DNA of 64,000 nt from an uncultured Actinomycetota bacterium. Lineage in GTDB: Bacteria; Actinomycetota; Actinomycetes; JAHEKZ01. The stretch covers positions 96,001 through 160,000 of the forward strand of contig CAVURN010000001.1 in the NCBI GenBank assembly GCA_963743915.1, given 5' to 3'. The translations under genes and the position numbers were made by a program. Shown here piece after piece: positions 1 through 64,000 of this stretch. The notes beneath the pieces were generated by a model. It saw nothing but the letters and a program-made list of their open reading frames with translations. It was not told the origin of the DNA and ran no database searches. Each line of letters begins with the position of its first letter. Position 1 is the stretch's first letter.

Positions 1-221
1 GTCATGAGGCAGTCCTGGTCAGCCACCAGCTGCCCATCTGGATCACTCGCACACACGTCGAGGGGCGTCGCCTCTGGCACGACCCACGCAAGCGCGAGTG
101 CTCTTTGGCCAGTCTCACCTCGTTCACGTATCGAGGAGACGACATCGTCGCTGTCACCTACAGTGAGCCCGCCCGCGACCTGCTGCCGGCGTCGGTCAAC
201 AAGCAGAAGTCCGGGGCCTGA
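1..221 (+). CDS. Histidine phosphatase family protein, C-terminal part (truncated at window edge)
   Basis: Manual translation from position 3: HEAVLVSHQLPIWITRTHVEGRRLWHDPRKRECSLASLTSF...GA*. The VSHQLPIW and HDPR..R.C.LASLTS motifs match the phosphatase usually upstream of actinobacterial resA-ccdA. Not in the ORF track. Confidence 0.8.
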   Translation, partial: HEAVLVSHQLPIWITRTHVEGRRLWHDPRKRECSLASLTSFTYRGDDIVAVTYSEPARDLLPASVNKQKSGA

Positions 222-226
222 CGCAC

Positions 227-802
227 ATGCCGGTGACGCGCGGGGCCGGGATCGCCCTGGGGCTCCTCCTGTTCCTGACCGGATGCACCGACGCATCGTC
301 CGGTGTCGAGTCTGAGGGCGGGCAGGGGTTCGTGTCCGGTGACGGCTCCGCTCAGGTGATCGCTCCGGCAGACCGGACGGTCGCACCGGAGGTGTCCGGC
401 ACCACCCTCGACGGCGAACCGCTCGCTCTCTCCGACTTCGCCGGTGACGTCGTGGTCGTCAACGTGTGGGGATCGTGGTGTGCTCCGTGCCGTGCCGAGG
501 CTGAGGCGCTCCAGCAGGTGTACCTGGACCAGAAGCAGGACGGCGTGCGCTTCGTCGGACTCAACACCCGCGACCAGCAGGCGGCCGCGCTCGCCTTCGA
601 GCAGCGGTTCGGCATCACGTATCCGAGCCTGGTCGACGAGAGTGGTCAGCTGCAGCTCGCGTTCCGCGACTCGCTGCCGCCGAACGCGATCCCGTCCACC
701 CTCGTCATCGACCGCGACGGTGGCATCGCTGCCCGCGTGGTCGGGCCTACCACCTACTCCCAGCTCTCCGAGCTGGTCGGCGACGTCGCCGCGGAGTCCT
801 GA
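227..802 (+). CDS. resA: TlpA/ResA thiol-disulfide oxidoreductase lipoprotein
   Basis: Lipobox LTGC, WCAPC CxxC motif, IPST cis-Pro loop; adjacent to ccdA. Confidence 0.9.
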   Translation: MPVTRGAGIALGLLLFLTGCTDASSGVESEGGQGFVSGDGSAQVIAPADRTVAPEVSGTTLDGEPLALSDFAGDVVVVNVWGSWCAPCRAEAEALQQVYLDQKQDGVRFVGLNTRDQQAAALAFEQRFGITYPSLVDESGQLQLAFRDSLPPNAIPSTLVIDRDGGIAARVVGPTTYSQLSELVGDVAAES

Positions 803-1561
803 GTGCTTGCGACGCTGCTCGTCGACCCGGCCGAGACCGTCACCAGCGGGTCTTTCCTGCTGGCGGCAGCCATCGCCTTCGCCGCGGGTGTGGTCTCGTT
901 CGCCTCGCCCTGCGTCCTGCCACTGGTACCTGCCTACCTGTCCTACGTCACCGGGCTGATCGGCATCGACCTTGGTGACGCCAAGCGCGGACGTCTGCTC
1001 CTCGGCACCGCTCTCTTCGTCGCAGGGTTCACCGTCGTGTTCGTCTCGTACGGCGCGCTGTTCGGAGGTCTCGGTGGTCTGCTGCTCGACCACTTCGACG
1101 CCATCACCCGCGTACTGGGTGTCTTCACGATCATCTTCGGTCTCGCGTTCATGGGCCTGGTCCCCTGGCTCAACCGCGACTGGCACCCTGCTCGTCGCGC
1201 CTCGATGGGGCTCGTCGGAGCCCCCTTGCTCGGCGTCCTCTTCGGTCTCGGCTGGACGCCGTGCATCGGACCCACCCTTGCGGCTGTGCAGACGCTCGCG
1301 ATCGACTCAGCCAGTGCCGGACGTGGTGCCGCGCTGTCCGCCGTCTACTGCATCGGACTGGGCCTGCCGTTCCTGCTGGTGGCGCTGGCGTTCCGCAAGG
1401 CGTTCGGCGCCATGGCGTGGATGAAGCGGCACTACGTTCTCCTCATGAGGATCGGCGGCGGCATGCTCGTGGTCCTGGGAGTCCTCATGGTCACCGGGCT
1501 CTGGCAGGAGCTGTCGATCCAGATGCGGGTGTGGACCACGAGCTTCGGGGTGCCCTTCTAG
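803..1561 (+). CDS. ccdA: Cytochrome c biogenesis protein CcdA
   Basis: [12 protein letters not shown] and [10 protein letters not shown] motifs, about 6 TM helices. Confidence 0.95.
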
Positions 1562-3138
1562 TGCCGGCCGACGTCATCGATCCGCTCACCGAGCAGCCGG
1601 ACCCCGTCCGCCAGCCGTCGCTGGGGTTCGTCGGGGGACTTCGGTGGATGTGGCGCCAGCTGACGTCCATGCGTACCGCGCTCATCCTGCTCTTCCTGCT
1701 GGCCCTCGCTGCCGTTCCCGGGTCGGTGTTCCCACAGCGAGGCGTCGCACCGCTGCGGGTGCAGGAGTACCTGCAGGACAACCCCACCCTCGGGGAGTGG
1801 CTGGACCGGTTCCGTCTCTTCGACGTGTACGCCGCGCCATGGTTCGCGGCCATCTACCTGCTCCTGATGGTGTCGCTCGCAGGCTGCATCCTGCCGCGTT
1901 GCCTGCAGTACGCGCGCAACCTGCGCGCTGTGCCCCCTGCAGCACCCCGCAACCTCGCACGCATGCCCGAGCACCGGGTCTTCACAGTCGACACCGAGCC
2001 TGCCGAGGTTCTGTCCGACGCCTCGTCACTGCTGCGCCGCAGCCGGTTCCGACTGCGTCCGTACGAGGAAGGCTCGGATGCCGTCGCGGCCGAGAAGGGG
2101 TACCTGCACGAGGTCGGGAACCTGGTCTTCCACCTCGCCCTGCTCGTGCTGCTCGTCGGCGTCGCCTGGGGGGCATGGTTCGGCTACCGCGGCACGGTCG
2201 TCGTCATCGAGGGCGAGGGATTCGCGAACACGCTCACCCAGTACGACGACTTCCAGCCAGGCCGCGGCTTCTCCACCGGGCTCCTGGCGCCGTTCTCCTT
2301 CACGCTGGACGACTTCGAGGCGCGATTCCTCGAGTCCGGCCCGAACCGTGGACAGCCCGACCAGTACCTCGCCGATGTGACGTTCCGGGAGACTCCGGAA
2401 GCCCCGCCGCAGACGCAGCGGGTCTCGGTCAACCATCCGCTCGACGCCGAGGGGGCGAAGGTCTTCCTGCTCGGCCACGGCTACGCGCCGCGGTTCACCG
2501 TGCGGGACGGTGACGGTGATGTGGTGTTCTCCGGGCCGGTGGCGGCGCTGCCCCAGGACCCCTCGTTCACGTCGACGACCGTGGTGAAGGTGCCGGACGC
2601 GCAACCCCAGCAGCTCGGTTTCAACGTCACCGTGACGCCGACCGCTCCCGAGCGCATCGACCCGACCACCGGCCCGCGGTCCACCTTCCCCGAGGCGAAC
2701 GATCCTCGGGTCTACCTCGGCGCCTGGTCCGGGGACCTGGGGCTGGACTCGGGCATTCCCCAGAACGTCTACCAGCTGGACACCACCGACATGGAGCAGC
2801 TGGGACGCAAGGATCTCGGCGTCGGCGAGACCTGGGAGTTGCCGGACGGGCTCGGGTCCATCACCTTCGACGGCCTGGCGGAGTTCGCCAACGTGCAGGT
2901 GGCCTCCGATCCCGGACGCGGCCTTGCCCTGCTGGCTGCGGTGGCAGCCATGATCGGGATCTCACTCTCCCTGCTGGTCCGGCGCCGACGGGTGTGGGTG
3001 CGCGCCACGACCGACGACCGGGGACGTACCCTCGTCGAGGTGGCGGGCCTGGCCCCGACGGAGTGGGCTGCGCTGGCCGGTGAGGTGGACGCCGTGGCAG
3101 CGGCCCTGGACGACGACGCAGCGAGGGAGCAGGCGTGA
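1561..3138 (+). CDS. resB: Cytochrome c biogenesis protein ResB
   Basis: WRQLTSMRTALILLFLLALAAVPGS and GNLVFHLAL motifs. GTG at 1561 overlaps the ccdA stop; the ORF-track start at 1261 is over-extended. Confidence 0.93.
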   Translation: MPADVIDPLTEQPDPVRQPSLGFVGGLRWMWRQLTSMRTALILLFLLALAAVPGSVFPQRGVAPLRVQEYLQDNPTLGEWLDRFRLFDVYAAPWFAAIYLLLMVSLAGCILPRCLQYARNLRAVPPAAPRNLARMPEHRVFTVDTEPAEVLSDASSLLRRSRFRLRPYEEGSDAVAAEKGYLHEVGNLVFHLALLVLLVGVAWGAWFGYRGTVVVIEGEGFANTLTQYDDFQPGRGFSTGLLAPFSFTLDDFEARFLESGPNRGQPDQYLADVTFRETPEAPPQTQRVSVNHPLDAEGAKVFLLGHGYAPRFTVRDGDGDVVFSGPVAALPQDPSFTSTTVVKVPDAQPQQLGFNVTVTPTAPERIDPTTGPRSTFPEANDPRVYLGAWSGDLGLDSGIPQNVYQLDTTDMEQLGRKDLGVGETWELPDGLGSITFDGLAEFANVQVASDPGRGLALLAAVAAMIGISLSLLVRRRRVWVRATTDDRGRTLVEVAGLAPTEWAALAGEVDAVAAALDDDAAREQA

Positions 3139-4118
3139 GCAGCGAGACCTGGGCACATCTCAGCAACGCGCTGGTCTACAGCACGATCGTCGTGCTCTTC
3201 CTGGCCGTGGTCGCCTTCGCCCTCGACCTGGCGTTCGGGTCCGGACGCCGTCGAGCGCTGCAGGCGCAGCAGCGTCGGGTGGCGCTGCAACGACAGGCCG
3301 CCAGTGGGGGAGTGGCCACCGTGACGGCGCCCCCGAGCCAGGGGCAGGTCGACGAGCGTTACGCGCGGGTGGGTGTGTCGCTCACCACGCTGGCCGCTCT
3401 CCTGGCGGTCGCGGCGGTGCTCACACGGGGGCTCGCCGCCCAGCGGCCGCCCTGGGGCAACATGTACGAGTTCACCGTCACCGGCGTGGCGGTCCTGCTG
3501 GTCATCTGGGTGGGCATGCTGCGCCGTCGCCCGGAGTGGCGTGACCTCGGCATCCTCGTCACCCTCTTCACGCTGCTGCTGCTCGGCGTCGCAGTGCTCG
3601 TGCTCTACACCGAGTCGGCCGAGCTGGTGCCTGCACTCAAGTCGTACTGGCTGTGGATCCACGTGTCGGCGGCCATCATCAGCAGCGCCGTCTTCACGGT
3701 GGGTTCGCTCGCCTCCGTGGCCTACCTCGTGGTGGAGCGCTACGAGCGCCGCGCGGCGTCCGGCAGCACCGGCGGCCTGCTCGACTCACTGGGCGCGCGG
3801 CTGCCTGAGTCGGCGCGGCTGGACCGGGTGGCCTACCAGACGATCGCCTTCGCCTTCCCGCTCTGGTTCTTCGCGGTGGTCGCCGGTGCCATCTGGGCCG
3901 AGGACGCGTGGGGTCGCTACTGGGGCTGGGACCCGAAGGAGACCTGGTCCTTCGTCACGTTGGTGATCTACGCGGCCTACCTGCACGCACGCGCGACGGC
4001 CGGCTGGCGTGGGCGTCCGGCGGCGATCATCGCGATCGTCGGCCTCGCCGCATTCCTCTTCAGCTACTTCGGGGTGAACATCTTCTTCGTGGGCCTGCAC
4101 TCGTACGGCGGCGTCTAG
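3135..4118 (+). CDS. ccsB: Cytochrome c assembly protein CcsB/ResC
   Basis: PWGNMYEF, WWD domain WAEDAWGRYWGWDPKETW, C-terminal GLHSY. Confidence 0.95.
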   Translation: MSSETWAHLSNALVYSTIVVLFLAVVAFALDLAFGSGRRRALQAQQRRVALQRQAASGGVATVTAPPSQGQVDERYARVGVSLTTLAALLAVAAVLTRGLAAQRPPWGNMYEFTVTGVAVLLVIWVGMLRRRPEWRDLGILVTLFTLLLLGVAVLVLYTESAELVPALKSYWLWIHVSAAIISSAVFTVGSLASVAYLVVERYERRAASGSTGGLLDSLGARLPESARLDRVAYQTIAFAFPLWFFAVVAGAIWAEDAWGRYWGWDPKETWSFVTLVIYAAYLHARATAGWRGRPAAIIAIVGLAAFLFSYFGVNIFFVGLHSYGGV

Positions 4119-4137
4119 TTCCGCCGGGTGTGGGTCG

Positions 4138-4296
4138 GGAGGGTCTTCCGAAACAGACGAAATCCTTCATCGAAGGATTGCGTGCGGTTCTCGGAACTCA
4201 GCGGCGGCAGAACCGCAAGGGATCCTCCCTTGGAGCACTGTCTGCGGCCCAGCAGCGGCCGAGCCATGAACCTCCGGGAACGCTCCAGCGACAGTG
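4138..4296. repeat. Multi-hairpin palindromic intergenic element between convergent genes
   Basis: Inverted repeats AATCCTTC/GAAGGATT (4161-4179), TGCGGTTCT/AGAACCGCA (4183-4217), CAAGGGA/TCCCTTG (4216-4232), CACTGTC/GACAGTG (4236-4296). Confidence 0.55.
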
Positions 4297-4320
4297 GCGT
4301 GCGGCTCCCCTGCTTGTGCG

Positions 4321-4566
4321 TCAGGACGCCGGAGGCTCCTGCTCTCGTTCCGGTTCGTCGCGTTCCCGCCGCTCTCGCTGCTGCTGCTCCCACAGCTGGG
4401 CGTCGAGGTCGCGCAAGAAGGTCGGGTCGTCGTCCGGGGCGATGGGCTTGCGGGGCCGGACGCCACCACCGCCGCCTCCACCGCCGCCACCGCGACGCTG
4501 CACCAGGCGGATGACCAGGTAGATGAGGACGGCGAGCACGAGAAGCACAGGGAGGAACCGAAGCAA
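4321..4566 (-). CDS. Small single-pass membrane protein with APDDDP motif (related to actinobacterial PLDc_N-type proteins)
   Basis: GGAGG RBS before TTG, N-terminal TM helix, Gly10 linker, PIAPDDDPTFL motif, charged tail. Confidence 0.75.
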   Translation of the reverse strand: MLRFLPVLLVLAVLIYLVIRLVQRRGGGGGGGGGGVRPRKPIAPDDDPTFLRDLDAQLWEQQQRERRERDEPEREQEPPAS

Positions 4567-4716
4567 GGCGTCACCTCCGTCTGCCGCGGGGGAGCCGAAC
4601 TGCGTCCCCGGTTTCTAGGCTAACCACCCGGCGCGGGTGCGGCAGCCCGGGTGTCCGCCCCGGAGATGCTGGCACCAGGCGGGCACGGAGTCCGCGCGAC
4701 GCCGCCGGACAGCGCA

Positions 4717-4827
4717 GCACCCCCGGACACCGTGCGGAAGGCGACGGTGGCGGGGGTGCCGGGGTTCTCAGGGAGGGGACCCCGAGAGGGCTCTCCGACG
4801 GCTGGATGAGGGGACGCCGCCGGAGAG
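4717..4827 (-). ncRNA. Candidate structured RNA or 3'UTR: three tandem hairpins with C-rich loops
   Basis: Minus-strand loops GUCCCCUCAUCCA, CCCCUCCCUGAGA and CGCCUUCCGC, each closed by a GC-rich stem. Confidence 0.4.
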
Positions 4828-4843
4828 AAGCCGTAGGGTCAGG

Positions 4844-4978
4844 TCAGTGCGAGCGCCCCTTCAGGACCGAGCGAACGCGCTTGAGGGTGGCGGGGTTCGC
4901 GTGGCGAACCCGCAGCCGTTCCGCTTCAAGCTCGAGCACGCGGACGTGGGCGCGAGCAACCTCGAGCGAGGGAACCAT
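4844..4978 (-). CDS. Unannotated 44-aa basic small protein
   Basis: MVPSLEVARAHVRVLELEAERLRVRHANPATLKRVRSVLKGRSH*. GGAG 9 nt before ATG and an upstream TTGGAC-N18-TAGTAT promoter. Confidence 0.65.
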   Translation of the reverse strand: MVPSLEVARAHVRVLELEAERLRVRHANPATLKRVRSVLKGRSH

Positions 4979-5038
4979 GATTCTCAACTCCAGTGTCTTT
5001 CTCTTCGATTCGTGGCCTGGTTGGCCCCGATGGCTTCA

Positions 5039-5068
5039 ATACTAAGGCATGAATCGGACTTGGTCCAA
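5039..5068 (-). promoter_or_regulatory. Putative sigma-70 promoter of the small ORF
   Basis: -35 TTGGAC (5063-5068), 18-nt spacer, -10 TAGTAT (5039-5044). Confidence 0.45.
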
Positions 5069-5088
5069 TGATTACGAGCCTCTAGGGG

Positions 5089-5646
5089 ATGAACACCTTG
5101 CAAACGGAGAATGTTCCCGGGTCCGCCCGGGACGCCACCACGACCGGTGGGCTGCCGGTGATCGGGCGCGGCTCCCGTCGCCGGGACGTCCTGGACGCTG
5201 TCGACCGCACGATCATCACCGCGCTCCGGGCCAACGCACGGATCCCCTACGCCGACCTGGCCCGGCTGGTGGGCCTGTCCGGCCCGAGCGTGGCCGACCG
5301 GGTCAAGCGGCTCGAGCAGACCGGGGTGATCACCGGGTACCACGCCGCGGTCGCCCCCGCGGCCCTCGGTCTCGGGGCCGTGGCCATCGTGGGCATCGAG
5401 CAGTCCGACGACGGGGACCAGGATGAGATCGCCGAGTGCCTGAGCGAGCTGAGCGAGGTCGAGGACTGCTGGTTCGTGGCCGGTGACGAGTCGTTCATCC
5501 TCAAGGTACGGGTCAGTGACATCGACGCGCTGGAGAAGTCTCTGGGGCGGCTCCGCAAGATCCCGGGTGTGTCGCGGACGCACACCACCGTGGTGCTCTC
5601 GACCCGGTTCGAAGGTCGTGCGGCCCTGCCCCCCGAGGGCGAATGA
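5089..5646 (+). CDS. Lrp/AsnC family transcriptional regulator
   Basis: LDAVDRTIITALRANARIPYADLARLVGLS...VKRLEQTGVITGY HTH plus RAM domain; start uncertain. Confidence 0.93.
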   Translation: MNTLQTENVPGSARDATTTGGLPVIGRGSRRRDVLDAVDRTIITALRANARIPYADLARLVGLSGPSVADRVKRLEQTGVITGYHAAVAPAALGLGAVAIVGIEQSDDGDQDEIAECLSELSEVEDCWFVAGDESFILKVRVSDIDALEKSLGRLRKIPGVSRTHTTVVLSTRFEGRAALPPEGE

Positions 5647-5999
5647 CGCTGCAGGACAATGACGGGGTGCCCGACAACCCTCCGCCCGTCCCCACCGTGG
5701 CCGGCCAGCCGTGGTGGATGCGTCACCCGACGCTCTCCTACTCGATCGCCCGGCTGGCACTGTTCCTCGTGCCCTTCCTGATCCTGGTGATCTTCCTCGA
5801 CCCGATGCTCGCGCTCGTCATCGCCTTCGTCCTCTCGGCGGTCGCCAGCATCTTCGTGCTGTCACGCATGCGCGACGCGATGTCGGTGTCGATCGCCTCG
5901 CGGGCCGAGCGTGCCCAGCAGAAGATGGCCGAACGGGCGGCGTCCGAGGACGCGTGGGACGACGCGCAACGCCGGGACGAGGACGCGTCAGACCACTGA
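5643..5999 (+). CDS. DUF4229-like small membrane protein
   Basis: YSIARLALF, two TM helices, charged tail; ATGA overlap with lrp; usual neighbour of actinobacterial menA. Confidence 0.75.
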   Translation: MTLQDNDGVPDNPPPVPTVAGQPWWMRHPTLSYSIARLALFLVPFLILVIFLDPMLALVIAFVLSAVASIFVLSRMRDAMSVSIASRAERAQQKMAERAASEDAWDDAQRRDEDASDH

Positions 6000-7229
6000 G
6001 GTGACTGCTGGCTCGGCGAGCGGCTCCTCGTCGAGGCGCCGGAGTGAGGGTGCGACGGAGGCGAGCAGGGCGATCACCGTCGTGGTCGCAGCCCCGACGA
6101 CGAGGGTCGTGGTCACGCCGAATCGTTCGGCCAGCAGACCGGCCAGCACCGCACCGATCGGGTAGGCCCCGTACGCGAGGGCGATCACGACCCCCATGGC
6201 GCGTCCCCGCATGCTCTCAGGGGTCCGGCGCTGGAGCGCCAGGTTGACGATCGGGTTCATGGGACCCAGCAGGGCACCGCTGATGACGGCCGCGATCGCC
6301 ATGACAGCGGTCTCCGGCCACACCGCGAACACGGCCAAACCGGCCGCCACACCCCACAGGCCGACCGCGAAGGTGCCACGCGGGTGCGCGTTGTGTCCCA
6401 CCGAGCCGTAGAGCAGGGCGCCGATGACGCCGCCCAGGCTGTACGCCATCACTACGGCGCCGAGACCCACCGGGTCGTCGTTGCCCTGGTACAGCACGGG
6501 AAGCACGATGCCGAGGACCGGGTAGGCCACAGCCACGATCCCGGTGGAGAGCAGCACCACCGAGCGCAGCGGGGCGTCGCCGAGGACCAGCCGGACGCCG
6601 TCCCATGTGCCGGACCAGAAGTAGGGCTGGTGCTCGTACTTCGGCCGCCCGGAGCCGGGCACGTGCACGAAGGCCAGAAGCACGGCGGACGCCACGAAGG
6701 CGACGGCCATGACCCAGAACGACGACTCCACCCCGACCGTGGCGATCATCCCGGCGCCGAGCGCGGGACCGACCAGGAAGGCCAATCCCCAGACCGCCTC
6801 GTGGATGCCGTTGACGCGCTCCAGCCGCATCCCGGTCGCCTGCGAGACACCCGTCAGCATCGACTCGCGCGCGGTCACGCCGGCCGGGTCGAAGATGGCG
6901 CCGAGGACCGCGAGCACGAGTACCCAGCCGAACGTGAGATCGGTCAGGAAGGCGACGACGGGGATCGCCGCGACGGACACCGCCGACAGCAGGTCGCTGA
7001 TCACCGACGTGCGTCGACGTCCGATGATGTCGACCACGGTTCCGGAGAACAGCGAGGCGAACAGGGTGGGGAGTCCTGAGACCAGTGCCACCAGTCCGGC
7101 AGCGTCGGCGCGGCCGGTGAGCTCGAGGACCAGCCAGGGCAGCGCGACCATGGCGACGCCGTTGGCGAGGCCGGCGAGCAGAGTGGAGCCTTCGAGGGCG
7201 ACAAAGGGCATGACGCGGGCGCGGGTCAT
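5988..7229 (-). CDS. MFS efflux transporter (Tap/Rv1258c-like)
   Basis: About 12 TM helices, motif A GTVVDIIGRRR, GAIFDPAGVTARESML. Confidence 0.88.
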   Translation of the reverse strand: MTRARVMPFVALEGSTLLAGLANGVAMVALPWLVLELTGRADAAGLVALVSGLPTLFASLFSGTVVDIIGRRRTSVISDLLSAVSVAAIPVVAFLTDLTFGWVLVLAVLGAIFDPAGVTARESMLTGVSQATGMRLERVNGIHEAVWGLAFLVGPALGAGMIATVGVESSFWVMAVAFVASAVLLAFVHVPGSGRPKYEHQPYFWSGTWDGVRLVLGDAPLRSVVLLSTGIVAVAYPVLGIVLPVLYQGNDDPVGLGAVVMAYSLGGVIGALLYGSVGHNAHPRGTFAVGLWGVAAGLAVFAVWPETAVMAIAAVISGALLGPMNPIVNLALQRRTPESMRGRAMGVVIALAYGAYPIGAVLAGLLAERFGVTTTLVVGAATTTVIALLASVAPSLRRLDEEPLAEPAVTSVV

Positions 7230-7789
7230 GGCGTGTCCGGGCGCGCGGCGATGCCCTCGAAGAGGGTGGTCATGATCAGGCGGGGGGCGTCCTGGAGCCA
7301 GATGCGCCCCTCGTCAGCGGTGTCCCAGGCGGTGAGGATGGCGCCGGCGTAGGCGTCGACCACCCACTTGACGGGCAGGTCGGTGCGCAGCGTTCCGTCG
7401 GCTCGGCCCCGCTCGACGGCGCGGGCGATCGGCTCGAGCGCCTCGTACCAGCGGCGGATGAGGTCGCGCGCGTTGAACACGTCAGGCTCGGCGTGCAGGA
7501 AGGCCAGGCTCGGCCCCAGCGGCACGACGGTGTCGGTGACGCGCTGCAGCGCGTCGAGGACGGGGCCGTGGTCGGGCTCGGCGGCCGCGATGGCCTCCTC
7601 CACCCGGTCCAGGGCGTCCTCGACCAGCGCGCGGATGAGCCCCTCGCGGGTGGGGAAGTAGCGGTGCAGGGTGGTGCGCCCGACGCCGGCGGCAGCAGCC
7701 ACCTCGGCCAGCGACGCCGCACTGTCCTTGGTGAGGACGGTCGTGGCGGCGTCCAGCAGCTCACGGCGCGTGCGGTCCGGGCGTCCCAT
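7226..7789 (-). CDS. TetR/AcrR family regulator
   Basis: SLAEVAAAAGVGRTTLHRYFPTRE HTH; translationally coupled to the MFS gene. Confidence 0.93.
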   Translation of the reverse strand: MGRPDRTRRELLDAATTVLTKDSAASLAEVAAAAGVGRTTLHRYFPTREGLIRALVEDALDRVEEAIAAAEPDHGPVLDALQRVTDTVVPLGPSLAFLHAEPDVFNARDLIRRWYEALEPIARAVERGRADGTLRTDLPVKWVVDAYAGAILTAWDTADEGRIWLQDAPRLIMTTLFEGIAARPDTP

Positions 7790-7807
7790 TGGGGCACTCC
7801 TGTTCTA

Positions 7808-7829
7808 ATTGGAACAACAATGCTCCAAT
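7808..7829. promoter_or_regulatory. Putative TetR operator overlapping the promoter
   Basis: ATTGGAACA-acaa-TGCTCCAAT inverted repeat (1 mismatch) next to minus-strand -10 TAGATT (7827-7832). Confidence 0.6.
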
Positions 7830-7838
7830 CTACCTGAT

Positions 7839-7968
7839 CGGGGGCCCTGTGACACCGCCGCCGTAGATCGGGACTCTGGGGCACCCCATCCGCCGGCGAA
7901 CAAGGGGTCCGGCGTCGATGGATCAGGCGATCCCTGCAATCAACGGGATCGGTGTCACAGGGCACCCG
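7839..7968. repeat. 130-bp element bounded by 19-bp inverted repeats (MITE/REP-like)
   Basis: CGGGGGCCCTGTGACACCG (7839-7857) versus CGGTGTCACAGGGCACCCG (7950-7968), 18/19 complementary. Confidence 0.55.
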
Positions 7969-8844
7969 TCAGGCGAGCGAGAGGCCGAGTCCCAGGGAGA
8001 GGCCGTAGAGCAGCTGGATGATGCCGGTGGCCTGCAGGACGGGGACCAGGGCGCCACCGGTGGCGCCGCCGACGACCGCCCCCAGGGGAGGCGCGGCAGG
8101 CACGAACGCGACCAGTGTGATGAGCGCCCACGGCGTCCAGCCGATCGCCGTCACGACGACGGCCACCAGCGCGGTGGTCATCAAGCCGACGTACACCCAG
8201 CGGGTCCCCCGGTCGCCGATCCGGACGGCCAGCGTCTGCTTGCCCGCGACAGCATCGGTGGGGATGTCGCGCAGGTTGTTGACGACCAGCAGCGCACAGG
8301 CCAGCGCACCCACGCCGGACGCCGTCACCAGTGCGAGCCATGACGCCTGCTCGGTCTGCACGTACGCCGTGCCGATGGTCGCCACGAGGCCGAAGAACAC
8401 GAAGACGCTGACCTCGCCCAGCCCCCGGTACCCGTACGGGGATGCCCCGCCGGTGTAGTACCAGGCCGCCAGCATGCAGGCTGCGCCCACGGCGAGAAGC
8501 CACCACTGCTCCGTCAGGACCACGATCACGAGCCCCGCGACTGCTCCCAGCAGGAAGGACGCGAACGCAGCGCGCCTCACCGCATCCGCTGACGCCGCGC
8601 CGGACGCCGTCAGCCGCATCGGCCCCACCCGATCCGCGTCCGTCCCCCTCACACCGTCGCTGTAGTCGTTGGCGTAGTTGACGCCCACCTGGAAGGCCAG
8701 GGCGACGACCAGGGCCAGCAGCGCCAGGACGGCGTCCGCGCCGCCCGCGTACGCCGCCACGCCGGTTCCGGCCGCGACCGGTGCCACCGCAGCAGGCAAG
8801 GTACGGGGACGGGCGCCGTGCCACCACTGTCCCGGTGTCGCCAT
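7969..8844 (-). CDS. menA: 1,4-dihydroxy-2-naphthoate polyprenyltransferase
   Basis: GARPRTLPAA, NYANDYSDG, NNLRDIPTD motifs; start trimmed to ATG 8844 with RBS. Confidence 0.95.
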   Translation of the reverse strand: MATPGQWWHGARPRTLPAAVAPVAAGTGVAAYAGGADAVLALLALVVALAFQVGVNYANDYSDGVRGTDADRVGPMRLTASGAASADAVRRAAFASFLLGAVAGLVIVVLTEQWWLLAVGAACMLAAWYYTGGASPYGYRGLGEVSVFVFFGLVATIGTAYVQTEQASWLALVTASGVGALACALLVVNNLRDIPTDAVAGKQTLAVRIGDRGTRWVYVGLMTTALVAVVVTAIGWTPWALITLVAFVPAAPPLGAVVGGATGGALVPVLQATGIIQLLYGLSLGLGLSLA

Positions 8845-8875
8845 CACACGCCTTTCGCTCAGGACAGGGCGCGAG

Positions 8876-10042
8876 TCATCGTGCCAGGTCGGCGACGAGC
8901 CGGCGCAGCGACACCCGGTCCGGCTTGCCGGACGGCAGCTGCGGCAGCGCATCGAGCGTCACGACCTGGCGGGGCAGCCAGGCGGTGGGCAGGGCGTCTC
9001 GGACCGCTGCGCGAACGGCGTCCAGCGTCGGTGTAGCAGGCCCTGTCAGCACCGCGACGACACGCTCTCCCCACGCCTCGTCGGGTACTCCGACCACAAC
9101 GACGCCGACGCCGGTCGCGGACTCCAGTGCGCGCTCGACGGCCTCGGCCGGCACGTTGACGCCACCGCTGATCACGACGTTGTCGACCCGACCATCGATC
9201 TGCAGCGCACCGGCGGCGTCCCAGTGTCCGAGGTCCGACGTGGTCAGCATCCCGTCCACGACCCCGGACGCCGTGCCGTCGCGGTATCCGTCGAACAGCA
9301 TCGGACCGGCGATCCGCACCACCGCGTCGTCACCGACCGTCACCTCCACCCCCGGCAGCGGGACTCCGTCGTAGACGCAGCCACCGCACGTCTCGGTCAT
9401 GCCGTAGGTGCGCACCACGGTGACGCCGGCGTCCTGTGCCCGGTTCAGCAGTGCCGGGGACGCCGCGGCACCGCCGAGCAGCACGGCGTCGAGCTGCCAG
9501 AGCGCCTCGACGCCCTCTCCGTCGTCGAGGAGCCGTTGCAGCTGGGTCGGCACCAGCGCGGTGTAGTGGGGCTGCTCGGACGCCGCGACGTCCAGCTCGC
9601 GCACGGCTTCAGCGAAGGCAGCGACGGTGAACCCGGTAGACGTGTCCAGCACCCCGGGGGGGAGGTCGGACCGCAGCGATCGCACCAGCACCTGCAGGCC
9701 GGCGATGTGCGTCGTCGGCAGCGCAAGCAGCCAGCGTCCTGGCCCACCGAGCGCTGCGTGCGTGGCGTCGGCCGAGAACGTCAGCGCAGCTCCGCTCAAC
9801 GCGGCCACGCGTGGCGCTCCGGTGCTGCCGGAGGTGGGGACGAGCAACGCGGAATCACCGGTCGGCTCGTCGATCCGGGCAGCGGCGAGCACCTGGTCGC
9901 GCTGAAGGCCGTCCGCCTCGACGGGCAGCAGCGCCGGGCCGTCGCCGGTCAGCGCGGAGGTGAGCCGCGGGAGGAACGCCGCCACCTCCTCCGCCGACGA
10001 CGGAGCGGTCACCACGTCCAGTGGATGCCGAGCGCTGGTCAC
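8876..10042 (-). CDS. menE: o-succinylbenzoate-CoA ligase
   Basis: [21 protein letters not shown] adenylate-forming motifs in men cluster; start approximate. Confidence 0.9.
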
Positions 10043-10137
10043 CCGGGCATTCTTGCGCCTGTGCCGGTGTCGAGCCGCGCAGGCACCCGCCCCGCGCCGC
10101 CCGTACCCTGGGGGTCGATCCCGAAGGAGCATGTGCG

Positions 10138-11025
10138 ATGACCGACCAGGCTGGGCAGCTCGAGCACCCGGACGCCGCCACCACCATCAAGCCGGGCGCC
10201 GACTGGGTGCTGGCGGCCGACTACACCGACATCGAGTACCACGTCGCTGAGGGAATCGCGAAGATCACCATCAACCGTCCCGAGGTGAGGAACGCGTTCC
10301 GGCCCCAGACGCTGTTCGAGCTGTCCGACGCGTTCGACCGTGCGCGTGACGACGACACCGTCGGCGTCATCATCCTGACGGGCAAGGGCGACAAGGCGTT
10401 CTGCTCCGGTGGCGACCAGCGGATCCGCGGCGACGACGGGTACATCGGTGACGACGACGTCGCGCACAAGGGCATCGGACGCCTCAACGTGCTCGACCTG
10501 CAGGTGCAGATCCGGCGGACGCCGAAGCCGGTCGTCGCCATGATCGCCGGCTACGCCGTCGGGGGTGGGCACGTGCTGCACGTGGTGTGCGACCTTTCGA
10601 TCGCGGCCGAGAACGCGCGCTTCCAGCAGACCGGTCCGAAGGTCGGCTCGTTCGACGGCGGGTACGGCTCCGGCCTGCTGGCCCGGCACGTCGGTCAGAA
10701 ACGGGCGCGCGAGATCTGGTTCCTGTGCCGTCAGTACGACGCCGCCACTGCGCTCGACTGGGGGCTGGTCAACGCCGTCGTGCCGTTGGAGGAGCTCGAG
10801 GTCGAGACGGTGCAGTGGTGCCGCGAGATGCTGCAGCACTCGCCGCTCGCGCTCCGGATGCTGAAGGCGTCACTCAACGCTGCTGACGACGGTCTGGCCG
10901 GCATCCAGCAGCTCGCCGGTGACGCGACGCTGCTCTTCTACATGAGCGAAGAGGCACAAGAGGGACGCGACGCCTACGTGGCCAAGCGGAAGCCCGACTT
11001 CGGCAAGTTCCCCAAGCGGCCGTAG
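10138..11025 (+). CDS. menB: 1,4-dihydroxy-2-naphthoyl-CoA synthase
   Basis: [27 protein letters not shown] motifs. Confidence 0.97.
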
Positions 11026-11030
11026 CGCCC

Positions 11031-12013
11031 GTGACCGCATTTCCGACCGCCGACGAGCTGCTGGACGGCGCCGTCGGTTTCTCGATCCCGCTCGTCACCA
11101 CCTTCCGTCGTACGCAGGTGCGAGAGGGACTCCTGCTCCGCGGACCCGCCGGCTGGGGTGAGTTCGCGCCGTTCCCGGAGTACGACGCCGGCGAGCCTCG
11201 GCGCGCTGGCTCTCGGCGGCGATCGAAGCGGCCTGGATCGGCTGGCCCGAGGCTGTGCGTGACATCGTGCGCGTGAACGCGATCGTTCCTGCGGTGGACG
11301 CCGAGACGGCCGGACGACTGAGCCGCGAGTCCGGCTGCACGGCGGTGAAGGTGAAGGTCGCCGAACCCGGTCAGTCACTCGAGGATGACGTCGCACGCGT
11401 GGCGTCCGTCCGCGAGGCGCTCGGTCGGGACGGTCGCATCCGCGTCGATGCCAACGGCGCCTGGACGACCGAGGAGGCTGTCGAGGCGCTGAATGCGATG
11501 GCGGCCTATGACCTCGAGTACGCAGAACAGCCGTGTGCGACGGTGGTCGAGTGCGCCGCGTTGCGACGTATCACCACCGTGCCGATCGCGATCGACGAGG
11601 CGGTGCGCACGGCTGACGACCCCCACCACGTGGTTGGTCTGCGTGAGGCCGCGGACCTGCTCGTGCTGAAAGTGCCCCCGCTCGGCGGCGTCCGGCCGGC
11701 ACTGGCGGTCGCTGACACCTACGGGCTGCCCTGCGTCGTCTCGTCGGCCCTCGACACGTCCGTTGGGCTGGCCGCCGGACTGGCGCTGGCGGGGTCCCTT
11801 CCTGAGCTTCCCTTCGCCTGTGGGCTCGGGTCCGGCCAGCTGCTCACCACCGACGTCGCCGCCGACCGGCTGTTACCTGTCGACGGTGCACTGCGGGTCC
11901 GCAGCGTCGCACCCACCCCGGACGCGCTGGACGCGGTGGCGATGAACCCCGCCGGGCTCGCCCACTGGCGGCGGCGCCTGCGCCAGGCACTGGACGCGCT
12001 CTCCGCGCACTAG
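11031..12013 (+). CDS. menC: o-succinylbenzoate synthase (frameshifted near 11190-11220)
   Basis: N-part WGEFAPFPEY (11031 ORF) joins C-part KVKVAE...RVDANGAW...EQP...DEA (11255 ORF). Confidence 0.88.
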
Positions 12014-12172
12014 CAACGCCAGGGCGCCACGGTCACGCCGCAGGACGGGGCATCGTGGCGCTCTGCCGTCGATTTCCCTCGATCCGCCGATCGACCGACG
12101 CCTCTGCCAGGTCGATACAGTCAACGCGTCGTCATCGTGCGCCCGCCGATCCGACCCTCCGAGAGGCAGCCC

Positions 12173-13891
12173 ATGAACCCGTCCACGGCACTGGCCACGG
12201 TGCTGGTCGACGAGCTGCTGCGTTGTGGCATGCGCGAGGCGGTGCTCGCCCCGGGCTCACGGTCGGCCGCTGTCGCGCTCGCACTGCAGGAGGCGGAGGC
12301 AGAGGGACGCATCCGGCTGCATGTCCGGATCGACGAGCGCAGCGCCGGATATCTCGGGCTGGGACTGGCGAAAGCGTCCGGCACGCCGGTTCCGGTGGTC
12401 ACCACATCCGGCACCGCCGCGGCGAACCTGCACCCCGCCGTCCTGGAGGCCGACCAGTCGGGCGTCCCGCTGCTGCTGCTGACTGCGGACCGACCACCTG
12501 AGCTGCGCTCCACGGGCGCGAATCAGACGATCGACCAGGTGAAGCTCTTCGGGGACGCCGTGCGGCTCTTCGCCGAGGTCGGGACGCCCGAGCGCGTCAC
12601 TGGTCTCACGGCGTACTGGCGAGCCCTCACCGGACGCGCATGGGCAGCGGCCCGAGGCACCCTCACCCGCAACCCCGGACCTGTCCACCTGAACCTCGCG
12701 TTCCGTGAGCCCCTGCTGCCGGATGGCGACTACGACTGGCCGGAACCCCTCGGGGGACGGGCGCACAACGCACCGTGGGTCTCCGCAGAGGATCCGGTCG
12801 TCGTCGCACCCAACGTCCGGCTGCCCGCGCGGACGCTGGTGATCGTGGGCGACGCGGCGCCCGCGCTCGGACGTGCTGCCGCGGTGCTCGCCGAGGAGCA
12901 CGGATGGCCGATCATCAGCGAGCCCAGCGGGAACGCGCGTAGCGGCGCCCACGCCATCTCGACCGGTGCGTGGTTGCTCGAGGTGGACGCCTTCGTCAAC
13001 GCGGCGCGCCCTGACCAGGTGCTCGTGGTCGGACGCCCCACCCTGTCGCGGGCCGTCCTCCGCATCCTCCGTGACCCGCGCTCGACGGTGACGGTGGTCG
13101 CAGCGACGGCGAGCTGGGCCGACCCCACCCGCACGGCAGCGCAGGTGCTCCCTGCCCTGCCAGCAGCGGACGGCCATCACGAGCCGGATGCGGAGTGGCT
13201 GTCGCTGTGGCAGGACGCTGAACGCGCGGCCCGGACCGCGATCGACCGCGCGCTCGAGGACGACAGCGCCGCTGAGCTCGGCCTGGCCAGCGGGTTGTAT
13301 GCAGCGCTTCCTGCCGACGCGCTGCTCTTCCTCGGCTCGTCCATGCCGGTGCGTGACGTCTTCGCCGCCGCCGCACCCCGTGACGGCGTCACGGTGCTGG
13401 CCAACCGCGGCGCAGCCGGGATAGACGGCACGGTGTCGTCCGCGATCGGCGCCGCACTCGCGTGGCAGCGCGATGGTGGTGGTCGCGCCTTCGCGCTCAT
13501 GGGAGACCTGACCGCGCTCCACGACGCGAACGGTCTGGTGCTCGGGCCGGACGAGCAGGAACCCGACCTCACGATCGTGGTCGTCAACAACGACGGCGGC
13601 GCGATCTTCTCTCTGCTCGAGCAGGGCGCGGACGACTACGCCGACGCCTTCGAGAGGGTCTTCGGGACGCCGCACGGCGTCGATCTCGCCGCATGGTGCG
13701 GCGCCACCCAGACTCCGCACACCCGCACCGGATCAGTGGCAGCAGCGCTTGACGCCATCCTTGATCCGCGAGGGAGCGGCATTCGGGTGGTTGAGCTGCG
13801 TACTGATCGGGCTGCGGTCGCCCGCGTCCGACGCGACCTGCGCGAGAGCATCCGCGCCGCGGTTCCCCCCGCCCTCGACGACAACACGTGA
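12173..13891 (+). CDS. menD: SEPHCHC synthase
   Basis: PGSRS, IDERSA, TSGTAAAN, ANRGAAGIDG, GDL...NN TPP motif. Confidence 0.96.
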   Translation: MNPSTALATVLVDELLRCGMREAVLAPGSRSAAVALALQEAEAEGRIRLHVRIDERSAGYLGLGLAKASGTPVPVVTTSGTAAANLHPAVLEADQSGVPLLLLTADRPPELRSTGANQTIDQVKLFGDAVRLFAEVGTPERVTGLTAYWRALTGRAWAAARGTLTRNPGPVHLNLAFREPLLPDGDYDWPEPLGGRAHNAPWVSAEDPVVVAPNVRLPARTLVIVGDAAPALGRAAAVLAEEHGWPIISEPSGNARSGAHAISTGAWLLEVDAFVNAARPDQVLVVGRPTLSRAVLRILRDPRSTVTVVAATASWADPTRTAAQVLPALPAADGHHEPDAEWLSLWQDAERAARTAIDRALEDDSAAELGLASGLYAALPADALLFLGSSMPVRDVFAAAAPRDGVTVLANRGAAGIDGTVSSAIGAALAWQRDGGGRAFALMGDLTALHDANGLVLGPDEQEPDLTIVVVNNDGGAIFSLLEQGADDYADAFERVFGTPHGVDLAAWCGATQTPHTRTGSVAAALDAILDPRGSGIRVVELRTDRAAVARVRRDLRESIRAAVPPALDDNT

Positions 13892-13944
13892 GCTGGACGC
13901 CACCAGGAGGGCGTTGAACCCACGCGTTGCGCGAGGGTGTCGGC

Positions 13945-14919
13945 TCAGCCGGCCTTGGCCTTGCGCGTCTCCTCGACGATCGCCGGCAGCACCTTGCTGA
14001 CGTCGCCGATGATCGCGTAGTCGGCGTACCCCATGATCGCGGCCTCGGGGTCGGTGTTGATCACGATCATCGTCTTGGAGTTGCGACAACCGGCGATGTG
14101 CTGAGTGGCGCCACTGATGCCGCACGCGATGTAGAGGTCCGGAGCCACCTTGGTACCCGTCTGCCCGACCTGCTCGGTGTGCGGGCGCCATCCGTTGCCG
14201 GTGACGACGCGCGAGCAGCCCACCGTGCCGCCCAACAGCTCGGCGAGCTCCTCGAGCGGTGCGAAGCCCTCGGCGCTGCCGACACCACGACCGCCTGACA
14301 CGACGACCTTGGCGTCGGCGAGCGAGACACCGGACGCCTCGGCGGACGCCGCAGCAGGCTTGGCGAGGACCAACAGGTCTGTGTCGGAGAGCTCGGGAGT
14401 GAACTCGGTCACGGTGCCCGCACCGGAGCCGCCCGGTTCGGCCGCCACGGTGTGCGGCACGAGTGTCACCAGCGCGGGGGACCCGTGCAGGTTGGCCTCC
14501 TCGATGAGACTGCCACCCCAGCGCGAACGCACCACCTGCGTCGGCGACCCAGGAGCCACCTTCACGCAGTCGGCAGCCACAGGAAGGTCGGTCAGCGCAC
14601 CGAGATGCGCCATGACCTCGTTGCCACGCGGAGTGCCGGCGGCCAGGACGAGGGTGGCGCCGGTGCGCTCGGCCACCTGTGCGGCGGCGCGGGCCGAAGC
14701 CACGGGTGCGTACTCGGTGAGGGCGTCATGCGCGGCGAGGTGCACCGTCGCCACCCCGTGCTCGCCCAGCGTTGCGCTGCCGTCGCGGCCGTCGGCACCG
14801 ACGACCAGGGCGTCGAGCGGCTCACCGGTGGACGCCGCGAGCTCGCGTCCGTAGGTGACGGCCTGCAGCGACAGCTCGTCGAGCTGGCCGTGGTCATGGT
14901 CGATGAGGACGAGCACCAT
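13945..14919 (-). CDS. etfA: Electron transfer flavoprotein alpha subunit
   Basis: VVSGGRGVG, QVGQTG, GISGATQH, INTDPEA motifs. Confidence 0.95.
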   Translation of the reverse strand: MVLVLIDHDHGQLDELSLQAVTYGRELAASTGEPLDALVVGADGRDGSATLGEHGVATVHLAAHDALTEYAPVASARAAAQVAERTGATLVLAAGTPRGNEVMAHLGALTDLPVAADCVKVAPGSPTQVVRSRWGGSLIEEANLHGSPALVTLVPHTVAAEPGGSGAGTVTEFTPELSDTDLLVLAKPAAASAEASGVSLADAKVVVSGGRGVGSAEGFAPLEELAELLGGTVGCSRVVTGNGWRPHTEQVGQTGTKVAPDLYIACGISGATQHIAGCRNSKTMIVINTDPEAAIMGYADYAIIGDVSKVLPAIVEETRKAKAG

Positions 14920-14920
14920 G

Positions 14921-15688
14921 TCAGATCACCCCGATCTGCTTGAAGATCTCGACCACGGCAGGGGCGGCCTCCGGGCCGTTGCCCAGCACCTGCGCGTGCT
15001 TGGCCTCGGTGACGGGCACCTCGAGCCGGGTCTTCTCCAGCTTCGGCTCCGGACGTTCGGGGTTCAGCCGCTCGATCGGCTTCTTCTTCGCACGGATACG
15101 TCCGGGCACGGACGGGTAGCGCGGGATGTTGAGCCCGTCGAGCACCGTGACGACGGCCGGCAGCGGTACGTCGTACTGCTCCACTCCGGACTTGACCGGT
15201 CGTTCGAAGGTGGCTGTGTAATCCGGGCCACCTCCGATCGCAATGCCCTTGACACCGGTCACCACAGGCTGTCCGAGCTTGTGCGCCACCCGGATGCCCA
15301 CCTGGTAGCCGGAAGCATCAGCCGACTCGTTACCCATGATGACGAGGTCGAAGTCGGTCTCGTCGGCATTGATCGCGTCAGCGATCGCGGACGCCGTCGC
15401 CTGCGGGTCCCACTCCTGGCCGTCAGTCTCGAGCAGAATGCCGCGATCGGCGCCGATCGCCATCTGCTCGCGGATCTGCTCCTCGGCCTCGGGTGGTCCG
15501 AGAGTCAGCACCGTGACGCTGCCCTCGCCGGCCTTTTCCACGATGCGCACCGCCTCCTCGACGGCCACCTCCTCGTGCGGGCTGATCGTGAATCCGAGCT
15601 TGGCCGACTCGATGTCGCGACCGTCCTCGGTGATCGTGAACTTGCCCCCGGACAGGGGGACGCGCTTGATGCAGACGAGAACATCCAT
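14921..15688 (-). CDS. etfB: Electron transfer flavoprotein beta subunit
   Basis: MDVLVCIKRVP start, AIGADRG, NIPRYPS; ATG overlaps the upstream TGA. Confidence 0.93.
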   Translation of the reverse strand: MDVLVCIKRVPLSGGKFTITEDGRDIESAKLGFTISPHEEVAVEEAVRIVEKAGEGSVTVLTLGPPEAEEQIREQMAIGADRGILLETDGQEWDPQATASAIADAINADETDFDLVIMGNESADASGYQVGIRVAHKLGQPVVTGVKGIAIGGGPDYTATFERPVKSGVEQYDVPLPAVVTVLDGLNIPRYPSVPGRIRAKKKPIERLNPERPEPKLEKTRLEVPVTEAKHAQVLGNGPEAAPAVVEIFKQIGVI

Positions 15689-18207
15689 CAGGAGAGAATC
15701 CGCTCGTTCTTGGGGTCGAACAGGGGAGTGGCTCCGGCCACCGCGACGGTCACCGGGTAGTGGTCGCCGAGGTACTCGACGACGAGCTTGGTGCCTTCCT
15801 TCGCGTACTCCGGCGGCAGGTAGCTCATCAGCACGTGTTTGCCGACCGACGGTGCTGAACCCGCGCTGGTGACGAACGATCGACGTCCGTGCGCGTCGGT
15901 GATCGGTTCCTTCTCCAACGTGAGGATGGGTTCCTTGCCCATCATGTAGCGCTTCTCGCCGGTGCTGCTGGTGTGGTCGTCGACCGTGAGCGAACACAGC
16001 GTCGCCACAGGATCTTCACTTCGGTGCTTGAGGTGCGACTCCTTGCCGATGAAGTCCGCCTCCTTGACCTTCGGCGGTGCCATTCCGGCCTCGACGACGT
16101 TGAACTCGGTCTCGAGTTCGGTGCCGAAGGCTCGGTAGCCCTTCTCCATGCGGCCGGTCGTGCCATACACGCCGATGCCCACCGGGATCAGGCCGTGCGA
16201 CTGGCCGGCCTCCCAAAGGGCGTCCCACAGCTGGGCGCCCTGCTCCATCGGCACGTACAGCTCCCAGCCAAGGTCGCCGACGTACGAGATGCGCGACGCG
16301 AGCACCTTGAGAGATCCGATTTCGATCGTCTTGCACGTTCCGAACTTGAAGCCCTCGTGCGAGACGTCGTCGCGGGTGATCGACTCGAGGATCCGACGCG
16401 CGTTGGGCCCCCAGATGCCGAGCGTCGTGAGCGACGAGGTGAGGTCGGTGATCTGCGCCGTGCCGTCCTCCGGCAGGTGGTCGCGGAACCACTTCAGGTC
16501 TGCCATGCCGTGCGCTCCGCCAGTGACGACGCGGAAGTGGTCGTGCCCGAGGCGCATGACGGTGAGGTCTGACTTGAACCCCCCGTTCGCCGACAGCACC
16601 GGGGTGTAGACCACACGGCCGACTGGGACGTCCATCTGTCGCATGCAGACCAGCTGCACGGTGTCGAGTGCACCGGGGCCCTGGATGTCGAACTCGACGA
16701 AGGCGGTCAGGTCGACCAGGCCGGCCGTCTCGCGCATCTGCAGGTGCTCGGCGTTGATGATCGGCGACCACCAGCGTGACTCCCACTCGGCGGTGCGTGG
16801 CATGACAGCGTCGCCGAACTTCTCGAGGAGCCCTGCGTTGGACTCGTACCAGAAGGGGCGCTCCCAACCGACGGTCTCGTAGAACTCCGCACCGAGCGCC
16901 TTCTGGCGCTCGTAGTACGGCGACAGACGGACGTTGCGGTTGGACGCCCACTGCTCGTTGGGGTGCACGATGCCGTAGGTCTTGTTGAAGCCCTCGGCAG
17001 TGCGCTCCTTGATGTGCTTACGGGTCTTCTGGTGGTCGTAGAAGCGGGCGATGTCGGACGCCTGAAGGTCGATCTCGGACTCGCCGAGCACCATCCACTC
17101 CGACACCGCCTTGCCGATACCTGGGCCCTCCTTGATCCACACGGCGGACACCGACCAGAGGTTCTTCACCTCGGGGGTCTCACCGAGCAGCGGCATGCCG
17201 TCCGGCGTCAACGACAGCAGTCCGTTGATGGCGTACTTCTGGCCGACCGTCTCGTCGCCCACGATCTCGGGCATGAGCTCGAGGGCCTGCTCGTACTGGA
17301 GCTCGAAGTCTTCAGCGGTGAAGGGGAACTCGGTGGGGGACAGCTGAGCTTCTTCGACCGACGGAAGCTCTTCAGGGTCGTGCAGGATCGCGCGGTGCGC
17401 GTACGATCCGATCTCGAGTCCGTTGCCGTGCTGGCGCTCGTACATGTTGGTGTCCATGTCGCGGACGATCGGGTGCTCGATGTCCCCCTTGGCGTCGGCA
17501 AAACGGGGGACCGGGCCGACGTCGATCATCTGGTGGACGGCGGGGGTCAGCGGGATGGACGCCCCTGCCATCTTGGCCAGACGCGGTCCCCAGAGACCGG
17601 TCGCGATGACGACGTACTCGGCCTCGATGGTTCCGTTGTCGGTCTCGACAGCCTTGATCTGGCCGTTCTCGACGACCATGCCGGTGACCTCGGTGTTGGC
17701 GAAGGTCTGCAGGGCGCCCATCTCCTGCGCCCTCTCGCGCATGATCGTGCCCGCCCGGAGCGAATCGACGACGCCGACGCCCGGTGTGTAGAAGCCGCCG
17801 AGGATGACGTCCGGGTCCATGTACGGCACGAGCTCGACGCACTCGGCGGGTGTGAGCATCTTGCAGCCGGGGATGCCGAATGACTTCGACGACTGCATGC
17901 GACGCTGCAGCTCCTGCATCCGCTCCTCGGTGCGGGCGACCTCGATCCCGCCGCACTCGGTGAAGACGCCCATCTCCTTGTACTGGTGCACGCTGTCGAA
18001 CGTCAGCAGCGCCATCTCTTTGCTGTGGTCCACCGGGAAGATGAAGTTGGACGCGTGGCCCGTCGAGCCACCGGGGTTGGGCAGCGGACCCTTGTCGATC
18101 TGCACCAGGTCGGTCCAGCCAAGACGGGCCAGGTGGTAGGCCATGGAGTTGCCGACGATGCCGGCTCCGATGATGACGGCCTTCGCCCGCGAGGGGAGGG
18201 TGCTCAT
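15688..18207 (-). CDS. Dimethylglycine/sarcosine dehydrogenase-like flavoprotein (DAO + GcvT folate-binding domains)
   Basis: GAGIVG FAD motif, GGSTGHA with the covalent-FAD His, TPDGMPLLGE, SYVGDLGWELY, 839 aa. Confidence 0.88.
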   Translation of the reverse strand: MSTLPSRAKAVIIGAGIVGNSMAYHLARLGWTDLVQIDKGPLPNPGGSTGHASNFIFPVDHSKEMALLTFDSVHQYKEMGVFTECGGIEVARTEERMQELQRRMQSSKSFGIPGCKMLTPAECVELVPYMDPDVILGGFYTPGVGVVDSLRAGTIMRERAQEMGALQTFANTEVTGMVVENGQIKAVETDNGTIEAEYVVIATGLWGPRLAKMAGASIPLTPAVHQMIDVGPVPRFADAKGDIEHPIVRDMDTNMYERQHGNGLEIGSYAHRAILHDPEELPSVEEAQLSPTEFPFTAEDFELQYEQALELMPEIVGDETVGQKYAINGLLSLTPDGMPLLGETPEVKNLWSVSAVWIKEGPGIGKAVSEWMVLGESEIDLQASDIARFYDHQKTRKHIKERTAEGFNKTYGIVHPNEQWASNRNVRLSPYYERQKALGAEFYETVGWERPFWYESNAGLLEKFGDAVMPRTAEWESRWWSPIINAEHLQMRETAGLVDLTAFVEFDIQGPGALDTVQLVCMRQMDVPVGRVVYTPVLSANGGFKSDLTVMRLGHDHFRVVTGGAHGMADLKWFRDHLPEDGTAQITDLTSSLTTLGIWGPNARRILESITRDDVSHEGFKFGTCKTIEIGSLKVLASRISYVGDLGWELYVPMEQGAQLWDALWEAGQSHGLIPVGIGVYGTTGRMEKGYRAFGTELETEFNVVEAGMAPPKVKEADFIGKESHLKHRSEDPVATLCSLTVDDHTSSTGEKRYMMGKEPILTLEKEPITDAHGRRSFVTSAGSAPSVGKHVLMSYLPPEYAKEGTKLVVEYLGDHYPVTVAVAGATPLFDPKNERILS

Positions 18208-18238
18208 GTCGGCGTGCCTTTCGTTCGTGTGTGCTGGT

Positions 18239-18910
18239 TCAGAGCGACCGGCGGATCGAGCTTTCGAACCCGTCGATGTGGGCGTGCATGACCGAGGCGG
18301 CGCGCTCAGGGTCGCCGTCCCGGATGGCTTCGAGGATGTTGCGGTGCTCGAGTACGGCGTCCTCGAGGTTTGTCACTTTGTCGAGGGACAGGAACCAGAT
18401 GCGCAGGGCGTGCATGTAGTGCTCGTCGAGGACCGACTCGAGGAACGCGTTGTGCGCCGCGTGGTACACGAAGCGGTGGATCCGCTGGTCGATCTCGATG
18501 AGCCGTCGCCCGACCGGCTTGACGCTGACGGCGTCGAGCTCGCCAAGAAGGGCCACGAGCTCGACCCGCTCGCCCTCGGTGCGGCGCTCGGCGGCGAGGC
18601 GGGCAGCAAACGGCTCGAGGACCCCGCGTACCTCAGACAGTGCAGCGAGGTCACGGGCGTCCGCCGACGAGACGAACATGCCCCGACGCGGGTAGACCTC
18701 GACCAGCTTGGCCTGCGCGAGTGCGCGGAGCGCCTCGCGGATGGGGGTGCGGCCGAGGCCGAGCCGCTCCATCAGCTCGCGCTCGTCGAGCAGACTGCCC
18801 GGCGGCAGCTCGAGGGTGACGATCAGCTCGCGCAGCGCGAAGAACGCCTGCTCGGACTGGGAGCGGGCGTCCGCGGCGTCGGGCTGGAGGATCTCGACCG
18901 ATGAGGTCAC
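18239..18910 (-). CDS. GntR family regulator (FCD domain)
   Basis: LGLGRTPIREAL wHTH; EHRNILEAIRDGD FCD signature. Confidence 0.93.
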   Translation of the reverse strand: MTSSVEILQPDAADARSQSEQAFFALRELIVTLELPPGSLLDERELMERLGLGRTPIREALRALAQAKLVEVYPRRGMFVSSADARDLAALSEVRGVLEPFAARLAAERRTEGERVELVALLGELDAVSVKPVGRRLIEIDQRIHRFVYHAAHNAFLESVLDEHYMHALRIWFLSLDKVTNLEDAVLEHRNILEAIRDGDPERAASVMHAHIDGFESSIRRSL

Positions 18911-18915
18911 GCGAT

Positions 18916-18925
18916 AGATATATCA
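18916..18925. promoter_or_regulatory. Possible GntR operator
   Basis: AT-rich palindrome aGATATATCa immediately upstream of the gntR start in very GC-rich DNA. Confidence 0.4.
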
Positions 18926-19003
18926 GTCACCACAGATGCTGTATACCCCCCGACGACCCTGGTTCCACCGGATGAAATGCCCGAGGAGGATCCTCGCTGA
19001 CAC

Positions 19004-19058
19004 GATCTTGAGGTTGGGGGCAGACACGTGCGGTGTGTCTGCCCCCAACCTCAAGATC
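19004..19058. terminator. Perfect 24-bp stem hairpin (terminator or REP-like)
   Basis: GATCTTGAGGTTGGGGGCAGACAC-gtgcggt-GTGTCTGCCCCCAACCTCAAGATC, 16 nt downstream of the methyltransferase stop. Confidence 0.7.
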
Positions 19059-19074
19059 AAGAGGGACTTTGGGC

Positions 19075-19950
19075 TTAGAACTCGGCAGCGGCGGCTTCGG
19101 AGGCCTGCTTCGCGCGGTGGATCTGGATCCAGCTCGCGCCCCACTCGTCGTGGCCGAGCATCAGGTCGGCGCCCTTGACGGCGGTGACGACCTGCGGACT
19201 GCGGGCGTCCATGATCGCGCTGGTCAGGCCGGCACGCATCGCCATGGGCAGGAACACCGCGTTGAGGGTGTGCCGGTCGGGCATGCCGAACGACACGTTG
19301 GACGCCCCGAGCGTCATGTTCACGCCGATCTGCTCCCGGATCATGCTGATCGCCTCCATCGTCCGATCGGCGTGCAGCGAGTCGGCACCGATCGGCATGG
19401 CGAGCGGGTCGATCACGATGTCCTCGAGCGGGATCCCGTACTTGGTGGTGGCGATCTCCACGAACTTCTTGGTGAGCTCCACGCGGCGTACGGGGTCGAT
19501 GGGGATCTCGGTCTCGTCGTTGGGCAGGGCGATGATCGCGGCGTTGTGCCGCTTGACCAGCGGCAGGATCAGCTCCATGCGGTCGTCCTCGACGGTCACC
19601 GAGTTGACCAGCGCCTTGCCCTCGTAGGCGCCGAGCCCCGCCTCGAGTGCTTCGACGACGGAGGAGTCGATGCAGAGGGGCAGGTCGGTCAGCGACTGCA
19701 CCAGCTTCACGGCCTTGGCCAGGAGCTCGGCCTCGTCGGTGAGTGGGACCCCCATGTTGACGTCGAGCACCATCGCGCCGCCGGCCACCTGGGTGGCGAC
19801 GTCGGTCTCGACAGCGGAGAGGTCTCCTTCACGCAGCTGCTCCTGGAACTTCTTGCGGCCCGTGGGATTGATGCGCTCGCCGATGATGCAGAACGGCTGG
19901 TCGTCGCCGATGATGACCTGCTTGCTCGCCGAGCTGAGGACGGTGTGCAT
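19075..19950 (-). CDS. Pterin-binding methyl-THF:corrinoid methyltransferase (MeTr/AcsE or split-MetH folate domain)
   Basis: IIGERINPTGRK, LDVNMG, IDSS, VNS, IDPL, GASNVSFG motifs; AGGAG RBS before ATG 19950. Confidence 0.9.
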   Translation of the reverse strand: MHTVLSSASKQVIIGDDQPFCIIGERINPTGRKKFQEQLREGDLSAVETDVATQVAGGAMVLDVNMGVPLTDEAELLAKAVKLVQSLTDLPLCIDSSVVEALEAGLGAYEGKALVNSVTVEDDRMELILPLVKRHNAAIIALPNDETEIPIDPVRRVELTKKFVEIATTKYGIPLEDIVIDPLAMPIGADSLHADRTMEAISMIREQIGVNMTLGASNVSFGMPDRHTLNAVFLPMAMRAGLTSAIMDARSPQVVTAVKGADLMLGHDEWGASWIQIHRAKQASEAAAAEF

Positions 19951-19996
19951 GGTGCTCCTGTTCGTGCTGTTGCTGAGGGTCTGGGTGGCGCCGCGC

Positions 19997-20449
19997 CTAC
20001 TGCGGGCCGTGGAAAGGGGTCGTGAGCGGTCCTTCGTACTCGACCATCGAGTTCCGTGGTTCATCGTCGGCGTCCGCGACAGCCTCGCCACGCCACCCGG
20101 CAGGGGTCTGGCGGTCACGTCCGGTGAGCAGGTTGGTCCAGGACGCGTCGCCCTGCAACTCGTTGTTGACGGGTGGCCGCAGCTCGTGGATGTGCTCGCG
20201 CCAGGCCTTGGGCAGCAGGGGCAGGGTGCGACTGCGGTCCTCCGCCTTCACCCACACGCACCGCATCTCGGGGACGACCTCGCAGTGGCCGTCCTCGCGG
20301 ACGCCTCCGCACGGCCCGTTGCGGAGCGTCTTCGGGCACGTCATGGGGCAGGTCATGCCGGTGGAGTGCAGCACGCACTGACCGCACATGCGGCAGTCCC
20401 ACACGGGACCTTTGATCGCGTGCTCGATGAGCGGAAGGAGCTTGGCCAC
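19997..20449 (-). CDS. Methylene-THF reductase C-terminal-like (MetV-like) Cys-rich protein
   Basis: CRMCGQC...CPMTCPKTLRNGPCGG...CEV...CVW eight-Cys pattern. Confidence 0.85.
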   Translation of the reverse strand: MAKLLPLIEHAIKGPVWDCRMCGQCVLHSTGMTCPMTCPKTLRNGPCGGVREDGHCEVVPEMRCVWVKAEDRSRTLPLLPKAWREHIHELRPPVNNELQGDASWTNLLTGRDRQTPAGWRGEAVADADDEPRNSMVEYEGPLTTPFHGPQ

Positions 20450-20454
20450 GGACG

Positions 20455-21120
20455 TCAGGCGTTGGCCAGGGAGCGGCGGTGGCCGAGGAGCTCTTTGGCG
20501 CGGCGGACCGCGGTGGAGGCGTCAGCGGCGTACCCGTCAGCGCCGACCGCGTCGGCGTACTCCTGGGTCACCGGAGCACCCCCGACCATCACGATCACCT
20601 GATCACGCAACCCCGCCTTCTCCAACGCGTTGATGTTCGCCTTGAACATCGGCATCGTCGTGGTCAAGAACGCACTGAACCCCACAATGTCCGGGCGGTG
20701 CTCGGTGATCGCCTCCACGAACTTCTCCGGCGCCACCTGCACCCCCAGGTCGATCACCTCGAACCCCGCCCCCTCCAACATGATGTTCACCAAGTTCTTC
20801 CCGATGTCATGCACATCCCCCTTCACCGTGCCCATCAAGAACTTGCCCACCGTCTCCGCACCCGTGGCCGCCAACAACGGACGCAACACGTCCAACGCCC
20901 CACTCATCGCCTTACCCGCGATCAACATCTCCGGCACGAAGAAATCACCACGCTCGAACCGCGCCCCCACCTCCTCCAAAGACGGGATCAACGCCTCGAA
21001 CAACAACGTCTCCGGATCCATCCCCAACCCCAGACCCGCATTCGTCAGCTCCAACACCGCCGGCGCATTCCCCACCAACGTCTCATCGAACAGACCCTTC
21101 AAGATCTCCTCAGGCGTCAT
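20455..21120 (-). CDS. Stand-alone cobalamin-binding corrinoid protein (MtgC/MttC-like)
   Basis: Cap domain FFVPEML, GTVKGDVHDIGKN (DxHxxG), SAFLTTT, MVGGAPV. Confidence 0.95.
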   Translation of the reverse strand: MTPEEILKGLFDETLVGNAPAVLELTNAGLGLGMDPETLLFEALIPSLEEVGARFERGDFFVPEMLIAGKAMSGALDVLRPLLAATGAETVGKFLMGTVKGDVHDIGKNLVNIMLEGAGFEVIDLGVQVAPEKFVEAITEHRPDIVGFSAFLTTTMPMFKANINALEKAGLRDQVIVMVGGAPVTQEYADAVGADGYAADASTAVRRAKELLGHRRSLANA

Positions 21121-21893
21121 GCGACACCGACCTTCCGGTTGCGGGGGCGTTCGGTGGGATCCAGGCCGCGCGAGATGGCACGTGTCTCGGTGATGAGCAG
21201 GCGACCGACCCCCGCGATGCGGTTGCCGGTCAGACGAACGGACGGGCCGGTGACCGAGACGGCCGCCACGACGGCTCCGTCGCTGTCGGTGACCGGCGCG
21301 GCAATCGCCACGAGGCCGGGCTCGAGCTCGTTGTCGGCGACGGCGTAGCCGCGGCGACGGACTCCGTCCAGGTCGGCCTGCAGCCGCTCGTGGGTCGTGA
21401 GGGTGCGGTCGGTGCGTCGCTCGAGCCGGCCGCGCGGAACCGGGGTGGCGCCGTAGGCAAGGAACACTTTTCCGAGCGCCGAGCAGTGGAAGGGCACCTC
21501 GCGTCCGACCCAGTTGACGGCGCCGAGCAGGAACCGCGAGTCGACCTGAGCGATCTGCTCGACCGCGGTCGGGCCGGGAACGGCGAGGTTGACCGTTTCT
21601 CCGGTGAGCTCGCCCAGGCGGGCCAAGTGGGGCTGGGCCAGCCGCAGCAGGGCGTCGGCGCGTCCGGAACCTGCGTAGCGCGCGAGCACCGGTCCAGGGC
21701 GCACCGAGGCGTCGCTGCCCCGGCGGACCAGGCCGTGCCGCTCGAGGCTGGTCAGGATGCGCGACGCGGTGCTCTTGGGGAGCTCGGCGCTGGCAGCGAG
21801 CTCGGCGAAGGGCACCGGCCGATCTGCCTGGAGCACGGTGACGAGCAGGGTCGACGCACGGTCGACCGCCTGGGTGCCGGTGGGTGTCGCCAT
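21117..21893 (-). CDS. IclR family regulator
   Basis: GTQAVDRA, LPKSTASRIL, HCSALGK, GLVAIAAPV. Confidence 0.93.
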   Translation of the reverse strand: MATPTGTQAVDRASTLLVTVLQADRPVPFAELAASAELPKSTASRILTSLERHGLVRRGSDASVRPGPVLARYAGSGRADALLRLAQPHLARLGELTGETVNLAVPGPTAVEQIAQVDSRFLLGAVNWVGREVPFHCSALGKVFLAYGATPVPRGRLERRTDRTLTTHERLQADLDGVRRRGYAVADNELEPGLVAIAAPVTDSDGAVVAAVSVTGPSVRLTGNRIAGVGRLLITETRAISRGLDPTERPRNRKVGVA

Positions 21894-21958
21894 GGTGGGT
21901 CCTTCGTCGGGGTGGTGCCGGGTCGATCAGGGACGGTCACACGGAAATGGAACATCGA

Positions 21959-22002
21959 GTTCTACGATATGGAACCCCCGTTCCACGGATGGATAGTAGG
22001 AT
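21959..22002. promoter_or_regulatory. Tandem IclR-type operators and -10 box in the divergent iclR/mttB spacer
   Basis: GTTCTACGATATGGAAC (21959-21975), GTTCCACGGATGGA (from 21980), followed by TAGGAT (21997-22002). Confidence 0.5.
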
Positions 22003-22065
22003 TCCGACGCCCGGCCGGTCAAGGGATCGCGCCGTACTCGCTTCCGTGCCCTGGGAGGGTGATCG

Positions 22066-23505
22066 ATGTTCGTCAACCGGATGCCGCGCTACGAGATCCT
22101 GTCCGAGGACTCGATGGCCACGCTTGACCGCGGGTGGCGGCGCATCGTCAGTGAGATCGGCGTCGAGTTCATGAAGCCCGAGGCGGTCGAGATGTTCCGG
22201 GCCGCGGGGCAGGAGGTCGACGGCGACAACGTCAAGTTCGACCCCGAGTGGATCCTTGCCCAGGTGGCCAAGGCGCCGCGCGAGTTCGACCTGCAGGCAC
22301 GTAACCACGCCAACGACGTGCACATCGGCGGCGACCACATGGTCTTCTCGAGCGTCTACGGCCCGCCCTTTGTCCGCGACGGCGACGTGCGTCGGGACGC
22401 GACGCTCGAGGACTACCGCAACTTCGCCAAGCTGGCTCAGAGCTTCTCGGCGATGGACAGCGTCGGTGGCGTGGTGGCCGAGCCCAACGACGCCCCGCTC
22501 GACAGCCGTCACCTCGACATGCTCTACGCGACCATGACGCTGACGGACAAGATCTACATGGGCAACGTGGTGAGTGGCGTCAACGCCCGGGACACCATCG
22601 CCATGAGCGAGATCGTCTTCGGCGGCCGCGAGGCGATCGAGCAGACTCCGACGTCCATCTCGCTGATCAACTGCAACTCGCCGCTCCGCTGGGACGACCG
22701 CATGCTCGACGCCCAGTTCGAGTACTCGGCCGCCAACCAGCCGGTGATCCTCACGCCGTTCCTGCTCATGGGAGCGATGTCGCCGGTCACCATCCCGGCT
22801 GCGCTCGTCCAGCAGATCGCCGAGGCCCTCACAGGTATCGCCCTCAGCCAGCTGATTCGACCAGGTGCGCCGGTGGTCTTCGGTTCGTTCCTTTCCAACA
22901 TCGACATGCAGTCCGGGTCCCCCCAGTTCGGCACGCCGGAGTCGGCGATCGGGCTGCTCTGCACCGGCCAGATCGCCCGGCACTTCGGGCTGCCGTTCCG
23001 TGGCGGCGGCGGGCTCAACTCCTCGCAGGTGCCCGACGCCCAGGCGGCGTGGGAGGCGCTCATGACGATGATGCCGACGTTCCTGTCGGGCACGAACTTC
23101 GTGATGCACACCGCCGGCTGGCTCGAGGGCGGGCTCGTGTCCTGCTTCGAGAAGTACGTGATGGACGTGCAGGTGCTCGAGCTGCTCCAGAAGGAGTTCA
23201 CGCCGCTCGAGATCACCGAGGAGGACCTCGCCTTCGACGCCCACCTCGAGGTGGGCCACGGCGGTCACTTCCTCGGCGCCATGCACACGATGGAGCGCTT
23301 CCGCACCTGCTTCTACCGGCCCTGGCTGTCGACGTCGGACAACTTCGAGCGGTGGTCGCGCAACGGGGCGAAGGACACCGCCGCACGTGCGACGGAGATC
23401 TACCACCAGAAGATCGAGGAGTACGAGCAGCCTCCGCTCGACGACGCCGTCCGCGAGGAGCTCGAGGACTACGTCATCCGCCGCCGCGCCGAGCTCGGCG
23501 ACTGA
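22066..23505 (+). CDS. mttB: MttB-superfamily (COG5598) non-pyrrolysine methyltransferase, probable glycine betaine:corrinoid methyltransferase
   Basis: INCNSPLRWD, GAMSPVT, FGTPE, VPDAQAAWE, HTAGWLEGGL, GGHFLG; no in-frame amber codon. Confidence 0.9.
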   Translation: MFVNRMPRYEILSEDSMATLDRGWRRIVSEIGVEFMKPEAVEMFRAAGQEVDGDNVKFDPEWILAQVAKAPREFDLQARNHANDVHIGGDHMVFSSVYGPPFVRDGDVRRDATLEDYRNFAKLAQSFSAMDSVGGVVAEPNDAPLDSRHLDMLYATMTLTDKIYMGNVVSGVNARDTIAMSEIVFGGREAIEQTPTSISLINCNSPLRWDDRMLDAQFEYSAANQPVILTPFLLMGAMSPVTIPAALVQQIAEALTGIALSQLIRPGAPVVFGSFLSNIDMQSGSPQFGTPESAIGLLCTGQIARHFGLPFRGGGGLNSSQVPDAQAAWEALMTMMPTFLSGTNFVMHTAGWLEGGLVSCFEKYVMDVQVLELLQKEFTPLEITEEDLAFDAHLEVGHGGHFLGAMHTMERFRTCFYRPWLSTSDNFERWSRNGAKDTAARATEIYHQKIEEYEQPPLDDAVREELEDYVIRRRAELGD

Positions 23506-23529
23506 CTGAGCAGGTAACCGCCCAGCCCA

Positions 23530-23790
23530 CCGAGTGCGCGGCTGGTGGACGTCAAAGCCTGCCGAGTGCGCCCCTGGCTGCGTGCGGAGCAAGTCGAGTG
23601 CGCGCAGCGCACACGACGTCGCGGAGGAGCAGCCAGGGACGCACTCGGCTGCGGGGCACACGTGCCGCCGCCGACGTGGCCCGGTGCGGATGATGCTGCT
23701 GGAAGTGCCGCCATGGCGTCACTTCTCGCTACAACTCTGCGCGCACTCGACGCGCTCCACGCAGCCAGTGACGCACTCGGCTGCGGGGCA
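23530..23790. repeat. REP/MITE-like cluster of CGAGTGCG/CGCACTCG units
   Basis: CGAGTGCG at 23531, 23563, 23595 and CGCACTCG at 23640, 23742, 23772; 30-bp direct repeat 23629-23658/23761-23790 with 1 mismatch. Confidence 0.75.
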
Positions 23791-23798
23791 GGCAGGAA

Positions 23799-23836
23799 GT
23801 GAGGGGCCCGGTGGCGGTTGCCACCGGGCCCCTCAC
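23799..23836. terminator. Hairpin between convergent genes (bidirectional terminator candidate)
   Basis: Perfect 17-bp stem GTGAGGGGCCCGGTGGC-ggtt-GCCACCGGGCCCCTCAC. Confidence 0.75.
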
Positions 23837-23858
23837 GTCTGCTGGATCGATCAGATGA

Positions 23859-24830
23859 CTAGGGCAGCCAGGCCTCGACCTTGTCGGGGTTGTCGTCGAT
23901 CCACATCTGGGCTGCCTCTTCTTGAGACATCCCGTCCTCGGCGATGTACTTCGCGACCAGGTTCTGGTCGTCGTTCGTCCACTCGAAGTTCTGGACGAGG
24001 TCGGCGGCCGGGCTGCCGGACTCCATGAACTCCTTGCTGGCGATCTTGTCGAGGATGTACTCGGGGTAGTCACACGCGACCGTCTTCGGGTCGGCGTCGC
24101 AGCCCTCTTCGTAGGGCGGCAGGCTGACCTTGACGAGCGGAACCTCGGAGAGGAACCACTGCGGCTCGTAGAAGTACCCGATCAGGTACTCCTGGTTCTC
24201 CTCGGCCTGTCGGAACGCAGTGATCAGCGCTGCCTCGCTGCCGGCGTACACCACCTTGAAGTCGAGGTCGAGGTTCTCGATCAGCGCCTCGTCGTTGGTG
24301 ACGAATGACGGGTCACCGGCGAGGAACTGGCCCTGACCACCGGACTCCGACGTGGCGAACTCGTCGGCGTAGTCGTTGAGGTTCTCCCAGTCGAGCACGT
24401 CGGGCTCGGCCTCGGCCAGCCACGGCGGCACGTACCAGCCGATGTAGCCGATGTTGCCGTTCGGGCCGACCACGACTGCGGTTCCCTGGTCCTCGATGTA
24501 CTTCTTCTTGAGGTCCTCGTGACCCCAGTTCTCGATGACGACATCGACCTCGCCGGTGCCGAAGCCCTGCCAGGCGATCTCCTCCTTGAGGTCCTTGTAC
24601 CGGTGTCGCAGCCGAGCTCCTGGCTCGGCCACCTCGCCGACGACGTAGGCCGACGCCTCGTAGCCGACCCAGGGGTTGATCGCCATGTTGAACTCGCCGC
24701 AGTCGGCGGTTCCACCGTCGCCGCCGGTGTCGGTGCTCTCGATGTCCCCGCCGCCACAGGCGGCCAGGACCAGGCTGACGGCAGCCGCCATGGCTGCCGC
24801 GCGTCCGGCCCGTCTCTTGGTTACTCGCAC
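23859..24830 (-). CDS. Glycine betaine/choline ABC transporter substrate-binding lipoprotein (ProX/OpuAC family)
   Basis: AAGGAG RBS and GTG 24830, lipobox LAAC, NPWVGY, ENW, GWYVP, YFYEPQW; short compensated frameshift near 24600-24620. Confidence 0.88.
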   Translation of the reverse strand: MRVTKRRAGRAAAMAAAVSLVLAACGGGDIESTDTGGDGGTADCGEFNMAINPWVGYEASAYVVGEVAEPGARLRHRYKDLKEEIAWQGFGTGEVDVVIENWGHEDLKKKYIEDQGTAVVVGPNGNIGYIGWYVPPWLAEAEPDVLDWENLNDYADEFATSESGGQGQFLAGDPSFVTNDEALIENLDLDFKVVYAGSEAALITAFRQAEENQEYLIGYFYEPQWFLSEVPLVKVSLPPYEEGCDADPKTVACDYPEYILDKIASKEFMESGSPAADLVQNFEWTNDDQNLVAKYIAEDGMSQEEAAQMWIDDNPDKVEAWLP

Positions 24831-24871
24831 TCTTTGCTCCTTCTGTCGGGCCGCGGTCCTGCGGCTTGGGG

Positions 24872-26888
24872 TCAAGCGGTCTCGGCCCGCCCGTAGCGGG
24901 CGGCGGTGTGGACGGTGATGCGGTCGAGCATGACGCCCAGCGCGGTGATCGCGATGCCTGCAGCGAGGCCCTTGCCGAACAGCTGGGCCTGGGAGAAGCC
25001 GGCGACCACCAGGTAGCCGAGTCCGCCTCCCCCGACCAGTCCACCGATGACGACCATCGAGAGCACGAAGAGCAGGCCCTGGTTGGCGGACAGCACCATC
25101 GAGCCGCGAGACATCGGCAGCTGGACCTTGCCGATCATCTGCCACCTGTTGGTGCCGGCCGACTCCGCCGCCTCGACGGTGGTCGGAGAGACACCGCGGA
25201 TGCCGTCGGCGGCGATCTTGATGGCGACCGGTGCGGCGTAGGCGACCGCGGCCACGATGGCGAGGAACCGGCCAGCGCCGAAGAGCGCCAGAGCGGGGAT
25301 GAGGTACACGAAGGCGGGCAGGGTCTGCAGCATGTCGAGCACGGGTCGGATGAGGGCATCCACCCGCCGGCTGCGCCCCATCCATACGCCGACCACGACG
25401 CCGATGGACATGGTCATGAGAGCGGCGAGCAGCGTCATGGCGAGCGTCACCATGGAGTCGTACCAGAGCCCGGTGCCGAGGATGATCGCCAGCATGACCA
25501 CTGTGGCCCCAGAGCCCGACGGCCGCCCAGCAGGAAGGCGATGGCCAGGATCGCGAGCCGCGGTGATGAACCAAGGTGACTCGGCCAGCAGGTCCTGAAG
25601 CGGGTTCAGCAGGAGTGTTGGTCACGAAGTCCTTGATCCACTGGGTGATGTCGCGGAACGTGTCGACGAACCACTCGGAGAAGTCGTTGACCCCATCGGC
25701 GAGGGAGTCGCCCCAGTTCCAGTCGTCCGGGAACTCGGCGCAGCTGCAGGCTACTGGCGGGACAGGAAGACGCCGACGATCGCGATGCCACGCCGCCGCC
25801 GATGAGCATGATGCGCCGGAGCTGGGCGTTCTCGCGCCGGCGAGCCGCGGCCTCGGCGCGTTCTCCGGCGGCCGTGGTCATCCGGTCGAGCATGATCGCC
25901 AGGAGCACGAGGCAGAGGCCGGCGACAAAGGCACGCACCGACGTTCAGGATCTGCAGCGCCTTGAGATCGGGCACCCCGAGACCGGGGCCGTTGATCAGC
26001 GCGGCGATGACCGCCATCGACAAGGCCGCCATCGTGGTCTGGTTGAGACCCACCAGGATCGTGCGACGCGCCATGGGCAGCTGCACCTTGCGCAGCTGCT
26101 GTGCTGTCGGTCGAGCCGAGCGAGGTCGGTGGCCTCGATGGTCGTCGGTGAGACGGTCCGCAGACCGTGGGCGGAGATCCGCACCAATGGCGGCAGCGCG
26201 TAGATCAGCGTGGTCACGACGGCAGCGGCGGGACCGATGCCGAAGAAGAGCGCCAGCGGAGCCAGGTAGGCGAACGACGGCATGGTCTGCATCACGTCGA
26301 GCACCGGCGTGAGCGCCGCAGTTGCCGCCTTGCTGCGACTCATCCAGATCCCGAGCGGGATCCCGATCAGGACGCAGACCGCCACGGAGACCCCGGTGAT
26401 GATGAGCGTGTCGACGGTGTCTTCCCAGTAGCCGAGCGTGCCGCAGATCACCAGCGCGCCGGCCACGAGCAGTGCGCTTCGGACGCCGGCGATGGCGAGT
26501 GCCACCCAGGTCGAGATGGCCACGAGCCCGAGCCAGCCGATCACCGGTACCGGGCGCCCGTAGGCGGGGTCGACGAAGAGCTTCTGGAAGAACTCGACGA
26601 CCCAGTTGAAGGTCTCGCTGATCCAGTCGAAGGGGAGGAAGAGCGGGCTGCCCTCGAACTTGGCCTGGTCGACCCAGTCACGGACGTCGTTGAGCCAGAG
26701 CTGGAAGGAGTTGAGCTCAGCGACCGGGACCTGGAGAGTCCATTTGCCCCTCGAGCAGGAAGTAGCCGACCACGATCCAAGCGACCACCACGCCGAGCAG
26801 CAGCCACCAACGGCTGATCGCCTGGCGCTCGTGCCGGCTGGTGCTCCAGCGGCGTCTGCGGGTGCTCGATCTCGGCGAGCTGCGATCG

Positions 26889-26892
<4 letters not shown>
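24872..26892 (-). CDS. Betaine ABC transporter fused double permease (several frameshifts)
   Basis: Two ProW-type halves, [13 protein letters not shown] and [13 protein letters not shown], each with an EAA loop, spread over several frames. Confidence 0.82.
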
Positions 26893-27960
<1,068 letters not shown>

Positions 27961-27964
<4 letters not shown>

Positions 27965-29665
27965 GACGCGACTCCCTCGTTGTTGCGTGGGTCACCCGGT
28001 GGGTAGAGCGGAGTGCCCTCGCGGTAGCGGTAGAACGGCGCCTCCGACGGCGGAAGTGGGGTGTTGCCGGCGATCAGGTCGGCAGCCTTCTCGGCGAGCA
28101 TCATCACCGGGGCGTAGATGTTGCCGTTCGTGACGTAGGGGAACGAGCTGGCGTCGACGACCCGCAGCCCGTCGACGTCGTAGACGCTCATGCTGGTCGG
28201 GTCAAGCACGGCATCGTCGCCGACGCCCATCTTGGCGGTGCAGGAGGGGTGCAGCGCTGTCTCCGCGTCGTCGCGCACCCACTCGAGGATCTCGTCCTCG
28301 GTCTCGACGCCCTTGCCGGGCGAGAGCTCGCCGGCGTTGAACGGGTCGAACGCGGGCTGCGTGAGGATGGTGCGAGCCACCTGCACCGCCTCGACCCACT
28401 CGCGCTTGTCCTGGTCGGTCGACAGGTAGTTGAACTGCATCGACGGGTGCTCCAGCGGGTCCGTCGAGCGGATCTTCACCCAGCCGCGGGCGTCGGAGTA
28501 CATCGGACCGATGTGCACCTGGTATCCGTGCCCCTTGGTTGGCGAGGTGCCGTCGTAGCGGATGGCGATGGGCAGGAAGTGGAACATCAGGTTGGGGTAG
28601 TCGACGTCGTCGTTGCTGCGGCAGAAGCCGCCGCCCTCGAAGTGGTTGGTGGCGCCGAGGCCCTTGCGTGCGAAGAGCCACTGGGCGCCGATGCCGGGAC
28701 GCTTCCACCAGGCGAGCCCGGGAGCGATCGAGACGGGCAGCTTGCTGGAGTACTGGATGTAGACCTCGAGGTGGTCCTGCAGGTTGGCCCCCACGCCCGG
28801 TAGGTCGGCGACCACGTCGATCCCCGAGCGACCGCAGGTGCTCGGCATCGCCGACGCCGGAGAGCTGCATCAGCTGCGGGGTGTTGATGGCACCGCCGCA
28901 GAGGATGACCTCGCCGGCCTGCACGGAGCGCTTCATCTTGCCGGCCCGCAGGTACTCGACGCCGACCGCGCGCTTGCCGTCGAAGACCACCTTGGTGGCG
29001 TGCGCGAGCGTCTCGACGTCGAGGTTCTTGCGGTTCATGACCGGGTGCAGGTACGCACGCGCCGCGCTGAGCCGGCGTCCCCGGTGGATGTTGCGGTCGA
29101 ACTTGGCGAAACCCTCCTGTCGGTACCCGTTGACGTCGTCGGTGAGCGGGTAGCCGGCCTGCTGCGCCGCCTCGAAGAACGCCCCGAAGAGCGGGTTGGT
29201 CGCCGGACCGCGCTCCAGGACGAGGGGGCCGCTGCCGCCACGCCAGTCGTCCGCCCCGGCCAGGCACGTCTCCATGCGCTTGAAGTAGGGGAGGCAGTGG
29301 GCGAAGTCCCAGGTCTCCATGCCCTTGTCGGCGCCCCAGCGCTCGTAGTCCATGGGGTTGCCGCGCTGGAAGATCATGCCGTTGATGCTGCTCGAGCCGC
29401 CGAGCACCTTGCCGCGCGCGTGGAAGATGCGGCGGTTGTTCATGTACGGCTCGGGGTCGGTCTCGTACCGCCAGTCGTAGAGCCGACTGCCGATGGGGAA
29501 CGGCAGGGCGGCCGGCATGTGGATGAACGGGTCGAAGATGAAGTCAGACCGCCCCGCCTCGAGCACGAGCACCGAGGTGGAGGGGTCGGCGCTGAGCCGG
29601 TTGGCGATCGCCGACCCGGCCGAGCCGCCGCCGACGATGACGTAGTCGTACCGGTCGCCGCTCAT
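27961..29665 (-). CDS. betA: Choline dehydrogenase (frameshift near 28830)
   Basis: [53 protein letters not shown]. Confidence 0.92.
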
Positions 29666-29700
29666 CTGTCCTCCGTGGGGGTGAGGGTCGGTTCGGTCAC

Positions 29701-31170
29701 TCAGCCACCGAACCAGTGCTGGGCGGCCGGCGCGAGGTTGCGCCAGACGTGCTTGGTCTCGCGGTACTCGGCAAGCCCGTGCAGGCCGAGCTCACGCCCG
29801 AAGCCGGACTGCTTGTATCCGCCCCACTCCGCCTGCGGGACGTAGGGGTGGAAGTCGTTGATCCAGACGGTGCCGGCACGGAGGCCGGACGCTACGCGAT
29901 CGGCCTTCGCGTCGTCGGAGGTCCACACCGCCCCGGCCAGGCCGTAGTCGGTGTCGTTGGCGAGCCGCAGGGCCTCGGCCTCGTCGGTGAACGTCTCGAC
30001 GGTCATCACCGGGCCGAACGACTCCTCGCGGACCACCGTCATCTCCGGTGTGCAGCGGTCGAGGATCGTGGGGAGGTAGTAGAAGCCGTTGGCGAGCTCG
30101 GGGGCGTCCGGCCGCGTGCCGCCGCAGCGCAGCTCGGCACCCTCGTCCACCCCGGCGGCGACGTACGCCTCGACCTTCGCCCGGTGCGCCTCGGAGATGA
30201 GCGGGCCGGTCTCCGCCCGCTCATCGAACGGGCCGCCGACCCGGATGGTGGAGGCGCGACGCACGAGCTCGTCGACGAACTCGTCGTGGATCGACTCCTC
30301 GACCAGCAGGCGGGCGCCGGCCGAGCACACCTGACCGGAGTGGAGGAACACCGCCGTGAGCGCCATGTCGAGCGCCGCCTCGCGGTCGGCGTCGGCGAAG
30401 ACGATGTTCGGGTTCTTGCCGCCGAGCTCGAGCGCGACCTTCTTCACGGTGGGCGCGGCGGCCGCCATGAGGATCCGACCGGTCGACAAGCCCCCGGTGA
30501 ACGACACGAGATCGACGTCGTGGTGCGTCGACAGCAACGCGCCCACCGCCGGGCCAGTGCCCAGCACGAGGTTGCCCGCGCCGGCGGGCAGGCCGGCCTC
30601 CGCCAGCTCGCGCATCAGCAGGATCGCGGTGGACGGCGTCAGCTCGCTGGGCTTGAGGACGAACGTGTTGCCCGCGGCCAGGGCGGGCGCCACCTTCCAC
30701 GACGTCTGCAGGAGCGGGTAGTTCCACGGCGTGATCAACCCGCAGACGCCGACCGGCTCGTGCACCACGCGGCTGCGCACATCGGTGCGGCCGAGCTCGA
30801 TCTCGCGGTCGGAGTCCTCGGCGGCCAGCTTCGCGTAGTAGCGGAACACGGCGATGATGTCGTCCATGTCGTACTGGCTCTCGACCAGCCGCTTGCCGGT
30901 GTCGAGGGACTCCGCGCGGGCGAACTCGTCGCGGTGGCGCTCGAGGGCGTCGGCGACCCGGTCCAGCAGGGCGCCTCGCTCGGCCGGGCTGGTGCGCGGC
31001 CACGGCCCGTGGTCGAAGGCCGTCCGTGCTGCGGCGATCGCCGCCTCGGTGTCGTCGGCCGTCCCCTCGTCGACGGTGGCCACCAGGGAGCCGTCGGCCG
31101 GGCACCGGATCTCACGGGTGCCGCCCAGCTGGGCGCCGGTCCACGTGCCGTCGATGAAGAAGTCGGCCAC
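29701..31170 (-). CDS. betB: Betaine-aldehyde dehydrogenase
   Basis: [34 protein letters not shown]; adjacent to betA; GTG 31170 with RBS. Confidence 0.88.
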
Positions 31171-31246
31171 AGCACTCCCCTCGGTTGGGGGCCGGTCGGG
31201 GCGAGGGCGAGCGCGACGGCGCTGGCCGGGCGTCCTCCCCGGCTGA

Positions 31247-31285
31247 TGTGGGCCCCACAATGGTGAGCCCCTGGTGGGCCGTCAA
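31247..31285 (-). promoter_or_regulatory. Putative betB promoter with overlapping palindrome
   Basis: TTGACG-N17-CATTGT on the minus strand; TGTGGG-c-CCCACA palindrome at 31247-31259. Confidence 0.45.
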
Positions 31286-31367
31286 GGGTTTGTTGCGGGC
31301 CCGTGACATCCGCCCACCTCTGTTCCACCCAGCGGTTCGCCCCTGGTCACGGGCCTAGGCTGGCGCT

Positions 31368-31811
31368 ATGGCAGATGCACGAAGAGACCTGGCGGTGGAG
31401 CTGTACAACCAGACCTGGGCCCTGCTCGACCAGGAGTCGCGCACGGCGGCCGACGACCGGAGGATGCTGGCCACTGCCATGGGCAGCCGCGCCCTGTGGC
31501 AGGAGATCGGCGGCGCCGAGCAGCATGCGGTCGGCGACTGGCAGGTGGCCCACGTGGCGAGCGTGCTCGGACACGCCGACCTTGCCCTGGACTTCGCCAC
31601 GTCGGCCCACGCGACAGCGGCGGAGGCCGAGGTGCCGCTCTGGCTTGAGGCGTCGACCTGCGAGGGGATGGCCCGGGCCCACGCGGCGGCAGGGCACGCG
31701 GACGAGCGGGACGCCTGGATCGCGCGCGCACAGGAGCTCCTCGTGCGGGTCGACGATGCCGACGACCGGCAGCTGATCGAGGAGCAGCTCGCCAGCATCG
31801 ACCGCGCATGA
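31368..31811 (+). CDS. Hypothetical alpha-helical protein
   Basis: Host-like codon usage, TAGGCT -10 box 6 nt before ATG (leaderless), ATGA overlap with the ATPase. Confidence 0.8.
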   Translation: MADARRDLAVELYNQTWALLDQESRTAADDRRMLATAMGSRALWQEIGGAEQHAVGDWQVAHVASVLGHADLALDFATSAHATAAEAEVPLWLEASTCEGMARAHAAAGHADERDAWIARAQELLVRVDDADDRQLIEEQLASIDRA

Positions 31812-34512
31812 CGGTCCAGGCCACTCCCGGGGGCCGCGACGACCACCATGCGTTGACCGCGCACGAGGTGCTGCTCGTCCTCGAGACCGACCCTGCAAAG
31901 GGGCTGTCGCACGACGAGGCGCGCAGGCGCCTCGAGCAGTTCGGCCCGAACCGGTTGCCCGCTGCCACCGGTGGCACCTGGCTGCTGCGGGTGGCGCGGC
32001 AGTTCCACAACCCGCTGATCTACGTGCTGCTCGTCGCCGGTGTGGTGACCCTCGCGCTGGGCGAGGTCGTCGAGTCCGTGGTGATCTTCGGCGTGGTGCT
32101 CGTCAATGCCGTCGTCGGCTACCTGCAGGAGTCGAAGGCCGAGGCCGCCCTGGACGCGCTGCGTGACATGGTCCGGACAACGACCCACGTCGTGCGCGAC
32201 GGCCGGGTGGTGACCCTCGACTCCGAGCACCTGGTGCCGGGCGACCTGGTCCGGGTCGAGGCGGGTGACAAGGTCCCGGCCGACCTGCGGCTGACCCGCG
32301 AGAACGACGTCGAGGTGGACGAGTCCGCCCTGACGGGGGAGTCCGTGCCCGTCGTCAAGGACGAGGTCACCCTCAGCGTCGACACGGTCGTGGCGGACCG
32401 TCGCAACATGCTGTACTCGGGGACCCTGGTCACCCGCGGCTCGGGCACCGGCGTCGTGGTGGCGACGGGCGCCGCCACCGAGCTGGGCCAGATCCACCGT
32501 CTGGTCGGCGCGGTCGACCCGCTGGCCACCCCCCTCACCCGTCGCCTGGCCGACTTCAGCCGGGTCCTGACGGGGATCATCCTCGGCCTCGCGGTCGTCA
32601 CCTTCGTGATCGGGATCGCCCGTGGCGAGCCAGGGTCGGACATGTTCACGGCGGCCGTCGCCCTGGCCGTGGGCGCGATCCCCGAGGGGCTGCCCGCCGC
32701 GGTGACCATCACGTTGGCGATCGGCGTGGGGCGCATGGCACGCCGTCGCGCCGTCGTGCGCCGGCTGCCCGCGGTCGAGACGCTCGGCAGCACCACGGTC
32801 ATCTGTACGGACAAGACCGGCACGCTCACCCAGAACGAGATGACCGTGGTTGAGGTCTGGACCGACGCCGGGACCCATCGGGTGCACGGCGTCGGCTACT
32901 CCGCCGACGGCTACCTGGACTCCCCGGCGGGCTACGCATCGACCCCCGAAGGCGTGGGCGCCCTCGCCGCCCTGCTCGAGGCGGGCGTGCTCTGCAGCGA
33001 CGCCCACGTGACGGACGCCGAAGGAACCCGGCACGTGGTCGGCGACCCGACCGAGGCCGCCTTGGTGGTGCTCGCGGAGAAGGCCGGACAGCACCCCGCG
33101 CGTCTTCGGGCGCGCTGGCACCGGTTGGAGGAGATCCCCTTCAGCTCGGAGGAGCAGTCGATGCGGGTCCGGTGCAGCGACGGTGCGCAGGAGCGCGTGC
33201 TCGTCAAGGGCGCCGTCGAGCGCATGGTCGGCCTCTGCGCGGTTCAGCGTGGACCGGAGGGGGAGTTGGTGCCGCTCGACGAGGGCCGCGTCCTGCGGGC
33301 CGCCGAGGACATGGCCGCCAGAGGGCTGCGGGTGCTGGCCGCCGCCGAGGGCGCAGCCCGACGCGCCGGGCCAGCCGCTCGACGAGGTCGGCGGACCTGC
33401 AGCTGCTGGGGCTGGTCGGCATGCAGGACCCGCCGCGTCCTGCGGCGGTGTCGGCGGTCGCCGCCTGCCGGCAGGCGGGCATCGCGGTGAAGATGATCAC
33501 CGGCGACCACCCGGGCACCGCCGTCGCGGTCGCCGCGTCCGTCGGTGTGCTCGACCCCGAGGACGTGGACGCGGTCACTGACCGGGCGCCGAGCTGGCGC
33601 CGTCTGCCGGACGCCGAGCTCGCCGACCGGGTGGACTCCACGAGCGTCTTCGCGCGGGTGTCACCCGAGCAGAAGCTGCGCCTGGTGGAGGCGCTTCAGG
33701 CACACCACCATGTCGTCGCGATGACGGGGGACGGGGTCAATGACGCGCCCGCCCTCCGCCAAGCGGACATCGGGGTCGCCATGGGGCAGGGAGGCACCGA
33801 GGTCGCGAAGGAGGCGTCCGACATGGTGCTCACCGACGACGACTTCGCCACCATCGAGGCTGCCGTGGAGGAAGGCCGCGGGGTCTTCGACAACCTCACC
33901 AAGTTCATCGTCTGGACCTTGCCGACCAACATGGGGGAGGGGCTGGTCGTGCTGGCGGCGATCCTCTTCGGTGCGACGCTGCCGATCCTCCCGGTGCAGA
34001 TCCTCTGGATCAACATGACGACCGCCGTGGCCCTGGGTCTGATGCTGGCCTTCGAGCCGAAGGAGGCCGGGATCATGACGCGTCCCCCGCGGGACCCGCA
34101 GGCTCCACTCCTGAGTCGCGCCCTCGTCGAGCGGATCCTGCTGGTGTCCGCGGTGCTGGTCGGTGGCTCGTGGTGGGTCTTCCAGTGGGAGCTCGCCGAC
34201 GGCTCGTCGGTCGAGGTGGCGCGCACCGCGGCTGTCAACCTCTTCGTCGTGGTCCAGGCCTTCTACCTGATCAACTGCCGCAGCCTCACCTCGTCGGTCT
34301 GGGCGATCGGCTGGCTGAGCAACCGGTGGGTGATCGGTGGACTGGTCGTCCAGGTCGTCGGCCAGGCGGCGCTCACCTACCTGCCCGTGATGCAGACCCT
34401 GTTCGACACCGCTCCGTTGGACGCGGTTGCCTGGCTGCGGATCCTTGCCGTCGGTCTGCTGTCCTGGGTGGTGGTCACGGTCGACAAGTTCGCGCGCCGC
34501 CACCGGTTCTGA
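31808..34512 (+). CDS. P-type cation-transporting ATPase, type II (CtpF/Ca2+-like; frameshift near 33360-33400)
   Basis: LTGES, IPEGLP, DKTGTLT, KGA, MITGD, MTGDGVNDAPAL, ILWINM. Confidence 0.92.
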
Positions 34513-34530
34513 GGAGGGGGTCGTTCCCGC

Positions 34531-35772
34531 CTAGTGGGCTTCGAGGGCCTCGCGCATGGCGAGCAGCTTGGTCTGCGACTCCGCGAGCTCCTCCGGCGGG
34601 GGACGAGCCGGCGACCACCCCACACCCGGCGAACATCCGAAGGCTGCGCGGGTCGTCCGGGTCGATCTGCGCGCACCTCAGCGCGATGCCGAACGCGCCG
34701 TCACCGCGTGCGTCGATCCAGCCGACCGGTCCTGCGTAGCGCCCCCGGTCCATGTCCTCGAGCTCGCCGGATCAGCGCGCGGGCGCGGCCGGTGGGCGTG
34801 CCGCACACCGCTGCCGTGGGGTGCAGGGCCGCGGCCAGGTCGAGGGCCGTCTCACCGTTGGCCAGGCGTCCGGTGATGTCGGTCTGCAGGTGCTGGACGT
34901 TGGCGAGGCGGACGACCTCAGGTGCGCGCGGGACGACCAGGTCGGAGCAGAACGGGCCGAGCGAGTCGGCCACCGAGCGGACCGCGTAGTCGTGCTCGAC
35001 CCGGTCCTTGGCGGACGCCAGCAGCTCGGCCGCGTGCTGCGCGTCCACGACCGCGTCGCCGACTGCGGGGGATGGTGCCGGCCAGGACCCGTGACACGAC
35101 GTGGTCGCCCGTGCGCCGGACGAGCAGCTCCGGGGTCGAGCCCACCAGGCCGTCGACGGCAAAGGTCCAGCAACCCGGGTACGCCCGCGCGAGCGGCGTC
35201 AGCAGTGCCCTCGGGTCGATGGGGTCGTGCGCGGTGGCCAGCAGGTCGCGGGCCAGCACCACCTTCTCGAGCGTCCCGGCCTCGATGTGCGCCACCGCGG
35301 CCGCCACGGCCCGCTCATAGGCGGCCGACGAGACGCTGCCGTCGCTGTAGCGCACGTCGCGGATGGGCCGGACCGGACCGGGATCGGGGAGCTCGGCCGT
35401 GGCGTCGCCGACGGTGGTGATCCAGGAAGCACCGTCGCGACGTCCGACCACGACGGAGGGCACCACCACGACCGACTCGGCAGGGCCGTCGTCGAAGGTG
35501 AAGGAGGCGAACGCCACCGGACCGGACCCGGCGACGGCCACCTGGTCGTCGATGTCGAAGGACGCCACCAGCTCGCGCCACCACGCCGCCGCCTCGGCAA
35601 AGCGGTGAGGACCGCGGAGCGTGAGCCGGGCAGCCTCTCCCCACGCGGCGAAGCCGTCGGTGCCTCGGGTCCAGGCAACAGATCCGCTGGCGGGAAGGGT
35701 GCTCAGCAGGGGCCCGGGGTCGGAGATGGGGAGGGAGCGCACGGCTGTGCGGGTGCGGGCCGTGGTGCTCAC
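34531..35772 (-). CDS. menF: Isochorismate synthase (several frameshifts)
   Basis: [47 protein letters not shown] across frames. Confidence 0.88.
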
Positions 35773-35856
35773 AGTGCCCAAGCCTATGCCCGTCGGGGCT
35801 GCTGGGCTCGCCGGGCCGCCGTGCGGCACCAGGCCTGGGCGCGGCAGACTCCTGCC

Positions 35857-36552
35857 GTGACCAGGGCCGACCTCGACAAGCAGCCGCGCGACGTGGCGAG
35901 CATGTTCGACGACGTGGCGTCCCGCTACGACCTGACCAACGACGTGCTGTCGCTGGGGCAGGACCGGCGCTGGCGCTCAGCTGTCGTCGATGCGGTCGAC
36001 CCCCGTCCCGGAGAGCGGGTGCTCGACCTCGCGGCGGGGACGGGCACCTCGTCGGCCCCGTTCGCCGACCGCGGCGCCTTCGTGGTGCCGTGCGACTTCT
36101 CGCAGGGGATGCTCTCCGTCGGCAAGCAACGGCGTCCTGCAGCTGCCGTTCGTCGCAGGCGACGGGCTTCGTCTGCCGTTCGCCGACGGCACCTTCGACG
36201 CGGTCACCATCTCGTTCGGCCTCCGCAACCTGCACGACACCGAGCGCGGCCTTCGTGAGCTGCTGCGGGTCACGCGTCCCGGCGGGCAGGCTGCGTCGTC
36301 TGCGAGTTCAGCCATCCGACCTGGGCCCCGTTCCGCACGGTGTACACCGAGTACCTCATGCGCGCACTGCCGTCGGTGGCGCGTGCGGTGTCCAGCAACC
36401 CCGACGCGTACGTCTACCTGGCTGAGTCGATCCGTGCCTGGCCCGACCAGCAGGCCCTGTGCCGCGTGCTCGCCTCGGTGGGATGGGGCGCGGTCGCGTG
36501 GCGCGACCTGTCGGGGGGCATCGTGGCCCTGCACCGCGCCACCCGCCCCTGA
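35857..36552 (+). CDS. menG: Demethylmenaquinone methyltransferase (frameshifted)
   Basis: [41 protein letters not shown]. Confidence 0.92.
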
Positions 36553-36690
36553 GCCGTGGGACGTCGGACTCGAGAGTCTTCGGATCATCGAATGGCCGGC
36601 TGTCCGCACCGAGGGCTCGGACCGCTCTGCGTCCACACCGAGGGCTTTCGGGCTGCGCCGGTGCGTTGTCGGAATCTGGAGCGCCCCAAC

Positions 36691-36722
36691 TACACTGGCG
36701 CGGCTCGTGAACAGATTCACAA
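36691..36722 (+). promoter_or_regulatory. -10 box and Rex operator-like site
   Basis: TACACT (36691-36696) then TCGTGAA-caga-TTCACAA (36705-36722), 1 mismatch to TTGTGAA-N4-TTCACAA. Confidence 0.75.
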
Positions 36723-36746
36723 GTCTCCGCTCGCCGAGGACTCCGC

Positions 36747-38042
36747 GTGAACCAGGCCCCACGGACCGCCCGCCAACGACCGCAGCGCCGACGTCATCGT
36801 CGTCGGAGCAGGTCCTGCCGGCTCCACCACGGCCTACCACCTCGCGCAGGCCGGCCTCGACGTGCTGCTGCTCGAGAAGACCGCCTTTCCTCGCGAGAAG
36901 GTCTGCGGTGACGGCCTGACGCCGCGGGCCGTCAAGCAGCTGCTCGCGATGGGCATCGAGCCGGATGCCGCCGACGGCTGGATCCGCAACCACGGGCTCC
37001 GCATCATCGGCGGCGGCATGCGCCTGGAGCTGCCGTGGCCCGACCTCGCGAGCTTCCCGAACTACGGCCTGGTCCGCACGCGCGAGGACTTCGACGAGAT
37101 CCTGGCGCACCAGGCGCAGAAGGCCGGCGCGCGTCTGCACGAGCGCACCACGGTCACCGGTCCGCTGCTGGACGCACGTGGGCCGGATCGTCGGCGTCAC
37201 CGCCCGGGCGATCGGACGCCGACGGCAGCGACGCCGACGAGGTCGAGATCCGAGCTCCGCTCGTCGTGGCCGCGGACGGCAACTCCACCCGGCTCTCGCT
37301 GGCGATGGGGCTGCGCAAGCGGGACGACCGCCCGATGGGCGTCGCGGTGCGCACGTACTACACGAGCCCGCGCACCGACGACGACTGGCTGGAGTCGTGG
37401 TTGGAGCTGTGGGACGGTGACCGGCTGCTTCCCGGTTACGGGTGGATCTTCGGGGTGGGCGACGGCACCGTGAATGCCGGCCTCGGCATCCTCAACTCCT
37501 CCGCGGCCTTCGGCAAGGTCGACTACCGCGACCTCCTGCGCCGTTGGCTCGACACCACGCCCGAGGAGTGGGGCTTCCGCGAGGCCAACCGCACCCAGCC
37601 GATCCGGGGCGCCGCGCTGCCCATGGGCTTCAACCGGACCCCGCACTACACCCGCGGCCTGCTCCTGGTCGGGGACGCCGGCGGCATGGTCAACCCGTTC
37701 AACGGTGAGGGCATCGCCTACGCGATGGAGTCGGGCGCCATGGCGGCGGAGACCATCGTCCAGGCACTCGGACGCCCCACGGCACCCGCGCAGGAGCGCG
37801 CGCTCGAGGCCTATCCCGCGGCGCTGAAGGACACCTACGGCGGCTACTACACGCTCGGTCGCGTCTTCGTGAAGCTCATCGGCAACCCCAAGGTCATGAA
37901 GCTCGCTACCCGGCACGGTCTGCCACACCCGACGCTCATGCGCTTCACCCTGAAGCTGCTCGCCAACCTCACCGACCCGCGCGAGGGGGACGCCATGGAC
38001 AAGGTGATCAACGCCCTCACGAAGGTGGCTCCGGCGGCGTGA
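36747..38042 (+). CDS. menJ: Geranylgeranyl reductase family menaquinone reductase (frameshifted)
   Basis: [49 protein letters not shown]; between menG and nuoA. Confidence 0.85.
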
Positions 38043-38151
38043 CCTGCGCCTGCCACCCCACCCTGGCCCTCCTGCCGAGCGGTCCTAGGATGATCGGCGG
38101 TCCGCAGCCTCCTGCCCGGACCGTCGCAGGACACGAAGGGAGGGGCCCGGA

Positions 38152-38511
38152 GTGAACCCGATCGTCCCGATCCTCTTCCTCGGTCTCGTCGCCTTCGGCT
38201 TCGCGGCCTTCTCGATCGTCGCGGGGTCGCTGTCCGGGCCGCGACGGTACAACCGGACCAAGCTGGACGCCTACGAGTGCGGCATCGAGCCCACGCCGCA
38301 GCCCATCGGTGGCGGGCGCTTCCCGGTGAAGTACTACCTCACCGCCATGCTGTTCATCCTGTTCGACATCGAGATCGTCTTCCTCTACCCCTGGGCGGTC
38401 GCCTTCGACCGGCTGGCGCTGTTCGGCCTGATCGAGATGCTGCTGTTCATCGCGACGCTGGGCGTCGCCTACGCGTACGTGTGGCGACGAGGGGGACTCG
38501 AATGGGACTAG
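38152..38511 (+). CDS. nuoA: NADH-quinone oxidoreductase subunit A
   Basis: YECGIEP, FILFDIEIVFLYPWA. Confidence 0.96.
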   Translation: MNPIVPILFLGLVAFGFAAFSIVAGSLSGPRRYNRTKLDAYECGIEPTPQPIGGGRFPVKYYLTAMLFILFDIEIVFLYPWAVAFDRLALFGLIEMLLFIATLGVAYAYVWRRGGLEWD

Positions 38512-38535
38512 GGCATCAGAGCGGGAGGTCGGCAC

Positions 38536-39090
38536 ATGGGACTTGAGGAACAGCTGCCGAGCGGCATCCTGCTCACCACCGTCGAGAAGTTCGCCGGGTG
38601 GGCACGGGCGGGATCCTTGTGGCCGGCCACCTTCGGGCTCGCCTGCTGCGCGATCGAGATGATGGCCAGCGGTGCGGGTCGCTACGACCTCGCCCGCTTC
38701 GGTATGGAGGTCTTCCGTGCCTCACCCCGACAGGCCGACCTGATGATCGTGGCCGGCCGGGTCAGCCAGAAGATGGCGCCGGTGCTGCGGCAGATCTACG
38801 ACCAGATGGCCGAGCCCAAGTGGGTCCTGTCGATGGGGGTCTGCGCCTCCAGCGGCGGCATGTTCAACAACTACGCGATCGTCCAGGGCGTCGACCACAT
38901 CGTCCCCGTCGACATCTACCTGCACGGCTGCCCGCCCCGGCCGGAGATGCTGATGGACGCCATCCTCAAGCTCCACGAGCAGATCAAGAACGACAAGCTC
39001 GGGGCGCAGCGGGTCGAGCTCCAGCGCGAGCTCGAGGCGTCTGCGCTGACGGCCGTGCCGACCAGCGAGATGAAGGGGCTGCTCCGGTGA
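38536..39090 (+). CDS. nuoB: NADH-quinone oxidoreductase subunit B
   Basis: [23 protein letters not shown]. Confidence 0.97.
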
Positions 39091-39785
39091 CCGAACCGAC
39101 CCCCGGACCCGAGGTAGTCCCCGCCGACGTCGCCTCCCTCGACGTCGTCGACGTGCGTGCCGGCATGTTCGGTGCGCAGGACGGCGGCGACACCAGTGGC
39201 TTCGGTGGACTCGTACGAGCCGTGTCGGTCGCGCCCGCGGCCAGCCGCCCCTACGGGGGGTGGTTCGACGAGGCGGTGGACGCACTCGAGCGTGCCTACC
39301 CGCACTTCGCCGATGCGATCGAGAAGGTCGTCGTGGAGCACGGCGAGCTGACTCTGCACATCCGCCGCGAGCGGTTGGTCGAGGTCGCGCAGATCCTGCG
39401 CGACGACGCCGCTCTGCGGTTCGAGATGTGCCTGGGGGTCAGCGGTGTTCACTGGCCCGGGGACTCGGGGCGTGAGCTCCACGCCGTCTACCCGCTCCTG
39501 TCGTACACCCACAACCGACGCATCGCGCTCGAGGTCTCGTGCCCGGACGCCGACCCGCACATCCCCTCGCTGTTCTCGGTGTACCCCGCCAACGACTGGC
39601 ACGAGCGTGAGACGTACGACTTCTTCGGGATCATCTTCGACGGGCACCCGTCGCTGACCCGGATCGAGATGCCGGACGACTGGCCGGGTCACCCGCAGCG
39701 CAAGGACTACGACCTCGGGGGCATCCCGGTGGAGTACAAGGGCGCCCAGATCGACCCGCCGCAGGAGCGGAGGCACTACTCATGA
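39087..39785 (+). CDS. nuoC: NADH-quinone oxidoreductase subunit C
   Basis: [20 protein letters not shown]; GTG overlaps the nuoB stop. Confidence 0.95.
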
Positions 39786-41159
39786 CGACCGGGCCGTACG
39801 ACACCGTCACCGACGAGGCACCCTCGGCCTCCACCGACCCCTACGCCGACTCCCGGGAGACCACCGAAGGGCGCGTGTACACCGTCAGCGGTGGCGACTG
39901 GGACGCCTTCGCGGCCGAGGCCGCAGAGCTCGCCGAGGGACAGCTGGTCGTCAACATGGGGCCCCAGCACCCCTCGACCCACGGCGTGCTCCGCCTCATC
40001 CTGCAGCTCGAGGGCGAGACGGTCACCGACACCCGCTGCGGCATCGGCTACCTGCACACCGGCATCGAGAAGTCCGCCGAGTTCCGCACCTGGACGCAGG
40101 GCGTCACCTTCGTGACGCGCATGGACTATCTGGCCCCGATCTTCAACGAGACCGCCTACTGCATGGGCGTCGAGCGGCTGCTCGGCATCACCGACGACGT
40201 TCCCGAGCGCGCCCAGCTGATCCGGGTGCTCATGATGGAGCTCAACCGGATCTCCTCACACCTGGTGTGCATCGCCACCGGTGGCATGGAGATCGGTGCG
40301 CTCACCGTGATGACGATCGGGTTCCGTGAGCGCGAGCTCGTGCTCGACGTCCTCGAGCTCGTGAGCGGCCTGCGCATGAACCACGCCTACGTCCGCCCCG
40401 GCGGTGTGGCCAACGACCTGCCCGAGGGCGGCATCGAGAAGATTCGCGACTTCCACAAGCTCATGGGCAAGCGGATCTACGACTACATCAAGCTCTGCAA
40501 CGAGAACCCCATCTTCAAAGGCCGCCTGGTCGATGTCGGCTACCTCGACCTGGCCGGCTGCATGGCGCTGGGCATCACCGGCCCGATCCTGCGGTCCACC
40601 GGACTGCCGTGGGACCTGCGCAAGACCCAGCCCTACCTCGGGTACGAGACCTTCGACTTCGAGGTCCCGACCTGGGACACCTGCGACGCCTACGGCCGGT
40701 TCCGGATCCGGCTCGACGAGATGGTCGAGTCGTTGCGGATCATCGAGCAGGCCCTCGACCGGCTCGAGCAGACTCCGGGTCCGGTCATGGTCGACGACCC
40801 CAAGATCGGCTGGCCTGCCCAGCTGTCGATCGGCACCGATGGGCAGGGCAACAGCCGGGCGCACATCAACAAGATCATGAACGAGTCGATGGAAGCCCTG
40901 ATCCACCACTTCAAGCTCGTGACCGAGGGCTTTCCCACCCCCACCGGTCAGGTGTACAGCCCGGTGGAGTCGCCCCGAGGCGAGCTCGGCCGCCGTCCTC
41001 ACCAGCGATGGAGGCACCCGTCCGTACCGCGTGCACATGCGCGACCCCTCGTTCAACAACCTTCAGGCGGTCGGAGCCATGTGCGCAGGCGCGCAGGTGG
41101 CCGACGTCATCGTGGCCGTCGCGTCGATCGACCCCGTCATGGGTGGCGTGGACCGCTGA
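39782..41159 (+). CDS. nuoD: NADH-quinone oxidoreductase subunit D (frameshift near 40990)
   Basis: [23 protein letters not shown]; C-terminus RDPSF...DPVMGGVDR* in the shifted frame. Confidence 0.93.
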
Positions 41160-41187
41160 CCGGCAGACAACGGACCTAAGGACACCC

Positions 41188-41883
41188 ATGGCGATCTCAG
41201 ACACCACCCGTAGCCAGATGCGCGAGGTGCTCGACCGCTATCCGCAGAAGCGGTCGGCGCTGATGCCGCTGCTCCACCTGGTGCAGGCGGATGAGGGCCA
41301 CATCAGCCCGGAGGGGTTGCGTGAGGTGGCCGACCTCATCGACCTCACCGAGGCCGAGGTCACGGCGGTGGCCACCTTCTACACGATGTACCTGAGGCGG
41401 GCGAGCGGTCGCGTGCGCGTGGGCGTCTGCGTCAACTCACTCTGTGCCGTGCTCGGCGGCGACGAGATCTGGGACGCGCTCGTCGACCACTGTGGAGTGG
41501 GCAACCACGAAACCACCGAGGACGGTGCGGTCACGCTGGAGCGCATCGAGTGCCAGGCGGCCTGCACCCACGCGCCGGTGATGACCGCCAACTGGGAGTT
41601 CCTCGATGACATGACAGTGGCCAAGGCCAAGCAGGTCGTGGACGACGTGCGTGCCGGTCGTCCTGTGCAGAGCACCCGTGGCCCGGTCGTGCGTACGTTC
41701 GCCGAGGCGGAGCGGACCATCGCGGGAGTCGACGACGGGCTCACCGCCGATGGTGACCACCGTGACGACCGCACGCTGGTGGGGCTCCGTCTGGCCCAGT
41801 CCAACGGCGACCTCCAGCGCAGCGACGAGGCCCAGGCCGCGGCTGCGCAGCGTCGATCCGGTGCGACTACGGAGGGACACTGA
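41188..41883 (+). CDS. nuoE: NADH-quinone oxidoreductase subunit E
   Basis: RSALMPLLHLVQ, VATFYTMY, CVNSLC...CQAAC 2Fe-2S ligands. Confidence 0.94.
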   Translation: MAISDTTRSQMREVLDRYPQKRSALMPLLHLVQADEGHISPEGLREVADLIDLTEAEVTAVATFYTMYLRRASGRVRVGVCVNSLCAVLGGDEIWDALVDHCGVGNHETTEDGAVTLERIECQAACTHAPVMTANWEFLDDMTVAKAKQVVDDVRAGRPVQSTRGPVVRTFAEAERTIAGVDDGLTADGDHRDDRTLVGLRLAQSNGDLQRSDEAQAAAAQRRSGATTEGH

Positions 41884-41884
41884 C

Positions 41885-43186
41885 ATGCCGCTCACTCCCG
41901 TGCTGTCCGCCCACTGGGACGAAGCCGACTCGTACACGATCGACGGGTACCGCAGGCACGGCGGGTACGACGCCTTGCGCTCGGCGCTGGTCCTGCAGCC
42001 CGACGACCTGATCCAGCTGGTCAAGGACTCCGGCCTCCGCGGGCGCGGAGGCGCAGGCTTCCCCACGGGCATGAAATGGGGCTTTGTCCCGCAGGGTGAC
42101 GGCAAGCCGCACTACCTCGTCGTCAACGCCGACGAGTCCGAGCCGGGCGCGTGCAAGGACGTCCCCCTCATGCTCGCCAACCCGCACGCGCTCGTGGAGG
42201 GCGTGGTCATCGCGTCCTACGCGATCCGCGCCAACCATGCGTTCATCTACATCCGGGGTGAGGTCCCGCACGCGATCCGACGCGTCAACGCCGCGGTGCG
42301 TGAGGCCTACGCCGCCGGCTTCGTCGGAAGCAACGTCCTCGGCTCCGGATTCGACCTCGAGATCACCGTGCACGCCGGCGCGGGGGCCTACATCTGCGGC
42401 GAGGAGACCGCGCTCCTCGACTCCCTCGAAGGATTCCGCGGACAGCCGCGCCTCAAGCCCCCGTTCCCGGCGGTGGCGGGACTGTACGCGTCGCCGACCG
42501 TCGTCAACAACGTCGAGACCATCGCCACCGTGCCGTACATCGTCAACAACGGCGCCGACTGGTACACGTCGTACGGCAGCGAGAAGTCGCCAGGAGTCAA
42601 GCTTTTCGCGGTCAGTGGCCACGTGGAGCGTCCAGGCATCTATGAGGCTCCCATGGGCACCACCATGCGTGAGCTCCTCGAGTGGGCCGGTGGCGTCCGT
42701 GAGGGACGTCGGCTGAAGTTCTGGGTTCCGGGCGGCTCGAGCGTCCCGCTGCTCACCGAGGAGCACCTCGACGTGCCTTACACGTACGAGGACATCGCTG
42801 CTGCCGGCTCGATGCTCGGCACCGGAACACCGATGGTGTTCGACGAGACCACCAGCGTCACGCGCGCAGTGACCCGGTGGCTGGAGTTCTACAAGCACGA
42901 GTCCTGCGGCAAGTGCACTCCCTGCCGCGAGGGGACGTACTGGCTGGTCGACCTGCTTCGGCGGCTCGAGCAGGGAACGGGCAACGACGACGACATCACG
43001 CGCATCAACGAGGTGTCGGCCCAGATCGCGGGGCGCTCCTTCTGCGCGTTGGGCGACGCAGCCGCCACGCCCTTCCCCGGCGCGATGAAGTACTTCGCAG
43101 ACGAGATCGCGCTCGGCACCCACACCGCCGCCCGTGAGCTCTACGACCCGGTCGCTGCCACGGTCTTCTCGGGGGTGAGTGCCTGA
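41885..43186 (+). CDS. nuoF: NADH-quinone oxidoreductase subunit F
   Basis: GLRGRGGAGFPTG, NADESEPG, YICGEET, ESCGKCTPCREG. Confidence 0.97.
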   Translation: MPLTPVLSAHWDEADSYTIDGYRRHGGYDALRSALVLQPDDLIQLVKDSGLRGRGGAGFPTGMKWGFVPQGDGKPHYLVVNADESEPGACKDVPLMLANPHALVEGVVIASYAIRANHAFIYIRGEVPHAIRRVNAAVREAYAAGFVGSNVLGSGFDLEITVHAGAGAYICGEETALLDSLEGFRGQPRLKPPFPAVAGLYASPTVVNNVETIATVPYIVNNGADWYTSYGSEKSPGVKLFAVSGHVERPGIYEAPMGTTMRELLEWAGGVREGRRLKFWVPGGSSVPLLTEEHLDVPYTYEDIAAAGSMLGTGTPMVFDETTSVTRAVTRWLEFYKHESCGKCTPCREGTYWLVDLLRRLEQGTGNDDDITRINEVSAQIAGRSFCALGDAAATPFPGAMKYFADEIALGTHTAARELYDPVAATVFSGVSA

Positions 43187-45570
43187 TGACAGTCGTCACG
43201 AACCAGACCAGCGGTGACGCCTCGGTGCCCGACCGCCCCGATCTCGTGTCCCTGACGATCGACGGGGTGGCGACGTCGGTGCCGAAGGGCACCTTGATCA
43301 TCCGGGCCGCCGAGCAGCTCGGCGTCGCCGTTCCGCGGTTCTGCGACCACCCGCTGCTCGAGCCGGTCGCGGCCTGTCGGATGTGCCTGATCGAGATCGA
43401 GGGGATGCCCAAGCCGCAGCCGGCCTGCGCGGTCCTCTGCTCCGACGGCATGGTGGTCAAGACCCAGATGACGTCCGCGGTCGCCGAGGAGGCGCAGCGC
43501 AGCGTCATGGAGTTCCTCCTCATCAACCACCCCCTCGACTGCCCCATCTGCGACAAGGGTGGCGAGTGCCCGCTGCAGAACCAGGCAATGACCAATGGTC
43601 AGGGTGACACCAGGTTCGACGGCCCCAAGCGCACCTTCCCCAAGCCGATCAACCTCTCCGCTCAGGTGCTGCTCGACCGCGAACGCTGCGTGTCCTGCGC
43701 CCGGTGCACGCGCTTCGCCGAGCAGGTGGCTGGTGACCCCTTCATCGAGCTGCTCGAGCGCGGCTCGCAGCAGCAGGTGGGCATCGCCGACGGCAAGCCG
43801 TTCAACTCCTACTTCTCGGGCAACACCATCCAGATCTGCCCGGTCGGCGCGCTCACCAGCGCGATGTACCGCTTCCGGTCGCGGCCGTTCGACCTCGTCT
43901 CGACGCCCACCGCCTGCGAGCACTGCGCCTCCGGGTGCGCCTTGCGCACCGACTCCCGTCGCAACAGCGTGATGCGTCGACTCGCGGCGGTCGACCCCGA
44001 GGTGAACGAGGAGTGGAACTGCGACAAGGGTCGCTTCGCCTTCCGCTACCTCGAGGCCCAGAACCGGCTGTCGACGCCGCTTGTGCGCCAGGACGGCGAG
44101 TTGCGGCCGGCGTCCTGGGACGAGGCTCTCGTGGCGGCAGCCGAGGGTCTGCGAGCCGCACAGGGCAAGACCGGCGTCGTCACCGGCGGGCGCCTGATGC
44201 TCGAGGACGCCTACGCCTACAGCCTGTTCGCCCGCCGTGCGCTCGGGACCAACGACGTCGACTTCCGCACCCGGCCGTCCTCGGAGGAGGAGGAGCAGTT
44301 CCTCGCGGCTCACGTCGCCGGGCGCGGTCTCGGACCCACCTACGCTCAGCTGGAGCAGGCGCCTGCCGTGCTCCTGGTGGCCCTCGAGCCCGAGGACGAG
44401 TCACCGATCGTGCTGCTCCGGCTGCGCAAGGCGGCGCGGTCCGGCACCCGGGTGCTGTCCGTCGCCGCGGCCGCCACGCGTGGCCTCGAGAAGGTGCAGG
44501 GCACCTGGATCGCTGCCACTCCCGGCTCCGAGGCGTCGGTGGTGACGGGCCTGGCCGACGGCGAGCACGGGGAGCTGCTGACCCAGCCGGGCGCTGTGAT
44601 CCTGGTCGGTGAGCGTGCTGCCCGTTCGCCCGGACTGCTCTCCGCCGTGTCCCGCCTGGCCGCGCAGACCGGTGCCGGCCTGGGCTGGGTGCCGAGGCGC
44701 GCCGGTGACCGCGGTGCAGTCGAGGCGGGGCTGCTGCCGTCGTTGCTGCCCGGTGGCAGGCCGGTCGCGGACGCAGCAGCACGCGTCGACACGGCCGCCA
44801 TCTGGGGCGTCGTCGAGGTGCCCGAGACACCGGGGCGCGACCTCCCGGCGATGCTGCACGCGGTGGAGCAGCGGGCGCTCACGTCTCTCGTCGTCGCGGG
44901 CGCGCAGCTGGACGACCTGCCAGACGGCGCCGAAGCGGCTCTGCGAGCCGTCGACCATCTGGTCGTGCTCGACACCCACCACCACGCGCTCGTCGAGCTG
45001 GCGCACGTGGTGTTCCCCGTCGCCGCGGTCTCGCAGAAGGCGGGCACCTTCCTCAACTGGGAGGGTCGCGAGCGCTCCTCGGCACGCGCCACGCGCAGCA
45101 CGCTCATGCCCGACGCACGCGTGCTCGGGGCGTTGGCTGCCGAGCTCGGGGTCGACCTGCCCCTCGCCGATGCCGGTGCGATCCTGGCCCAGCTGGCGGA
45201 GTTCGCCGGCTGGGAGGGTGCGCGGGCGGAGTCACCCGACGTCCCCGTGCCGGCCGTCGAGGCCGGCGGAGGGCTCGCGCTGGCCACCTGGCGGCCGCTG
45301 ATCGGAGGCGGCACCACCCTCGAAGACGGTGAGCCCTACCTCGCAGCGACGGCACCTCCGCAGCAGGTGTGGCTCTCGTCCGACGCCGCGGCCGAGCTGG
45401 GGGCGAAGGAGGGGGACCTCGTCACCGTGACCGGCGGCGACGGTAGCGTCACTGCGCCGCTGGTCGTCACCGAGGTGGCCGCGGACACCGTGGTCGTCAC
45501 CGGGGTCGCCCGTCGCACCCTGGGCGTGGGCGGCGAACGGGTGCGCCTCGCCGTGGGAGGACTGGGATGA
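43186..45570 (+). CDS. nuoG: NADH-quinone oxidoreductase subunit G
   Basis: [43 protein letters not shown]. Confidence 0.95.
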
Positions 45571-46871
45571 GACTCGAACTGAGCGTCACCGAGGCGCTGG
45601 CCGAGACGCCGTGGTGGCTGTCGGCCATCAAGGCGGTCGTCATCTTTGGCTTCCTCGTGGTCAGCACGCTCATCATGATCTGGGCCGAACGTCGCGTCGT
45701 GGCGCGCATGCAGATGCGCATCGGTCCCAACCGACGGGGCCCCTTCGGGCTGCTGCAGGGCCTGGCCGACGGCATCAAGCTGGCGCTGAAGGAGGACATC
45801 ATCCCGCAGGCGGCGGACAAGGCGGTCTTCATCCTGGCGCCGATCATCTCCGCCACCATGTGCTTCCTGGCGTTCGCGGTGATCCCGTTCGGCCCGGTGG
45901 TCAGCATCTTCGGCCACCACACGCCGCTGCAGCTCACCGACTTCTCGGTGTCCGTCCTCTACGTGCTGGCCATCGCGTCCATCGGCGTCTACGGCCTGGT
46001 GCTGGCCGGCTGGTCCAGCGGCTCCACCTACCCGCTGCTGGGGGGCCTCCGCTCATCGGCGCAGGTGATCTCGTACGAGATCGCGATGGGTCTGTCCTTC
46101 GTCGCCGTGTTCCTCTACGCCGGATCGATGTCCACGTCGGACATCGTCGCCGCGCAGGACCAGTTCTGGTTCTCGATCATCCTGCTGCCGTCGTTCCTCA
46201 TCTACCTCGTCTCGATGGTCGGCGAGACGAACCGGGCGCCGTTCGACCTGCCCGAGGCCGAGGGTGAGCTCGTCGGTGGCTTCCACACCGAGTACAGCTC
46301 GCTGAAGTTCGCGCTCTTCTTCCTCGCCGAGTACATCAACATGTTCACGGTTGCTGCTCTCGCCACGACCCTGTTCCTCGGTGGCTGGCAGGCACCCTGG
46401 CCGCTGGGCGGACCGGTCTGGGAGGGCGCGAACGACGGCTGGTGGCCGGTCCTGTGGTTCGTCGGGAAGCTCTGGGTCTTCATGTTCGTCTTCATCTGGT
46501 TGCGGGGGACCCTCCCACGGCTGCGCTACGACCAGTTCATGAAGCTCGGCTGGAAGGTGCTGATCCCGATCTCGCTGGTGTGGATCGCGGTCGTCGCGAC
46601 GGTGCGGGCGCTGGCGAACGAGCAGTCCTTCGACCGCACGCAGGCGTTCGTCTGGGGTGCGGGCATCGTGGCCGTGCTGCTGGTGCTCAGCATCATCTGG
46701 GACTACCTCGCCGGCCGGGGTGCCGCTCAGGATGAGGCGGTCGACGCCGGCCCCTTCGATCCGTTCGCCGGCGGTCACCCGGTCCCACCGCTCCCGGGAC
46801 AGGCCGACCAGGATGCGGTGGCCGTCGCCGTGGGCGCAGGACGCGGCGACAAGGAGGAGCTCGATGCCTAG
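45567..46871 (+). CDS. nuoH: NADH-quinone oxidoreductase subunit H
   Basis: [37 protein letters not shown]. Confidence 0.97.
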
Positions 46872-47388
46872 CTTCCTCGACCCCATCGCGGGTTTCGGGG
46901 TGACCTTCGCGACGATGTTCCGCAAGGTCAACACCGAGCAGTACCCCGAGGAGCGCAAGCCGATGATGGCGCGCTTCCACGGTCGGCACGTGCTGAACCG
47001 GTACGCCGACGGTCTCGAACGGTGCATCGGGTGTGAGCTGTGCGCGTGGGCGTGCCCCGCCGACGCCATCTACGTCGAGGGCGCGTCCAACACCGACGAG
47101 GAGCGCTACTCCCCAGGTGAGCGGTACGGCCGCGTGTACCAGATCAACTACCTGCGCTGCATCTTCTGCGGTCTCTGCCTCGAGGCGTGCCCCACCCGGG
47201 CGCTGACGATGAGCCATGAGTACGAGCTCGCCGACACCAGTCGCGCAGCCATGATCTACGAGAAGCAGGACCTGCTCGCACCGCTGACGCCGCAGATGCA
47301 GGCGCCGCCGCACCCGATGGCGGACGGCACCACGGAGCAGAACTACTACGCCGGTGAGTTCGACCACCTGAGCGGTGATGCCAGGTGA
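46864..47388 (+). CDS. nuoI: NADH-quinone oxidoreductase subunit I
   Basis: [12 protein letters not shown] and [12 protein letters not shown]. Confidence 0.96.
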
Positions 47389-48185
47389 CCGAACTCCTGA
47401 CCTCGGCGCCTGCGACGTCCACCGGCGAGGCCGTGGCCTTCTGGATCCTCGGCCCGGTGGCCGTGGTGTGCGCCCTCATGATCCTGCTGAGCCGCAAGGC
47501 CGTGCACAGCGCGCTCTGGATGGCGGCCACGATGATCATCATCGCCGTGCTGTTCCTGATGCAGGGAGGCGTCTTCCTCGGCGTGGTGCAGATCGTGGTC
47601 TACACCGGCGCCGTGATGATGCTGTTCCTCTTCGTCCTGATGCTGGTCGGCGTCGACGCCTCCGACTCGTTCGTCGAGACCCTGCGGGCCCAGCGGGTCG
47701 CCGGCATCCTGCTGGCTGCCGGATTCGCCTTCCTGCTGATCTCCGGCACCGCCCGAGCCACCTTCAGCGAGGCCCCCGGTGTCGGTGCTGCCAACGAGGC
47801 GTCCGGCGGGCACGTGGAGGCGATCGCCGAGGCGATCTTCACCCGGTACGTGTTCACCTTCGAGGTCGTCAGCATCGTGCTGATCACCGCCGCCCTGGGA
47901 GCGCTGGCCCTCACCCACCGCGAACGACTGGTGGCGCGCCGCACCCAGGCCGAGCTCTCCGTCGAGCGCATCAGCGGCACGCACCCGACGCCGTTCCCCA
48001 GCCCCGGTGTGTACGCGCGCCACAACGCGGTCGACACGCCCGCGCTGCTTCCCGACGGCACGGCAGCTGAGGCCTCGGTGCCTGACGAGCTCCGCCGACG
48101 CGGCACGGTCCGCTACACCGAGATCGAGCAGACGCGCGCCGACGGCGGCGCTGAGGTCGGCGGCGACGGGGGTGAGGGTCGATGA
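47385..48185 (+). CDS. nuoJ: NADH-quinone oxidoreductase subunit J
   Basis: [24 protein letters not shown]. Confidence 0.95.
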
Positions 48186-48481
48186 ACCCGGTCAACTACC
48201 TCTACCTGGCCACGATCCTGTTCTCGATCGGCGCGCTCGGCGTGCTCGTGCGCCGGAACGCGATCGTCGTGTTCATGAGCATCGAACTCATGCTCAACGC
48301 CTCGAACCTGGCGTTCGTCTCCTTCGCCCGCCTCAACGGGAACATCGACGGAATGGTGGTGGCCTTCTTCGTGATGGTGGTGGCTGCCGCCGAGGTCGTG
48401 ATCGGCCTGGCCATCATCGTCACGATCTTCCGTACGCGGCGCTCCGCGTCGGTCGACGACCCCAACCTGCTGAAGCTGTGA
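48182..48481 (+). CDS. nuoK: NADH-quinone oxidoreductase subunit K
   Basis: [23 protein letters not shown]. Confidence 0.96.
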
Positions 48482-48533
48482 GCCCGATGCGGACGTCCCT
48501 GACCCTCGCCCCTGTGACCCCGGAGAGTGCCCG

Positions 48534-50468
48534 ATGAGCGCTGTCGCAGCCGTGCGCTGGAGCGAGGGCGGCGAGCAGGTGGTGACGGCTGCCACCGGCA
48601 TCTTCAGCCTCACCTGGTTGTTGATCGCCCTGCCACTGGCCGGCGCGGTGATCCTTCTCGTCGGCGGTCGCCGGACCAACCCGTTCGGACCGTGGCTCGC
48701 GACGGCGCTGGTCGGCGTCTCCTTCGTCATCGGCGCGCTGCAGTTCATCGAAATGCTCGGCCGCCCGTCGGCGGAGCGAGCCTTTGACCAGACGCTCTTC
48801 ACGTGGGCACCCATCGGTGACTTCAGTGTGGACGTGGGCTTCCAGCTCGATCCGCTGTCGATGACGTTCGTGCTCCTCGTCACCCTGGTCGGCGGTCTCA
48901 TCCACGTGTACTCCATCGGGTACATGGCGCACGACCCCGACAAGCGACGGTTCTTCGGGTACCTGAACCTCTTCGTCGCGTCGATGCTGCTGCTCGTCCT
49001 CGCCAGCAACTACGTGCTCGTCTACGTCGGGTGGGAGGGCGTCGGGCTCGCGTCCTACCTGCTGATCGGGTTCTGGAACGCCAAGCGCGAGTACGCGACC
49101 GCGGCGAAGAAGGCCTTCGTCATGAACCGCGTCGGCGACATCGGGATGTCGTTGGCGATCATGCTGATGGTCACCACCTTCGGCACCACCGCCTTCTCGG
49201 GGGTGTTCTCCGGGGTCGAGGGCGCGAGCACCGAGGTCGTCCTCGCCCTGGGGCTGCTCCTCCTGCTGGCTGCCACCGGCAAGAGCGCGCAGATGCCGCT
49301 GCAAGCCTGGCTCGGGGACGCGATGGCGGGCCCGACACCGGTGTCGGCCCTGATCCACGCGGCCACGATGGTGACCGCCGGTGTCTACCTCATCGTCCGG
49401 TCGAACCCCATCTTCGACCTGTCCGACGGGGCGCGGCTCGCCGTGGTCCTGGTCGGCGTGCTCACGCTGCTCTTCGGTGCATTCGTGGGCACCGCGAAGG
49501 ACGACATCAAGAAGGCGCTGGCGGCGTCCACCATGAGTCAGATCGGCTACATGGTGCTCGCCGCGGGGCTCGGACCGGCCGGCTACGCCTTCGCGATCTT
49601 CCACCTGCTGACCCACGGCTTCTTCAAGGCGCACCTCTTCCTCGGTGCCGGGTCCGTCATGCACGGCATGGACGACGAGGTCAACATGCGTCGCTTCGGT
49701 GCGCTCCGCGCCGCGATGCCCGTGACGTTCGTGACGTTCCTCATCGGCTACCTGGCGATCATCGGGATCCCGCCGTTCGCCGGGTTCTTCTCCAAGGACC
49801 TCATCATTGAAGCGGCGCTGGCCGACAACGTCTGGCTCGGCGTCGCCGCCATCCTGGGCGCGGGCATCACCGCCTTCTACATGACCCGCGTCATGATCCT
49901 CACGTTCTTCGGCGACAAGCGCTGGAAGGAGGACGCGCACCCGCACGAGTCACCGATGTCGATGAAGGCCCCGATGGTGCTGCTCTCGGTCGGATCGGTG
50001 GTACTCGGGTTCGTGCTCTGGTCGGGAGACCGGATCGTGAACTGGTTGGAGCCGGTCGTGGGGCCTGAGGAGCACCACGAGCTCGGCATCCCGGTCTGGG
50101 CCGTCACGCTCATCATCCTGGCCGTCGTCCTGGTCGGTGTCGCGATCGCCGTGGCGATGTACCAGCGGCGCCCGGTCCCGGTCGAGGCGCCGACCGGAAC
50201 GGTGTTGACCCGGGCCGCACGCCAGGACTTCTACCAGGACGCCTTCAACGAGTCGCTCTTCATGCGACCGGGGCAGTACCTGACCCGGTTCCTCGTCTTC
50301 TTCGACAACCGGGTGGTCGATGGGTTCGTCAACGGCGCGGCCGCGATGATCGGTGGCAGCTCGGCGCGCCTGCGCCGGATGCAGACCGGTTTCGTGCGCT
50401 CCTACGCGCTGTCCATGCTTGCCGGGGCCGTCCTGGTCGTCGGTGCTCTCGTGCTGGTGGGGCTGTGA
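48534..50468 (+). CDS. nuoL: NADH-quinone oxidoreductase subunit L
   Basis: [36 protein letters not shown]; start may be slightly downstream. Confidence 0.96.
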
Positions 50469-50469
50469 C

Positions 50470-52038
50470 GTGAACGACTTTCCGGTACTGACGACCCTCG
50501 GCGTGCTGCCCTTTGTGGCAGCGCTGGTCGTGGCCCTGCTGCCACGTGGCCGCGAGCTGCTTGCCAAGCAGATCACGTTGGTCGTGTCGCTGCTGATGCT
50601 CGGCCTGACCGTGGCCATGGCCCTAGCCTTCGACCCGTCCTCCGCCGAGACGTTCCAGTTCGTCGAGAGCACGCCCTGGATCGAGCAGTTCGGGATCAGC
50701 TACGCGGTCGGCGTCGACGGCATCGCGCTGGTGCTGATCGCCATGGCTGTCTCGCTGGCGCCCATCGTGATCCTCGCCGGCTGGAACGACGCCGACGGGC
50801 ACGAGCGGCACCGCACCCAGACCTACTTCGCCCTGCTCCTGGCCCTGCTCGGCACCATCGTGTTCGTGTTCGCGGCCACCGACCTGTTCCTCTTCTACGT
50901 GGCCTTCGAGGTCATGCTGGTGCCGGTCTACTTCCTCATCGGCATGTTCGGTCGCGGCCAGCGCACCTACGCCGCGGTCAAGTTCCTGCTGTACAGCCTC
51001 TTCGGCGGCCTGCTGCTGCTCGCGGCGCTGATCGGGCTCTACGTCGTGTCGGTGGGCGAGCTGGGTCAGGGCACGTTCGACTGGAACGCGCTCGCGGGCA
51101 TGCCCATCGACCCGGACACCCAGAAGCTGCTCTTCGCCGGCTTCTTCTTCGCCTTCGCCATCAAGGCCCCCATGGTGCCCGTCCACACGTGGCTCCCGGA
51201 CGCCGCCGCGTCCGCCACGCCGGCCACCTCGACCCTGCTGGTGGGGGTGCTCGACAAGGTGGCGACGTTCGCCATGCTGCGCCTCTGCCTGCCGCTCTTC
51301 CCGGACGCCGCGGAATGGGCTGCCCCCTTCATCGTCACGATGGCGGTGATCAGCATCGTCTACGGCGCGCTGGTCGCCATCGGACAGACCGACATGAACC
51401 GGCTGATCGCCTACACGTCGGTGTCGCACTTCGGCTTCATCATCCTCGGGATCTTCGCCTTCACAGCGATCGGTGGATCCGGCTCGACCATCTACATGGT
51501 GGCTCACGGCTTGTCGACCGCTGCGCTCTTCGTGGTGGCCGGCTACCTGGTCTCCCGGCGCGGGTCGAGCCTCATTCCCGCCTTCGGTGGCGTGCAACGG
51601 GTGGCGCCCCTGCTTGCCGGGTTCTTCCTGTTCGCGGGACTGTCCAGCCTCGCGATGCCGGGGCTGGCGAGCTTCGTGGGTGAGCTCACCGTGCTCATCG
51701 GCTCCTACCAGCGATGGCCGGTCGCCGCGGCGATCGCCGTGATCGGCATCGTCCTGTCGTCCCTGTACATCCTCATCATGTACCAGCGGGTGGCACATGG
51801 CCCGGAGACCGAGAACGTCAAGGGGATGCGTGACCTCTTTCCCCGGGAGGTGGTCGCCTTCGCCCCTGTGATCGCGCTGACGATCGCCGTCGGCGTCTTC
51901 CCCAAGCCGCTCTTCGACGTGGTGAATCCCGCGATCGACCGCACGCTCGCATTCGTGCAGGTCGACCCGGTGGAGCCGGAAGTCCCCGTCGAGCCCTTGG
52001 ATACGGCGGCCCCTGAGGCGCCTGAGGGTGAGGACTAG
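50470..52038 (+). CDS. nuoM: NADH-quinone oxidoreductase subunit M
   Basis: FYVAFEVML, KAPMVPVHTWLPDA, IAYTSVSH. Confidence 0.95.
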   Translation: MNDFPVLTTLGVLPFVAALVVALLPRGRELLAKQITLVVSLLMLGLTVAMALAFDPSSAETFQFVESTPWIEQFGISYAVGVDGIALVLIAMAVSLAPIVILAGWNDADGHERHRTQTYFALLLALLGTIVFVFAATDLFLFYVAFEVMLVPVYFLIGMFGRGQRTYAAVKFLLYSLFGGLLLLAALIGLYVVSVGELGQGTFDWNALAGMPIDPDTQKLLFAGFFFAFAIKAPMVPVHTWLPDAAASATPATSTLLVGVLDKVATFAMLRLCLPLFPDAAEWAAPFIVTMAVISIVYGALVAIGQTDMNRLIAYTSVSHFGFIILGIFAFTAIGGSGSTIYMVAHGLSTAALFVVAGYLVSRRGSSLIPAFGGVQRVAPLLAGFFLFAGLSSLAMPGLASFVGELTVLIGSYQRWPVAAAIAVIGIVLSSLYILIMYQRVAHGPETENVKGMRDLFPREVVAFAPVIALTIAVGVFPKPLFDVVNPAIDRTLAFVQVDPVEPEVPVEPLDTAAPEAPEGED

Positions 52039-52042
52039 AGCG

Positions 52043-53599
52043 ATGACGTCCCTTCTGGTCGAGTCCTTCGACACCCCCAGCTTCGAGTACGCGCTGCTTG
52101 CGCCCATGCTCATCGTCTTCGGGGGGGCGATCGTCGGCGTCCTCGTCGAGGCCTTCGTGCCGCGCTCCGCCCGACGCGTGACACAGGTGGCGCTGAGCCT
52201 CCTGACACTGGGCGCTGCCTTCATCGCGCTCGTGGTCTGGACGCGTCCTGACCTCGGCCAGATCGCCGCGTCCGGGACGGTGGCCATCGACGGTCCCGGC
52301 GTCTTCCTCCAGGGCACCATCCTGGTGCTGGCCTTCGTCGCGGTCCTGCTGTTCGCCGAGCGCAGCATCGATCCCTCAGGCGACGCGTTCACCGCGTCGG
52401 GTGCGACGATCCCGGGCAGCCAGGCCGAGCGAGAGCTGACCGCCGCACGGGTCCACCAGACCGAGGTGTGGCCGCTGGCCCTGTTCTCTGTCGGCGGCAT
52501 GATGCTGTTCGTCGTCGCCGACGACCTGCTGACGTTCTTCATCGCGCTCGAGGTGCTCTCGCTGCCTCTCTACCTGATGGTGGGACTGGCCCGACGTCGA
52601 CGACTGCTGAGCCAGGAGGCGTCCCTCAAGTACTTCCTGCTCGGCGCCTATTCGTCAGCGTTCCTGCTCTTCGGGTCGGCCTTCCTCTTCGGCTACGCCG
52701 GCACCATCAGCTTCGCCGGCATCCACGACTCGCTGAGCTCGGGTCTCGAGCTCGACCCGCTGCTGCTCATCGGCACCGCCCTGGTCGGCATCGGTCTGTT
52801 CTTCAAGGTGGGAGCAGTCCCGTTCCACTCCTGGGTGCCGGACGCGTACCAGGGGGCGCCCACGCCGGTGACCGCCTTCATGGCCTCCGCCACCAAGGTT
52901 GCTGCCTTTGGTGCGATGCTCCGGCTCTACTACGTAGCCCTCGGCGACTACGAGTGGAACTGGCGTCCGATGTTCTGGCTGGTCGTCATCCTGACGATCG
53001 TGGTGGGTTCCGTCCTGGCCATCACCCAGACCGACATCAAGCGGATGCTCGCCTACTCGTCGGTGGCGCAGGCCGGGTTCATCCTGATCGGTGTCACGGC
53101 GGCGTCCGACCAAGGAATCTCGAGCACGCTCTTCTACCTGGTCGCCTACGGTTTCGCCACGATCGGAGCGTTCGCCCTGGTGACGCTCGTGCGTGACGGC
53201 ACCAATGAGGCTGTGCATCTATCGCGCTGGGCGGGGATCGGCCGTACGTCCCCCCTGGTGGCGGGTGTCATGTCACTGTTCCTGCTCTCCTTCGCGGGGA
53301 TCCCGCTCACCAGCGGCTTCATCGGCAAGTTCCTCGTCTTCAGTGCGGGCATCGACGGTGGGGCCACCCCGTTGGTGATCGTGGGTGCGGTGTTCAGCGC
53401 GGTGGCGGCGTTCTTCTACGTTCGTGTCATCGTGCTCATGTACTTCTCCGATCCCGTCGATGACGGCCCCACTGTCGCCGTGCCGAGCGCCTTCACCACT
53501 CTGGCCATCGCCATCTCCGCCGCCGCCACCGTCGCCCTGGGTCTGGTGCCCGGACCGCTCATCGACCTCGCGCAGAACGCTGCCGAGTTCATCCGCTGA
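52043..53599 (+). CDS. nuoN: NADH-quinone oxidoreductase subunit N
   Basis: EASLKYFLLG, FKVGAVPFHSWVPDAYQGAP, KRMLAYSS. Confidence 0.96.
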   Translation: MTSLLVESFDTPSFEYALLAPMLIVFGGAIVGVLVEAFVPRSARRVTQVALSLLTLGAAFIALVVWTRPDLGQIAASGTVAIDGPGVFLQGTILVLAFVAVLLFAERSIDPSGDAFTASGATIPGSQAERELTAARVHQTEVWPLALFSVGGMMLFVVADDLLTFFIALEVLSLPLYLMVGLARRRRLLSQEASLKYFLLGAYSSAFLLFGSAFLFGYAGTISFAGIHDSLSSGLELDPLLLIGTALVGIGLFFKVGAVPFHSWVPDAYQGAPTPVTAFMASATKVAAFGAMLRLYYVALGDYEWNWRPMFWLVVILTIVVGSVLAITQTDIKRMLAYSSVAQAGFILIGVTAASDQGISSTLFYLVAYGFATIGAFALVTLVRDGTNEAVHLSRWAGIGRTSPLVAGVMSLFLLSFAGIPLTSGFIGKFLVFSAGIDGGATPLVIVGAVFSAVAAFFYVRVIVLMYFSDPVDDGPTVAVPSAFTTLAIAISAAATVALGLVPGPLIDLAQNAAEFIR

Positions 53600-53601
53600 C
53601 G

Positions 53602-54591
53602 ATGTCCGACCTCAGCCTCGAGCAGCTGGACGGGGGTCTCGCCGCGCGTCTCGCGACGTCGCTCGACGAGGTGGATGCCCTCATCCGTCGCACGCTGGTG
53701 TCGGACTACCCCTTCGTCACCGACACGTCACGCCACCTCGTCGATGCCGGAGGCAAACGGTTCCGCCCGATGCTGGTGCTGCTGGCCGCGGAGTTCGGTG
53801 ACCGGACGATGCCCGAGGTCGTCCCGGCGGCAGCCGTGGTCGAGCTCACCCACCTGGCGACGCTGTACCACGACGACGTCATGGACGAAGCCGAGCTGCG
53901 TCGGGGAGCACCATCGGCGAACGCGCGGTGGGACAACACCGTGGCGATCCTGACCGGGGACTTCCTGTTCTCCCGTGCCTCGGAGCTGCTCGCCGATCTC
54001 GGACCGGAGGCGGTGCGTATCCAGGCGCAGACCTTCAGTCGACTGGTGATCGGGCAGATCAAGGAGACCGTCGGTCCGGGTGAGGGCGACGACCCGGTCG
54101 ACCACTACCTCGCGGTCGTGGCGGACAAGACGGGGTCGCTGATCGCCACCTCGGGACGCTTCGGGGCCATGATGTCCGGTGCCACACCCGAGGTGGTCAC
54201 CATCCTGACCGAGTTCGGCGAGCTCATCGGGGTGGCCTTCCAGCTGGCCGACGACGTCCTGGACGTCAGCAGCGAGAGCCAGGAGTCGGGCAAGACCCCG
54301 GGAACAGATCTGCGCGAAGGGGTGCGGACCCTGCCGGTGCTCCATGCGCTGCGCTCCGACGAGGCCGCCGACGCCGAGCTGCGCGAGCTGCTGACGGGGG
54401 ACCTCACCGATGACGGCAGGCATGCCCGTGCGCTGTCGCTGCTGCGCGAGAGCCCGGCCATGAAGCGGGCCCAGGCGGACCTGCAGCGGCATGCGGCCGC
54501 CGCCCGCGACGTCCTGAAGCCGTTGCCGGAGGGACCGGCCAAGGCGGCCCTCGAGGCGCTCTGCGACGCGGTGGTCTCCCGCGTCGGCTGA
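53602..54591 (+). CDS. Polyprenyl diphosphate synthase (menaquinone side chain)
   Basis: GGKRFRP, LYHDDVMD, FQLADD, GTDLREG. Confidence 0.93.
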   Translation: MSDLSLEQLDGGLAARLATSLDEVDALIRRTLVSDYPFVTDTSRHLVDAGGKRFRPMLVLLAAEFGDRTMPEVVPAAAVVELTHLATLYHDDVMDEAELRRGAPSANARWDNTVAILTGDFLFSRASELLADLGPEAVRIQAQTFSRLVIGQIKETVGPGEGDDPVDHYLAVVADKTGSLIATSGRFGAMMSGATPEVVTILTEFGELIGVAFQLADDVLDVSSESQESGKTPGTDLREGVRTLPVLHALRSDEAADAELRELLTGDLTDDGRHARALSLLRESPAMKRAQADLQRHAAAARDVLKPLPEGPAKAALEALCDAVVSRVG

Positions 54592-54675
54592 CCAAGCATC
54601 TGCCGAGCGGTGCGTTGCACGCAGATTGAGGGCTCCACGGGCGGTGAGAATGCATGGTGTGCACCACTGGGCGGG

Positions 54676-55602
54676 TCAGTGGGCCTCCTGGGCTCGCTCC
54701 TCCAGCTCGAGGTCGACGGTGCGGCGACCCCGGCGGACGGCGATGACCGTGTCCACCGCGAGCACAGCCAGGGCCGACCACACCAGCGCGAAGCCGGCCC
54801 AGCGGGATGCGGGCATCGGCTCGTCGTAGACCAGGACGCCGATGAGGAACTGCAGCACCGGCGCCGTGTACTGGAGCAGGCCGATCCACGTGAGCGGAAT
54901 CCGCGTCGCGGCCGCTCCGAACATCAGCAGGGGGATCGCCGTGATCACCCCGAGAGCCGCCAGCAGGGCGACCATGCCCGGCCCCTCCGTCTGCATGGCG
55001 CTGCTTCCGTTCACCATCAGGACCGCCAGGTAGGTCGCGGCGAAGGGCGTGAGGATCGCGGTCTCGGCGGACAGACTCTCGACCGCTCCCATGTCGAGTG
55101 TCTTCTTCAGCAGCCCGTACGTTCCGAAGCTGATCGCCAGGGTGAGCGCGATCCAGGGCAGCCCGCCGTAGTCGATGGTCAGCACCACCACCGCGACCGC
55201 ACCCAGCGCCACCGCGGCCCACTGCCAGCGGCGAAGGCGCTCACCGAGCAGGGCCACGCCGAACAGGACGCTGACCAGGGGGTTGATGAAGTAGCCCAGG
55301 GAGGTCTGCACGACCTGGTCGCTGTTGACGCCGTAGATGTAGACACCCCAGTTCAGGGCGATCGTGACGGCGGCAGCGGGGAGCAGCCACATCCGCCGTC
55401 GATCCCGCAGCAGTGGCCGGATCCACGACCACTTCCCCAGGACGGTGAGAACCACCAGCAGCACGAGCAGGGACCAGACGATCCGGTGGGCGAGGATCTC
55501 CAGGGGTGTCGTGGGCTCGAGGAGCGGGAAGTAGAGGGGGAAGACGCCCCACAGGAGGTAGGCCCCGAGTCCGTAGACCAGCCCCTGACGCCGCGTCGAC
55601 AC
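54676..55602 (-). CDS. rarD: EamA family transporter RarD
   Basis: YLLWG, EILAHRIVWS, SLGYFINPL, GLLQY. Confidence 0.9.
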   Translation of the reverse strand: MSTRRQGLVYGLGAYLLWGVFPLYFPLLEPTTPLEILAHRIVWSLLVLLVVLTVLGKWSWIRPLLRDRRRMWLLPAAAVTIALNWGVYIYGVNSDQVVQTSLGYFINPLVSVLFGVALLGERLRRWQWAAVALGAVAVVVLTIDYGGLPWIALTLAISFGTYGLLKKTLDMGAVESLSAETAILTPFAATYLAVLMVNGSSAMQTEGPGMVALLAALGVITAIPLLMFGAAATRIPLTWIGLLQYTAPVLQFLIGVLVYDEPMPASRWAGFALVWSALAVLAVDTVIAVRRGRRTVDLELEERAQEAH

Positions 55603-55631
55603 CCCGTCATCCTGTCACCGGGGTGGAACGG

Positions 55632-56744
55632 TCAGGCCGTGACGGTCCAGGTGTCGTTGCCGGCGAGCAGGCCGGCCAGCGCCTCGCGGTCGCCCGCCCC
55701 CTCCTCGTCGGTGGCGGCCGCGATCTGCTCGTGGAGCAGGTCGTCGTAGGTGGCCCGGTGCACGTCGCGGTAGACGCCGATCGCGGTGGTCCGCAGCGAC
55801 GTCGGGTCGGCCAGGCGCGACAGCGCGAAGGCGACCTCCGGGTTGGGTGCGTGTGCGTCGTGCACCAGCAGCCGCTTCGTGCCGTGCTCGGCTGCATCCA
55901 CGACGCGCAGCGTGCCGTCGGCCATGCGAGCCACCCCGTGCTGGCCCTCGGCCCCGAAGCGCACCGGCTCACCGTGCTCGAGGCGGATCAGCGCATCGTC
56001 CCGGGTGTCTGGCGACTTCAGCAGCTCGAAGGCGCCGTCGTTGAAGATGTTGCAGTTCTGGTAGATCTCGACGAGCGCCGTGCCGCGGTGGTGTGCGGCG
56101 GCGCGCAGCACGCTGGTCAGGTGCTTGCGGTCGGAGTCGATGGTGCGGGCCACGAAGGACGCCTCGGCGCCGAGCGCGAGCGACACGGGGTTGAACGGGA
56201 TGTCCAGCGAGCCGAGGGGCGTGGACTTCGTGACCTTGCCCTGCTCGGAGGTGGGGGAGTACTGACCCTTGGTGAGGCCGTAGATCCGGTTGTTGAAGAG
56301 CAGGATCTTGAGGTTGACGTTGCGGCGGAGCGCGTGGATCAGGTGGTTGCCGCCGATGGACAGGGCGTCACCGTCGCCCGTCACGACCCATACGGACAGG
56401 TCGGGACGCGAGATGGCCAGTCCGGTCGCGATCGTCGGCGCCCGTCCGTGGATTGAGTGCATGCCGTACGTGTTCATGTAGTACGGGAAGCGTGAGGAGC
56501 AGCCGATGCCCGACACGAACACGATGTTCTCGCGTCTGAGCTCCAGCTCGGGCAGGAACGACTGCACCGCGGCGAGGACGGCGTAGTCTCCGCACCCAGG
56601 ACACCAGCGGACCTCTTGGTCGGTCTTGAAGTCCTTCGCCGACTGGGGTGCCTCTGCCTTGGGGATGCCTGCGAGCGGATCGACGTGCGAGTCCTTGCGG
56701 GCGGCTGCGGCGACCAAGCCGAAACCGGGGGCGGGGCTATTCAT
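55632..56744 (-). CDS. korB: 2-oxoacid:ferredoxin oxidoreductase beta subunit
   Basis: WCPGCGD, SGIGCS, HGRA, GDGD, NNRIYGLTKGQ. Confidence 0.93.
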   Translation of the reverse strand: MNSPAPGFGLVAAAARKDSHVDPLAGIPKAEAPQSAKDFKTDQEVRWCPGCGDYAVLAAVQSFLPELELRRENIVFVSGIGCSSRFPYYMNTYGMHSIHGRAPTIATGLAISRPDLSVWVVTGDGDALSIGGNHLIHALRRNVNLKILLFNNRIYGLTKGQYSPTSEQGKVTKSTPLGSLDIPFNPVSLALGAEASFVARTIDSDRKHLTSVLRAAAHHRGTALVEIYQNCNIFNDGAFELLKSPDTRDDALIRLEHGEPVRFGAEGQHGVARMADGTLRVVDAAEHGTKRLLVHDAHAPNPEVAFALSRLADPTSLRTTAIGVYRDVHRATYDDLLHEQIAAATDEEGAGDREALAGLLAGNDTWTVTA

Positions 56745-58599
56745 CGTTGGCGACCTCCTGGATCACCGAGGCCAGCTCTGCGGCCTTGAACGGCAGGCCC
56801 CGCACCTGGGTGTACGACACGACGTCGACGAGGAACTTCCCCCGGAGCAGCAGCGCCAGCTGACCGAGGTTCATCTCGGGCAGCAGCACCTTGCGGTAGC
56901 CGTGGAGCACCTGCTCGGTGTTCTCGGGCATGGGGTTGAGGTGGCGGAAGTGCGCCTGGGCCACGTGCAGCCCGGCGTCACGGCAGCGGCGCACCGCTGC
57001 CCCGATGGGTCCGTACGTGGACCCCCACCCGAGCACCAGGATGTCCGCGTCGCCGTCCGGGTCGTCGACCTCGAGGGGCGGGATCGACGCGGTGATGCGG
57101 TCGACCTTGGCCTGGCGGGTTCGCACCATGAGGTCGTGGTTGGCCGGGTCGTACGAGACGTTCCCGCTGCCGTCCTGCTTCTCGAGGCCGCCGATGCGGT
57201 GCTCGAGACCAGGTGTGCCCGGAGCTGCCCAGGCGCGGGCCAACGTGGTGGCGTCCCGCAGGTAGGGCCAGAACTCGGCGTCCCCGGCGTCGGTGGTGTG
57301 GTTGGGCTCCGTGGCGAAGCCGGGGTCGATCTCCGGCAGCGTGTCGAGGTCGGGGAGCCGCCAGGGCTCCGACCCGTTCGCCAGGTACCCGTCGGACAGC
57401 AGGATCACCGGGGTGCGGTACACGATCGCGATGCGCGTGGCCTCGATGGCGGCGTCGAAGCAGTCGCTGGGCGAGCGCGGCGCGATCAGCGGCACCGGCG
57501 CCTCACCGTTGCGCCCGAACATGGCCTGCAGCAGGTCGGACTGCTCGGTCTTCGTGGGGAGCCCCGTGGAGGGTCCACCGCGCTGGATGTCGCAGATGAC
57601 CAGGGGGAGCTCGAGGGAGACCGCCAGCCCGATCGTCTCGCTCTTGAGGGCCAGGCCGGGGCCCGACGTCGTGGTGACGCCGAGGTGCCCGCCGAAGGCC
57701 GCGCCCAGGGCCGCACCGATGCCGGCGATCTCGTCCTCCGCCTGGAAGGTGCGGACGCCGAACCGCTTGTGCTTGCTCAGCTCGTGCAGGATGTCGGACG
57801 CCGGGGTGATCGGGTAGGAACCCAGGAAGAGGGGCAGCCCGGACCGCCAGGACGCCACCAGCAGTCCGTACGAGAGGGCCAGGTTGCCGCTCACGTTGCG
57901 GTAGCGGCCTGCCTTCACCGGCGCCGGCTTGATCTCGTAGGAGACCGAGAAGTCCTCGGTGGTCTCCCCGAAGCTCCATCCGGCCTCGAAGGCGATGGTG
58001 TTCGCCTTGAGCAGCTCGGGCTTGCTGGCGAACTTCTTCTGCAGGAAGGCGAGCGTCCCCTCGGTCGGCCGGTGGTAGAGCCAGCACAGCAGCCCGAGGG
58101 CGAACATGTTCTTCGCCCGTTCGGCCTCCTTGCGCGAGACGTCGACGCCCTTGAGCGCCTCGACCGTCATCGACGTGAGGGGGATGGCGTGGACGCGATA
58201 CGCCTCGAGCTCGCCGGTGTCGAGCGGGCTCTCGGTGTATCCCACCCGTTGCAGGTTCCGCTTGCCGAACTCGTCGGTGTTGACGATGAGGTCCGAGCCC
58301 CGGGGCAGGTCGGCGAGGTTGGCCTTCAGGGCGGCCGGATTCATGGCGACGAGCACGTTGGGCGCGTCCCCCGGCGTCATGATGTCGTGGTCGGCGAAGT
58401 GCAGCTGGAACGCCGACACGCCGGGCAGCGTCCCGGCGGGGGCCCGAATCTCGGCGGGGAAGTCCGGCAGCGTGGCGAGGTCGTTGCCGAGCAGCGCCGT
58501 CTCGCTGGTGAACCGGTCACCGGTCAGCTGCATGCCGTCGCCGGAGTCGCCGGCGAACCGGATGATCACGCGATCGAGCTGCACCACTTGCTTGCTCAC
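56737..58599 (-). CDS. korA: 2-oxoacid:ferredoxin oxidoreductase alpha subunit
   Basis: FAGDSGDGMQ, YPITPAS, QAEDEI, TSGPG, RGGPSTGLPT. Confidence 0.93.
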   Translation of the reverse strand: MSKQVVQLDRVIIRFAGDSGDGMQLTGDRFTSETALLGNDLATLPDFPAEIRAPAGTLPGVSAFQLHFADHDIMTPGDAPNVLVAMNPAALKANLADLPRGSDLIVNTDEFGKRNLQRVGYTESPLDTGELEAYRVHAIPLTSMTVEALKGVDVSRKEAERAKNMFALGLLCWLYHRPTEGTLAFLQKKFASKPELLKANTIAFEAGWSFGETTEDFSVSYEIKPAPVKAGRYRNVSGNLALSYGLLVASWRSGLPLFLGSYPITPASDILHELSKHKRFGVRTFQAEDEIAGIGAALGAAFGGHLGVTTTSGPGLALKSETIGLAVSLELPLVICDIQRGGPSTGLPTKTEQSDLLQAMFGRNGEAPVPLIAPRSPSDCFDAAIEATRIAIVYRTPVILLSDGYLANGSEPWRLPDLDTLPEIDPGFATEPNHTTDAGDAEFWPYLRDATTLARAWAAPGTPGLEHRIGGLEKQDGSGNVSYDPANHDLMVRTRQAKVDRITASIPPLEVDDPDGDADILVLGWGSTYGPIGAAVRRCRDAGLHVAQAHFRHLNPMPENTEQVLHGYRKVLLPEMNLGQLALLLRGKFLVDVVSYTQVRGLPFKAAELASVIQEVANDE

Positions 58600-58709
58600 G
58601 GTCCGATGCTACGTCCGCGCGTCCCCCTACGATGGGACCCCGGGTGGCTGGGCGGAGCCAGCGGCCCTTTCGGTCCGGTTGCGGCCGGATCTCGAGCCTG
58701 GGGAGGGCC

Positions 58710-59081
58710 GTGGAGGGCTACCTGGACGGCTACGCGGTCGTGGCCGCAGCCATCGGGCTCGGAATCGCCTTCGTGGTGGCCGGTCTGACGGCCAACCGGC
58801 TGCTGCGGCCGGATGTCCCGTCGGCCGAGAAGTCCACCACCTACGAGTGCGGGATCGACCCGGTGGGTGAGGGCTGGGCCCAGACGAACGTCCGGTACTA
58901 CGTCTTCGTCTACCTCTACGTGATCTTCGCGGTCGACGCCGTCTACCTCTTCCCGTGGGCCACGGTCTTCGACGCGCCGGGCTACGGCGTCGTGACGCTG
59001 GTCGAGATGGTGCTGTTCATCGGGTTCCTCGCCACCGGCATCCTCTACGCGTGGCGACGCGGCGTCCTGCGGTGGGTGTGA
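58710..59081 (+). CDS. nuoA: Complex I-like subunit A (second cluster)
   Basis: [19 protein letters not shown]; GGAGG before GTG 58710. Confidence 0.92.
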
Positions 59082-59082
59082 C

Positions 59083-59628
59083 GTGACCGCCGTCGACCTG
59101 CCGAACCCTCGCCTCGGGATGCTCTCCTCGCTCGCCCCCAAGCCGGTCCGCCTCGTGCTCAACTGGGGCCGGCGCTACAGCCTCTGGGTGTTCAACTTCG
59201 GCCTGGCCTGCTGTGCGATCGAGTTCATCGCGACCTCGATGAGCCGCTACGACTTCATTCGGCTCGGCGTCATCCCCTTCGCCCCGAGCCCGCGACAGGC
59301 TGACCTCATGGTCGTCTCCGGCACCGTGACCGACAAGATGGCGCCGGCGATCCGGCGCCTCTACGACCAGATGCCAGAACCCAAGTACGTCATCTCGTTC
59401 GGAGCCTGCTCGAACTGCGGTGGTCCCTACTGGGACAGCTACTCGGTCACCAAGGGGGTCGACCAGATCATCCCGGTGGACGTCTACGTGCCTGGCTGCC
59501 CGCCGCGTCCAGAGGCGCTGCTCCAGGGGATCCTCAAGCTGCAGGAGAAGATCGCCGCAGAGGACGTGCGTGAGCGGTACCGCCCCTCACCTTCGGCGTT
59601 GACCCGGCCCCTGGTGGGACGCGCATGA
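59083..59628 (+). CDS. nuoB: Complex I-like subunit B (second cluster)
   Basis: [22 protein letters not shown]. Confidence 0.94.
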
Positions 59629-60212
59629 CCGCTGGCTGGGACCTCGACGCTCTCGAGTCCGCACTCGCCGCTTCCGGGATCGAGGCCGTCGTGACCGAGG
59701 CGTTCGACGACGTCACGGTCGCCGTCGGCGCGGCGGACTGGGTCCGGTGCCTCACTGCCCTGCGGGACGACCACGGATTGGGCTACTTCGACTGGCTGTC
59801 GGCTGTCGACGAGGGCGACGACGGCTTCTCCATCTTCTGCCACCTCTATGACCCTCAGGCGCATCGTCACCTGCTGGCGAGCACGCGCACCCCCCGTGCC
59901 GTGCCGGCGCTGCCCACGGCCACGGGTGTGTTCCGCGGTGCAGCCTGGCATGAGCGTGAGACGCACGAGATGTTCGGCATCGACTTCCCCGGGCACCCGT
60001 ACCTGGCCCCGTTGCTGCTGTCCGACGGGTTCGAGGGACATCCGCTGCGCAAGGACTTCGTCCTGACGGCACGGGTCTCCAAGTCGTGGCCGGGCGCGAA
60101 GGAACCGGGCGAGTCCAGCCACGAGGGCGCGCCCAGCCGGCGGAAGATGCAGCCGCCCGGCGTGCCCGACCCCTCGTGGGGTCCTCACGAGCCGGCGGTC
60201 GACGATGCCTGA
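59625..60212 (+). CDS. nuoC: Complex I-like subunit C (second cluster)
   Basis: [20 protein letters not shown]. Confidence 0.92.
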
Positions 60213-61155
60213 GCTGCTCGAGGTCGCGCTGCGGCTGCTGGTGGTGCTGGTCGCCTTCCTCACGCTGCCGCTGCTCGTCGGCCAGCTCGAGCACAAGGTC
60301 ATGGCCCACATGCAGGCACGGATGGGCCCCATGTACGCGGGCGGCTTTCACGGCTGGGCCCAGCTGGTCGCCGACGGCGTCAAGTTCGCACAGAAGGAGG
60401 ACATCGTCCCGGCCGCGGCCGACGCCACCGTCTACCGGCTCGCCCCGGCCTTCGCCCTGATCCCGTACCTGGTCGTGCTCGTCGCGATCCCCGTCGGTCC
60501 CGGGCTCGTGGGGCAGGACCTCGATGCAGGCGTCTTCTTCGTGCTCGCGGTGATGGGCGTCGGGGTGATCGGCACCCTGATGGCCGGGTGGGCCAGCGCC
60601 AACAAGTACTCGCTGCTCGGGGCCGTGCGCCAGGTGTCGCAGCTTCTGGCCTACGAGCTGCCCTTCGTGCTCGCGGCTGCCTCGGTGGTGATGGCCGCCG
60701 GCTCGCTCGCCTTCACCGACATCGTCGACGCATGGCAGCCGTGGTGGCTGGTCTGGCAGCTGCCCGGCGCGGTGGTCTTCTTCGTCGCCGGTCTCGCCGA
60801 GCTCAACCGGCCACCGTTCGACATGCCGGTGGCGGACGCCGAGATCATCTTCGGTCCGTACACCGAGTACACCGGGCTGCGCTTCGCGCTCTTCCTGTTG
60901 GCCGAGTACGCCGGGATCGTCGTGCTCTGCCTGCTCACCAGCGTCCTGTTCCTCGGCGGGTGGAACGGTCCGTTCGGTGACAGCTGGTTGTGGACGCTTG
61001 CCAAGGGAGGCGTCCTGGCCTTCGTCGTGGTCTGGCTGCGGGTCAGCTACCCGCGGCTGCGGGCCGACCAGCTGCAGAAGCTTGCCTGGCAGGTGCTCAT
61101 CCCGGTGGCCCTCGCCCAGCTGCTGCTCACGGGTGTGGTGACGGTGGCATGGTGA
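60205..61155 (+). CDS. nuoH: Complex I-like subunit H (second cluster)
   Basis: [35 protein letters not shown]. Confidence 0.93.
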
Positions 61156-61694
61156 AGCGTGAGGGCGAGAAGGGGGTGGGCCTGTTCAAGGGCCTGGGCA
61201 TCACCCTGACCACCTTGACCCGGCGTTCGGTCACCCAGCAGTACCCCGACGTCAAGCCCGAGCTGCCTCCTCGCAGCCGAGGCGTCATCGCGTTGTTCGA
61301 GGAGAACTGCACCTCCTGCATGCTGTGTGCCCGAGAGTGCCCTGACTGGTGCATCTACATCGACTCGCACAAAGAGGTCATCCCCGCTCCTGAGACGGGC
61401 GGACGTGAGCGCACCCGCAACGTCCTCGACCGCTTCGCGATCGACTTCTCGCTCTGCATGTACTGCGGCATCTGCATCGAGGTCTGTCCGTTCGACGCAC
61501 TCTTCTGGTCACCGGAGTTCGAGTACTCCGAGTTCGACATCCGTGACCTCACCCATGAGAAGGACCGCCTCGGTGCCTGGATGCAGACCGTGCCACCGCC
61601 TCCGGCGCTCGACCCGGCGGCCGCGGAGCCCAAGGAGCTGCTGAGCGCCCGCAAGAAGGCTGCACCTCCCGCAGCGCCCGAGGCCGACCAGTGA
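61149..61694 (+). CDS. nuoI: Complex I-like subunit I (second cluster)
   Basis: [12 protein letters not shown] and [12 protein letters not shown]. Confidence 0.93.
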
Positions 61695-62220
61695 GCGACC
61701 GCTCCCTGCTCTCCCCGACCGGCGTCGATGTCGTCCTGATCCTGCTCGGTCTGCTGGCGATCGCCTCGGCTCTGCTCGTGGTGACGACGAAGCAGATCGT
61801 GCACGCGGCCCTGTGGCTCGTCGTCTCCCTCGGTGCGGTTGCCGGCTGCTACCTGGTGATGTCTGCGGAGTTCGTCGCCTGGATGCAGGTGCTCATCTAC
61901 CTCGGCGCCGTCGTCGTGCTGCTGCTGTTCGGCCTGATGCTGACGCGCGCCCCCATCGGCCCGTCCGAGGACCTCACCGGCACGCAACCGCGTCGTCGGC
62001 CTGCTTGCCGGCGTCGCCACCACCGCGGTGCTCGTCGTGCTGCTGGTCGACGCGTTCGGCCGCACGATGGTCGACCTCGACGGCCCCGCGTCGACCGCGC
62101 TCGGTGATCGGTCAGGCGATGTTCCGCTACTGGGTGCTGCCCTTCGAGGCGCTGTCAGTGCTGCTGCTTGCCGCCCTGGTCGGGGCGATCGCCCTCTCCA
62201 AGCCGGACGAGGAGGCGTAG
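61691..62220 (+). CDS. nuoJ: Complex I-like subunit J (second cluster; frameshifted)
   Basis: [19 protein letters not shown]; C-terminal [17 protein letters not shown] in another frame. Confidence 0.88.
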
Positions 62221-62535
62221 TGCACCTCGTCATCCCTCTGGTGATCTCCGCAGCCCTCTTCGGGATCGGGGTCTACGGCCTGCTGGTCCGGCGTAACGCC
62301 ATCCTGGTGCTGATGGCCGTCGAGCTGATGCTCAACGCCGTCAACATCAGCCTGGTGGCGTTCGACGCGTACTGGGCCGAAGCGCTGCGGGCCGGGCAGT
62401 CGCTGACCATCTTCGTCATCACGATCGCAGCGGCCGAGATCGGGCTCGGACTGGCCATCGTGCTCATGCTCTACCGGATCGCGGCGCACGATCGCCGTCG
62501 ACGAGGCGACCGACCTGCGCGAGGTGGTCGAGTGA
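62220..62535 (+). CDS. nuoK: Complex I-like subunit K (second cluster; 3' frameshift)
   Basis: [27 protein letters not shown]. Confidence 0.88.
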
Positions 62536-64000
62536 GCACCGCCCTCGTCATGGTCGTCGTCCCCGCCGTTGCGTCGCTGCTGGCACTGCTGCTCGGCGGC
62601 TCGTCGCGTCGGGTCGCTGGCGTCGCTCGCAGTGGCGGGGCCGTTGGGTGCTCTTGTCGCTGGCGGTCGACCTGGCGTCGCGCAGTCCCTGGGACGTCCC
62701 GGTCACCGACGAGGGCTTCGTCGGGTGTGCTGCAGCCGTTCCCCGCGGCCACCGTGGTCGACGGACTCGCGGTCAGCGTGGCCCTCATGGTGGCGTTCGT
62801 GGCGACGTTGGTGCAGGTCTACTCGATCGGGTACATGCGGGACGAGCCGCGGTACGCCGAGCTACTCGGCCTTCATCTCGCTCTTCACGGCGGCCATGCT
62901 GGCGGTGGTCGTGGCAGGTGACCTGCTGCTGCTGGTCGTCGGCTGGGAGGTCATGGGCCTGTGCTCCTACCTGCTGATCGGCCAGCACTGGGAGCAGCAG
63001 GAGGCTCGACGTGCCGCCGTCAAGGCCTTCCTCGTCACGAAGGTCGGTGACATCGGGTTCATCGTCGGCATCGTCGTGCTGATCGGGGCCACCGGCTCGC
63101 TGCTGCTGCCGAACGCCATCCAGGCCGGCGCGGCCGACCCCACGGTGGCGATGGTGGTGTCGCCGCTGTTGCTGCTCGGTGTGCTGGGCAAGTCGGCACA
63201 GTTCCCGCTGCACGCGTGGCTGCCGGACGCGATGGCCGGTCCGTCCCCGGTCAGCGCCCTGATCCACGCGGCGACCATGGTGGCGGCGGGTGTGTACGTC
63301 GTGGCGCGGGTCTACCCGATCTTCCTGGCCGTTCCCGAGGTCCTCACCGTGATGGCGCTGATCGCGTGCGTGACGATGCTCGGTGCCGCCGTGCTCGCGG
63401 TGGTGCAGACCGAGCTGAAGCGGGTGCTGGCCTGGTCGACCGTCAGCCAGCTCGCCTACATGGTCGCGGCGCTGGCGGTCGGCTCGCGGGACGCCGCGGT
63501 CTTCCACCTGCTCACCCACGCCTTCTTCAAGGCACTGCTGTTCCTGTCGGCCGGCGCCGTCATCCACGCCGTGGGCAGCGGGCAGCTGCGCGACCTCGGC
63601 GGCCTGCGCCGGGCCATGCCGGTCACGTTCGCCACGATGTCGGTCGGTCTGCTCGCGCTCGTCGGTGTCTTCCCCCTCGCCGGCTTCTTCAGCAAGGAGT
63701 CGGTGCTGGTGGCGGCCGAGCACGCGGCGCAGGGGGACGCCGAGGTCGCGTCGTGGGTCGGTTGGCTCGTCCTGATGGTGGCCGCGGCGACCATCGCCGT
63801 CACTGCGGTCTACGCGATGCGGCTCTGGGTGCTCACGTGGGGTGGTCCCCGCTCGCGAGGCGCACGAGGCTCCCGCGATGATGACGGCACCACTGGTGCT
63901 GCTCGCCGTCCCTTCAGCCGCCTTCGGTGTGTTGGCCCTCGAGCGACTCGTGGCTCCCGACCTGGATCACCGCCGAGACGACGCAGCCGACAGGGTCGCC
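62532..64000 (+). CDS. nuoL: Complex I-like subunit L (second cluster; frameshifted, runs off window)
   Basis: Manual reading: [55 protein letters not shown]. Confidence 0.88.

Follow-up and report, generated by a model that had tools for sequence, protein, structure and literature searches.

Demethylation of glycine betaine in Desulfitobacterium hafniense stops at dimethylglycine. The system of this organism comprises MtgB, MtgC and MtgA together with RamA, and solved structures are available for MtgB (2QNE and 9YCE, the latter entitled 'Glycine betaine methyltransferase'), whose betaine-binding residues are described as including Y97, R312 and H348 (PMC13080624). Genetic work published in 2025 demonstrated an aerobic three-component MtgBCD route in Ruegeria pomeroyi (Mausz et al. 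2025, PMC12478193), and the same route has been demonstrated in Phaeobacter inhibens (bioRxiv 10.64898/2025.12.19.695462). [quoted passage not shown] This combination recurs in the genome analysed here. The same step, from betaine to dimethylglycine, is also carried out by the GbcAB Rieske glycine betaine monooxygenase and by BHMT. The cobalamin-dependent route has been proven in marine Proteobacteria; 5% of the ocean mtgC reads were assigned to Actinomycetota (PMC12478193). The original prediction had proposed the present locus as the best candidate for an undescribed system, which is an overstatement in view of the aerobic MtgBCD route known from Ruegeria and Phaeobacter; its statement that no actinobacterial case has been characterised holds, none having been found in literature searches.

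The window, i.e. the whole 64-kb stretch of DNA analysed, belongs to the genome of an uncultured actinobacterium that is 90% complete and assembled in five contigs. Pfam and NCBIfam profile searches placed the island at 13.9-31.3 kb of the window, with all genes on the minus strand except mttB. Every island gene that had been listed beforehand was recovered, the corrections being the frame changes in the betA, ATPase and permease genes and the location of the activase and MetF elsewhere in the genome. As judged from its sequence, the island probably represents, in an actinobacterium, the aerobic pathway in which MtgB, MtgC and MtgD demethylate glycine betaine with the help of cobalamin. It is best read as an MtgB-MtgC-MtgD glycine betaine:tetrahydrofolate methyl-transfer core, with BetA/BetB, an OpuAC-type ABC importer and a DMGDH-EtfAB module on its flanks. 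Conversion of choline to glycine betaine followed by B12-dependent methyl removal is most likely the function of the cluster in this oxygen-respiring bacterium. The proposed course from choline through betaine and dimethylglycine to sarcosine, with the methyl groups passing to tetrahydrofolate (THF) by way of MT1, corrinoid protein and MT2, is well supported by the domain content, the conserved synteny and the retention of three of the four betaine-binding residues of MtgB; the genome also encodes RACo, MetF, CobS, complex I and a haem-copper oxidase, which supports it further. In contrast to the Ruegeria and Phaeobacter systems, the host phylum is Actinomycetota, the cluster is known from its genes, the corrinoid gene is duplicated in the genus of the window, and most actinobacterial relatives have one compact cluster that includes RACo, MetF, the MetV-like protein, IclR and a conserved palindromic operator.

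A survey of the cluster, which had been suggested along with the prediction, revealed wide conservation. In 80 related loci the MttB orthologue has the island genes as neighbours, and the island is colinear in five genomes of the same genus, and the grouping is therefore not a matter of chance. Many of the 80 loci are truncated contigs; within them were found IclR (75), the corrinoid protein (72), RACo (63), MT2 (59), BetA (54-56), the ATPase (51), BetB (49), the methylenetetrahydrofolate reductase MTHFR and DUF5981 (25 each) and DMGDH. The last of these lies within 10 kb of mttB in just 16 loci, a low count that is partly due to the flank limit and the truncated contigs. Within the order of the window, 15 of the 19 other genomes carry the cluster with an MttB orthologue of 84-91% identity, and none of the 12 order genomes with a completeness of 90% or more lacks the orthologue.

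The MT1 gene, mttB (22066..23505, plus strand; PF06253, 632 bits), is predicted to encode an MtgB-like, non-pyrrolysine quaternary amine:corrinoid methyltransferase of the MttB family; it has no internal stop and hence no pyrrolysine codon. Its score against TIGR02369 (278 bits) is below the cut-off of 525, and it shares with the Methanosarcina Pyl-MttB trimethylamine methyltransferase (7XCL) the Pfam family but only 132 bits, and lacks an in-frame amber codon. The best solved relative is PDB 4YYC (444 bits), presumably from Sinorhizobium meliloti, an entry entitled 'putative trimethylamine methyltransferase', a title that assigns no substrate. D. hafniense MtgB aligns over its full length (2QNE and 9YCE, 388 and 387 bits), with Y97, R312 and H348 corresponding to Y98, R312 and H348 of the window protein. 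Thus, three of the four betaine-binding residues are kept, while the fourth, F356, is replaced by Gly and a Trp is found at 352; Y98, R312, H348, W352 and G356 are invariant in all 81 cluster-linked orthologues.

The F356 substitution raises the question of whether the enzyme acts on some other quaternary amine (for example choline itself, proline betaine, carnitine or gamma-butyrobetaine), in which case betAB and DMGDH would lie nearby because they belong to one regulon, and not because they act in succession with it. R312, and less so H348, is described as retained in enzymes that act on various acidic quaternary amines, the aromatic pair being not conserved in members with other substrates (PMC13080624), and a second MttB paralogue occurs elsewhere in the genome. 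The identity of MT1 to any protein of known substrate is only moderate: it is 43-47.5% identical to alphaproteobacterial plasmid copies, a comparison outside which the characterised chromosomal MtgB1, SPO2108 and SPO2134 lie, and the S. meliloti pSymA homologue (43.5%) sits in a different, non-BetAB catabolic context, so that membership of the MttB family does not by itself fix the substrate. However, no member of the cluster-linked clade departs from Tyr at the Y97 position, at which the second paralogue has Gly; the clade retains the betaine-cluster context in dozens of genera; and the H-x-AGWLEGGL motif also occurs in 4YYC, the closer solved homologue, which shows that the Gly/Trp arrangement extends beyond the clade. 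Moreover, BetA/BetB would make betaine and DMGDH would use dimethylglycine, which leaves the MT1 step as the sole gap between them, and no other enzyme of the cluster bridges it. Another substrate is accordingly considered quite improbable, and glycine betaine is the one suggested by the gene context, as originally argued.

The corrinoid protein (20455..21120, minus strand; PF02310 and PF02607) is MtgC-like; the NCBIfam model MtgC_2 matches it best, with 202 bits against a cut-off of 370 that is not reached, and its matches among the solved structures include 1Y80 (194 bits) and MttC (150 bits). The predicted MtgD-like MT2, a pterin-binding methyl-corrinoid:tetrahydrofolate methyltransferase (19075..19899, minus strand, with an uncertain true start at 19.9-20.02 kb (20019); PF00809, 103 bits), exceeds the NCBIfam cut-off of NF005719 (313 versus 259 bits). 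Its best solved relatives are MeTr/AcsE (2YCI, 147 bits) followed by the MetH pterin modules, and none of its 17 solved relatives is a chain named MtgA. MT2 thus appears to be of the AcsE/MetH type, like the MtgD described in Ruegeria (PMC12478193) and in contrast to MtgA of D. hafniense, with which the logic of corrinoid protein and activase is otherwise shared. A small Cys-rich DUF5981/MTHFR C-terminal-like protein, which is MetV-like, is encoded at 19997..20449 (minus strand; PF12225, 85 bits), and its gene adjoins MTHFR in relatives. The window contains neither an activase nor MetF; a RACo/RamA-type reductive activase (Fer2, linker, middle and C-terminal domains), MetF and a second corrinoid gene 99.1% identical to the first (G000:C1:432971-433669) were located on the same contig, about 315 kb from the island (C1:433-436 kb).

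Neither GbcAB nor BHMT was found in the window, as had been noted, and the candidates elsewhere in the genome all fall below equivalog cut-offs: three GbcA-like Rieske genes (175-203 bits against 670) and one BHMT/MtgE-like gene (297 against 338). The latter resembles a rhizobial protein that has been re-interpreted as MtgE (PMC12478193). No full-length MetH and no MetE was found in the genome; MetH was found in none of the 14 genomes of the genus and MetE gave no convincing match in the order, while 11 of the 13 other genomes of the genus carry an MtgE-like gene. A genus that lacks MetH and MetE and retains an MtgE-like module adds to the known picture. It also suggests that, together with the MtgE-like module, the corrinoid protein, MT2, RACo and MetF may work chiefly as a split methionine synthase, with betaine demethylation as a secondary use, which agrees with the model described for Ruegeria (PMC12478193). 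Such a role is tentatively conceivable and would be compatible with, and not exclusive of, betaine demethylation as the main function; against its primacy, most relatives, many of them large-genome genera, embed the corrinoid gene, MT2 and RACo in the betaine cluster beside mttB, and the absences come from a genome that is incomplete and error-prone. PurU had no match at or above the cut-off in the genome. CobS is present, while CobN was searched for in the genome and not found, which leaves de novo B12 synthesis unproven.

The DMGDH-EtfAB module comprises, on the minus strand, EtfA (13945..14919; PF00766, 118 bits, and PF01012, 97 bits), EtfB (14921..15703; PF01012, 122 bits) and a flavoprotein of the dimethylglycine/sarcosine dehydrogenase family with a folate-binding GcvT domain (15688..18207; DAO, FAO_M, GCV_T and GCV_T_C). 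The start of EtfB is approximate, the NCBIfam matches setting in near residue 104 of the long ORF and the orthologue from genome G317 aligning at 15703-14924. The flavoprotein reached no NCBIfam equivalog; it is encoded in a single frame and is 94% identical to its G317 orthologue.

BetB, betaine aldehyde dehydrogenase-like (29701..31260, minus strand; PF00171, 564 bits), scores slightly below the TIGR01804 BADH cut-off (607 versus 669 bits, NCBIfam). Upstream functions are represented, likewise on the minus strand, by BetA, a GMC-family choline dehydrogenase/oxidase (27961..29668; GMC_oxred_N and GMC_oxred_C in different frames), an ABC ATPase (26889 to about 27918; PF00005, 119 bits), a fused two-domain ABC permease (24872..26928; BPD_transp_1 in two ORFs, and frame plot) and an OpuAC-type substrate-binding protein (23859..24880, start approximate; PF04069, 116 bits). 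The last is in a single frame relative to its Nocardioides and G317 orthologues, while the other three are frame-broken: betA at about 28822-28828, by one extra C within a C-run; the ATPase at about 27065-27077, by one extra C relative to the nearest relative, L004; and the permease at about 25.6-25.9 kb, where two frames are needed to align a 708-residue Nocardioides orthologue, against one frame in loci L115-L118. Three broken genes within 4 kb, together with a fragmented permease and binding-protein gene in L004, might indicate genuine pseudogenes in a strain that demethylates only betaine obtained otherwise. This is improbable, as the breaks are not specific to the island: nuoD, a P-type ATPase and the genes at 11.2 and 37.2 kb are also broken, so that the 64 kb contain at least seven breaks, with essential respiratory genes among those hit, and ctaD, outside the window, lies in three frames. 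Furthermore, the displaced frames keep a third-position GC of at least 0.9, both mapped breaks are a single extra C, betA, ATPase and permease are in single frames in four genomes of the same genus, and completeness is just 90% despite only five contigs. Assembly errors are hence the most likely cause.

On the favoured reading, choline and/or betaine would be imported by the OpuAC-type transporter and choline oxidised to glycine betaine by BetA and BetB. MtgB would demethylate betaine once, placing the methyl group on the cob(I)alamin of MtgC and releasing dimethylglycine, and MtgD would hand this group to THF; MetF and the MetV-like protein may then oxidise methyl-THF to methylene-THF. Oxidised cob(II)alamin would be reduced again by the activase. 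Unlike in D. hafniense, the host respires oxygen (complex I is encoded in the window and COX1/haem-copper oxidase, ctaD, elsewhere), and dimethylglycine is predicted to be degraded further, the DMGDH-family flavoprotein demethylating it onto THF and passing electrons through EtfAB to the respiratory chain.

Expression may be controlled by two regulators encoded on the minus strand, a GntR/FCD-family protein (18239..18910; PF00392 and PF07729) and an IclR-family protein (21117..21893; PF09339 and PF01614), the gene for which is divergent from mttB and ends in a stop that overlaps the corrinoid gene's start. A candidate operator for IclR, the palindrome TGGAAC-N4-GTTCCA, is located in the iclR-mttB intergenic region (21970..21985) and is the only match in the window, against 0.02 expected by chance. 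The GGAAC-N4-GTTCC core was found upstream of mttB exactly in 28 of 79 loci and with at most one mismatch in 59, the respective backgrounds being 0.003 and 0.023 per kb.

Genes in the window, which has a G+C content of about 70%, were picked by third-position GC in combination with domain searches. In the island between 13.9 and 31.3 kb, these are, in order, the genes for EtfA, EtfB, a dehydrogenase of the dimethylglycine (DMG) dehydrogenase/sarcosine dehydrogenase family with DAO, FAO_M and GCV_T domains (DMGDH), a GntR/FCD regulator, a pterin-binding methyltransferase, a DUF5981 protein, a corrinoid protein, an IclR regulator, a divergent MttB-family protein, an OpuAC binding protein, a permease, an ABC ATPase, BetA and BetB; domain searches thus recovered every component that the original prediction had listed. 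The island probably functions as was proposed there, leading from choline through betaine and DMG to sarcosine with the methyl groups passed onto THF. Just upstream of it, at 10.0-13.9 kb, lie an enoyl-CoA hydratase, a frame-broken enolase-superfamily (MR_MLE) gene and a TPP-dependent enzyme.

Several of these genes are interrupted. betA changes frame at about 28822-28828 and the ATPase gene at about 27065-27077, each by one extra C relative to L004, the locus of the nearest relative, while the permease, a single protein of 708 aa in Nocardioides sp. Root1257, changes frame at about 25.6-25.9 kb. Such breaks might be taken for pseudogenisation specific to the island, a reading that we rank low since they extend outside it: a P-type ATPase is also split within the window, the conserved C-terminus of nuoD runs on in another frame and, elsewhere in the window's own genome (G000, contigs C1 to C5), ctaD for cytochrome oxidase subunit I is spread over three frames (G000:C2:522644-523977). 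Against the comparison genome G317, two more window genes, at about 11.2 and 37.2 kb, are also split. Altogether, at least seven frame breaks were counted in the 64 kb (at about 11.2, 25.6-25.9, 27.07, 28.82, 33.2-33.5, 37.2 and 41.0 kb), some of them in essential respiratory genes. Because the breaks reach beyond the island and into essential genes, the 2.9-Mb genome is in five contigs and only 90% complete, and the four betA/importer genes are single-frame in four genomes of the same genus, the breaks in the island are very probably indel errors of the assembly, and gene calls anywhere in this genome need a check for indels. At L004, betA and the ATPase gene are intact and the permease and binding-protein genes (11.5-14.7 kb) are fragmented over many frames, which may be due either to errors in that assembly as well or to genuine decay of its importer.

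The MttB-family protein, which would act as the first methyltransferase (MT1), is encoded by an ORF of 479 codons and matches PF06253 with 632 bits. As the ORF is without an internal stop, it is assigned to the non-pyrrolysine members of the family, in agreement with the original prediction; no in-frame UAG was found in it, and its score against the pyrrolysine-type trimethylamine methyltransferase model TIGR02369 is 278 bits against a cut-off of 525. MT1 was compared with solved structures by bit score and by residue alignment. It aligns over its full length with 4YYC (444 bits), and with the Desulfitobacterium hafniense MtgB structures 2QNE (388 bits) and 9YCE ('Glycine betaine methyltransferase', 387 bits), the pyrrolysine-type MttB structure giving only 132 bits. 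In D. hafniense MtgB, Y97 and F356 are described as a pi-cation pair, with R312 and H348 serving as the carboxylate ligands (Picking et al. 2026, PMC13080624). Native MtgB numbering corresponds to the 2QNE chain index minus 16, as was verified on all four binding residues. A check of these betaine-binding positions, suggested earlier, gave a divided result: the carboxylate-binding R312 and H348 align to R312 and H348 of the window MT1 and Y97 is kept as Y98, but F356 is replaced by Gly356, with Trp352 nearby in the motif HTAGWLEGGL. Y98, R312, H348, W352 and G356 are invariant in all 81 cluster-linked MT1 orthologues, and AGWLEGGL is common to the window MT1 and 4YYC. A second MttB-family paralogue is present on the minus strand at G000:C3:68250-69845 (locus L094, 8250-9845); it is 39.5% identical, carries Gly at the Tyr97-equivalent position, and adjoins an RTX-repeat protein as well as several ORFs that match no Pfam family, with no corrinoid gene nearby.

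The pterin-binding methyltransferase (MT2) belongs to PF00809 and scores 313 bits against NF005719, above its cut-off. Among solved structures it comes closest to MeTr/AcsE and then to the MetH pterin modules, and there is no MtgA-named chain among its 17 solved matches, all of which argues for an MtgD-type enzyme. The corrinoid protein (221 aa, PF02310 and PF02607) is a separate cobalamin-binding protein, whose nearest model is MtgC_2, with a score below the cut-off, and which among solved structures comes nearest to 1Y80 and MttC. The predicted core composition is hence MtgB-MtgC-MtgD, as in Ruegeria, and not MtgB-MtgC-MtgA, as in D. hafniense. A second corrinoid gene, a gene for methylenetetrahydrofolate reductase (MTHFR, MetF) and one for a full RACo/RamA-type reductive activase with Fer2, linker, middle and C-terminal domains occur together at G000:C1:433-436.4 kb, of which MTHFR and RACo span 433.6-436.4 kb. 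The two corrinoid proteins of the genome are 99.1% identical, and a DNA repeat of 656 bp (99.85%), joining window positions 20466-21121 with G000:C1:433000-433655 (locus L093, 7000-7655), covers exactly the corrinoid gene. Two corrinoid genes are also seen in several genomes of the genus, and copies so nearly identical in a duplication shared across the genus may be a sign of gene conversion. Five genomes of the same genus have the window's layout, likewise without RACo and MTHFR in the cluster; this common layout and the corrinoid pairs rule out misassembly as the reason for the missing RACo and MetF, and point to their relocation as a trait of the genus. The DUF5981 ('MTHFR C-terminal') protein is Cys-rich, in a pattern which we take to resemble that of MetV, the small subunit of acetogen MTHFRs, and its constant place beside MTHFR in the relatives fits a MetV-like role.

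Related loci were searched for with the MttB protein; at least 589 of 600 matching stretches were confirmed as relatives and 80 loci, at 76-91% identity, were kept. Nearly all are labelled Actinomycetota and, among the matches listed, cultured Nocardioides, Phycicoccus and Agilicoccus are included. Neighbours were counted in the flanks if their coverage exceeded 50% and their identity was 45% or more, many contigs ending early. IclR was found in 75 of the 80 loci, the corrinoid protein in 72, MT2 in 59, BetA in 54-56, the ATPase in 51 and BetB in 49, followed by the permease (45), the binding protein (34), DUF5981 (25), DMGDH (16), GntR (13), EtfB (10) and EtfA (8). RACo is encoded no more than 10 kb from mttB in 63 of these loci, and MTHFR in 25. 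Most relatives have a single cluster with the order EtfAB < DMGDH < GntR < RACo < MT2 < MTHFR < DUF5981 < corrinoid protein < IclR, MttB > BetA/BetB > ATPase-permease-binding protein. Of 300 other Actinomycetota genomes, sampled evenly, 37 have an MttB-family gene (E-value of 1e-60 or lower) and only three an orthologue with at least 70% identity. The window's order consists of one family of 20 genomes of 2-3.4 Mb, and 15 of the 19 others carry an orthologue at 84-91% identity; these 15 include all 12 genomes with a completeness of 90% or more. Within the window's lineage the trait is core; over the phylum as a whole its distribution is patchy.

The spacer between iclR and mttB contains the palindrome TGGAAC-CCCC-GTTCCA, the sole match in the window (0.02 expected by chance). 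Its core, GGAAC-N4-GTTCC, recurs 60-140 nt upstream of mttB, exactly in 28 of 79 loci and with at most one mismatch in 59, the background elsewhere in the same loci being 0.003 per kb for exact matches and 0.023 per kb with up to one mismatch. This conserved palindrome is a candidate IclR operator. Five more exact sites occur in the genome (C1:660065, C2:619036, C3:148007, C3:263074 and C3:482046), of which C3:148007 lies about 2 kb or less from a DMGDH-like paralogue; these could mark the same regulon. A search of the whole window against Rfam gave no match at or above a family's gathering score and hence, by that test, there is no cobalamin riboswitch at the locus.

The complex I nuo operon, with matches to nuoD, F, G, H, L, M and N, and a polyprenyl synthetase after it occupy 38-54.6 kb of the window, and COX1 is found in the genome with 364 bits. 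These genes support the earlier description of the host as apparently aerobic, and it would respire oxygen. CobS is present in the genome, CobN was not found and PurU gave no match at cut-off. The classical aerobic enzymes GbcAB and BHMT had been stated to be missing from the window, and the window search bears this out. The GbcA equivalog NF058607 (cut-off 670 bits) has no match there; three Rieske oxygenase alpha subunits elsewhere in the genome, for which GbcA is the best NCBIfam model (G000:C1:6426-7565, C5:446451-447650 and C1:827394-828524, loci L088-L090), score only 175-203 bits and could act as N-demethylases on quaternary amines of other kinds. The BHMT equivalog PRK07534 (cut-off 338 bits) is likewise without a match in the window, a gene at G000:C3:187 kb scoring 297. 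At least six further DMGDH/sarcosine dehydrogenase-like genes of the DAO and GcvT type, encoding 830-850 aa, are located at G000:C1:586893, C5:144976, C5:420846, C3:150075, C5:135514 and C2:220663, and so many in a genome of 2.9 Mb suggest a specialist on methylated amines.

Cobalamin-dependent betaine demethylation in an aerobe has been reported for Ruegeria pomeroyi by genetics and proteomics (PMC12478193), and deletion of mtgB1 shows it for P. inhibens (bioRxiv 10.64898/2025.12.19.695462). The Ruegeria type has in common with the window's genome a non-pyrrolysine MttB as MT1 (pfam06253), a separate cobalamin-binding protein, a pterin-binding MT2, RamA/RACo, a dedicated MetF and a host predicted to respire. 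As the aerobic route is already published, the island would be a further case of it, and to call it an undescribed system, as the original prediction did, is an overstatement. The narrower claim that no actinobacterial example has been characterised is upheld by the literature search, in which no such B12-dependent betaine system was found, although the supplementary genome lists of PMC12478193 and of the P. inhibens preprint may hold actinobacterial entries; 5% of the ocean mtgC reads are assigned to Actinomycetota in PMC12478193. Nor did the search find an enzyme assigned to the step from betaine to DMG in actinobacteria, and the passages on the betaine route in the Arthrobacter Rue61a genome paper name only dimethylglycine oxidase (PMC3534580). 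Three features we did not find in the literature: the compact form of the actinobacterial cluster, which includes a MetV-like gene and a putative IclR operator; the Trp352/Gly356 variant of the pocket; and a genus in which the lack of MetH and MetE goes with a duplication of the corrinoid gene. The cluster is a concrete, testable candidate for the actinobacterial step from betaine to DMG, with close orthologues in cultured Nocardioides, Phycicoccus and Agilicoccus. If the assignment is correct, the aerobic B12-dependent route reaches soil, sediment and freshwater Actinomycetota beyond the marine Proteobacteria, osmolyte turnover in these organisms gains a B12 requirement, and methionine synthesis in a MetH-less genus is tied to the same module; this extends a discovery of 2025 and introduces no new principle.

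With regard to methionine synthesis, the MetH model matches the window's genome in separate pieces only, with nothing on the activation domain, and MetE was not found there. Among the genomes surveyed, which are MAG-like and incomplete, a full-length MetH is present in none of the 14 of the window's genus and in five of six from sister genera, and MetE gave no convincing match across the order (21-48 bits in four genomes). The window's genome does encode a stand-alone homocysteine-binding, MtgE-like protein, whose nearest model is the rhizobial 'BHMT' (297 bits against a cut-off of 338); it is found at 64-72% identity in 11 of the 13 other genomes of the genus, and three sister genomes that have MetH lack it. 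Mausz et al. report that 108 of 156 MtgBCD genomes are without MetH, and that MtgC and MtgD are needed for both methionine synthesis and growth on betaine (PMC12478193). The Ruegeria type, with MtgE present and MetH absent, is matched by the window's genus, which may have a split methionine synthase. A wider reading, which we put forward tentatively and as a whole, is that MtgC-MtgD-RACo with the MtgE-like module might be the sole methionine synthase in this MetH/MetE-less genus, the same B12 module serving betaine catabolism; that this roseobacter-like dual function might have arisen or spread independently in Actinomycetota; that the corrinoid duplication might separate an IclR-controlled catabolic copy from one co-expressed with MetF and RACo; and that Trp352/Gly356 might form an alternative aromatic cage for betaine.

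A plasmid search with MT1 gave 141 records, all below 60% identity; the matches listed are from Proteobacteria, with no actinobacterial plasmid copy among them. One plasmid locus, L124 on S. meliloti pSymA (CP140953.1, 703036-722472), has an MttB homologue with 43.5% identity next to a large FAD oxidoreductase, LysR and GlxA regulators, an Xaa-Pro peptidase, an OpuC-type importer and an MR/MLE enzyme. This neighbourhood differs from the window cluster and is not the MtgBCDE locus of Mausz et al.; it is a different catabolic context, which looks like one for another betaine.
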